Positions 1-64,000 of a stretch of 64,000 nt of DNA are shown here, one piece after another; position 1 is the stretch's first letter; each line of letters starts with the position of its first letter. The stretch spans positions 806,001 through 870,000 of the forward strand of contig OZ176060.1 in NCBI GenBank assembly GCA_964247055.1. The letters run 5' to 3'. The position numbers and the translations under genes are program-made. The notes under the pieces were generated by a model. The model was not told the origin of the DNA, did no database searches, and saw only the letters and a list, made by a program, of their open reading frames with translations. This DNA is from Paragordius varius. Its lineage: Eukaryota; Animalia; Nematomorpha.

Positions 1-277
1 AAAATTCTATCAGCTGTCCTGCCATATGGTTATTAGCATTATTTATTTTATTAAAAAGTATTTATTTATTTAAATAAATTTATAATTTTTTTTTAAAATA
101 AAATAATATATCAATAATATAAATTATCAGCTGTAATAAATATTTTTTTATTTATAACATCAATTTTATTAAAATTCCTTTTTAAATAAGATAATTTAAT
201 ATAATATTTTAATTTTTATATAATATTTAAATAAATAAATTATATTAATTTAATTTTTTATATTATTTATGTTTTAG

Positions 278-348
278 GAATCCAAATCAACTGATAGTGG
301 AAAACAACAGCTGTTTAAAGCCGTTTGGGAAAAATATTCTGCAATTGG
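278..348 (+). CDS. Internal exon of an unidentified gene whose 5' part lies upstream of the window; reads ESKSTDSGKQQLFKAVWEKYSAI(G)
   Basis: GC-richer island after a pyrimidine tract and ttttag acceptor (AG 276-277); open frame from 278; GT donor at 349. It ends in phase 2 (GG) and joins the exon at 1280 (A) to give GGA with the frame maintained. Confidence 0.55.
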
Positions 349-1279
349 GTTTTTATTAAATTAAATAATTTATTTTCTAACTATTTTTAAAATTAAAAAA
401 TATTTTTATATATTAGGTTTATAATTAAATTTTTAGAAAAAATATTTTTCCATATTTTATTGATAATTTTGTAAAATATCAGCTGCTTTGATCAAATGAA
501 AATAGTTTATTTTTCAAAAATCAGCTGTTTTAATATAAAAATTTAATTAAAATTAAAAATAAAAAATTATTTTATAAATAATATTACCAAATATATAGAG
601 AGAAAAATTTAAATATTATTAAATATTTCAATTGTTTGTTTAATGATTTTTTATTAAAAAATAATATTTTATGTTTTGGTAATTATTCTTTTATATTTTT
701 TTACTTAAAATTATATAGAATATAAAATAAAATTTAATTTTATTTCAAAACAGCTGTATAAAAAAAATTTATTTAAATAATAATACATTAACTAATTCTT
801 ATATTAATATTAAAAAATATTTATTTAATTTATTTTATTTTTAATAGTTTTTTATTAAACAGCTGTAATTATAATTTTATTCTAAATTAATTTAGTATTT
901 ATTTTTTTTTATAATTTTTTAATATTTATGAAAAATTTAAATAAATAAATTAAAAAAAAAATAGGGATATTAATATAAAAATAATATTTTTTAAATAATG
1001 TAATTTATATATTTCAAAATAAAAAATTTTAAAATTATTTTTTTATATTTTTATTTAAAACAGCTGTTTAAAATAAATTTATTTTATGGGTATTTAGTAT
1101 TTTTTTATATTTTAAAATGGTATATTAATATAAATACTTATTTTTTAATATTTTTTATTCAAAACAGCTTTTTTAATTCAAAACAACTATTTTAATAAAT
1201 ATATTTAATTATATATTATATTTAATAATTTTTTATTCAAACAGCTGTTTTTTAAAAAAATATTTTTTTTATTCTTTAG

Positions 1280-1340
1280 ATTCGATGAAGTCTCAAAGAT
1301 GGAACCACCGCCCCCTTATAAAATTCTCATTAATAAATAA
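1280..1340 (+). CDS. Terminal exon of the same unidentified gene; reads FDEVSKMEPPPPYKILINK*
   Basis: ttctttag acceptor (AG 1278-1279), GC-rich codons in ~90% AT surroundings, stop TAA at 1338-1340, phase-compatible with exon 278-348. Product not recognised. Confidence 0.6.
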
Positions 1341-2149
1341 AATATTTTATAAACAGCTGTTTAAAATAAATATTTTTATATCAGCTGTTTGAAATAAATT
1401 TTTTTTATATTAATTTGATTTATTTATATATTTTTATTTTATTTTTTAATTATATATTTAGTTTTAATTCGAGATAAATATTTAAAAGTTTAATAAATCA
1501 GCTGTTTGAAATAAATATTTTTGTAAATATTTTAAATTTATATGTTTGCTTGATATATTACTTTTAAAATATTAAATATAATAAATATATAAATTATTTA
1601 TATAATTTTTGTAATTAGTTATTTTTTATTTTTTTTTATTATATAAATTTATTTATAATTTTTTATATTTTCATTTTATCAATTGAAAAAATTTATAATC
1701 AGCTTAAAATTATTTTTTTATATTATTATTAAATAATTATTATAAAATCTAATTTTTTACAAATTCTTAAAAATATATAATATTTTATAAATCAGCTGTT
1801 TGAAATATTATATTACACCAGCTTATTTTTAAAATCAGCTGTTAAATAATTTTTATAATCAGCTGTTATGAGTGGATTTTTTATTCGTACGTTTGCTTAA
1901 AGGTCACTACCCTCTTTTTAAAAATTTTAAATAAATTTAAAAAAAAACTTTTTATATATCAGCTGTTAATTAAAATATTTTTTATGTTTTATTTTTATCT
2001 AAATATTTGAAAAAAAATGAAAACAATAAATATTTTAATAAATCAGGTGTTTTTAAAAAAAAATATATTTTTATGAATCAGCTGTTTCAATATATTTTTA
2101 TATATTTAATATTTAAATTAATAATAATTAATTCTTCATAAAAGACTGG

Positions 2150-2722
2150 GAAAAAGCAGACCACATTTATATTATAACAAAAAAAAAATATCAAACAAAA
2201 GCAGACGATATTGAACTTTAAATGGCAGACGATTCATAGATTTATATCATAAGGCAAACGATTTAGTATATTTGAAACGACAGACGAATTTATTTCATAT
2301 GAAAAGGCAGACGATTAAATTAAAGGAAAAGGCGCAGACGACAATAATTTTAAAACCCAAAGGCAGACGATAATAAATTTAAATGATAAGGCGCAGACGA
2401 CAATAATTTGAAATCCAACAGCCGATTAAATGAATTTCAAATGAAAAGGCAGACGATTAAATGAACAAATGAATAGGCAGAAGATTAAATGAATTTCAAA
2501 TGAAAAGGTAGACGATATGAATTTCAAATGAATAGGCAGACGATTAAATGAATTTCAAATGAAAAGGCAGACGATTAAATGACAAATGAATAGGCAGACG
2601 ATTAAATGAATTTCAAATGAAAAGGCAGACGATTAAATGACAAATGAATAGGCAGACGATTAAATAAATTTGAAATGACAAAGCGCAGACGATATTAATT
2701 AAAAATCGCAAATCAGACGACA
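2150..2722 (+). repeat. Polar GCAGACGA(T) array 1 (~25-30 bp period)
   Basis: About 15 exact and several variant copies, all in the same orientation; near-perfect 58 bp dimer repeats at ~2520-2660. Confidence 0.9.
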
Positions 2723-2989
2723 TATATTTAAAGTTAAAACCAAAAATATCTAAACTAAAAAAACTAGTAAATAAATAAAATATTCATAAAAAAAATTAAA
2801 TAAAAAATTTAAAAAAAATTAAATTTATTTAATAATTTATATAAATAAGGAGAAAATTTTCAGATATTTTTAAATGAAAATATGAAACTAGAAAACTTTA
2901 TTGCATTAAAAAAAATTTAAAAAAAAATAAAAAAATTAAAAAATTTAAAACTTATAAAATTAAAACTAAAAATTTAATAAAATTAAGAA

Positions 2990-5430
2990 AAATATTTGTC
3001 TTTATATTATTTTACTCAAACAAACAAAAAGAAAATAAAAAATATTATGTAAAATATTTAACTTTAAAAGTATAAAATAAAATAATTAATTTTAATAATA
3101 ATTTACATTATTTAAAATTTATTATTATAGAATTAATTAATTAATTCAAATAATTTATTTTATTCAAATATCAGCTGTTTATGTTTTTTTAAAACAATTA
3201 TTTGTCTTTATATTATTTTACTCAAAAAAAAATAAAAAAGATTAGTTTATGTTTTTTAAAACAATTATGTGTATTTATATTATTTTACTCAAAAAAATGT
3301 TTTTTTTTATTTTTTATTGAATGAAATAAATTATAATAAAATAATTAATTTTAATAATAATTTATTTTATTTAAATATAAAATAAATTAAATTTAATTTA
3401 TTTTATTCAAATCATCAGCTGATTAGTTTATGTTTTTTTAAAACAATTATTTGTCTTTTTATTTTTTAATATTATATATATTATTTTTTTTAAAAATTAT
3501 TAATATATTATATTTTTATAAAATATTTGTTTTTTATAAAAAAAATAGAAAATTATTAATTTAATAAATTTTTATAAATTTAGTTTATGTTTTTAGTTTT
3601 ATTTTTTTATTTCTTTTGAAAAAGAAATAAAATGTGTGTTTCGTTTGATTGAAACAATGCAACAATGTTGTTTTCTAAACACTTTTTTGTTTCTTTTTTT
3701 TTCTTAAGAAAAAGCAAAAAAAAAGATTAGTTTATGTTTTTTTAAAACAATTATTAGTCTTTATATTATTTTATATGAATAATATAATGTTTTTTTTATA
3801 ATATTTCACTCCAAAAGTATTATAAAATAATTAATTTCAATAATAATATATTTTATTTAAATATCAGCTTATTTTAAAACAATTATTTGTCTTTTATTTT
3901 TTTGTTTGAAAAAAAAAGAAAAAAAATGTTTTTTGTTAATTTTATAAAATGTGTGTGTTTCGTTTGGTTGAAACAATGCAACAATGTTGTTTCTAAACAC
4001 ACTTTTTTTGTCTTTTCTTTTTTCTTAAGAAAAAGCAAAAAAAAATAGTTTATGTTTTTTTAAAACAATTATTTGTCTTTTTATTATTTTTGCTTTAAAA
4101 AATGATTTTTTTTATTTTTGAAAAATGATATTTTTTATAAAAAAAGAGAAAATTATTAAATTAATGAATTTTTATAAATTTTTATTTTATTTTTTTTTGT
4201 TTTAATAATAATTTATTTTATTTAAATATCAGCTGATTAGTTTATGTTTTTTTAAAACAATTTTTTCTCTTTTTATTTTTTTACAAATTATTTATATATT
4301 AATGTTTTTATAAAATAATATTTTTTATAAAAAAATAGAAAATCGTTATTTTTGAAAAATGAAATATATTATAATAAAATAATTAATTTTAATAGTAATT
4401 TATTTTATTTTAATATATTATTATTATTATAGAATTAATTAATTATTTAAAATAAATAATTTAATTTATTCTTCAAATATCAGCTGATTATTATTCATTT
4501 ATTTGTTTTTTTTTTAATAAAAATATTTGTCTTTATATTAGTTTATGTTTTTTTAAAACAATTATTTGTCTTTTTATTATTTTTTTTTAATAAAAATATT
4601 TTATTTTTTATTTTTAAATTTTACAAATTATTTATATATTAATATTTTTATAACTAAATAATATTTTTTATAAAAAAATAAAAAATTATTAATTTAATAA
4701 ATTTTTATAAATTTGTTTTATATTTTTTCAAAACAATTATTTGTCTTTATATTATTTTACTCAAAAAAAATATAAAAGATTAGTTTACGTTTTTTTAAAA
4801 CAATTTTTTGTCATTTTATTTTTTTAATAAAATATTTTAATTAAAATTATTGTAAAAAATATTTATATATTAATGTTTTAAAATAATATATTTTAAAAAA
4901 TAGAAAATTATTAAATTAATAATTTTAAATATCACCTGATTGAAACAATGCAACAATGTTGTTTTCTAAACACTTTTTTTTTGTTTCTTTTTTTTTCTTA
5001 AGAAAAAGCAAAAAAAAGATTAGTTTATGTTTTTTTAAAACAATTATTAGTCTTTATATTATTTTTGTTTTAAAAAGTATTTTATAATAATATTTCATTT
5101 CAAAAGTATTATAAAATAATTAATTTTAATAATTATTTATTCTTTAAACATCAGCTGTTTATGTTTTTTGAAAACAATTATTTGTCTTTTTATTTTTTTA
5201 ATATTTTAATTAAAATTATTGTAAAAAATATTTATATATTATATTTTTATAAAATATTTGTTTTTTATAAAACAAATAGAAAATTATTAATTTAATAAAT
5301 TTTTAATTTAATCTATTTTTATTTTATTTTTTTTTAAAACAATTTATTGTCTTTATATTATTTTTCTCAAAAAAAAAAGCTTATTTTATAAATAATTTAT
5401 TTAATTCTTCAAATATCAGCTGTTTAAAAC
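2990..5430. repeat. Degenerate repeat field containing older fragments of the 180 bp satellite unit
   Basis: Recurrent gattagtttatgttttttaaaacaattatttgtc and gattgaaacaatgcaacaatgttg blocks, e.g. ~3640-3745, 3955-4055, 4938-5040. Confidence 0.75.
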
Positions 5431-5433
5431 AAT

Positions 5434-6615
5434 GTTTCGTTTGATTGAAACAATGCAACAATGTTGTTTTCTAAACAAACACTTTTTTTGTTTCTTTTTT
5501 TTTCTTAAGAAAAGAAAGAAAAGAAAAGAAAAGATTAGTTTATGTTTTTAGTTTTATTTCTTTATTTCTTTCTTTATTTCTTTCTTTTGAAAAGAATAAT
5601 AAAATGTGTGTGTGTGTTTCGTTTGATTGAAACAATGCAACAATGTTGTTTTCTAAACAAACACTTTTTTTGTTTCTTTTTTTTCTTAAGAAGAAAGAAA
5701 AGAAAAGATTAGTTTATGTTTTTTAGTTTTATTTCTTTCTTTCTTTCTTTTTCTTTTGAAAAGAATAATAAAATGTGTGTGTGTGTGTTTCGTTTGATTG
5801 AAACAATGCAACAATGTTGTTTTCTAAACAAACACTTTTTTTGTTTCTTTTTTTTCTTAAGAAGAAGAAAGAAAAGAAAAGAAAAGATTAGTTTATGTTT
5901 TTTAGTTTTATTTCTTTCTTTCTTTCTTTTTCTTTTGAAAAGAATAATAAAATGTGTGTGTGTGTGTTTCGTTTGATTGAAACAATGCAACAATGTTGTT
6001 TTCTAAACAAACACTTTTTTTGTTTCTTTTTTTTCTTAAGAAGAAGAAAGAAAAGAAAAGAAAAGATTAGTTTATGTTTTTTAGTTTTATTTCTTTATTT
6101 CTTTCTTTCTTTTGAAAAAGAATAATAAAATGTGTGTGTGTGTGTGTGTTTCGTTTGATTGAAACAATGCAACAATGTTGTTTTCTAAACAAACACTTTT
6201 TTTGTTTCTTTTTTTTCTTAAGAAGAAAGAAAGAAAAGAAAAGAAAAGATTAGTTTATGTTTTTTAGTTTTATTTCTTTCTTTCTTTCTTTTTCTTTTGA
6301 AAAGAATAATAAAATGTGTGTGTGTGTGTTTCGTTTGATTGAAACAATGCAACAATGTTGTTTTCTAAACAAACACTTTTTTTGTTTCTTTTTTTTCTTA
6401 AGAAGAAGAAAGAAAAGAAAAGAAAAGATTAGTTTATGTTTTTTAGTTTTATTTCTTTATTTCTTTCTTTCTTTTGAAAAGAATAATAAAATGTGTGTGT
6501 GTGTGTTTCGTTTGATTGAAACAATGCAACAATGTTGTTTTCTAAACAAACTTTTTTTTTGTTTCTTTTTTTTCTTAAGAAAAAGCAAAAAAAAAAGATT
6601 AGTTTATGTTTTTTA
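5434..6615. repeat. ~180 bp tandem satellite, 7 units
   Basis: Unit starts (gtttcgtttgattgaaacaatgc) at 5434, 5616, 5787, 5966, 6148, 6328 and 6505; internal (GT)n, (CTTT)n and (GAAAA)n tracts vary in length. Confidence 0.95.
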
Positions 6616-6854
6616 AAACCATTATTTGTCTTTTTATTTTTTTTGTTGTTTAAAAATTAAAAAAAATATTTTATTTTATTTTTTTTATTAAGAAATAAAA
6701 TGTTTCGTTAGATTGAAATAATGTTTTTTTACCTAAAGGTTACTTAAAACAAACAAATTTATTTCCAATAATAATATAAAATAATGGCAGTTAATAAGAA
6801 ATAAAGCATATTTTATAATTAAAAAATATTTAAAAAATAATTTTTTTAATTAAT

Positions 6855-8020
6855 TATATCGTCTGCTTCAATCCCATTTATAATCTTTAAATAATATCGT
6901 CTCTATTAATTCTAAATACTATCGTCTGATTATAATTTAGTTTATATTATCGCCTGCTTCTAAACATTAATAATAATAATATTTAAAATCGTCTGATTGA
7001 CTTTTATTTATAATCGTCTGACTTTTACTTTAAATAAAATACCGTCTACTCTAGAAACACCAAAATTAAAAATATCGACTGCTTAAATTATATGTATATA
7101 TAATCGTCTGCTTTTACTTTGAATAAAATATCGTCTGCTCTTGAACCCACAAATACAATAAAATCGTCTGCTTGATATTTATTAATAGTATATGTTATCG
7201 TTTGCTCTTAAACACCTAAATTAAAAATATCGACTGCTTAAATTATATGTATATATCGTCTAATTATTAATATTTATAGTATAAATTATCGTCTGCTCTC
7301 CACAAATAAAATAAAATCGTCTGCTTGATATATATAACCGTTTGATAGTTTAAGTTATCGTCTGCTCTTTAACACCTAAATATTAAAAATATCGGCTGCT
7401 TAAATTAAATGTATATATAATCGTCTGATTATTAATATTTAGTATGAATTACCTTCTGCTCATGATGAAAATATAATTAAATCGCCTGCTTTAGTTCTAT
7501 TTAAAATCGTCTGATTTTTAATATTTAGTATAAAAAGATCGTCTGCTTATATATAATCGTCTGATTATTTTAATTTAGTATAAGTTATCATCTGCTCTTA
7601 AACACGAAAAATTATATCATTCCAAATTCACTAATCGTCTGATGTTTACAGTATAAATTATCTTCTGCTCTTAAACACGAAAAATAGTATAACTTCAGTT
7701 CTATGTAAATCGTCTGATTATTAATATTTAGTATAAAAAGATCGTCTGCTTTAGTTCTATATAAATCGTCTGATTATTTTAATTTAGTTAAGTTATCATC
7801 TGCTCTTAAACACGAAAAATCATATCATTCCAAACTTACTAATCGTCTGTTTGTTACTCAGTGTGAATTATCGTCTGCCTTTTACTCAGTGTGAATTATC
7901 GTCTGCCTGTTACTCAGTGTGAATTATCGTCTGCCTTTAACTCAGTGTGAATTATCGTCTGCCCTTCTCCGAAATAATACAATATCGTCTGATTTTTATT
8001 TGGTAAAAATTATCGTTTGA
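6855..8020 (-). repeat. Polar GCAGACGA array 2 (reads TCGTCTGC on +)
   Basis: About 30 atcgtctg(c/a) copies in one orientation; ends with four 28 bp near-perfect repeats at 7854-7963. Confidence 0.9.
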
Positions 8021-8479
8021 AATTAAATAAATATATTGAAATTATATAATAGAAATTAAAGAAATTATTGAATACAAACGCTTAAATTTAAAAAATTAAA
8101 AAATAGTTTTAAATAAAAATAATTAATAAAATAAAAAAGATTATAAAATATATAATAAATTTTATTTTATTTTTTTACAATAATTTTATTAGAAAAAATA
8201 TTAATAATTTACACCTTGAAAATAATAAAATATATTAAAGATTACAAAAATATAAATTTAATAAAAATTAAAAAAAAAATAAAATTTTTTAAAAAATATA
8301 TATTATTAATAAAAATAAAATAATATAAATATATAAATTAATAAAAAATATTATTTTATTATAAAATATTACTTTATCATTAAATATTTATTTTAATTTA
8401 TTTACAATTTAATCAATAATATTTGGATTATTAAAATATATCATGTGTTAATATGTATGTATAAATATACTTTCCAGTC

Positions 8480-10745
8480 AAAAATCAGCTGTTTAAAAAT
8501 AATAAAACATATGTTTTATATGATAAATAAAAACTCAAATTTTTTTAAAATCAGCTGATAACATAAATTTATAAAATTATTTTTGTTTTATTAATATATA
8601 TTGTATTAACTTACATATATATATATATATAAACATATCAGCTGTTTAGTTAAAAAACTATATCAAACTAATCAGCTTATTAATGAATAAATAAAAACAT
8701 ATGTTCCAATGAATGATTGAACCAACTTTCTAATTACCTATATTAAATTTTATCCTTAATTAGACGATAACGTAAATAAAAAATTTTAATTTTATATATA
8801 AAAAATATATACGTAAAAGTTATCAGCTGTTTTAGTAAAAATATATAGGAGATGATTATAAAAACACATGTTAAAATGAATGTATGAAAATTTTCTAAAA
8901 ACCCTAAATTTTATAATCAGACGATAACGTAAATAAAAAATTTTAATTTTATATATAAAAAATATAAACGTAAAAATTATCAGCTGTTTTAGTAAAAATA
9001 TATAGCAGATGATTATACATATGTAAAAATGAATGCATGAAAACTTAAATCTAAAAAACCTAAATTTTATCCTTAATCAGACGATAACGTAAATAAAAAA
9101 TTAATTTTATAGGTAAAAATATAAATAAAATAAATGTTATCAGATAATTATATAACTTTCCAATCAGCTGATATATGATAGCATAAAAACATATGTTGAA
9201 ATGAATGGAATAACTATACTTGAAAACTTAAATTTATCCTTAATCAAATAATAACGTAAATAAAAAATTAATTTTATAGTTAAAAATAAAGAAATATTTT
9301 TTTATAAATGTTATCAGCTGATTATAAAACTGTCCAATCAGCTGATTTATGAAAACACAAAAACATATGTTGAAAAGAATGAAATAACCCTAGAAAACTT
9401 AAATTTAATCCTTAATCACAGATAATGACGTAAAAATAAAAAATTAATTTTTACACAAAATTTATATTTTTATTTTTGCAGGTTTATCAAATAATTAATT
9501 AACATTATCAGCTGTGATTTTATCAAATAATAACTTAATCAGCTGATTATGATAAAAAACAATGTTAAATGAGTGCACATAACTTTATAAATACTTAAAT
9601 TTAACCCTTAATCAGATAAAGAGGTAAAAATAATAAATTAATTTATACACAAAATTTATTATTTTATTTTGCAGTTTTATCAAATAATTAATTTACATTA
9701 TCAGCTGTGATTTTTTATCAAATAATAACTTAATCAGCTGATTATGATAAAAAACAATGTTAAATGACTGCACAATAAAATTTTATAAATACTCATAAAA
9801 AATATATAAATATATAATTTTTATTTTTATTATCAGCTGATATTTTTTCACCAACAGGTGATATAAAAATGGAAATCATATGTGTAAATAAACTAATAAA
9901 ATAACTTATAATAAATCTAAAAAACGAAATTAATCCTTAATCAGACGATAACGTAAATAAAAAATTAATTTTATACGCAAAAAATTTAAATATATTTTTT
10001 ATTTGATAAATGTTATCAGCTGATTATTAGACAAAACCCAATCACCTGATTATTTATAAAAATAAAAACATGTGTTGAAATGATGACAAGAATAAACTTT
10101 AAATATCTGTAAAAACGTAAATATAATCTTAAATGTAAATAAAAAATTCATCTATATGTAAAAAATATATATTTTTATTTATTTATTCATTTTATTTGAT
10201 AAAATCTCAACTTTTTTAAGACCTAATCAGCTGATAACATGAATTTATGAAATTATTTTTGCTTTATTAATATATAAGGTGGTATAAAAAGACATAAAAA
10301 CTCAGATGTTTATTAAAAGAGACTATATCAATCTAATCAACTGATTTGTGAAAATAAAAACATGAGTTAAAATGAATTCATGAAATAACTTTATAAAAAC
10401 CTAAAAACGTAGATCTTAATCAGATAATAACGTATATTTATAAAATAAATTTTATACGTAAAAATATATAAATATATATTTTATTTAATATTAAAAAGTT
10501 ATCAGCTGATTATTACACAAATTTGTCTATTCGGGTGATATAGTAGAAACCTAGAAAACGTAATTTTATCCTTATTAATAATAATATAAATAAAATTATT
10601 ATACGCAAAAAATATATAAATATACATTTTTTTTATTCTATATTTCAAAACTTTATCAGCTGCTCATGCTATTCAAACACCTGATTTATAAAAACAGAAA
10701 CGTGTGTTGAAATGAATGCATGAAATAACATTATATAATCGAAAT
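8480..10745. repeat. Degenerate ~165-190 bp tandem repeat downstream of ERp44
   Basis: Recurrent ccttaatcagacgataacgtaaataaaaaattaatttt...ttatcagctg...acatatgttgaaatgaatg units at ~8755, 8915, 9075, 9240, 9415, 9605, 9935 and 10415. Confidence 0.8.
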
Positions 10746-10890
10746 TTATATACAAAAAAATAAAAAAAATTGACAAAAAATAATGTTTTCTAAATATAAT
10801 TTTTTTAAATAATTTGAAAACGAAAAATTTGGAATGATATTTGAAATAAAATAATTTATATATTATAAAATATTCTAAAACATTTTTAAA

Positions 10891-10933
<43 letters not shown>

Positions 10934-11545
10934 TTAAATAAAATCATTAAAAATATTTATGAGCTAATTACGTGGGAATAAGTATTTTTATAAAAAAAAA
11001 ATTTTAAATACATATCTTTGCGGAACAAATAAAGCAATCAATATAAAATAATTTATTTTATAAAAATAAAAAAATATATAAAATATATTTACATATAATA
11101 ATTTTTTCGAAAACATTTTTTTTAATAAATATTAGGAATCAAAACAGCTGATAGGGTAAATAGTAAAATGTAAATTAACGTCAACTTGGTAGGATATTTA
11201 TCAGCTGATTATATTGATAAAAAGTGTTTTAATAAATGAATAGTAAGAATATTTTTTTATAAATCGTAATATTTTTATTGAAAAATAATATATATACAAT
11301 TTTTTAAATAAAATTTTCAAATTGCGCGCGCGATAATATCCAATAATTCCAGAATCAGCTGTTTAAAACCATCTGATTAGTTAACACAGTAAAATGTAAT
11401 ATAAAATCTTTTGCATATTATGTATATTTTTCAAAAAAATTATATTCCATAAAAAATATCTGTTTAACATATTGCAATATTCAGAGCAATTTGTATCATT
11501 TTATCATCTGTTATACCATTTAGCGTGCGGTCAAGATCAGCTGAT

Positions 11546-12290
11546 CTACAATTCATCACGTGGGCTGTATTCATCCTCTAGCATGGAGTAACGCGTGTAA
11601 GATGGTTTGAGTTTACTGAAGACAGATTCGACCTTTTGCGTACTTTGTTGCCCAGTGTAATCAGCTGTTTTGGCATCATCTGGTTGAGCGTTGCCGGGGG
11701 CAACAACAACGTTTCCCAAATCAATGTGTATAACATTGGAGGGCGGTGGTGGCGCGTTACCATGGTGATGCCCATGTTCAGAGTTGTGGAATTCGCGGTC
11801 CAGTTTTTCGCTAAATAAATCAGCCACAAATTGAACCAACAGCTGATGCGATGCGTGACCGGGAACAGCTGATGGTTCAAGCGCACTAAAAGGGTGCGGG
11901 AATGCAAACATGTGTGCAAATGAATCTATGGCAATGAGTGGTAAGTCAGCATCCGTTTTGCCCATATGGTGGAGTGGGTGAGCAAAAACGGTGCTACTCG
12001 CATAAACCGGCTGAATCCGATCGGCCCAAGGTGAATCAGCTGATAGAATGGTTGCCATGACAATGCGTTTGAATGTTTCAATGGCTGCTACGTCACGTCG
12101 TGGATTGTAGAAAAGTATAAGGAGCGGTTTATTCCGTTCCGTAAGCTCTTCAGCATTCTCCCGCGTGATTTCAGGGATACGGGGTGTGCAATGTCGAAAA
12201 ATCCATTCACTCATTCGATCCAACAGCTGATTGCTATCGGCTGATGGCGAAGCAGAAGGGAAATGCTCAATCGTTTGTTCATAAGCTGGT
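11546..12290 (-). CDS. ERP44: ERp44 last exon (b' domain, C-tail, RDEL*)
   Basis: Acceptor tatag (AG 12292-12291), phase 2 join AG|A = Arg giving FYRPAYEQ..., same frame as ORF 11546..12223, stop TAG at 11548-11546. Confidence 0.93.
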
Positions 12291-12298
12291 CTATAGTG

Positions 12299-12338
<40 letters not shown>

Positions 12339-14127
12339 GACCTGCCATCTTATAAGGACACATAAACACATATGTCATATATTTTCATTTTAATCTTAAA
12401 ATTTAAAAAACAAACATTTTTAAAAAATGTAGCACAAACAAACCAAACGCACCTGTAAAATAAAACGTCGTCAGCTGTTTTAGTGGCGGCGTGAGTGGCG
12501 TCAACAGCTGATTTATACTCTGGCCCTCGGGCCACAAAAATGTTACAATCATCTCGCATTAAGAAACCAATCATTTCCAACGTTTTTATTGTCAATTCAT
12601 TCTTTTTCTTTGCACTTTCTGAGGAATCACCCAAAATAGCCACAACAGCTGATTTATTTTCCCGGCTAACATCTGGCACGTGTCTATGATCATATGGCCG
12701 CATGAGTGCATGCAATTGACTGACAGATGTTATTGCATTCACCCGATATGTCAGCTGTGCGTGAATGAATGCGCTTATTGCGCTGGCATCTCTTTGCCCG
12801 CGATATTCTCCACGGCCAGCGCCCAGCCTATAAATACGCCACGTTGGATACTTTGTAATACCAGCTGTGTCTCGAACAGCTGGAAACAGTTCCGCATTCA
12901 GGCGGGCAAACATGACTGTCCTCCGTGGTTCATTCATGTGATCACCTGATTTTGGGGAGGGAAAATATAGAATTCTAATTTATATTAAATAACAAATTAT
13001 TTTACTCATTAAATATTTTTAACAATTATTAGATAATCTATTATTAATATAAAATTTTTATTTTGAGGATTTCATTAAATAATTTTAAATATTTTATTTT
13101 TAACAAAAACATGACTGTCCGCCGTGGTTCATTCATGTGATCACCTGTTTTTAGGGAAATTTATGAAAAAAAAATATATATATATTTTAGATATTTTTTA
13201 AAAATTTTATTATTTTTTGATAAATTTTATAATTTATTTTGAGGATTTCATTAAATTTAAATTATTAATATGCTTTTATTTTTAACAAAAACATGACTGT
13301 CCGCCGTGATTCATTCATGTGATCACCTGTTTTAAGAAGGGAAGGAAAATTTATAGAAAATATGTAAATATATATTAAATAATTTTTTTAAATTTATATA
13401 TTATTTATAATTTTATAATTAAAAAAAGTTGATTAAACTACTTAACTAATAAATATTATTTTTAATTTTTAACAAAAACATGACTGTCCTCCGTGGTTCA
13501 TTCATGTAATCACCTGATTTTAAAAAGGGATTATATATATATATATATTATAAATTATATTAAATAACAAATATTCATAAAAATTTTTAACAATTATTAG
13601 ATAAACTATTATTGATATAATATTTTTATTTTAAATTTTTAAATATTTGAAATTTTATTATTTTTAGATCTTAATTAACTGTCCGACGTGGTTCATTCAT
13701 GTAATCACTGATGAAGGGAAATCAATTGAAATGTTTTATTATAAATTAATTCAGTTATATTTTCAATTTATACATATATATAATAATGAGATTGAATATA
13801 TTTTTAAAAATTTTAAACTAATAAATGTTTTGTTTTATATTTTAATTTTTTAATAAAAATTGGTTTCATTCACGTGATCACCTGTTTTTTGATCATAAAA
13901 ATAAATATATATATATATATATATATATTTATAATAATAATATTTAAAGGTAGTTAATTATAAATTTTCTTATTTTAATAGCTGATAATAAAAGGAATAA
14001 ATCTATTTAATATTTTAGTTCATACACTGATCACCTGTTTATATACATATAAATAATTATAAATTATATTAAATCTAAATTATACAAATATATACAAAAG
14101 AATTTATATATTAATTATATATATATA

Positions 14128-14158
<31 letters not shown>

Positions 14159-16169
14159 CATAAAATTTAAAGGTAGTTAATTATAGATTTTCTTTTATTG
14201 ACTGATAATAAAATAATTTTATTCCATATTTCAGTTCATTCACCTGGTCACCTATTTTTCCCGGGAAAAATATAAATAAAATAAAATAAAACAAAATAAA
14301 AATTTCATTTATATAATTAACATTTTTTTATTGTCATTTTAAGCATTAAATCATTACATCACCTGATTTTAAGGAAATAAGGATAAATTGATACAAAATT
14401 ATATATTCGTTAAGTTTTTAATTTAAATTTTGGCCGCTAAACAAATTTTTCATTTATTAAAATCAATTTAAATAAAACTGTTGAAATGATAATTTAAACA
14501 AATTAAATGTTGTTCTGTAATCACCTGTTTTTGAGGAAAAATAAAATAATAATATAAACAAAAATCCTTTAATTTTAAACAAATTTAATGAGGTTCATTC
14601 ACGTAATCACCTGTTTTAAAGAATAAATAGTCATAAATGAAATGATTATTTTAAGCAAATTGAATGTTGTTCATTCATGTAATCACCTGTTTTTGATTTA
14701 AAAAATAAATAGACAAATCCTAAAATGATTATTTTTAACAAATTAAATGTTGTTAATCATGTAATCACCTGATTTTGTAGGGGGATTATTTCAAAAATAT
14801 AACCATAAATCATGTAATAAATAAATATTATAAGAGAATTAAAATGGTTATTTAGAGAATTTTTTTAAAAAAAAATTTAATATATAATTAATCAATTCAA
14901 ATTTAGCCCACCTTGAATAATAAATTATGTATTTTTAAACTATAATATAACTCCTTATTAATAAGAAATACATCTTTATTGAGTATAGTTTATTATTTTT
15001 CTAGTTATATATATATGATAATTTAAAATTAAATTATTTAATTTTTTGAAATAATATTTAAAAATATAGCTAATTTATTATTTAAGGGTAAACAGCTGAT
15101 TTATCAAAAGAGGAAATTTTTCAAATGAGGAATTAAATAAAAAAGATTAAAATTGATTCAAAACGTAAAAACAGCTGATCTATTAGAAAAAATATGAAAA
15201 CTACCAATTTTATTAACTAGATATTAATTAATTATCTAAAACATCCATTCATTTTTAAAAATTCAAATCAACATCAAAATTTCAAACCAATGTATAATTT
15301 AATGAAAACAGCTGATCATATTTTTAAAAAAGCTACCAATCTTATTGATTAGGTAAAAAATATTTTATAATTTTAACCACATTAAAATAAAGCTTTAAAA
15401 TTTTAAATGTCATCAATTGATAACAGCTAATTTTTTTAACAAAAATTAATATAAAAACAGGTGATATGTTTTTTTAAAAAAACAGCCAACTATTTATGTT
15501 TTTTTTGTTAAATATGTTTAAAATTTAAAAAAACATTTCATAGAAAAAGTTAAAAAGACTAAACCAGCTGATTTAAGACATGTGTTTATTTTATTCCACA
15601 TTACTTAAAACCCAAATAAAAATAATTTTTTATATATAAAAATGTTTGTTTACCAGCTGATTTTATGCTTTTTATACAATATTTCTTCAAAAAATTAATT
15701 AACACAAAAATAAATTTACTTTTATAAATTTTAGTTGAAATATAAAACTTTATTTGCATAAAATATATTAATTTACCAGCTTATTTTATCAAAAAATAAC
15801 TTTTAAAAAAACAATTATTGCCAGGTGATTTTATATTTTAAACAATTATTAACTTTAAAAATAAAATATTTAACAGCTGATTTTATATTTTTAACAAATA
15901 ATAATTTTTAGAATACCGGCTGATAATATATTTTTGACAAAAATAAACTCAGAAAATAAATTTTAATAAATTATTACCAGCTGATTTTATAATTTCCGCC
16001 TCCTTTTGGAGTTTGTCCACCAGCTGTTTCCATGCTTCCGTGAAAATGGGATTTGACATTTGACTAAAAGGGCACCAATCGGCATAAAAATTTACGAAAA
16101 CTAAATCGTAACCTTTTATGGTTCGGTTAAAAGTTTCATCTGTTAACTCTTCCGGTTCGGAGGGAAAAT
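11546..16169 (-). CDS. ERP44: ERp44 (ER-resident thioredoxin-domain protein 44); confident part = join(16169..15978, 12945..12453, 12290..11546)
   Basis: Hand translation gives VFVNFYADWCPFSQM (family motif VNFYADWCRFSQM), ITKYPT...EYRGQR, EITRENAEELTE..P.LILF, HPLHH.GKT.ADLPLIAIDSF.HM and a C-terminal S.F.KLKPS..RYS.L...RDEL. All introns are GT-AG with matching phases. Confidence 0.93.
12453..12945 (-). CDS. ERP44: ERp44 exon (end of a domain and b domain)
   Basis: Acceptor aaatcag|GTGATCAC, donor TACAG|gtgcgt; 493 nt, phase 1 to phase 2; same frame as ORF 12350..12937. Confidence 0.9.
13108..14775 (-). repeat. Tandem degenerate echoes of the ERp44 acceptor and exon start (cag|GTGATCACATGAATGAACCACGG..GACAGTCATG)
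   Basis: Near-complete copies at ~13110, 13292, 13479 and 13678; progressively shorter copies to ~14770. Confidence 0.9.
15085..15975 (-). repeat. Degenerate echoes of the ERp44 exon end and donor (AAAATCAGCTG|gtaa)
   Basis: On +, copies of the ttaccagctgatttt type at ~15560, 15650, 15772, 15818, 15870 and 15915, decaying away from the exon. Confidence 0.65.
15978..16169 (-). CDS. ERP44: ERp44 exon carrying the thioredoxin a-domain motif WCPFS
   Basis: Not in the ORF track. 192 nt between aaacag| and |gtaata; reads FPSEPEELTDETFNRTIKGYDLVFVNFYADWCPFSQMSNPIFTEAWKQLVDKLQKEAEIIKSA(G). Confidence 0.92.
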
Positions 16170-16526
16170 CTGTTTTATTTAGAAAAAATTAAAATTTCAA
16201 ATAAAATATTATTTAATTAATATAGTTTGAAAATATCAAAAATATATAAATAATATTTTAATATAAAATTTTAAATAACATTTTGTAAATAAATAAAAAA
16301 ATTTATAAATCATAAGGAAAACTATCTATTAAAAATTATTTTAACCAAAAATTTATTTTTTTTTAAATAAATTTTAAATTTAAATAAAAAATTATTTAAA
16401 CTATAAAAAAAGAAAGTGTGTATAACTTTTTAAAATAATATCAAAACAATTTAAAAAATATATATTTAGTATTTTAATATAAGTTTTTTAAAAAATTTAA
16501 TAAAAATCAAAATATTAAAAATATTA

Positions 16527-17292
16527 AAAGTTCATCTGTTAACTCTGCAGGTTCGGACGGAAAATCTAAAAATATGAATTTAAGTATTTTAAATGAAAAA
16601 TTATTTTTAAAAAATTAAAAAATAATTTAAAATATATTTAAAAAAGTTTGAAATTTTAAAAAAAATATTATAAAAAGTTTTAAATTTAATAAAAAATCAT
16701 ATCAGTTAATTAATTAATAAGTTAGAAATAAAAATTTTTAATTTATAAAAAAACATCTTTTAATAAATGTTTCATCTTTTAATAAAATATGAATTAAAAA
16801 AAATTAAATCAATATAAATTATTTTTTTCAAAAAAAAATTAAGTAATATTTAAAAAAAAATATAAAAATTATTTAAAATAGAATAAATTTAAACTTAATA
16901 TATTTAAAAATTAAAAGTTTCATCTGTTAACTCTAAGGGTTCGGACGGGAAATCTAACATAAAATTTATGAAAAATATAAAAAATTTAAATTTTAAATAA
17001 ATTTTTAACTAATTTATAAAATTTTAAATATTAAAAAAAAGTTTAATTGTAAATTCTACTAAATAATAACAAAATTAACTTTAAAAGGTAAAAAAAGTGT
17101 TATAAAAAAGTTTTACAATGTATAATTTTAAATTTATTAAAAATAATTTATTATATTAAAATAAATTTAAAAAAAATTTATAAAAAATTTCAAAGTTGTA
17201 AAATTTATATAATAAATTATTAGTTTTTAATAAAAAAATTTAATTTTAAAAATAAATTTTTAAAAAAATCATCTGTTAACTCTTGTGGTTAA
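16527..17292 (-). repeat. Echoes of the acceptor and first ~40 nt of ERp44 exon 16169-15978
   Basis: ttcatctgttaactct..ggttcgga.ggaaaatct copies at ~16527-16568, 16916-16955 and a partial at 17268-17292. Confidence 0.85.
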
Positions 17293-17799
17293 AATTTTTT
17301 TTCTATATAAAATCAAATAAAAAAATGTTAAAAATGAAAAAATAATAAATTTTCAAAAAAATGTTTAAAATTGTAATTATTTAATTTAATAAAGTTTAAA
17401 AAATATTATTATTTAAAAAATTTTAAAATTTTTAAAACAAATCTTTTATGATAAAAAAATTTAATTTACACTTTATAAAAATTACAATAAAATTATGCGA
17501 ATTCAATCAATTATTAATTTTTGTTTTAATTCATAAAAAAGTAAAAAATATTTTATTAAATTATTAAAAAATTATTTATTATACAAAAAAATATAATAAA
17601 TATATATATATATATATATATTAAAAATTTTTATAGATAATAAAAATATTTTTAAAATTTTTAAATAAAAAAAAATACAAAAACATACATTTACGGCGTG
17701 AACAAAACATTAATATTTTAATATAAGTTTTTTTAATAAATTTACATGTTAAACATGGTTTCATTATTATATATATATATATATATATGTATGTATATA

Positions 17800-20520
17800 A
17801 GCGCAGACGATATTAAATTTAGCTATAAAAAGGGCAGACGATTTATATATATGACAGCAGACGATATTAAATTTTTACCATACGATTTGTACTATAGGAG
17901 CAGACGATATTTATTTATATATAAATGGTACAGACGATAAGTTAGATGATATTAATCTATAAAAATGGCAGGCGATTATTAAATGACTATAAAAAGCAGA
18001 CGATATTAGTTTTGAGTAAAAGCAGACGATATTAATTGTGAGTTCAAAAAGAGACTATATTAAAGGCTATAAAAAGGGCAGACGATTTATATATGGCAGC
18101 AGACTGTATTAATCATGACTATAATAAGCAAACGATTTGTGTTATAACACAGACGATATAAATTTTAAAAGACTAGCAGACGATATTAAATTTGGCTATA
18201 AAAAGGGCAGATGATTGGTATATATATATATATATATATGGCAGCAGACTTTATTAATTTTGACTGTAAAAAGAGCAGACTACTTTTTTCAAAAATATAT
18301 ATATAGAGAGCAGCAGACGATATTATATTTTGACTATAATCAAACAGTTGATATTAAAGAAGCAGACGATATAAACTATGATTATAAGGGCAGCAGACGA
18401 TATTAATTTTGAGAAGAAAAAGCAGACAATCTATAGAAGCAGACGATTTTTATACTATAAAAAGGGCAGACAACATAAAAAGAAACTATTTGTGTTAATG
18501 AAGCAGACGATTTTTAATTTTACCATTAGGAAAGCAGATGACTTGTAAAACAACAACAGACGATAATTATAGATAAAGACTGGGAAAAAGCAGACCACAT
18601 TTATATGATTTTAAACAAAAAAATTAAATCAAACAAAAGCAGACGATATTGAACTTAAAATGGCAGACGATTAAATGAATTTGAAAAGGCAGACGATAAA
18701 ATCTAATGACAAACCACTCGGTAATAACTGTCGACAAAGCAGACTATAATTAACTTAAAATCCAAAAGCAGAAGATTTAAACCAAATGAAAAGGCAGACG
18801 ATATTAATTTTATATATGCTAAAGGCAGATGACAAAAAATTTAAAATCTTAAAGCAGACTATTAAATGACATCAAAAGGCAAACAATAATAAATTTAAAT
18901 GACAAACCGACCGCAGACGATAATAATTAAAATCCAAAAGCAGACGATAAGATGAATCTGAAAGGCTACAATAAATTTAAATGACAAACCGCAGACGATA
19001 ATAATTAAACAAAAGCAGACGATTAAAACCAAATAAAAATGCAGACTATGATAATTTAATATCAAGCGGACGACAATAATTTAAAATCCTAAAGCAGACG
19101 ATTAAATGAAAAATGGCAGTCAAATATTTGTATCATAAGGCAGACGACATTAAAAATAAAATCCTAAGGCAGACGATTAAATCGTTCTGAAGGGCAAACG
19201 ATAATAAATAGAAATGACAAACCGCAGATGACAAAATTTTATATTATAAAGGCATAAATTATATTTTAATGACAAAGCAGACGATATTCAATTTAAAATT
19301 ATCATTTAAATAAATCACGTTGAAAGGGCAGACGATACGTTAAATAAAAAGACGATATTATTAGAAAGTATACGCAGCAGACGATTAAAATAAATATAAT
19401 ACAATAAAATCATAATCATATATATAAATGATATCATTAGAATGTATACGCAGCAGACGATTAAAATAATTTTCAAATGACAATAATTTAAAATCATCAT
19501 ATATATAAATGATGTTAGGCAGACGATATTAAATTCAAATAAAAAAGCAGACGATATTATTAGAAAGAATACGCAGACGATATATATATTAAGCTTCAAA
19601 TGACAATAATTTAAAATCATTATATATATAAATAATGTTGAAAGGCAGACGATATTCAAATAAAAAAGCAGACGATATTATTAGAAAGAATACGCAGCAG
19701 ACGATATATATTAAGCTTCAAATGACAATAATTAAAATCATCAATCATATATAAACTATGTAGATCGGGCAGACGATATGGTTAAAATACCAAAGCGCAG
19801 ACGATATTATTAGAAACAATATGCAGCAGACGATTAAATGGATTTCAAAGACAATAATTTAAAATCATTAATCATAAATAAATGCAAAAAGGGCAGACGA
19901 TACGTTAAAACAAAGCGCAGACGATTTTATAAAAAGAATACGTAGCAGACGATTTTTTAAAAAGAATACGTAGCAGACGATATCATTAGATAGAATATGC
20001 AGCAGACGATATCATTAGATAGAATATGCAGACGATTTTATAAAAAGAATACGTAGCAGACGATATTAAATTCAAATAAAAAAGCAGACGATACATTAAA
20101 AAAAATACGCAGATGATATTATTAGAGAGAATATGCAGACGATAATTTTAGAGAGAATATGCAGACGATTTTATAAAAAGAATACGTAGCAGACGATTTT
20201 ATAAAAAGAATACATAGCAGACGATATTAAATTCAAATAAAAAAGCAGACGATATCATTTTGGAGAATACGCAACAGACGATTTTATTACGTAGCAGACG
20301 ATATTATTGGAAAGAAACGCAGCAGACAATTTTATAAAAAGAATACGTAGCAGACGATATTATTAGGAGAATACGCAGCAGACGACATTAAATTTAAAAA
20401 AAAAGCAGACGATATCATTAGAAAAAATACGTAGCAGACGATATCTTTTTAAAAGAATAAGCAGCAGACGATAATATTAGAGAATACGTAGCAGACGATT
20501 AAATTAATTTTCGAGAGGGC
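17800..20520 (+). repeat. Polar GCAGACGA(T) array 3
   Basis: On the order of 80 copies, ~25-40 bp period, one orientation, in three sub-blocks with different linkers. Confidence 0.92.
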
Positions 20521-20669
20521 AGATATTAAAAACTGATACATGATTTTATCGTATTTTTTTTTAAAAAAAATTTTAAATAAAAAATTATTAAAAAACTAAA
20601 TTTAAAATTAAAACAATTTTAAATAATTTGAAATAAAAATTTAAAAAATTAATTTTATATAAAAATCAG

Positions 20670-20703
<34 letters not shown>

Positions 20704-22142
20704 ATAAAAATAAAAAAATAAAATTATTACATTTAAAAAATTAATTAAATAAAAATAAAATTAATAAATTTCAAACTTTAAAATAAAAAAAATTTAATAA
20801 AAATAAATTAAATAAAATTTTTATTTAAAATTAGATTAAAGCTAAAAAGTAAATTAAAAAAAAATTATTAATAAATTTAAAAATTAACTAAATTTAATAA
20901 TAAAGTTTATTTAAAAAAAATAAAAATTTATTAATAAAATAAAAAAATTAAATTAAAAATAATTTTTGAAAACTAAATTAAAAATTTCATTTTTTAACAT
21001 AAAAAATTGAAATTATAAAAAATTAAATTAAAATTATTAAAATAATTAATTAAATTAAAAAATAATTTTAAATAAATTAATATTTATCGATAAAATTTTA
21101 AAATATGAATTATTTTTTGATTTTTTAAAAAAAATTAAAGTAAAAAAATAAATTTTATTTAATTCTAAAATTTACAAAAAAAATATTTTATTATATCCTA
21201 AAAAAATTACGAAAAGATTTACTAAATATATAAAACTAATTTCATATAAATAAATAATTTTTAATAATTTTATATTATTATAAAATAATTATCTAAAAAA
21301 CTAATTTTAATAATATAACAATAAATAAAATTAAACTAGACTAAATAATTTAAATAATTTTAAAACTCAATTTTTTAAACAAAATAAAAATTTGAAATTA
21401 ATAAAAATTTAAATAAATACATTATTAATAATTTTTTAAAACATAAGATTTTAATCTAAAAAAATTAAATAATTTTTCAAAAACTTACAAATTTTAAAAT
21501 TAAAAAAAAAAACTAAATTTATAACATCAAAAGTAAAAAAAATTAAATTAATATTAATTTTTATAATTTTTTAAAACTTAATTTAAAATTTAAAAACTAT
21601 AAATATTAAATTAAAAATATAAATAAGTTTTAAAATTTTTATAATTTTAAATTTATAAAATTTAAAGCTTAAAAAATTAAAATCACAATAAATTGATATT
21701 AATTTTTAAAAATTGTTTAATTTTATGATAATTTTATATAAATTATTTATTAGAATAATTTAAATAACTAATGTAATTTTTTAAAACTATAAATATTAAA
21801 TTAAAATTATAAAATAAGTTTTATAATTTTAATTTCTCAAATCTTTATAAAACTCATTTAAACTTAAAAAAATTAAATAGTTTTCAAAACTAATAAAATT
21901 TAAAAATTAAAAATAATTTAACTAATTTTTATATTTTTAAAACCAAAAATATTAAATTAAAAATATGAAATAAGTTTTATATTTTAAATTTTTAAAATTT
22001 AAAACAAAAATTTATAGATTTTGAAAATTTAAAATCTAAAATAAAACTAATTATAATAATTTTTATAATTTTTAACAATTAATAAAATTTTAAACAAAAA
22101 TTTATAGATTTTGAAAATTTCAAAACTAAAATAAATTTATAC

Positions 22143-22536
22143 TTTGAAAACTTTGGGGTGAATTTAAATTTTTTTCTTTTTCTTGATGATTTAAATTTTG
22201 TTGAGAATTTTGGTTTTTACTTTGTTGTGAAACAATGTTGCTTTCAATCCGATTATTTATTAAATTTTCTTTATGATTTAATTGCGGAGTTAAAAAACCA
22301 CCATCTTTAGAATCAAAAACTTCATTTGAATTTAAATTCTGTTCTTGATTAACATTTTGATTCAAATTTTGATCTTGTTTCGGAGTTATAAAACCACCAT
22401 CTTTGGAATCAAAAACTACATTTGAATTCTGTTCTTGAACATTTTGTTGATAATTTCCTGAAACATAAAAATAAAAAGTTGCTAAAAAATAAATTTGCCA
22501 AAAAAGTGAATTTGAGGTGAAAAATAAAATTTCCAT
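22143..22536 (-). CDS. ERP44: Candidate ERp44 first exon: signal-peptide-like N-terminus plus Q/N-rich region with a duplicated VFDSKDGGF motif
   Basis: ORF 22126..22536 begins MEILFFTSNSLFWQIYFLATFYFYVSG (hydrophobic core, V-S-G cleavage-like). Phase-1 donor CAA A|gtataa at 22142 is compatible with the exon at 16169, and a GC-richer leader lies at 22537-22580. Linkage to ERp44 is inference; it could belong to another transcript. Confidence 0.45.
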
Positions 22537-23302
22537 ATGAAGCCAACAGATGACGCGTTTGTGAATGTGTGGGAATTTTGAAAATATTTTTTAAAAAAAA
22601 AAGTTAAATTTATTTAAAGAATAAATATAAAAGTTTTTTAAAATAAAATAAAAGTAGTTAAATTTATATAAAATATAAATAATATTTAATTAAAAGACTT
22701 TATTTTAATTAAAATGATTTAAAATATTAAATTTATTATTATTTTTAAAATATAATAAAGGTAGTTAAATTTATATAAAACATAAATAATATTTAATTAA
22801 AAGACTTTATTTTAATTAAAATGATTTAAAATATTAAATTTATTATTATTTTTTAAAAAAATAAAAATAGTTAAAATGATTTAAAATAATATATAATTTT
22901 AAAATTAAATTTTTTTTTTGAATAAAAAATAACAAATTAATAATTGTTGTTTATAATTATATATATTTAATAAATTTATATTGTAATTTATAAAATAAAA
23001 ATATATATTTATATAATTTTTTAAATAAAAATAGTTAAAACATTTTTTTTGAATAATAAAAAATGATAAAAAATAATATATATTTTTTTTTCAAAATAGG
23101 ATTATTATTAATTTGTACATATTTAAATATAAAATATAATTATTTTTATAAAACAAAATTATTAAAAAAAATTATATAATAAAATATAAATGATATAATA
23201 TATTTTATAAAATAAAAATAATTTATATAATGTAATTATAAAATATAAAATTATATAATTTTATAAAATATATTAAATATAATTTAAATTTAATTTACAG
23301 TA

Positions 23303-23577
23303 AAAAAACTGAAATTTTACGGACATAAAATATAAAGACAAATTTTTTTTATAAAAGACAATTAAACTTTTTAAATCACGATTATATAAATATAACTGAT
23401 TATTTTACACAACAAAGTATAATTTTGAGATGATATTAGTAATATAATCAAATATATATTTTTTATTTTTAAAAATAAATCATTTATGAGAAAAAAATTT
23501 AAAAAAGGATAATTGTTGTTTAGAAAAAAAATTGTTTCTATATATTTTTACGTTTTGTCCGTATAATTTCAGTTTTT
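23303..23577. mobile_element. Possible MITE or fold-back with ~65 bp imperfect terminal inverted repeats
   Basis: Left arm aaaaactgaaattttacggacataaaa... versus right arm ...ttttgtccgtataatttcagttttt; no coding capacity; TSD not clear. Confidence 0.45.
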
Positions 23578-24179
23578 AAAAATATTTTTTATAAAACACT
23601 TTATTATAAATATTTTTTTAAACACTTTAATATTCAAAAAAAATTATATAATTTTTCTTATTATCTGCCTTTTATTTTATAAATTTTTTTAATCAATTTT
23701 TATTAAAAAAATATTTTTTAAATAAAAATATTTTTAAATAAAAATAGTTTAATTTATTTAAAAAATATATTATATTCAATTAAAACACTTTATTTTAATT
23801 AAAATAATTTAAAATATAAAATTTCTTATTTAAAATAATTTTTATTTAAAATATATATATAATTGAAAAATTTTAAATAAAAATTGTTAAATTTATTTAA
23901 AAAATAAATAAATATTTAATTAAAACACTTTAATATTCACAAAATTATGAGCTATTTCTTTCTTTTTATTTACTCTTTTTATTTTATTTTATATATTATT
24001 GAAAATACCATTTAAAAATAAATAAAAAAAAAATTTTTTAAATAAAAATTGTTTTTTTTTAAAAAAAAATACTTTTTATACATTTTTTTATTATAAATCA
24101 TGCTTTCTTTTTATTAACTCTTTTTATTTTATTCTATATATTATTGGAAATAAAAAGTTAAATACCATTTTTTTGTCTG

Positions 24180-24589
24180 TCTTAAGTAACATTTTAAGCA
24201 AAAACTTAACATTTTTTTAGCAAAATTAAATATTTTTTAACATTTTTTAAGTAAAATCAAATATTTTATTTTGAAATAAACGTAACATTTTAAGCAAAAA
24301 CAACATTTTTTAAAGCAATCTTAACATTTTTTAAAAAAACGCAACATTTTTTTTAGCAAAATCAAATGTTTTTTCAAGCAAACTCAACATTTTTCAAACA
24401 TATTCAAAAATTTTTTCAAGGAAAATTTTTATATCAAACACAATGGCAAAGGCTAATATATATGTTTAAAAGCAAGTGTTTTATACGAAAAATCAACTTT
24501 TTTTCCAAAAAAAAAGAAAGGTTTTGGAACCAAAATTAATTTTTTAAGGCAAACGTAACATATTTAAAGCAAAAACAATATTTGTTTAA

Positions 24590-24590
<1 letters not shown>
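24180..24590. repeat. Degenerate ~20-25 bp repeat (aacattttt(t)aagcaaaa) flanking the large satellite
   Basis: At least 10 imperfect copies seen. Confidence 0.65.
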
Positions 24591-41682
<17,092 letters not shown>

Positions 41683-41929
41683 CTATTTAGTTCTTAAATT
41701 TATTATTATTTATTTTTAAAATAATTATTTATATTTTTTTATTTATTTTTGTTAATTTGATTTTTCATTTTTAAATAACTATTTAGTTCATAAATTTATT
41801 ATTATTTAATTTAATATATTTTATTAATTATATTTTTATTTTACATATATTATCAATTTTAATGTAAAAATCAAATCATATGTTTTATTAAAAATGTCAA
41901 AAATTATTTTATTTATTCTTAAACCTAAA

Positions 41930-44170
41930 TTAATTTAACATCAATATCATTCATTCATTTATCACCTGATTTTAATTTTTATAAAAAAAGTCCAAAAATG
42001 ATAAATTTTTTGAGTCAATATCACCTGTTTTTAGTAAATTCAACATTAAAATCAACTGAATTAATTTTTTTATTTTTTAATTAATTATTTAATTTTTTAT
42101 TTATTAATTGATATTTACTTTTTAAAATTATTTATTTTTTTAATTTATTTAATTTTTATATATTTAATTTATTATATTATTCTTTAATTTAATTTTTTAT
42201 TTTATTTAATTTATTATATGTTTCATTAAAAAAGTCGAAAATTTTCATTATTCTCAAAACTTATAGATATTTAATTAAATCAAATATGATTCATTCATTT
42301 ATCACCTGATTTTATTTTTTTTTATTAAACTCAAAACTCTTAAAAATTTTAATTTTTGAGTTAATATCAACACATTTTTTAGTAAAATCATCAAAAAAGT
42401 GTCAAAAATGACATTTTTATACAAAAATGAAATCATATGTTTTATTAAAAATCATTTTTAATTTACATATTTAAAAATATATATTTTTTTAATTATATTT
42501 ATAATATATTTTATACACATCATATTATATGTTTCATTTAATTTCATTTTTTATTATATTTATCAAAAAACGTGAATTAATTTTTTAATGTATTTTTTAT
42601 GTTTTTTTTTTGATTTTTTTATCTTTAAATAATTAAGAGTTTTTAATTAATTTTTTAATTTATTATTTTTATATTTTTTTATTTATTATATTTAATATAT
42701 ATTTCATTTAAAATAATTATTTTAATTATTCTCAAAACTTATAGAAATTTAAATAAATCAATTTTTTCAACAACAATATCATTCATTCATTTATCACCTG
42801 ATTTTAATTTTTTAAAAAAAGTCTCAATTTAAATTTTTGAGTTAATAATATCACATTTTTTAGTAAGAAAATCATCAAAAAAGTGTTAATATATCTATTT
42901 TAATGTATATATCATATCATATGTTTTATTCAAAATTATTTTTGCTATTTTATTAAAAATTCAATTTTTTCAAAAATTTATCTAAAACAACTCAAAACTC
43001 TTAAAAATATTTAAATTTTTAGTTGTATCATCTGTTTTTAGTAAAATCAACATCAAAAAAGTGAATTTTTTTATTTTTTTCATTTATTTATTTTTTATAT
43101 TAATTTTTTATTTTTTTTATTTATATATTTTTATGATTTATTATTTTATTTTATTTTTAATTTTTTTATATTTTTTTTATTATTAATATTTAATTATTTT
43201 TTTTTGATTTTTATATATATTATTTATTATTTTTTATTAATTTAATTTTATAATGTGTTTCATTAAAAATAATCTTTTTTTGTCTCAAAACTTATAGAAA
43301 TTTAAATTATTAATTAATTATTTAACAACAATATAATTCATTCATTTATCACCTGAATTTAAATTTTTTATATAAAAAAACTCAAAACCCTTAAAAGTTT
43401 AAAATTTTGTGTTTAATCATCTGTTTTAGTAAAACAACATAAAAAAGTAAATTAATCTTTTTATATTTATTTTTATTACATTTTATTTTTTAAATTTTAA
43501 AAAATTATTTAATAATTTTGTTTTTTATTATATTTTATTTATTTATTTTTGTTTATATAATCATTTGTTTAATTTTTATATTTTTAAGTTATTATATTTT
43601 ATTTAATTTTAGTTTTTATTTTATTTTACAGAAATCGATTTTAATGCAAAAATCATATCATATGTTTTATTAAAAAAGTCAAAAATTATTTTTATTATTC
43701 TCAAAGCTTATAGAAATTTAAAATATTAATTATTTTTTTAACAACAATACCATTCATTCATTTATCACCTGATTTTAAATTTTTTATTAAAAAAACTCAA
43801 TACCCTTAAATTTTTTTAAAAATTTTTAAGTTAATAATATCACCTGTTTTTAGTAAAATCATTAAATAAAGTTTCAAAAATAACATTTTTACAAAAATTT
43901 AATCATATCATATGTTTAATTAAAATAAAAATTACCCCGATATTTTTTGTAGGTATATTTCGTAAAAAATAAAATTTTGTTTTAAAATAAATTAATATTT
44001 TGGAAAAATAATAAATTATGCCATAAAGATATATTTTATATTAATAATGAATTATATTATAGTTCGAAAACACAAAATTTATTTTTCAAGGGTGAATTTG
44101 AATTGTTAAAATTTCAATAAATCATAAAAACTAAATCATTCATTCATTTAATCAGGTGTTTTAAATTTTT
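41930..44170. repeat. Degenerate ~350-500 bp repeat built on catTCATTCATTTATCACCTGATTTT and atcacctgtttttagtaaaatc
   Basis: Modules at ~41945, 42288, 42778, 43333 and 43750. Confidence 0.75.
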
Positions 44171-44194
44171 TCTATTTATAATCATCTGTTTTCT

Positions 44195-45870
44195 TTTATT
44201 GTCTGCCGTTTTTCTAAAACCAGCTGTTTTACCATGTTTATATCCATCTGCTTGATATGCTAATATTTTTTTCTGTTTATAATCGTCTGCTTTTCTGATA
44301 TTTTTTCAATTTTATTCGTCTGCCGTTTTCCTTATAAAAACCAGCTGTTTTTAACAATGTTTATATTCGTCTGCTTGAATCGCACTATATAACTTTTGAT
44401 GTATCTAATCGTCTGTCTTTTCTTCTAAATTCATTATATTCTCCTTAAGTCTGTCTGCTATTTCAACTTTTATTATTCGTCTGCCGTTTTTCTTATAAAA
44501 ACCAGCTTTTTATATACGTCTGCTTGAATTGCACTAATTAATTTTTATATAGCTAATCGTCTGTTTTTTCAATTAAATATTTATATTTATAATCGTCTGC
44601 TTTTTCAATGAAATATTTATAATCGTCTGCTTTTCTTCTAAATTATTCATTGTTCGTCTGCTTTCTTTTATTCGTCTGCCGTTTTTCTAAAACTAGCTTT
44701 TGTTTATATTCTTCTGCTAGAATTGTTTGATAATTAACTTCTTTTGATGTGTTTAATCGTCTGCTTTTTCAATTAGATAATTATATTCGTCTGCTTTTTC
44801 AATTAAATATTTATATTCGTCTGCTTTTCTTCTAAATTCATTATTCGTCTGCCGTTTTTCTTATAAAAACCAGCTTTTGTTTATATTCGTCTGCTTGAAT
44901 TACTTACTAATTAACTTTTTTTGATGTATCTTATCGTCTGCTTTTTCAATTAAATATTAATATCAATTATTTCTTCAAAATCAATATCATTCATTCATTT
45001 ATTCACCTGCTTTTAATTTTTTTTCCATTTATAATCACTGATTATCTTCTAAATTTATTATTCGTCTGCTATTTTCACTTTTATATTCGTCTGCTTAATT
45101 TGCTAATATATTTTCTGTTTATTATCGTCTGCTTTTAAAATTTTTTGGTTTCACCTGCTTTTAAATTTTTTTCCATTTATAATCATCTGCTTTTCTGCTA
45201 CAATTTTATTTGTCTGCCGTTTTTATTATTCGTCTGCCGTTTTTCTTATAATAACCAGCTTTTGTTTATATTCGTCTGCTTGAAATGCTTGCTAATTAAC
45301 TTTTGATGTATCTAATTGTCTGCTTTTTCAATGAAATATTTATAATCGTCTGTTTTTCTTCTAAATTATTCATTGTTCGTCTGCTTTATTTTATTCGTCT
45401 GCCGTTTTTCTTATAAAAACCAGCTGTTTTTAACCATGTTTTTTTTTCCTCTGCTTGAATTGCAGTAATTAACTTTTGATGTATTTAATCGTCTGCTTTT
45501 TTTTCAAATTCATTATTCGTCTGCTTTTCTGCTATTATTATTCTTACTTGTCTGCTTTTATTCTAAATTCATCAACTTTTAATCGTCTGCCGTTTTTCTC
45601 ATAGAAACTAGCTTTTGTATATATTCGTCTGCTTGAATGCTTACTAATTAACTTTTGATGTATCTAATCGTCTGCTTTTTAAATTTTTTTCTATTTATAA
45701 TCGTCTGCCTTTTCTCCTAAATTATTCATTATTCGTCTGATATTTCAACTTTTATTATTCGTCTGCCGTTTTTTTATAAAAACCAGCTTTTGTTTATAAT
45801 TGTCTGCTTGAATTAAATTTTGATGTATCTAATCGTCTGATTTTTCAATTAAATATTTATAATCATTTGC
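44195..45870 (-). repeat. Polar GCAGACGA array 4 (reads TCGTCTGC on +)
   Basis: About 45 ttcgtctgc/atcgtctgc copies in one orientation with a higher-order ~150-190 bp unit. Confidence 0.92.
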
Positions 45871-45899
45871 TTTTCTTCTAAATTCATTATTTGTCTCCT

Positions 45900-47334
45900 A
45901 TGTTTTAAAAAATTATATAAAATTATTTTGAAATCTTAAAATTAAAACTTTCTTTATATATTTAATTAACTTAATTTTTACAAAAAACAATTTATTTAAT
46001 AATATGAAAAAACTCAATTTATTGTTTTAAAAAATAGTTTTAAATTAATTATAAAATATATATTTATTTTTTATAGATTGAAATAATTATATAAAAATTT
46101 CAAAATAATAATTTAATTTTTTAATAAAAATTATTAGAGCAAATAAATTAATAAATATTATTTATTAATGGCATACATACATACACATAATCATATGTTC
46201 ATTATATATATAAACTCATTAAAATTAATAATTAATAACTTAATAATTATATATTTCATAAAATATAAAATTCCAGTTACATATAAGAAATAATAATGCG
46301 AGTCAGTCAATTAAGATACAAAATAGTATTTATAAAAGAAAAAAATCAATATAAGTACAATAGAGCATTAAAAAATATATATAAGTGTGTGTACTTTAAT
46401 GGCAAAAAATTTAGTTATTAATTTCACAAAAAAAATTACAGTGGCGTATAAGTATAAAAAACTTTGATTTCAATTAAAAGAGCAAATTATGGTAAAACAT
46501 TGGGAATATATATTGTTTAATTTACACCATTTTTTGTTTTTTGCCATACGCTACTGTTGTTTCGTAAAAAATGTGTTTTATAAAGTTAATTTTTTGTATT
46601 TTTCAAAAAGACAATGAATGAATTAAAAATATATAGTTTTAAAACAGCTGATCAATCAATGTGTGCGATAAACACAAAATTTAAGTAATTAACCAAAAAA
46701 ATTTAACATTAAAGTAAAATATAAAAAAAATAAATATAAAAATAATAATAAATTTTTTTTGGAAATTAACCTAAAAATTTATCAAGTTATTATCGTGAAT
46801 TAATGCGTGCTAGATTAGTATATCTTATGTTTAAAAGTTATCATTAATCATATGTTTTATCATCTGACTGAATGAATGAGCGCTAACATGGTTATTATAT
46901 AAGCGATATGTAAAACAGTTGTTTAATGAATGAATGTATGTTATCATTAATCATATGTTTTATCATTCGATTGAATAAATGAGCGCTAACATTATCATAT
47001 AAAGTAGTAAAACAGGTGTTTAATGAATGAATGAATGTGAGCTAACATAATTTATGTTAAAAAACTAAATTTTATAAAACCAGGTGATTTTATGATTGTG
47101 AGATTGAATGTAGTGTGTAAAAACTTTTATTAAATTAGTGGTTAATGAAAATAATTATCCAAAGAGGATTAAAATTTAAACAAAGAGAAAAGTAATGAAA
47201 AATCAGGTGATCTTGAGTTATTCAATGAATGAATGCGTAAATAGCAATTTGAATTTAACGGAGAATTGTGTTTAAAATTTGAATTTATGTAAGTATATGA
47301 AGTTTTGGATTAATTGAGTTAAAAACAGCTGCTG
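45900..47334 (-). repeat. Inverted duplicate of 60749-62385 (downstream flank of eIF1)
   Basis: Colinear reverse-complement matches, e.g. 46165 atggcatacatac..cataatcatatgttc vs 62075-62105; 46439-46556 vs 61605-61723; 47250 gaatttaacggagaattgtg vs 60820-60845. Confidence 0.92.
46439..46556. mobile_element. Small MITE-like element with TIRs CAGT(G/A)GCGTAT
   Basis: cagtggcgtata...catacgctactg; TA on one flank only. The CAGT end with TA is Tc1/mariner-like (inference). Second copy at 61605-61723 lies inside the duplication. Confidence 0.45.
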
Positions 47335-47760
47335 TTTAAATAATCATTTCATTTATGCCTATATATTTTAATTCAAAAATAGGTGATTACGTGAATGAAC
47401 ATATAATTTGTTTAAATCATCATTTCAACAGTTTTGATTTAATTTAAATTGATTTTAATAAATGAAAAATTTGTTTAGCACCAAAATTTTAATTTAAAAC
47501 TAAAAGAATATATATTTTTCTATTAATTTATCCTGATTTCCTTAAAATCAGGTGATTTTATAATGTAATTTTAAAAAGGACAATAAAAAAATTTATATAA
47601 AAAATTATTAATTATAAATTGAAATTTATATATGTTTTATTTTCTTTGTATTTTTCCCAGAAAAATAGGTGACCAGGTGAATGAACTGAAATTTTCTTTT
47701 ATTATCTGTCAATAAAAAAAAATTAATATTTAACCTTTAAATTTTATAATTATAATTTTT

Positions 47761-47801
<41 letters not shown>

Positions 47802-49072
47802 ATTTTTATATAAACAGGTGGTCACGTGAATGAAACGAAGTTTTGATTAAAAAAATACATAAACAAAACATTTATTAGTTTATTTTGTAAAATATATTAA
47901 TTATTTAAAATAAAAAATTAAATTTAAAATTGGATGTTATATATATATAATATTATATACATATATATTTTATTAATTTTCTTTAAAAACAGGTCATCAG
48001 ATAAATACTGCTGATATATATGATTTTATTTAATTTTTAAAAAATAATAATATTTCAAATATTTTTAAAAAATAAAAAAAATTATTATATATAATTTATA
48101 ATATTTCATTATTTTTCCTTCCCTAAAAACAGGTGATCACATGATGAACCAGTCGGACAGTCATTTAATTTAGATTTAAAAATAATATTTTAAATATTTT
48201 TAAAAACTTAAAATAAAAATTTTCCATTATTAATAATTTAGATGTTAATCTAAATTATCAAATTAATTATTTTCATTTATTTTTTCTTCCTGAATAAATT
48301 ACGGCGAACAGTCATTTTATTAAAATTAAATAATAAAAAAATAATAAAATTTCAATATTTTTAAAAAAATTTTAAATAAAAATCCAACAATACTAATAGT
48401 TTATATAATAATATAATAATTCAAATTAATTATTTTAAATTTTACCATATTAATTATTTTGAATTTTAAATTATTTTTTATAAATTTTTCTTCCCCAAAA
48501 ACAGTTGATCAGATAAATGCTGATATATAATTTTGTTTAATTTTTAAAAAATGATTAAATAATCATTAAAAAAATTTAATATAAAAATATATTAATATTT
48601 TAATGGTATTTTATCATATTAATTATTCTAATATATATATATTTCATTTATTTACTCCTAAAAACAGCTGATCACATGAATGAACCACGTCGGACAGTCA
48701 TGTTATTAAGATAAATAAATAACAAAATTTCAATATTTGTAAAAAAAATCTTACAATATTAATTGTTTAATGATAATTTACATTATCAAATTAATTATTT
48801 TAAATTATAAAATTAATATATTTTAGAATTTTTTATTTTAAAAACAGGTGATCGCATGAATAAACCCCGTCAGACACTCATTTAATTAAAAATAAATAAT
48901 AAAAAAAATTAAATTTTCCAAAAAAACTTATAATAAAAATATCATATCAATAATTTTATGATAAATTCTTAAAAAATAAAATTCATTATTTAATTTATAT
49001 ATATTAAATATTTAACTTATTTTCCCTAAAATCAGGTGTTCACATGAATGAACCACGTCGGATAGTCATGTT
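47335..49072 (+). repeat. Inverted paralog of the ERp44 intron segment ~14650-13670, including acceptor/exon-start echoes
   Basis: Colinear reverse-complement matches 14650>47335, 14360>47550, 14245>47680, 13875>47820 and 13700>48135; further cag(g/c)tgatcacatgaatgaaccacgtcggacagtcatg copies at ~48665, 48845 and 49035. Confidence 0.88.
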
Positions 49073-49311
49073 AGGATGTTTTAAAAATACTTTAGCATAA
49101 AAATGGGTATAAAATTACCCTAAAATGTTTCTATATATATAAAAATATAAATTTAAATAGTTTTAATATTAAACGAGTTAATTTAATTTATATATATATA
49201 TATAGGATGTTTTAAAAATACTTAATAAGTATAAAAATGGGGTATAAATTACCCTAAAATGTTATCTATATATAAATATATTATAAAATTAAATGATATT
49301 AAACGAGCTAA

Positions 49312-49342
<31 letters not shown>

Positions 49343-50348
49343 GGATATTTTAAAAATGCTTAAAAAGCATAAAAAATGCATTGGGGTATAAAATTACCCT
49401 AAAATGTCATTGCATATATAAAAAATATTATAAAAATAAATGGTTGAAATTTTATTCAAATTCATCCCCTTAAATAATTCAAATTCACCCTAAAAAATAA
49501 ATAACATGTTTTTTAGGATTAAAAATTACCTATATTTTAGTATATTTTTAAAAATAAAATTTTGTTTTAAATTAAAATAATACTTGAAAAAAATAATTAA
49601 TTATGCCATAAAGATATATTTTATATTAATAATGAATTATATTATAGTTCAAAAACATTTAATTTATTTTTAGGGTCAATTTTTGTTCAAAGGTGAATTT
49701 GAATTGAAATGGTATATATAGGATCTTTTAAAAATATTTTAGCATAAATTACCCTAAAATGTCATCTATATAGAAAAATAATAAAATTAAATGGTTAAAA
49801 TTTTATGTAATATATATATATATATTATAAATATAAATATATATATATATTATATATATATAGGATGTTTTAAAAATACTTAATAAGCATAAAAATGCAT
49901 AAATGGGGTATAAAATTACCCTAAAATGTTATCGCATATATATAGAAAATTTATAATTTAATGTTTAAATTATAATATATATATAGGATGTTTTAAAATA
50001 TTTTAGCATAAAAATGGGGTATAAAATTACCCTAAAATGTAATCGCATATATAAAAAAATATAAAATTTTATATTAAAATTTCATATATATATATAAGAT
50101 GTTTTAAAAAACTTAATAAGCATAAAAATAGGGTATAAAATTACCCTAAAATGTCATTGTATATATAGAAAAATTATAAAATAAAATTGTTATAATAAAC
50201 GAGATATTTGAGGTAATTTTTTTATATATATAAGATGTTTTAAAACTTAATAAGCATAAAACATGAATGGGGTATAAAATTACCCTAAAATGTCATTGTA
50301 TATATAGAAAAATTATAAAATTAAATGGTTATAATATTAAACGAACTA

Positions 50349-50394
<46 letters not shown>

Positions 50395-50470
50395 TGTTTC
50401 AAAAATATTTTAGCATATATGCATTGGGGTATAAAATTACCCTAAAATCTCAGAGTGATATATAAAAAAA
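49072..50470. repeat. ~120-170 bp tandem repeat containing the hairpin GGGTA-TAAAAT-TACCC
   Basis: taggatgttttaaaaatact...ggggtataaaattaccctaaaatgt units at ~49072, 49203, 49341, 49718, 49861, 49985, 50096, 50232 and 50390. Confidence 0.88.
49476..49705. mobile_element. MITE-like insertion with TIRs aattcaaattcacc
   Basis: Inverted ends interrupt the tandem array. The internal part recurs directly at ~43920-44110, and related inverted ends bound ~50760-51330. Confidence 0.5.
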
Positions 50471-50684
50471 TTATAAAATAAAATGGTTATTATATTAAAT
50501 GGTAAAATTTTATGTGATATATATATATATGAGTTTATAATACTTAAATATATCATTTATTAGAATATAAATTCACCCTTAAACAATTCAAATTTATAGC
50601 TTAAAATAAATTATTATGATTTTTAATTAAAATATATAAAATTAAAAAATTAAAACTGTTATTATTAAATAAGCTATTTTAATG

Positions 50685-50724
<40 letters not shown>

Positions 50725-51800
50725 GTTTATAATACTTAAATATACCATTTATTAGAATATAAATTCACCCTTAAACAATTTAAATTCCCCTTTGAAAAAT
50801 TTTAATTCACAGCTTGAAATAAATTATTATGTTTTTTAATAAATATATATATAATTATATAATTAAAAATGTTATTATTAATATGAAATATATAATCTTT
50901 ATATAATTTATTATTTTTTCTGAATATTATTTCGATATTTAAACTAAAATTGTTTTTTTAAAATAAAAATAAAATATATATTAATTGGGTAATTATAAAA
51001 TAAATTATTATGTTAAATTAAAATAAAACTCATTATTATAAATATGAAATATATCTTTAGTTTATTATTTTTTTAGTAGTAATTCGATTTAAACCAATTT
51101 TTTTTTAATATATTGACTTGGTAAATATTAATCGTAAATTATTATATTTTTGAATTAAAATAAAACTTATTAATATGAAATATATCATTATATTTATTAT
51201 TTTTTCTGAATATCTTTCGATTTAACATAAATTTTTATATTTAAATTTATATATTATGAAAAAAAAATTTAATCGTAAACATATATAATTTAAATTTTTC
51301 AAGAGTGAATTTTAATTGTAAAAGGTATAAAATATTTTTAAAGACTTAAAATTTTTGGATATTTTCGATATTTAAAATATACCTCATTTGAAATTACGAA
51401 TATAAAATAAATTTTTATTAAAAACCGAAAGAATGATTATATAAATTATTTTTAAATTTTAGTTAAAATTTTAATTATAAATCTTTAAAATCAAATTTAA
51501 TTTATTTTTAACTCTAAAACTAAAAATTAAAAGACTCAAACTCCAAAGCAAATAATGTTTAATTGAAAAATATTTAAAAATCTAGATATATCATAATATT
51601 TTATAAAATAAAATTTGTCCAATATATTATTTATCCTAAAATTTAATATAAAAGATTTAGAAATTTAATTTTTTAATTTTTTAAATATATATACTAAAAA
51701 ATCTACACATTTTTTTTAAATTTCATCAAATATATAAAATAAAACTTAAAAGTATGAAAAATATATTAAACTTTTAAAATTTAACGAAATTTAGATTATA

Positions 51801-51839
<39 letters not shown>

Positions 51840-52149
51840 AAACACTCAATTAGGTAATATAAAAAATTATGGAAAATTAACTAAACCTTAAAATGAAAAT
51901 CCTGCTTTAAAATTTTATGAAATTATAAAATAAAAAAAGATTTAATTTATATAAATAAAAAAGAATTAAATTTATCTATAAAAATATAATTAAATTAATT
52001 TTAAAAAGAAATTATAAAATAAAAAAAAGATTTAATTTATATATAAAAAAATAATTAAATTAGTTTTAAAAAAAATATCATTTTAACATTATGTTTTATT
52101 TTAAACCTATATAAAATACTTGAACCCAGAATTGTAATTAAAATTTTTA

Positions 52150-53183
52150 TTTAACCTAAATTAAAAAATATAATAAATAATTTAACATTTTTTATAGTAG
52201 TTAAAATAAAGTTAAAAATATAAGCTATTATAAATAAAATTTATATATATATATCTATTTATATATTATTAAAAACAAAATTATTTCAAAATAATTTTTG
52301 TTAAAATTATATTAAAAAATAAAACAAAAAATTTAACAATTTTTATGATATTTAAAAAAAGTTAAAAATATAAGCTAATATATATAATATATATATATAT
52401 CTAAATTTATATATTATATATATATATAAAAACATTAATTTCAAAATAATTATAAAATTATATTAAAAAAAAATAAAAAAAAATTTAACAATTTTTATAA
52501 TTGTTAAAATAAAGTTAAAATTATAAGTACTATAAATAAAATTTATGTATATATATATATATATATCTAAATTTAAATATTTTTTAAAAAAATTTTTAAA
52601 ATATTTTTAAAAAAATTGATTTTAAAAAATATAAAAATAATTTAACAATTTTTATAATATTTAAAATATTGTTAAAAATATAAGCTAATATATATATATA
52701 TATATATCTAAATTTATATATATTTAACTAAATTTATATATTATTAAAAATTATAAAATAATAATAATTTAAAATTTTTATTTAATCTTAATTAAATAAT
52801 ATAATAAATAATTTAACAATTTTTATAATATTTAAAATAAAGTTAAAAATATTAGCTAATAGATATAAATTTTATTATATATTTAGATATATCTAAATTT
52901 ATATATTATTAAAAAAATAATTATTTTATCATAATTAAAAATTTTTATTTAAACTAAATTAAAACATATAATAAATAATTTTGCAATTTTTATACTAAGT
53001 GTAAAATTAAATTAAAAATATAAGCTACTATAAATAAAATTTATTATATATATATATATTTCTAGATATTTTAAAAATTATAAAATACTTGTAAAATAAT
53101 TTTAAAATAATAAAATTTAAAAATTTTAATAATTGTTAATATATAGCTAAAAATATAAATTTACTAGATATAAAATATATTAT

Positions 53184-53223
<40 letters not shown>

Positions 53224-53720
53224 TTTTAAAAATTTTAAAATAAAATTTCAAAATAATTAAATAATTTTAAAAAATTTATTTTCAAATAAATTTAAAAATA
53301 CAAGTTATAAATATATATATATATAATATATCTAAATTTATATATATATATATATATATATATCTAAATTTATATATTTTTAAATAAATTAATTTCAAAA
53401 TAATTTTAAAATAAGTAAAATAACTATAAAAAATATAATAAATAATTTAAAAATTTTTAACAATTATAAGTTAATATATATAATATATATATATCTAAAT
53501 TTAAATATATTTAAAAATATAATTTCAATATAATTTTAAAATAATTTTAAAATAAGTAAAATAAAATATTAATTAATATAATAAATAATTTAACAATATA
53601 TATAATATTCAAAATAAAAAAAATATAAGCTGCTATAAATAAAATTTAAAAATATAAGCTGCTCTATATAAAATATTTTAAAAATATATTATATATATAT
53701 ATATCTAAATTTAGATATTT
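52150..53720. repeat. Degenerate ~150-180 bp tandem repeat upstream of eIF1
   Basis: Recurrent aatttaacaatttttata...aaagttaaaaatataagcta...tatatctaaattta units. Confidence 0.75.
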
Positions 53721-53811
53721 TTTAAAAATTATAAAATAAAAAAATTTTTAAAAAATTTGATTTTAAAAAATAATTTGATTTTTATAAGTTAGGTTTGTTA
53801 GACGCCATATT

Positions 53812-53823
53812 TTTATCGTATGT
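53812..53823 (+). promoter_or_regulatory. Conserved poor start-codon context of eIF1 (CGT-ATG-T)
   Basis: Sequence tttatcgtATGT: -3 C, +4 T. A poor CGU-AUG context is the established basis of eIF1/SUI1 translational autoregulation. Confidence 0.8.
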
Positions 53824-53850
53824 CCTCGATTCAGAATTTCAATACAAAAG
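53820..53850 (+). CDS. EIF1: eIF1 exon 1 (MSSIQNFNTK + G)
   Basis: 31 nt coding exon, GT donor at 53851, joins AC at 56269 to make GAC (Asp). Confidence 0.88.
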
Positions 53851-55423
53851 GTTTTTTTTTGTTTTAGATTAAAAAGCTTTTAGTTTTATTTTTAAAATAT
53901 TATAATATTTTTTAATTTATATATATTTTAATTTAAGTATTTATTTTATAAAATACTTTTTTTTAAGTTTCTGTAATATAATATTTCTTATTTTAAATAT
54001 ATATATTTAATTTATAAATACTTTTTTTAAGTTTTTGTAAAAATATAATATTTTATAATTTTTGTTTTTTAATTAAAAAGTTTTTAGTTTTATTTTTAAA
54101 TTACTTTAAATATTTTTTAATTTAAGTATTTATTTAATAAAAATACTTTTTTATAGTTTTTTTAAACTTTTATTTTTAAAAAAATTATAATATTTTATAA
54201 TTAAATTTTTATATAAATTTTGTAAAAAGCTTTTTTTATTTTTAATTAAATTACTTAAAATTTTTTAATTAAGTATTTAATTCATTTAAAATATTCATAA
54301 GTTTTTGTAAAATTATAATAATAAATTTTATCTAAATTTTCTTCTTAGAATTTAAAATAATTATTTTTAATTTTAAACTCATAATAAATTAATTATATTT
54401 TTTAATTTAAATATTTATTTAATTAAAATACTTTTTTTAAGTTTTTGTAAAATTCTAATAATTTTAATTTTATTTAAATTTTACTCTTAGAATTTAAAAT
54501 AATATTTTTAATTTTAAACTCATAATAAGCTTATTTAATATTTTATAAATTCATTTTTATTTAGAAATAATAATTATTTTTTTATTTTTATAATATTATA
54601 ATATTTTTTAATTTAAGTATTTATTTAATTAAAATATTTTAAATTTACCTAAATTTTTCTTAGAATTTAATATAATTATTTTTTAATTTTATTTTTATAA
54701 TATTATATATTTTTAAATTTATTATATATAATAAAAAGCCTTTTTTTAAGTTTCTATAAAATTATAAAATTTTTTAATTTTATTTAAATTTTTTTTTAAA
54801 ATTTATATAGTTATTTTCAATTTCACTTAGTTTTTCGAAATTTTTAATATCAAATATTTTCTAATACTTTTAAGATATTTAAATTTAAATAATTATTAAA
54901 TTTTTATTTCTTTTAAAAAAAATGTAAAAAATTTTTAAATAAAATATTTTTTAATTAAACATTTTTTTTAATTAAATATTTTTTTAATTTTTAAATAATA
55001 AAATTTATTTGAATTTATTTTTAAAAATTTATATTTAAAACACTTTTAAGCTTTTTATAAAAACTTAATAAATAAATTATAAAATTTAATACTGTTTTAT
55101 ATCAATTTTTTAAAAATTAAATACTTTTTTAATTAAAATACATCTTTTTATTTAAAATATTTTTTAATTTATTTTATTAAATTATATTTATTAATATTTG
55201 TAAAATTAGTATTATATATATAAATTTATAAAATATATTAAATATTTTTTTAAAGTTTATTAATTTATAAAAAAATTTTTTAAATTAATTTATTAGATCC
55301 ATTAGGTGACATTAATATTGATAGACACATCAGCTGATAGCTATATTTTAATTTTTTAAAATAACAGCTGATTTGTTTACTATTAATTTTAAATTTTAGT
55401 ATTTTTTATAAATCATATTTTTT

Positions 55424-55473
<50 letters not shown>

Positions 55474-56001
55474 ATAAATTTATTTTTTTAAAAAATAATT
55501 TATTTTTTTTATTAAATTTAAATCCACAGCTGATATTTTTATAAAAATTTAAAGTTTTGTTAATTTTTATGTTTTTAATTAATTTTAATTTTTTAATATT
55601 TTATTTTTCACGAAATTTAAATATATTCATAAATATTAATTAATTATAAATATATATATATATATATTTATATATATATTTATATATTTATAAATTAGAA
55701 ATTAAATTATTTTTTTAAAAAATATTTTTTATTTTTTTTTAAAATATTTTAATTAGACCCATTTGGTGACATTAATTTTGATAAAGATACATCAGCTGAT
55801 AGCTATATTCGAATTTTTTTAAAATATTTAATTTTTGATAAAAATTTTTAATAATTTAATTAAATTTGATTTTTGAAATTTTTATAATAAATTTAATTAT
55901 ACAGCTGATATTTTTTTAAAATGAAAATTAATAAAAATTATATAAATTTAAATATTTTTTTTAAAAAATAATAATCAAATATATTCATAAATTAAAATAT
56001 T

Positions 56002-56036
<35 letters not shown>

Positions 56037-59000
56037 ATATATTTAAATAAAATTTAAAAAATTAATTTTTATTAATAAATTTATTCACAGCTGATTTTTT
56101 TTATAAAAATTAATATTAAAAATTATATATATATATATATTTAGTTTAATGAAAAAAAAATAAATTGTGAAAATTATATATTTTTAATTTTTTTTTTTAT
56201 AAAATAAAATTTAATAATGTTTAATTTTTATTTTTTTAAAATTATTTTTTATTTTAATTTTATTTTAGACCCATTTGGTGACATTAACATTGATAAAGAC
56301 ACATCAGCTGATAGCTATATTCATATTCGTATTCAACAAAGGAATGGTCGAAAAACTCTAACTACAGTTCAAGGCATAGCTCCCGAGTATGACCTTAAAG
56401 AAATTGTCAGAGCTTGTAAAAAAGTAAGTAAATACTTGAATTTATCGAGTTTTAACTTGAAAGAATGAAGTTTTTTTGATAATTTTTGAGTATAAATAAC
56501 GCTTAAACTCGAAAAATTGAAGTTTTTTGATAATTTTTAAGTAAATACTTGAAAAAATATGAGTAAAACTCGAAAAACACTAACTACAGTTCAAGGCATA
56601 GCTCCCGAGTATGACCTTAAAGAAATTGTCCGGGCTTGTAAAAAAGTAAGTAATTACTTGAAAAAATTAAGTTTTAAAGGTTTTAACTTGAAAAAATGGG
56701 TAAAAAAAAGAGTTTTTTTGAAAATTTGTGAGTATAAATAACGCTTAAACTTGAAAAAAAGCGAGTAAAACTCGAAAAATTAAAGGTTTTTTGATAATTT
56801 TTGAGTTTAATTTAAAGAAATTGTCAGTTGTAAAAAAGTAAGCAAATACTTGAAAAATTAAAGAAAATTTATAGTTTTTAAGTAAATACTTGAAAAAATT
56901 AAAGTTTTTGGTTGAAAAATGACCTTTTTTTGATAATTTTTAAGTAAATACTTGAAAAAATGAAAGTTTTTGGTTGAAAAATGACCTTTTTTTGTTAATT
57001 TTTGAGTACGACCTTCAAGAAATTGTCAGAGCTTGTAAAAAAGTAAGTAAATACTTGAAAAAATCAAGTTTTAACTTGAAAAAAATTGGTAAAAAAAGAG
57101 TTTTTGAGTAAATACTTGAAAAAATGAAAGAAAATTGAAGATTTTTGGTAAAAATAACTCTAAACTCGAAAAAATAATTCTTTAACTTAAAAAATTAGAG
57201 AAAACTTGAAAAATGGAGTATTTCTGAGATATTTTAAGTAAATACTTGAAAAAAAGCGAGTAAAACTCGAAAAAATGAAGTTTTTGATAATTTTCGAGTT
57301 TAAATTACCCCCGAGTATGATCTTAAAGAAATTGTTAGAGCTTGTAAAAAAGTAAGTTTAGACTTGAAAAAACCAAGTTTAGACTTGAAAAATGAATTTT
57401 TATCGTAAAAATTGAAGTTTTTAAGTAACTTGAAAAAATGAAGAAAATAGATAGTTTTTGAATAAAAATGAAAGTTTTTGAAAAAAATTTAAAAAATTTG
57501 ATAGTTTTTCAGTAAATACTTGATAAAAGCGAGAACTCGAAAAAATGAAGTTTTTTTGATAATTTTTGAGTAAATACTTGAAAAAATGAAAGTTTTCGGT
57601 TGAAAAACGACCTTTTTTGGTAAAAATTGAAGTTTTTTTGATATTTTTTGCGTATGACCTTAAAGAAATTGTCCGGGTTTGTAAAAAAGTAAGTAAATAC
57701 TTGAAAAAAACAAGTTTAGACTTGAAAAAAAGGTAAAAATGAGAGTTTTTTGAGTAAATACTTGAAAAAATGAAAGTTTTTGGTTGAAAAATGACTTTTT
57801 TTGATAATTTTTGAGATTAAACTCGAAAAAATAAGTCTAAACTCGAAAAAATTTGAGTTTTTAGGTAAAGAATGAGTTTTTAAGCAAAAACTTGAAAAAA
57901 ATGAATAACATGAAAAATTCATCTTGTAAAAATGTAAGTAAATACTTGAAAAATTTAAGTTTATACTCGAAAAATTAAAGAAAATTGATAGTTTTGAGGT
58001 AAAACCTTGAAAAAATGAAAGTTTTTGGTTGAAAAATTTTATTATTAGAAGTTTTTTTGATAATTTTTGAGATTAACTTAAAGAAATTCATAGCTTGTAA
58101 AAAAGTAAGTAAATACTTGAAAAAATGAAAGTTTTTGGTTGAAAAATTAAGAAAATTGATAATTTTGAGGTAAATACTTGAAAAAAAATGCGAGTATAAC
58201 TCGAAAAATTGAAGTAAAACTCTAAAAATTGAATTTGATAATTTTTGAGTTTATTAAAGAAATTGTCAGAGCTTATAAAAAAGTAAGTAAATACTTGAAA
58301 AAATCACACTCCTTAGTTTTTGAATAAAATTTTAAATAAAATATGTTTTTAGATTTTTTATTCAAATCATCTCCAATATAATTTTATATAGAAAACTGAA
58401 GAATCTAAGAATTTAATAAACCTAGTATCTGCGAATTTTTAAAATATTTAAAATCAGGTGATTTCGAACAAATTAATGTATAATATATAGAGTAACTTAA
58501 GATCTTTTAAAATTTTTTGATATTTTATTTCTTTTATACATTCATTGATCACCTGATTTTTTCTAGGAATTTGCCTGTAATGGAACTGTGATTGAACACC
58601 CCTTAGTTTTTAAATAAAATATATTTTTAAAAGACCTATTTGTAGTAGCCACATGATTTCTTACATTCATTCATTGATCACCTGATTTTTTACATGAATT
58701 ATATAGGAATTTGATTGTAATGGTACTGTGATTGAACACACCCCTTAGTTTTGAATAAAATTTTAACTAAAATATATTTTTAAAGACATTTTACTTTTTA
58801 GTATACATTCATTCATTAATCAGCTGATTTTTTAGGAATTTTAATGGAACTGTGATTGAACACCCCTTAGTTTTTGAATAAATTTTTATTTAAAATATGT
58901 TTTGACATATTTGTGGTAATCTTTTTATCATTCATTCATTGATCACCTGATTTTAGTTCAATTATCTAGGCTTTTACCTGTAATGGAACTGTGATTGAAC

Positions 59001-60049
59001 CCAGCCCTTAGTTTTTGTATAAAATTTAATATATGTTTTTTGATCAAATCACCTCCACACTAATTTTATATAGAATTTGAGAAATCAAGGAATTAAACTA
59101 AACCTAGTATCTGCGAATTTTAAAAATATTTAAAATCAGGTGATTTCGAACATAATAATGTATAGTATAAAGAGTAACTTAAGAAGATCTCTATAGTTTA
59201 TTACTCTTCTGTTTCATTCATTCATTGATCACCTGATTTTTTATTGAATTATATGTAGGAATTTGCCTGTAATGGAACTGTGATTGAACACCCTTAGTTT
59301 ATAAAAATTATTGTCGCATTTATATTGGTCTAAGAGAGTTAATAATTATATTATATTCTTAATCATATTATTTTATATACATTCATACATTGATCACCTG
59401 ATTTTTTGAATTTGCCTGTAATGGAACTGTGATTGAACACCCTTAAGTTTTTGAATAAAATTTTAACTAAAATATGTTATTAAAGACATATTTGTAGTTT
59501 TTTACTTTTTAGTTTTATACATTCATTCATTTATCAACTGATTTTTTGAAAACCTACTTGAGTTACTCTTTATATTATAAATGAATTTGTTTGAGATCAC
59601 CTGATTTAAAATTTATTAAGAATTCGCGGATACAAAGTGTAATTATTTTCTGAGATATCTCCAATTTTGATATGTAAAATTTATATAAAGTTAGTTTTTT
59701 ACTTTTTAGTTTTATACATTCATTCATTGATCACCTGATTTTTTCTAGGAATTTGCCTGTAATGGAACTGCGATTGAACACCCCTTAGCTTATATAAATA
59801 ATAGAATGTCGCATTTATATTGGTCTATGAGAGAGAAAAATATAATTATATTCATAATCACATGATTACATTCATTCATTGATCACCTGATTTATTATTT
59901 AGGAATTTGCCTGTAATGGAACTGTGATTGAACACCCCGAATTCGGTGAAGTCCTTCAACTCCAAGGCGATCAACGTAAGAATGTCAGCAGTTTCCTGGT
60001 TAAATCGGGAATAGCTAAACAGGAAGCACTTAAAATACACGGGTTTTAG
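53820..60049 (+). CDS. EIF1: Translation initiation factor eIF1 (SUI1), 110 aa; join(53820..53850, 56269..56423, 59903..60049)
   Basis: Reads MSSIQNFNTKDPFGDINIDKDTSADSYIHIRIQQRNGRKTLTTVQGIAPEYDLKEIVRACKKEFACNGTVIEHPEFGEVLQLQGDQRKNVSSFLVKSGIAKQEALKIHGF*. GT-AG introns, phases 1 and 0, at the positions I recall for vertebrate EIF1 introns 1 and 2. Confidence 0.96.
55293..55812 (+). repeat. Two echoes of the eIF1 intron-1 acceptor plus ~55 nt of exon 2
   Basis: ttagatccattaggtgacattaat...cagctgatagctatatt at 55293-55346 and ttagacccatttggtgacattaat...cagctgatagctatattc at 55753-55812. Confidence 0.92.
56269..56423 (+). CDS. EIF1: eIF1 exon 2
   Basis: ttttag acceptor and gtaagt donor at 56424; lies within ORF 56217..56468. 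Confidence 0.96.
56424..58300 (+). repeat. About 8 echoes of the eIF1 exon-2 end plus donor (~220-350 bp unit)
   Basis: ...aaagaaattgtc(a/c)g(a/g)gcttgtaaaaaagtaagtaaatacttg at ~56571-56660, 56815, 57005, 57310, 57650, 57920, 58078 and 58255. Confidence 0.93.
58300..59902 (+). repeat. Seven echoes of the eIF1 intron-2 acceptor plus the first 36 nt of exon 3
   Basis: cattcattgatcacctgattt...taggaatttgcctgtaatggaactgtgattgaacacccc-ttag at ~58565, 58705, 58834, 58966, 59256, 59408 and 59746. Confidence 0.94.
59903..60049 (+). CDS. EIF1: eIF1 exon 3 (EFACNG...KIHGF*)
   Basis: tttag acceptor (AG 59901-59902), 48 codons plus TAG; not in the ORF track. Confidence 0.96.
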   Translation, partial: EFACNGTVIEHPEFGEVLQLQGDQRKNVSSFLVKSGIAKQEALKIHGF

Positions 60050-60600
60050 CACACATTCATTAATCACCTGATTACCAACAGCTGTTTTTTACACCTCTTT
60101 AACAAACTTTTTAAAAACTTGCTTTTTTATTAAATCGGAAATAGATATGCCAGAAGCACTTAAAATACATGGATTTTAGTTGATGTTTATTCGTATACTA
60201 AAATCACCTGATGACCAACAGCTGTTATTACACCTATTTTTTCAACAAACTTTTGTAAAACTTACTTTTTGGGATTAATCGGGAATTGCTAAAAAGCACT
60301 TAAAATACACGGATTTTAGCATACATTCATTAATCACCTGATTACCAACAGCTGTTTTATACAATTTTTTTAACTAAAACTTTTGTAAAACTTCATTTTC
60401 CTGGTTAAATCGGGAATAGCTAAACAGGAAGTACTTAAAATACATGGATTTTAGTTAATGTTCACATTCATTTACACATTCAAAATCACCTGATTTAAAA
60501 CAGCTGTTATTACCTCTTTTTTCAACAATCTTTTGTAAAACTTACTTTTTGGGGTTAATCGGGAAATGCTAAGTTAGAAGTACTTAAAATACATGTTTAG
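60050..60600 (+). repeat. Four echoes of the eIF1 C-terminal codons, stop and 3' UTR start (~140 bp unit)
   Basis: aatcgggaatagctaaacaggaag(c/t)acttaaaatacatggattttag-like copies at ~60130, 60276, 60398 and 60555. Confidence 0.9.
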
Positions 60601-60748
60601 CACACATTAATTTATAAACTCAAGATCACCTGATTTTACTTTATTGCAATTATTTCAAATCCCGAATAACATTTCAAGCTCTAAAATACATACATGGCGT
60701 TTTAAAATCCACATATTTACATACTTAAGATCACCTGATTATTAATAG

Positions 60749-62385
60749 CAGCAGCTGTTTTAACTCAATTAATCAAATAGTCAAAACTTATTATCTTACC
60801 TACATTAATTCAAATTTTAACACAATTCTCCGTTAAACTCAAATTGCAATTTACGCATTCATTCATTCACTCAAGATCACCTGATTTTTTCATTACTTTT
60901 AGTTTTTTATCCTCTTTGGATAAAATATTTATTTTCGTTAACCACTAATCTATTAAAAGTTTTTGCACACTACATTCAAACTCACAATCATAAAATCACC
61001 TGGTTTTATAAAACTTAGTTTTTAAACATAAATTATGATAGCGCACATTCATTTATTAAACACCTGTTTTTGATTATCTTATAACCATGTTAGCGCTCAT
61101 TAATTCATTCGAATGATAAAACATATGATTAATGATAACTTTTATTTATTCATTAAACACCTGTTTTACTACTTTATATTATAACCATGTTTGCGCTAAT
61201 TTATCCAATCGAATGATAAAACATATGTTAATGATAACTTATTCATTCATAAAACACCTGTTTTAGCGATTACTTTAACCATGTTAGCACTCATTCATTC
61301 AGTCAGCTGATGATAAAACATATGATTAAGGATAATTTTTATATATGATTTACTAATAATCTAGCACGCATTAATTCACGATAATAATTTATAAATTTTT
61401 AGGTTAATTTCCAAAAAAAATTTTTTTTCTTTATTTTTATATTTATTTTTTTTATTTTTTATTCTATATTTTACTTTAATGATGAATTTTTTGGTTAATT
61501 ACTTAAATTTTGTATTTATCGCACATTCATTGATCAGCCGTTTAAAAACTATATATTTTTCAATACAAAAAATTAACTTTTAAAACACATCTTTTACGAA
61601 ACAACAGTAGCGTATGGTAAAAAACAAAAAATGGTGTAAATAAAACAATATATTTCCAATGATTTACCACATAATTTGCTTATTTAATTGAAATCAAAGT
61701 TTTTTTATACTTATACGCCACTGTAAATTTTGAAATTAACAACTATCTTTTTGCCATTAAAGTACACACATATATATATTTTTTAATGCTATATTGTAAT
61801 TATATTGATTTTTTTCTTTTATAAATACTATTTTGTATCTTAATTGACGCACTCGCATTATTATTTCTTATATGTAACTGGAATTTTATTTTTTATAAAT
61901 TATATATAAATATTTATTTCTAATAGTTTTTTCTGTTATAAATACTATTTTGTATATTAATTGACTCACTCGCATTATTATTTCTTATATGTAACTGAAA
62001 TTTTTTATTTTTATATAATATATAAATATTATAAGTTTTAATATTTAATTTTAATGAGTTTATATATATCATGAACATATGATTATGTGTACGTATGTAT
62101 GCCATTAATAAATAACATTTATTAATTTATTTGCTTTAATAATTTTTATTAAAAAAAATAAAATTATTAATTTGAAATTTTTAAATAATTATTTTTATTA
62201 TCCAGAAAAAATTTAATTTTATAATTATATAATTTTGTTTTAAAACTATTTTTTAACATTAAAAGTTTTTTCATATAATATTAAATAAATTTATTGTAAA
62301 AAATAATTTAATTAAATATAATAATGAAAGTTTTAATTTTAAAATTTCAAATAAATAGTTTTATATTGATTTTTTTTAAATTATA
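60749..62385 (+). repeat. Partner of the inverted duplication 45900-47334
   Basis: Same reverse-complement matches as listed for 45900-47334. Confidence 0.92.
61605..61723. mobile_element. Second copy of the 118 bp MITE-like element
   Basis: cagtagcgtatgg...tatacgccactg followed by TA. Confidence 0.45.
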
Positions 62386-62399
62386 AAATTTTTATTTAA

Positions 62400-64000
62400 A
62401 TTTTAAAAACACGAAGTCTTAATTATAATAAATAAATAAATTATTTTAAGTAAAATAGAAAATTACTAAATAATCTAATATTTTCAAAAATATTTAATAC
62501 ATTTTTTAAATTTAAAAGAAGAATTATCTAAAACAAAGAGGTCTCAAAAACTAAAATCAATTCTTGTTGAATAAATTATAAATGAATATTTCTTTTAAAA
62601 ATAAAATATTTAAATTTAAAAGAATAATTATCTAAAACTAAGAGATCTCGAAAATTTAAATCAATTCTTGTTGAAAAAATAATTTTTTTAAAAAAATTCA
62701 AAAATGCAAAACGTTTTGATTGATTGGGAAAAGGTTTTTATTAATTGGAAAATTACCAAATAATAGCTAATATGAAATTTCATAAATATTTATTCCATCT
62801 TTAAGAATTATTTATAAAACTCGAAAATAAAAATCTATTTCTTGTTAAATAAATAAATATTTTTTAAAAAATTCAAAAAAATCTATATATTATTAAATAA
62901 AAGCATTTTTATGACTAGACAATTACCAAATAATAGTTATTTTACAAAATATGAAAAATAAATTCCATCTTTAAGAAGAATTATTTTTTAAACTCAAAAA
63001 TAAAAAAGTTTTTTTTAAATTCAAAATTACCAAATAATAATTAATATGAAATTTCATAATTTTTCAAAATAAATTCCATTTTTAAGAAGAATTATTTATA
63101 AAACTCGAAAATTAAAAAGTTTTTTTGACTGAAAATTACCAAATAATAGTTAATATGAAATTTCATAATTTTCAAAATAAATTCCATTTTTAAGAAGAAT
63201 TATTTATAAAACTCGAAAATTAAAAAGGTTTTTTTGATTAATGAAAATTACCAAATAATAGTTAATATGAAATCTCACAAATTTTCAAAAATATTAATTC
63301 CATCTTTTAAATTTAAAAGAAGAATTATTTATAAAACTGAAAATAAAAAAGTTTTTTTGATTGGAAAATTACCAAATAATAGTTAATATGAAATTTTATA
63401 AACTTTTAAAAATATTTATTCCATCTTTTAAATTTAAAAGAAGAATTATTTAAAACAAAGAAATTTCAAAAACTAAAATCAATTCTTGTTAAATTAATAA
63501 TTTTTTCAAAAATAAATTTTTCTTTTAATAAATCTCAGAAGAATTATTTAAAATAAAGAGGTCTCGAAAACTAAAATCATTTTTTGTTAAATGAATATAT
63601 TTTTCTTTTAAAAATGCTCTTTTAAATGCAAAACGTTTTGATTGATTGGGAAAAAGTTTTTTTTTTGATTGGAAAATAATTAAATAATAGATATTTTTAA
63701 AATTTTTAAAATAAATTCCATTTTTAAGAATTATTTATAAAACTCGAAAATAAAAAGGTTTTTTTTAACTGGAAAATTACCAAATAATAGATATTTTACA
63801 AAATTTTAAAAATATTCCATCTTTAAGAAGAATTATTTAAAACAAAGAATTTCTAAAAATTAAAATCAATTCTTGTTAAATTCTTGTTAAATCAATAAAT
63901 TTTTTTAAAAAATCCAAAAATATTCTTTATAATGGTTAATAAAAGGTTTTTTTTAATAATAAAAAAAGTTTTTTTGACTGAAAAATTACCAAATAATAAC
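62400..64000. repeat. Degenerate ~100-190 bp tandem repeat running off the window end
   Basis: Recurrent attccatctttaagaagaattatttataaaactcgaaaa...ggaaaattaccaaataatagttaat units. Confidence 0.85.

What the first reader, a model, noticed from the sequence alone, without database searches (positions are those of the whole stretch)
2150..45870. Four polar GCAGACGA arrays alternate in orientation and bracket the satellites
Orientation runs forward (2150-2722), reverse (6855-8020), forward (17800-20520), reverse (44195-45870). Each forward/reverse pair encloses a homogeneous satellite (5434-6615; 24590-41682), while the confident gene exons lie outside the pairs. The linkers differ between arrays and even between sub-blocks, so only the 8-mer and its polarity are shared. 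This looks like directional boundary elements (insulator, loop anchor, pairing or DNA-elimination boundary) or highly diverged fold-back transposon arms (inference). Caveat: the candidate ERp44 exon 1 would fall inside the second pair.
Basis: partly seen in the sequence, partly recalled or inferred. Interest (0 to 1): 0.78.

Follow-up and report, generated by a model that had tools for sequence, protein, structure and literature searches.

The report
Polar word arrays flanking four genes
Stacks of one nine-letter DNA word (GCAGACGAT) sit at the outer edges of a few housekeeping genes in this very AT-rich animal genome and face inward toward the genes; the word is kept while the DNA between copies decays, so something probably reads it, but the arrays occur in only two related chromosome segments and are neither a genome-wide boundary code nor a jumping gene.

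Summary
There are 161 copies of GCAGACGAT (at most 1 mismatch). All lie in four strand-pure arrays (+,-,+,-) plus one sparse patch, with a modal spacing of 28 bp.

- **Distribution:** the arrays occur in just two paralogous segments, C11 764-852 kb and 1045-1051 kb, and C10 3.25-3.43 Mb. At least 85% of all motif pairs in the 110-Mb genome lie there.
- **Not fold-back arms:** opposed arrays share no spacers or termini.
- **Satellite bracketing:** the paralogue lacks both satellite 1 and array 1, and a conserved ORF lies inside pair 2.
- **What is consistent:** the arrays flank genes. 5' arrays (cyclin A x3, ERp44 x2) read ATCGTCTGC on the sense strand. 3' arrays (cyclin A2, ERp44, eIF1', eIF5A) read GCAGACGAT. 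CAGCTG-rich genic DNA stops at arrays 1 and 2.
- **Constraint:** cyclin A paralogues keep 69-76% of copies in place, against about 40% in a neutral simulation.

Best reading (about 0.4): polar binding-site platforms that delimit gene units. The rivals are a non-functional local minisatellite seeded from the eIF5A start codon, and an RNA-level signal.

The scan met the same word before on neighbouring DNA (s1-368129, the cyclin A array).

The parts
2146..2722 (+). Array A1: 16 copies of GCAGACGAT (at most 1 mismatch), with a 31/58-bp higher-order unit. It lies about 3.5 kb downstream of cyclin A copy 2 (+ strand gene, C11:800.7-804.7 kb) in sense orientation. Its spacers are related to A3.
5433..6615 (.). 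Satellite 1: a 179-bp unit x6.7 at 94% identity. It is absent from the C10 paralogous segment.
6855..8020 (-). Array A2: 33 copies, with 28-bp and about 155-bp higher-order blocks. It lies about 3.5 kb downstream of the ERp44 stop codon in sense orientation. The C10 counterpart A2' has 64 copies.
8757..9950 (+). Sparse patch A2b: 4 copies of TCAGACGAT inside 157-195-bp tandem units that also carry CAGCTG and CAGATG words. It has the opposite polarity to A2.
11546..16169 (-). ERp44-like gene, exons 2-4. It has thioredoxin domains, a CPFS active-site motif and a C-terminal RDEL. Exon 1, which should carry the signal peptide, was not located.
17800..20520 (+). Array A3: 72 copies on the 5' side of ERp44, whose sense strand here reads ATCGTCTGC. 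The C10 counterpart A3' has 43 copies.
22126..22536 (-). Gene X: an ORF with a signal-peptide-like N-terminus and NVVFDSKDGGFITP repeats.
24590..41682 (.). Satellite 2: (TAA)n tracts separated by a cassette of about 140-150 bp. It is also present in the C10 paralogue (about 4.5 kb there).
44195..45870 (-). Array A4: 36 copies of the variant GCAGACGA(A/T)T, with 165-179-bp higher-order units. Its C10 counterpart A4' (39 copies) starts 160 bp after the stop codon of an intact eIF1 last exon, in sense orientation.
45900..47300 (-). Decayed inverted eIF1-flank fragment next to A4. It matches the better-preserved eIF1' exon beside A4' on C10.
56280..60050 (+). eIF1/SUI1 gene on the + strand, with echo copies of its last-exon acceptor edge in the intron. 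No GCAGACGAT array lies within 14 kb downstream.

Best explanation
The four arrays belong to a small local family of about a dozen minisatellite-like arrays. Each array is built from one constrained 9-10-bp word, (A/G)GCAGACGAT, set in fast-evolving A-rich spacers.

The arrays sit at the outer edges of gene units for cyclin A, ERp44, eIF1 and eIF5A, in two paralogous chromosome segments. Arrays on the 5' side read ATCGTCTGC on the gene's sense strand. Arrays on the 3' side read GCAGACGAT. A unit that has both is therefore bracketed by inverted arrays. The +,-,+,- pattern in the window is two such units (cyclin A2 and ERp44) lying side by side, with satellites filling the space between them.

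Polarity within an array comes for free from tandem duplication; this step is shown. The word is kept copy by copy while the spacers randomise; this step is shown, with caveats.

My inference is that the arrays act as high-avidity, orientation-dependent platforms for a sequence-specific factor. That factor most likely binds DNA, perhaps a zinc-finger-type protein. It would mark off an active gene unit from the surrounding extremely AT-rich and satellite DNA. In effect this is a barrier or insulator, or a polar roadblock to transcription or replication leaving or entering the unit.
For: **The arrays are real and local**
- The arrays are real and strand-pure.
- Triple-motif arrays occur only on C10, C11 and their redundant contigs C32 and C40.
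- Of 385 motif pairs in the genome, 328 lie in the loci I hold, and 31 listed elsewhere are isolated.

**Geometry relative to genes**
- All three cyclin A paralogues have a 3-4-kb array whose last copies lie 25-45 bp before the ATG, followed by a TATA-like stretch.
- A3 and A3' lie on the 5' side of ERp44 in the same orientation.
- 3' arrays are in sense orientation in four lineages: A1 after cyclin A2; A2/A2' after ERp44; A4' 160 bp after the eIF1' stop; and the eIF5A downstream arrays on C11 and C10.

**Domain edges**
- CAGCTG/CACCTG words run at 6.8-8.4 per kb through gene bodies and 3' flanks, right up to A1 and A2.
- They are absent from the arrays, from both satellites and from 16170-41682.

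**Constraint**
- In the ATG-anchored three-way alignment of cyclin A arrays, 69-76% of copies are still a motif at the aligned place in a paralogue. Neutral simulations at matched spacer divergence give 40% +/- 17%.
- Each paralogue keeps 32-36 copies per 1.5 kb, against 12 +/- 3 in the simulations.
- Within the cyclin A arrays only 7-32% of spacers still have a similar partner, yet 64-89 motifs persist.

**Strand asymmetry beyond the word**
- Spacers of unrelated lineages are A-rich on the motif strand: AT skew is +0.15 to +0.35 in 8 of 11 arrays.

**Analogues**
- The gypsy insulator has 12 Su(Hw) sites in 340 bp with variable AT-rich spacers (PMC2374998).
- Plasmodium SPE2/PfSIP2 arrays are oriented and confined to a few landmark positions (PMC2829057).
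Against: - No binding protein, transcript or chromatin data exist.
- The system covers only four gene families in two paralogous regions, which is odd for a general boundary mechanism.
- The orientation rule rests on about 7 array lineages. One is a clear exception: the eIF5A upstream arrays are in sense orientation. The rule is not statistically significant (about 0.1).
- Cyclin A copy 1 and the C11 eIF1 gene lack a 3' array.
- A3 also lies downstream of gene X in the 'wrong' orientation.
- ERp44 exon 1 was not found, so A3 could be intronic.
- My first conservation test (column identity) turned out to be mostly ascertainment: 0.82-0.84 observed against 0.76 expected neutrally.
- Spacer misalignment may inflate the apparent neutral divergence used.
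Confidence: 0.4

Rival explanations
1. The arrays are a non-functional local minisatellite family. The word began as the eIF5A start (ATG GCA GAC GAA = M-A-D-E). This genome makes tandem 'echo' copies of exon edges, and such echoes were re-amplified into 28-bp arrays. Segmental duplication then spread them within one neighbourhood and its paralogue. Apparent conservation of the word would reflect turnover, because units with the word are the ones re-amplified, and not any reading by the cell.
For: - The eIF5A locus shows 5-6 upstream echo copies of acceptor + ATG + 7 codons, which contain GCAGACGA.
- A copy of the start-codon context heads the downstream array.
- A1 spacers retain weak similarity to the codons that follow: 5.5 against 4.2 for shuffled spacers. 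A few A1/A3 units carry ATGGCAGACGAT.
- The arrays are confined to one region and its paralogue.
- Copy numbers differ about 2-fold between paralogues, and young homogeneous blocks exist.
- Exact copies thin out with distance from the cyclin A start.
- Higher-order periods of 155-180 bp are typical of satellites.
Against: - 24-26 of 32-36 copies are positional orthologues kept since the cyclin A duplications, which is retention and not regeneration.
- Apart from the weak excesses in A1 and A4', the dense arrays (A2, A3, A4, cyclin A) show essentially no similarity to eIF5A beyond the core.
- G/C elsewhere in spacers decays fast: 55-62% is retained.
Confidence: 0.25
2. The arrays are an RNA-level polar signal. 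They are transcribed outward from the gene unit, as read-through at the 3' side and as divergent antisense transcription at the 5' side. The RNA then carries (GCAGACGAU)n in an A-rich context full of AAUAAA-like hexamers. This recruits an RNA-binding factor, either SR-like or a termination factor, that ends or processes these transcripts.
For: - In 6 of 7 array lineages the GCAGACGAT strand is the one an outward-moving polymerase would copy into RNA.
- Spacers are A-rich on that strand across unrelated spacer families. AATAAA/ATTAAA are 3-13 times commoner on it in most arrays.
- CAGACGA fits the SRSF1 functional-SELEX consensus SRSASGA (PMC3241662).
- The word also occurs in sense orientation in coding exons of cyclin A (two copies 23 bp apart in all three paralogues) and at the eIF5A start.
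Against: - There are no RNA data.
- The SRSASGA match is post hoc and the consensus is loose.
- A2/A2' and the eIF5A downstream array show little skew.
- The eIF5A upstream arrays break the rule.
Confidence: 0.15
3. The arrays are boundaries of programmed DNA elimination. They would mark where satellite-rich DNA is cut out of somatic chromosomes, leaving the gene units.
For: Satellites lie between inward-facing arrays, and the A3-satellite-A4 arrangement is conserved in both paralogues. Polar flanking signals are known for ciliate eliminated sequences (own knowledge).
Against: - The arrays occur at only two regions of the genome, although satellites are common elsewhere.
- Satellite 1 and A1 are missing in the paralogue.
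- The cyclin A arrays have no satellite.
- A conserved ORF lies inside pair 2.
- No germline/soma data are available.
Confidence: 0.05
4. The arrays are diverged fold-back or other transposon arms, or subterminal transposase-binding repeats.
For: The arrays are opposed and made of short tandem units, as in fold-back elements (own knowledge). One dispersed repeat family on C1 carries a single ATCGTCTGC about 45 bp from its end.
Against: - Opposed arrays share no spacer families.
- Outer and inner flanks show no inverted similarity above shuffles.
- There is no transposase ORF inside.
- There are no dispersed copies of the structure.
- Single unpaired arrays exist at cyclin A.
Confidence: 0.03
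5. The arrays are small-RNA unit arrays, piRNA-like, in which each word is a mini-promoter, as with the nematode Ruby motif.
For: The arrays form strand-pure clusters of a short motif in AT-rich DNA, and the 28-bp period is close to small-RNA precursor size (own knowledge of C. elegans 21U loci).
Against: - The two U6 genes share an upstream element and a TATA box with no resemblance to the word, so it is not an snRNA-type PSE.
- There are only about a dozen arrays.
- There are no small-RNA data.
Confidence: 0.04

Closest known systems
gypsy insulator Su(Hw) binding-site array (Drosophila)
   Same: [quoted passage not shown] The gypsy array has 12 sites in 340 bp, about 28 bp per site (PMC2374998), which is the modal spacing here.
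   Different: The arrays here hold 16-89 copies over 0.6-4 kb. They are not inside a transposon, they come in inverted pairs around genes, no binding protein is known, and the core is unrelated to the Su(Hw) consensus.
SPE2 arrays bound by PfSIP2 (Plasmodium falciparum)
   Same: Both occur in an extremely AT-rich genome and consist of oriented tandem arrays of one motif. 94% of SPE2 sites are confined to a few landmark positions at the border of coding and non-coding DNA, upstream of particular genes (PMC2829057).
   Different: SPE2 is bipartite, is spaced by 12 or 120 bp, and is found at every chromosome end. Here the arrays flank four housekeeping genes in two internal paralogous segments, on both the 5' and 3' sides.
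Minisatellite families sharing a core sequence (Jeffreys-type; own knowledge)
   Same: Both are tandem arrays with different repeat units at different loci that share only a short G/C-containing core. Copy number is unstable, differing about 2-fold between paralogues.
   Different: The human core family is dispersed genome-wide and the core is thought to promote recombination. This family is local and gene-flanking, and individual copies are retained in place.
Convergent CTCF sites at loop anchors, and polar Ter/Tus or rDNA fork-barrier and terminator arrays (own knowledge)
   Same: Both involve orientation-dependent elements placed in opposite orientation on the two sides of a domain. Clusters of sites are found at strong boundaries.
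   Different: The word has no sequence resemblance to those sites. The arrays are not genome-wide, and no evidence on loops, fork pausing or termination is available here.
Fold-back (FB) transposons (own knowledge)
   Same: Both have opposed arms made of short tandem repeats around a central segment.
   Different: Arm similarity, common termini and dispersed copies were all tested and are absent.

Membership tests
Fold-back transposon | The two arms are inverted copies of each other (same subrepeat families) | tested here: not met
   No spacer family is shared between A1 and A2 or between A3 and A4. A1 instead shares spacers with A3, which has the same orientation.
Fold-back transposon | Conserved outer termini or terminal inverted repeats (with target-site duplication) | tested here: not met
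   Local alignment of outer and inner flanks in inverted orientation scores within the range of 200 shuffles.
Fold-back transposon | Multiple dispersed copies; transposase in some copies | tested here: not met
   Arrays occur only in two paralogous regions. No transposase-like ORF of 90 aa or more lies inside the pairs.
Insulator-type binding-site array (gypsy Su(Hw)-like) | Cluster of same-orientation sites with a conserved core and variable AT-rich spacers | tested here: met
Insulator-type binding-site array (gypsy Su(Hw)-like) | Core conserved by selection, not by recent amplification alone | tested here: met
   69-76% of copies are kept in place between cyclin A paralogues, against 40% +/- 17% in neutral simulations, and 32-36 copies are kept against 12 +/- 3. 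The simpler column-identity test was inconclusive after correction for ascertainment.
Insulator-type binding-site array (gypsy Su(Hw)-like) | Bound by a dedicated protein; enhancer-blocking or barrier activity | not testable with these tools
   This needs DNA-affinity, ChIP or reporter assays.
Insulator-type binding-site array (gypsy Su(Hw)-like) | Sits between differently organised domains | tested here: inconclusive
   CAGCTG-type words stop at A1 and A2 and are absent between ERp44 exon 2 and the end of satellite 2. This is descriptive only and comes from one region.
Genome-wide directional loop anchors (CTCF-like) | The same oriented motif marks domain borders throughout the genome | tested here: not met
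   At least 85% of motif pairs lie in two regions. Many of the sampled singletons on C1 (11 of 20) belong to dispersed repeats.
Exon-edge echo arrays of this genome | Units are recognisable decaying copies of the adjacent exon edge | tested here: inconclusive
   This is met for the eIF5A upstream array. For A2, A3, A4 and the cyclin A arrays there is essentially no similarity beyond the core, and A1 and A4' show only weak excesses. The cyclin A arrays show a mild decay gradient.
Nematode-type piRNA motif clusters | Motif related to the snRNA proximal sequence element | tested here: not met
   The two U6 genes share an upstream element unlike the word.
Nematode-type piRNA motif clusters | Small RNAs arise at a fixed distance from each motif | not testable with these tools
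   No small-RNA data are available.
Protein-coding repeat | Period a multiple of 3 and an open frame through the array | tested here: not met
   The modal period is 28 bp, and only short accidental ORFs are present.

The most novel reading that the evidence does not exclude
A gene-bracketing polar boundary system. Tens of copies of one 9-bp word stand in opposite orientation at the 5' and 3' edges of individual gene units. They would act as one-way barriers to transcription, replication forks or loop extrusion, isolating highly used genes inside an almost pure A/T and satellite landscape. Such a system could have been born recently from the start codon region of eIF5A.
Probability: 0.25. Interest if true: 0.75.

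Novelty: new variant of a known kind. Interest (0 to 1): 0.55.

Why it matters
If the word is read by a factor, this is an unusually clear and simple natural case. The arrays are kilobase-long and single-motif, their orientation tracks the two ends of a gene unit, and almost every other G/C in the surrounding non-coding DNA has decayed. That makes the factor easy to fish out and its polarity easy to test. The case would show how genes are insulated in an extreme-composition animal genome. The eIF5A link also offers a visible route by which a coding-sequence fragment could become a cis-element. If the word is not read, the locus is still a good example of how local duplication and ascertainment can mimic 'boundary elements'.

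Tried and rejected
1. **Column identity between paralogues as proof of selection.** Motif G/C identity is 0.80-0.90 against 0.55-0.62 for spacer G/C. A neutral simulation gave 0.76 for motif columns from ascertainment alone. I replaced this test with a copy-retention test.
2. **Promoter-array reading for all arrays.** It holds for cyclin A. A1, A2 and A4 fade into AT-rich DNA with no gene start beyond them.
3. **ERp44 exon 1.**
   - The ATG just past A3 is not conserved in C10.
   - The gene X ORF has no usable GT donor at the tempting position, reading CAGGA and not CAGGT.
   - A BLAST comparison of the two upstream regions was uninformative.
   - Exon 1 stays unlocated.
4. **snRNA PSE / Ruby-motif idea.** Negative at the U6 genes.
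5. **Relation between the two satellites.** They share only (GAAA)n low-complexity similarity.
6. **Literature search for the word itself.** It returned only primers.
7. **Rfam and tRNA scans of the window.** Both were empty.
8. **C32 and C40 as independent loci.** They are 100% copies or a chimeric join of C10 and C11.
9. **Organism.** I did not verify this. A paper on that phylum gives genome sizes of 200-300 Mb for the species it studied, against 110 Mb here.


Full report
**Observation**

The 8-mer GCAGACGA occurs 111 times in the window where 0.02 is expected. Allowing one mismatch to the 9-mer GCAGACGAT gives 161 copies, and every one lies in an array:
- A1: 2201-2685, +, 16 copies
- A2: 6858-7984, -, 33 copies
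- A3: 17803-20491, +, 72 copies
- A4: 44198-45832, -, 36 copies

Strand purity is complete. The modal spacing is 28 bp, most spacings fall in 24-33 bp, and multiples occur where copies have decayed. The conserved core is (A/G)GCAGACGAT, and A4 prefers GCAGACGA(A/T)T. TRF confirms the two satellites and shows higher-order periods of 58 and 155-180 bp inside the arrays. A 28-bp period and stops in all frames rule out coding. No Rfam family or tRNA is present in the window. The window is extremely AT-rich: only the arrays, the ERp44 exons and the eIF1 gene region rise above 27% G+C.

**Genome-wide distribution**

The window is C11:806001-870000 of a 110.6-Mb assembly. The exact 9-mer occurs 1366 times, against 227 for the reversed control.

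Three copies at array spacing occur only on C10, C11, C32 and C40. Of 385 motif pairs in the genome, 328 lie in the loci I fetched and 31 listed elsewhere are isolated pairs. That leaves about 26, which is about what the isolated-pair background would give.

C40 is a 100% copy of C10. C32 is 100% C10 on one side and 100% C11 on the other, joined through the (TAA)n satellite, so neither is an independent locus.

Singletons sampled on C1 lie in 30-39% G+C DNA. Nine of 20 lie about 45 bp from the end of one dispersed repeat family, and 2 of 20 lie in another. That accounts for much of the singleton background excess.

So this is not a genome-wide code. It is a family of about a dozen arrays in C11:764-852 kb and 1045-1051 kb, and in C10:3.25-3.43 Mb.

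**The two regions are paralogous**

C10:3340001-3370000 matches window 4.4-27 kb in inverted order at 75-88% identity. Together with the adjoining stretch C10:3330001-3340000, it carries:
- A2' (64 copies), the sparse patch, ERp44' and A3' (43 copies)
- gene X'
- the (TAA)n satellite
- A4' (39 copies), with an intact eIF1 last exon beside it

It lacks satellite 1 and any A1 partner. The A3-satellite-A4 arrangement therefore predates the duplication and counts as one event. The A1-satellite-A2 arrangement is specific to C11.

Spacer families confirm the lineages: {A1, A3, A3'}, {A2, A2'}, {A4} and {three cyclin A arrays}. Nothing is shared between the opposed partners A1/A2 or A3/A4. Inverted alignment of outer and inner flanks scores no better than shuffles. 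The two satellites share only low-complexity similarity. With no transposase ORF, the fold-back transposon reading fails its defining tests.

**What the arrays flank**

Just upstream of the window, both cyclin A copies on C11 and the one on C10 each have a 3-4-kb array of 64-89 copies. It reads ATCGTCTGC on the sense strand. Its last copies lie 25-45 bp before the ATG and are followed by a TATA-like stretch.

A3 and A3' lie on the 5' side of ERp44 in the same relative orientation.

On the 3' side, four lineages read GCAGACGAT on the sense strand:
- A1, about 3.5 kb after cyclin A copy 2
- A2 and A2', about 3.5 kb after the ERp44 stop
- A4', 160 bp after the stop of eIF1' on C10, with A4 beside a decayed inverted eIF1 fragment on C11
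- arrays about 1 kb after the eIF5A stop on both contigs

The window's +,-,+,- pattern is therefore equally well described as two gene units, cyclin A2 and ERp44, each bracketed by arrays that face inward, with satellites in between.

This reading survives the paralogue comparison better than 'arrays bracket satellites', but it is not a law:
- Cyclin A copy 1 and the C11 eIF1 gene have no 3' array.
- The eIF5A upstream arrays are in sense orientation.
- A3 is also downstream of gene X.
- With about 7 lineages the rule is not significant.
- For four arrays, alternation alone has probability 1/8.

**A second line of evidence for edges**

CAGCTG/CACCTG words, the other common G/C-containing words here, run at 6.8-8.4 per kb through gene bodies and 3' flanks right up to A1 and A2. 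They are absent from A1, A2 and A3, from both satellites, and from the whole 25.5 kb between ERp44 exon 2 and the end of satellite 2.

The spacers of unrelated array lineages are A-rich on the motif strand. AT skew is +0.15 to +0.35 in 8 of 11 arrays, and AATAAA/ATTAAA are mostly 3-13 times commoner on that strand. Polarity therefore extends beyond the word.

**Is the word under constraint?**

The naive test compares paralogous arrays column by column. Motif G/C is retained at 0.80-0.90 against 0.55-0.62 for spacer G/C. That looked strong, but a neutral simulation showed that choosing motif columns in one lineage already yields 0.76. I discount the test.

A fairer test uses the ATG-anchored cyclin A alignment. 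There, 69-76% of motif copies are still motifs at the aligned place in a paralogue. Fifteen neutral simulations at matched spacer divergence gave 40% +/- 17%, with a maximum of 0.69. Each real paralogue keeps 32-36 copies per 1.5 kb, where neutral decay leaves 12 +/- 3.

In the cyclin A arrays only 7-32% of spacers still have a similar partner, yet 64-89 motifs persist.

I conclude that individual copies are maintained. One caveat: misalignment of AT-rich spacers may exaggerate the neutral rate.

**Origin lead**

GCA GAC GA(A/T) is the Ala-Asp-Glu/Asp of the eIF5A start. Upstream of eIF5A there are 5-6 tandem 'echo' copies of acceptor + ATG + seven codons, and a start-like copy heads the downstream array.

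Echoes of exon edges are common in this genome. Examples are the ERp44 exon 2 acceptor and the eIF1 last exon, and earlier notes report more.

Beyond the core, only A1 shows a clear residue of the eIF5A codons, with a smaller excess in A4'. The other dense arrays do not. The word may thus have been seeded from eIF5A, but this is a lead, not a result.

**Mechanism**

Shown:
- The arrays are tandem and polar.
- They are placed locally, at the flanks of genes.
- Copies are retained in place.
- The composition is strand-asymmetric.

Inferred: a sequence-specific factor reads the word, and the arrays act as polar platforms that delimit gene units.

The anatomy matches the gypsy insulator, which has 12 Su(Hw) sites in 340 bp with variable AT-rich spacers (PMC2374998). 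It also matches the oriented SPE2/PfSIP2 landmark arrays of AT-rich Plasmodium (PMC2829057).

An RNA-level variant is not excluded, in which outward transcripts carry GCAGACGAU. CAGACGA fits the SRSF1 functional consensus SRSASGA (PMC3241662), but that match is post hoc.

The snRNA-PSE / piRNA-promoter idea failed at the U6 genes. DNA elimination cannot be tested here and fits the distribution poorly.

**Relation to earlier scan notes**

The same word was reported beside cyclin A on the neighbouring window (s1-368129), with the same 'something reads it' reading. I re-derived that independently and added the control for ascertainment.

Notes on CAGCTG (s1-368128) and on exon-edge echoes (s1-261283, s1-253019, s1-252891, s1-253125) supplied leads that I checked in part.

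None of the contigs I handled looked human.

**Verdict**

It is best filed as a new variant of homotypic binding-site or minisatellite arrays with a gene-bracketing polarity. Interest is moderate because the feature is local and its reader is unknown.

Noticed in passing
window 22126-22536 (-); L001:7980-8558 (+): Gene X is a conserved ORF with a signal-peptide-like N-terminus (MEILFFTS.SLFWQIYFLATFY.YVS). It carries 2 (C11) or 4 (C10) repeats of about NSNxVF(D/E)SKDGGFITP. It has no Pfam hit and is open in both paralogues despite about 12% G+C surroundings.
   Followed up: partly
L011:5150-6200 (C11:1045150-1046200): Upstream of eIF5A there are 5-6 tandem echo copies of its 5' acceptor + ATG + first seven codons. 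Several keep M-A-D-E-D-F-E with only third-position changes (GCT GAT for GCA GAC), as if they were short upstream ORFs or alternative first exons.
   Followed up: partly
window 16500-17300 (-): Three decaying copies of the ERp44 exon 2 acceptor edge (GATTTTCC.TCCGAACC...GAGTTAACAGATGAA) lie at spacings of about 330-380 bp in the upstream intron or flank. The C10 paralogue has the same pattern.
   Followed up: partly
G000 contigs C32 (whole) and C40 (whole): C32 joins 100% C10 sequence to 100% C11 sequence through the (TAA)n satellite. C40 is a 100% duplicate of C10:3345-3351 kb. These are probably assembly alternatives and not real loci.
   Followed up: yes
C1:2.06-2.91 Mb (L015, L017-L021, L023-L025): A dispersed repeat family of at least 400 bp carries one ATCGTCTGC about 45 bp from its 3' end. 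This part of C1 has 30-39% G+C, far above the window's 12%, so composition differs greatly between contigs.
   Followed up: partly
L007:341/364, L010:739/762, L005:9256/9279: All three cyclin A paralogues carry two sense-strand copies of the word 23 bp apart inside a coding exon (...PEAD(E/D)...LEQTVTL...), just before the cyclin box.
   Followed up: no
window 16170-41682: There is not a single CAGCTG, CAGGTG or CACCTG in 25.5 kb (ERp44 upstream, A3, gene X, satellite 2), against 7-8 per kb in the adjacent gene bodies and 3' flanks.
   Followed up: partly
L039:1430-1500, L040:1430-1500 (C3): Two identical U6 genes share an upstream element TTGCTTYAAAAYGCMAAAGTTGG and a TATATATACA box. These would serve as a reference for snRNA promoters of this genome.
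   Followed up: no
L035:7524-9927 (C10:3337.5-3339.9 kb): A4' is a young homogeneous higher-order array (periods 138 and about 475 bp, 81-94% identity). Its spacers are unrelated to those of A4 on C11, so the same position holds a replaced array.
   Followed up: partly

What the first reader, a model, noticed from the sequence alone, without database searches (positions are those of the whole stretch)
11546..16169. The CAGCTG motif has invaded ERp44 coding sequence and shapes the protein
I count 13 exact CAGCTG in 1430 coding nt (11662, 11840, 11866, 12037, 12224, 12472, 12505, 12646, 12752, 12862, 12877, 15978, 16021), against roughly 0.3 expected from composition. They occur in different frames and strands (SAD, TAD, SAV, TAG, QL), often in stretches that look like insertions relative to canonical ERp44. 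One more, as the perfect palindrome GATCAGCTGATC, lies a few bases past the stop, and eIF1 (TSADS) and gene 1 (QQLF) carry it too. This parallels bacterial DNA-uptake sequences accumulating in tolerant coding positions, and I know of no described equivalent in animal exons.
Basis: partly seen in the sequence, partly recalled or inferred. Interest (0 to 1): 0.85.

Follow-up and report, generated by a model that had tools for sequence, protein, structure and literature searches.

The report
Hyper-abundant CAGCTG palindrome written into exons
In this very AT-rich horsehair-worm genome the 10-letter palindrome A-W-CAGCTG-W-T is written about once per 110 bases into the ERp44 coding sequence, by codon choice and by amino-acid changes. 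This resembles the unexplained "highly iterated palindromes" of cyanobacteria, and I found no description of it in animals.

Summary
All 13 CAGCTG sit at the stated coordinates, in a 1,428-nt ERp44 coding sequence rebuilt from three exons. Synonymous-codon shuffles that keep the protein give 1.7 (maximum 7; 0 of 5,000 reach 13).

The real word is the 10-bp palindrome A-W-CAGCTG-W-T, and it is set at the DNA level:
- Ala is GCT in 9/10 motif-compatible contexts against 9/38 elsewhere.
- Gln is CAG in 4/5 cases before Leu against 1/10 elsewhere.
- The flanking A(-2) and T(+2) are enforced at synonymous third positions.
- No copy lies in the frame that would need Cys, Trp or a stop.

The protein carries 10 [S/T/P/A]-A-[V/A/D/E/G] tripeptides and 5 QL dipeptides, against 1-6 and 1-2 in four orthologs.

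The nearest relative found is the horsehair worm Gordionus (47-49% identity). It has no CAGCTG in its ERp44 coding sequence and one in 21.5 kb, so the invasion is specific to this lineage.

Non-coding copies lie in tandem "echo" repeats of exon edges, and some of them decay.

The mechanism is unknown. My best guess is a recognition site for a dimeric DNA-binding or DNA-modifying protein, kept by selection or by biased repair.

First readers of this scan noted the same motif in at least seven other stretches of this genome. No paper I could search describes it.

The parts
15978..16169 (-). ERp44 exon A: thioredoxin domain start and CPFS active site. It ends exactly at ...ATCAGCTG|GTAATA.
   Evidence: The frame is open across the junction and it aligns to the NFYADWC.FS block of orthologs.
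12453..12945 (-). ERp44 exon B. Its first ~25 nt derive from a dispersed repeat module.
   Evidence: AlphaFold model, mean pLDDT 82.
11546..12290 (-). ERp44 exon C: Thioredoxin_6 domain, His-rich tail, RDEL, stop codon TAG at 11546-11548.
   Evidence: AlphaFold model, mean pLDDT 79.
16021..16026 (.). CAGCTG, frame 0, encodes K-QL-V.
   Evidence: Gordionus has GAA GTC here.
15978..15983 (.). CAGCTG, frame 1, encodes S-A-G. It forms the last six bases of exon A, just before the donor site, inside a 16-residue lineage-specific insertion.
12877..12882 (.). CAGCTG, frame 1, encodes P-A-V.
   Evidence: In a helix on the model.
12862..12867 (.). CAGCTG, frame 1, encodes T-A-G.
12752..12757 (.). CAGCTG, frame 0, at a QL conserved in most orthologs. 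Here only the codon choice makes the motif.
   Evidence: Gordionus has CAA ATA.
12646..12651 (.). CAGCTG, frame 1, encodes K-S-A-V. It is one non-synonymous step from the Gordionus K-S-S-V.
   Evidence: In a beta-strand on the model.
12505..12510 (.). CAGCTG, frame 1, encodes K-S-A-V-D.
12472..12477 (.). CAGCTG, frame 1, encodes K-T-A-D, in a 7-residue insertion.
   Evidence: Disordered on the model.
12224..12229 (.). CAGCTG, frame 0, encodes N-QL-L, in a 6-residue insertion.
12037..12042 (.). CAGCTG, frame 1, encodes L-S-A-D-S, next to a 4-residue insertion.
   Evidence: In a loop on the model.
11866..11871 (.). CAGCTG, frame 1, encodes P-S-A-V-P, with a 2-residue insertion.
   Evidence: In a loop on the model.
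11840..11845 (.). CAGCTG, frame 0, encodes H-QL-L. Gordionus has H-N-L-L (CAT AAT CTT TTA).
   Evidence: At a helix start on the model.
11662..11667 (.). CAGCTG, frame 1, encodes K-T-A-D-Y in the disordered C-terminal tail.
11534..11547 (.). 14-bp perfect palindrome AGATCAGCTGATCT overlapping two bases of the stop codon.
8486..11543 (.). 3' flank of ERp44 with 21 CAGCTG, lying in tandem repeats of 155-195 bp. The same repeat slot alternates between CAGCTGAT, CAGACGAT, CAGATAAT and CAAATAAT.
12946..15977 (-). ERp44 intron 2. Copies of the donor edge (AAATCAGCTGKT; 6 intact CAGCTG plus decayed ones) lie toward its 5' end. Copies of the acceptor plus exon-B start (CAGGTGATCAC..., ~185-bp period) lie toward its 3' end.
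   Evidence: (family D2). Places 13618-13657 were not sent to any search tool.
56305..56310 (.). CAGCTG in the eIF1 exon at 56270-56416, encoding T-S-A-D-S. Copies of it at 55331 and 55793 lie in upstream intron copies of the exon start.
308..313 (.). Sixteen more copies at 11-2084 lie in AT-rich copies of CAGCTGTTTRAAATAAAT.
   Evidence: I did not build a gene model for gene 1.

Best explanation
The window comes from a horsehair worm (Nematomorpha) whose non-coding DNA is only 5-15% G+C. In this lineage the 10-bp palindrome A-W-CAGCTG-W-T has become a hyper-abundant genomic word. It is imposed on double-stranded DNA whether or not that DNA codes for protein.

Shown. In ERp44 the word is written in three ways:
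- by synonymous codon choice;
- by the third-position bases flanking the core;
- by amino-acid replacement, giving QL and [S/T/P]-A-[V/D/G].
It appears only in the two reading frames the protein can bear.

Inferred. The exact, two-fold symmetric word is the recognition site of a dimeric sequence-specific protein. This could be an E-box factor of the AP-4/bHLH type or a DNA-modifying enzyme. The site is needed at intervals of roughly 100-200 bp across gene bodies and 3' flanks. It is kept there by selection on the DNA, perhaps helped by biased repair.

Partly shown. Many non-coding copies are passengers. They are multiplied when exon edges that carry the word are tandemly duplicated into introns and flanks. 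There they partly decay.
For: The excess is real:
- 83 copies against 0.5 expected in the window, 188-fold over composition.
- 13 against 1.67 in the coding sequence under protein-preserving shuffles.

The DNA level is shown:
- Ala GCT in 9/10 compatible contexts against 9/38 elsewhere (P=2e-4).
- Gln CAG in 4/5 cases before Leu against 1/10 elsewhere (P=0.017).
- At synonymous third positions, T at +2 in 8/9 sites (P=0.001) and A at -2 in 7/9 (P=0.002).

The symmetric 10-mer: A at -2 in 77/83 copies and T at +2 in 74/83.

Sharp specificity: 13 exact copies against 7 one-mismatch copies, where shuffles give 1.7 and 10.7.

Frame 2, which would need Ser-Cys, Ser-Trp or a stop, is never used.

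Lineage specificity: Gordionus has 0 in its coding sequence and 1 in 21.5 kb. Another animal's ERp44 locus has 4 in 17 kb.

Spacing is more even than random, with CV 0.65 against 0.95 (P=0.008) and P=0.0004 when CAGGTG is included.

Only this palindrome is in excess; other palindromes are not.

CAGCTG is a known E-box core-promoter element in another ecdysozoan, Drosophila (PMC3375229, PMC1779564).

Non-coding copies lie in copies of exon edges.
Against: - No protein, methylation or chromatin data exist for this organism, and I had only this one window.
- If the word were a promoter-type E-box it should lie at 5' ends. There is none between 16027 and 44220, which includes everything upstream of exon A.
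- Transcription-factor sites usually tolerate variants, yet here the exact hexamer dominates in exons.
- In non-coding repeats the word decays (CAGATA, CAAATA, TAGCTG) and swaps with CAGACG in the same slot. Selection there is therefore weak or absent.
- The even spacing is partly a by-product of tandem repeats. In the exons alone it is marginal (P=0.05).
- Selection strong enough to override amino-acid choice at thousands of sites is a heavy load.
Confidence: 0.45

Rival explanations
1. Molecular drive without function. A sequence-specific repair or conversion bias makes the exact hexamer a near-absorbing state. Examples are a very-short-patch-like correction of T:G mismatches inside CAGCTG, a methylation-protected site, or biased gene conversion toward the motif. 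The word then accumulates wherever it is tolerated, exons included.
For: - Exact copies outnumber one-mismatch copies 13 to 7, where shuffles give 1.7 and 10.7.
- In the non-satellite part of the window the deamination products TAGCTG/CAGCTA (2 against 4.2 expected) and CAGTTG/CAACTG (7 against 4.2) are few beside 83 intact sites.
- Near-cognate ancestral codons appear 'perfected' to the motif, for example K-S-S-V to K-S-A-V.
- Enzyme-like exactness and a PvuII-type palindrome.
- HIP1 in cyanobacteria co-occurs with cognate methyltransferases (PMC4390886).
Against: - Large stretches have none (16.0-44.2 kb and 49-55 kb), although a uniform drive should act everywhere.
- Non-coding copies do decay.
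- There is no G+C halo around sites.
- No enzyme has been identified, and no known animal system does this.
Confidence: 0.25
2. Spread by repeats or mobile elements. The word is the core of a dispersed or tandem repeat family, or a transposon end or footprint. Exons acquire it by insertion or by short-patch ectopic conversion from the many repeat copies.
For: - Most non-coding copies lie in 155-195-bp tandem repeats and in copies of exon edges.
- The module AAAATCAG[G/C]TGATnAATGAATGAATG has more than 30 copies, and it supplies the acceptor and first codons of exon B.
- About 5 of 13 exonic sites lie in or beside insertions.
- Two exonic sites and an intron copy share ATAAATCAGCTGTT.
Against: - About 8 of 13 exonic sites are substitutions with no length change.
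- There are no target-site duplications. The conserved flanks (A at -2, T at +2, W at -1 and +1) are part of the palindrome itself.
- Beyond about 3 nt the exonic flanks are unrelated to each other.
- Insertions of 8-10 bp would shift the frame.
Confidence: 0.12
3. RNA-level signal. AUCAGCUGAU acts in the transcript, either as a splicing or exon-definition element or by pairing of any two palindrome copies to fold the pre-mRNA across the huge AT-rich introns.
For: - One copy forms the last six bases of exon A, directly before the donor site, and donor-like copies fill the intron.
- Any two copies of a palindrome can pair with each other.
- According to earlier notes the genome has unusual introns: tiny ones of 21-26 nt plus multi-kb introns built of exon-edge copies.
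Against: - Two-fold symmetric flank preferences point to double-stranded DNA read by a dimer, not to a single-stranded RNA-binding site.
- The word is equally dense in the 3 kb beyond the stop codon.
- It shows no fixed relation to the other splice sites; intron 3 has none.
- No RNA data could be obtained.
Confidence: 0.08
4. Chance, codon bias, hidden mini-introns or an assembly artefact.
For: The genome composition is extreme, which can distort naive expectations. This genome is reported to have 21-26-nt introns that could hide inside open frames.
Against: - All shuffles fail to reach 13.
- Codon choice depends on context.
- No AT-rich in-frame GT..AG segment of 18-33 nt exists in the coding sequence. 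The two in-frame candidates that end at a CAG are 56-62% G+C and align to Gordionus residues.
- Four runs from two samples of one study hold 86-96% of the sampled words of this stretch.
Confidence: 0.02

Closest known systems
HIP1, the highly iterated palindrome GCGATCGC of cyanobacteria (PMC5861425, PMC4390886)
   Same: Both are short perfect palindromes, tens to hundreds of times over-represented. Both lie inside coding sequence beyond what codon usage allows. Both show a hint of quasi-regular spacing, and in both the function is unresolved.
   Different: HIP1 is bacterial, 8 bp and G+C-rich in moderate-G+C genomes, and it has known cognate methyltransferases. Here the genome is an animal nuclear genome of about 15% G+C, the word is 10 bp, no enzyme is known, and the distribution follows domains (gene bodies and 3' flanks).
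DNA uptake sequences (DUS/USS) of Neisseria and Pasteurellaceae (from my own knowledge)
   Same: A hyper-abundant 9-12-nt word that accumulates in tolerant coding positions and biases peptide content. It is usually explained as a molecular drive.
   Different: Uptake sequences are not palindromes, and they depend on natural transformation. An animal germ line has no known equivalent of that.
CAGCTG E-box: bHLH/AP-4-type site and Drosophila housekeeping core-promoter element (PMC3375229, PMC1779564). The extended form AWCAGCTGWT is recalled from memory only.
   Same: The same hexamer. As I recall it, the same A-W...W-T flanks. It is read by dimeric proteins, and it is used in another ecdysozoan.
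   Different: Known E-boxes are sparse and sit just upstream of transcription starts or in enhancers. Here the word occurs about every 110-150 bp through exons, introns and 3' flanks, and it is absent upstream of exon A.
Coding palindromes in horsehair-worm mitochondrial genes (PMC6649704, PMC10380579)
   Same: The same phylum, and inverted-repeat DNA embedded in and translated as part of protein-coding genes.
   Different: Those are long (up to 284 bp), diverse in sequence and mitochondrial. Here a single fixed 10-bp word in nuclear genes is involved, with no general excess of palindromes.

Membership tests
ERp44 (the host gene) | Thioredoxin domain with a CxxS active site, followed by thioredoxin-like b/b' domains | tested here: met
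   Pfam Thioredoxin_6 at 2.2e-20; Thioredoxin weak at 1e-3. NFYADWCPFS aligns to NFYADWCRFS. The best hits are named ERp44.
ERp44 (the host gene) | C-terminal RDEL retrieval signal | tested here: met
   The protein ends ...SPRDEL and then the stop codon.
Highly iterated palindrome (HIP1-like) | Short perfect palindrome, 15- to 300-fold over-represented | tested here: met
   83 against 0.44-0.5 expected, about 188-fold. The flanks extend it to a 10-bp palindrome.
Highly iterated palindrome (HIP1-like) | Present in coding sequence beyond the codon-usage expectation | tested here: met
   13 against 1.67 under synonymous shuffling. Codon choice depends on context.
Highly iterated palindrome (HIP1-like) | Quasi-periodic spacing | tested here: inconclusive
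   CV 0.65 against 0.95 (P=0.008), but tandem repeats contribute. In the exons alone P=0.05.
Highly iterated palindrome (HIP1-like) | Cognate DNA methyltransferases that recognise the word | not testable with these tools
   Only one 64-kb window of the genome was available. The scan notes list no such enzyme.
Core-promoter or enhancer E-box | CANNTG core with bHLH-type flanks | tested here: met
   CAGCTG with A at -2 (77/83) and T at +2 (74/83). The consensus it is compared with is from memory; a text search for AWCAGCTGWT found nothing.
Core-promoter or enhancer E-box | Sparse, and concentrated just upstream of transcription starts | tested here: not met
   Density is 1 per about 110 nt in exons and 1 per about 145 nt in the 3' flank. 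There is none in 16027-44220, upstream of exon A.
DNA uptake sequence | Bias caused by sequence-specific DNA uptake during natural transformation | not testable with these tools
   There is no known transformation in animals. This is an analogy only.
Transposon end or excision footprint | Target-site duplication, or a length change at each site | tested here: not met
   About 8 of 13 exonic sites are same-length substitutions relative to Gordionus. The conserved flanks are palindromic, not duplicated.
Horsehair-worm coding palindromes (mitochondrial type) | Long perfect inverted repeats of varied sequence within genes | tested here: not met
   Palindromes other than CAGCTG are not in excess in the coding sequence: 6-mers 18 against 21.9, 8-mers 6 against 5.3.

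The most novel reading that the evidence does not exclude
An animal nuclear genome carries its own 'highly iterated palindrome'. A lineage-specific system, either a dimeric DNA-binding or DNA-modifying protein or a sequence-specific repair bias, has seeded A-W-CAGCTG-W-T at roughly nucleosome-scale intervals through gene bodies. In doing so it has rewritten codons and amino acids proteome-wide. That would be the first eukaryotic counterpart of HIP1 or uptake sequences, and a measurable case of DNA-level pressure overriding protein sequence in an animal.
Probability: 0.55. Interest if true: 0.88.

Novelty: new variant of a known kind. Interest (0 to 1): 0.8.

Why it matters
If this holds genome-wide, it is a second layer of information written over animal coding sequence, strong enough to change amino acids. 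ERp44 alone carries about 13 such sites.

The contrast with the background is unusually clean. The word stands out about 190-fold against a 15% G+C sea, which makes it suited to asking what maintains hyper-abundant words. That question is still open after 30 years for cyanobacterial HIP1.

It also bears on:
- how extreme AT bias and G+C-rich exons coexist;
- gene prediction and ortholog alignment in this phylum;
- whether the tandem copying of exon edges that builds this genome's large introns is linked to the motif.

Tried and rejected
- **Read laying.** I therefore have no RNA evidence for the exons and no variant data, and the related 'organism B' (0.19 of the sampled words) could not be compared.
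- **Hidden mini-introns as the cause of the 'insertions'.** Rejected.
- **Recombination or repair halo.** There is no G+C rise within 100 bp either side of non-coding motifs: 0.10-0.19 against a background of 0.157.
- **General palindrome-making process, as in horsehair-worm mitochondrial DNA.** Rejected.
- **Identifying the species.** Only the phylum could be inferred. Dicyema (36.7% G+C) and Henneguya (29% G+C) were considered and dropped.
- **Gordionus locus.** The look-up of encoding contigs found no record for P0010, but its near-identical cluster mate P0162 gave the locus.
- **Upstream open frame.** The open frame 22129-22536 (minus strand), with a signal-peptide-like start, shows no similarity to the Gordionus N-terminus. 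The first ERp44 exon remains unfound.
- **Literature.** Nothing was found for CAGCTG with AT-rich genomes, for AWCAGCTGWT, or for CAGCTG with horsehair-worm terms.


Full report
**Observation.** CAGCTG occurs 83 times in the 64-kb window, against 0.5 expected from dinucleotide-preserving shuffles (largest 3).

I rebuilt the gene from the sequence. ERp44 lies on the minus strand with exons 16169-15978, 12945-12453 and 12290-11546. Joined, they give one open frame of 1,428 nt ending ...RDEL-TAG. Pfam finds Thioredoxin_6 (2.2e-20), and database hits are named ERp44 at 36-47% identity (39-40% for the top two). An upstream exon with the signal peptide was not found.

**Is it more than chance?** Yes. 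Expected counts in the coding sequence are 0.45 (shuffle within codon positions), 0.74 (codon order permuted) and 1.67 (synonymous codons shuffled, protein kept). The largest value in 5,000 synonymous shuffles is 7.

Four copies are in frame 0 (CAG CTG = QL) and nine in frame 1 (xCA GCT Gxx). None is in frame 2, which would need Ser followed by Cys, Trp or a stop. By my arithmetic the chance of that is (2/3)^13 = 0.005.

**The word is longer than six bases and is set at the DNA level.**
- Across all 83 copies, position -2 is A in 77 and position +2 is T in 74. Positions -1 and +1 are A or T. The word is therefore the palindrome A-W-CAGCTG-W-T.
- Nine of the 13 exonic copies fit ANCAGCTGNT.
- In frame-1 copies the flanking positions are synonymous third positions, yet T at +2 occurs in 8/9 (background 0.34, P=0.001) and A at -2 in 7/9 (background 0.27, P=0.002).
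- Ala is GCT in 9/10 motif-compatible contexts against 9/38 elsewhere (P=2e-4).
- Gln is CAG in 4/5 cases before Leu against 1/10 elsewhere (P=0.017).
- Exact copies (13) outnumber one-mismatch copies (7), whereas shuffles give 1.7 and 10.7.
- No other palindrome is in excess in the coding sequence.

**Does it shape the protein?** Nine of the ten [S/T/P/A]-A-[V/A/D/E/G] tripeptides and four of the five QL dipeptides are encoded by the word. The two exceptions are TCAGCCGAT and CAATTG. Four orthologs have only 1-6 and 1-2 such peptides.

Two AlphaFold models were made, for the exon C reading frame (mean pLDDT 79) and for exon B (mean pLDDT 82). Ten sites map onto them: five in coil or disordered segments, four in helices and one in a strand. 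The sites are tolerated positions, but not only loops.

**Whose genome, and is the invasion lineage-specific?** An exhaustive profile search gave one clearly best relative: ERp44 of the horsehair worm Gordionus sp. (172 bits, next best 119; 49% identity over the query, 47% over the whole pairwise alignment). It shares lineage-specific traits:
- a CP[F/Y]S active site instead of CRFS;
- the H-x-S-H-x-L-L insertion;
- the PSYTRY motif.

The window is therefore most likely from a horsehair worm, as two earlier follow-ups in this scan also concluded. I could not name the species.

The Gordionus gene is intronless and 29% G+C. It has no CAGCTG, and its 21.5-kb locus (24% G+C) has one. Another animal's ERp44 locus has 4 in 17 kb.

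Codon by codon, about eight of the 13 sites are same-length substitutions. Examples are AAA TCA TCT GTC in Gordionus against AAA TCA GCT GTT here, and CAT AAT CTT TTA against CAT CAG CTG TTG. About five lie in or beside insertions. None of the 'insertions' is a hidden mini-intron.

**Surroundings.**
- *Domains.* The word is confined to 11-5422, 8486-16026, 44221-48665 and 55331-61304. There is none in 16027-44220, which holds everything upstream of exon A and a 17-kb satellite.
- *Tandem repeats.* Non-coding DNA here is built of tandem repeats of 155-195 bp and 28-31 bp.
- *Copies of exon edges.* Introns carry decaying copies of the adjacent exon edges. There are copies of the ERp44 intron-2 donor (AAATCAGCTGKT), of the exon-B acceptor plus its first ~45 nt, of the exon-A acceptor, and of the eIF1 exon start including its CAGCTG. 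Much of the non-coding abundance is thus copied from exon edges.
- *Decay.* In aligned repeat units the same slot reads CAGCTGAT, CAGACGAT, CAGATAAT or CAAATAAT. So the word does decay outside exons.
- *No halo.* There is no G+C rise around non-coding copies.
- *Other abundant words.* GCAGACGAT has 137 copies of its CAGACG core (111 with the fuller CAGACGAT), in strand-polar arrays that occupy the stretches lacking CAGCTG. CACCTG has 57-60 copies, mostly inside the module AAAATCAGGTGATnAATGAATGAATG.
- *Spacing.* Spacing within the ERp44 domain is more even than random (CV 0.65 against 0.95, P=0.008). Repeats contribute to this, and the exons alone give P=0.05.

**How it most likely works.**

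Shown: a lineage-specific, exact, two-fold symmetric 10-bp word is imposed on DNA regardless of coding. It costs synonymous freedom and amino-acid identity, and it respects the reading frame only by avoiding the frame that would be harmful.

Inferred: two-fold symmetry and exactness point to double-stranded DNA read by a dimer, either an E-box factor or a restriction-modification-like enzyme. The density suggests one site is needed every 100-200 bp in gene bodies. The site would be maintained by selection, or by a repair or conversion bias that makes the exact word hard to lose. I put about 0.45 on the recognition-site reading.

I put 0.25 on pure drive, 0.12 on spread from repeats or mobile elements, 0.08 on an RNA-level role and 0.02 on artefact.

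**Comparison with what is known.**
- The closest parallel is HIP1 of cyanobacteria (PMC5861425, PMC4390886). It is a palindrome, hyper-abundant, present inside genes beyond codon usage, quasi-periodic and still unexplained.
But they are not palindromes and need natural transformation.
- CAGCTG is a known E-box core-promoter element in Drosophila (PMC3375229, PMC1779564). The hexamer matches, but the location test fails here.
- Horsehair-worm mitochondria carry long coding palindromes (PMC6649704). That is the same phylum and the same oddity of inverted repeats in genes, but a different scale and no fixed sequence.
- No paper in the searchable library pairs CAGCTG with horsehair worms or describes such a word in animal exons.
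- First readers of this scan noted the same motif in at least seven other stretches of this genome. Those are unchecked notes, not independent evidence.

**Limits.** I had one window only. The species is not identified. The AWCAGCTGWT consensus for AP-4 and the fly promoter E-box is from my memory.

Noticed in passing
window 2202-2714 (+), 6860-7986 (-), 16-22 kb (+), 44-46 kb (-): A second hyper-abundant word, GCAGACGAT, has 137 copies of its CAGACG core (111 with the fuller CAGACGAT). It forms dense arrays that keep one strand, at 28-31-bp spacing, and they occupy the stretches that lack CAGCTG. In some repeat units it sits in the same slot as CAGCTGAT.
   Followed up: partly
window 12930-14671, 41947-44991, 46614-49044, 58667-61291: The dispersed module AAAATCAG[G/C]TGATnAATGAATGAATG has more than 30 copies. 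The acceptor site and first ~25 nt of ERp44 exon B are one such copy, so part of the exon derives from a repeat.
   Followed up: partly
window 16540-17300; 13075-13523; 15060-15980; 55297-55810; 56559-57700: Introns contain tandem, decaying copies of the neighbouring exon edge. Copies of the acceptor plus exon start lie upstream of the true acceptor. Copies of the exon end plus donor lie downstream of the true donor. Periods are about 185, 390 and 460-510 bp.
   Followed up: partly
window 11546-16169 against L001:10001-11470: The ERp44 coding sequence is 46% G+C here (GC3 0.40), inside non-coding DNA of 5-15% G+C. The Gordionus ortholog is 29% G+C in a 24% background and has no introns. This gene has at least three introns, since exon A begins at an acceptor site.
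   Followed up: partly
window 16080-16110: The ERp44 active site reads CPFS; Gordionus has CPYS. The canonical form in other animals is CRFS. This may be a trait of the phylum.
   Followed up: no
window 48665-48700 and 49033-49070 (+ strand): Inverted extra copies of the ERp44 exon-B start (...ATCACATGAATGAACCACG...) lie 36 kb away from the gene. One has CAGCTG where the gene has CAGGTG.
   Followed up: no
window 24590-41700: A 17-kb satellite of (TAA/ATT)n-rich units with a fixed, G+C-skewed cassette. It holds no CAGCTG.
   Followed up: no
window 5433-6615: A clean 179/362-bp tandem repeat (94% matches, 6.7 copies) with CT-rich cores. It holds no CAGCTG.
   Followed up: no
window 22129-22536 (- strand): An open frame of 136 codons with a signal-peptide-like start and an N/Q-rich body lies upstream of ERp44. 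It shows no similarity to the Gordionus ERp44 N-terminus, so its status is unknown.
   Followed up: partly
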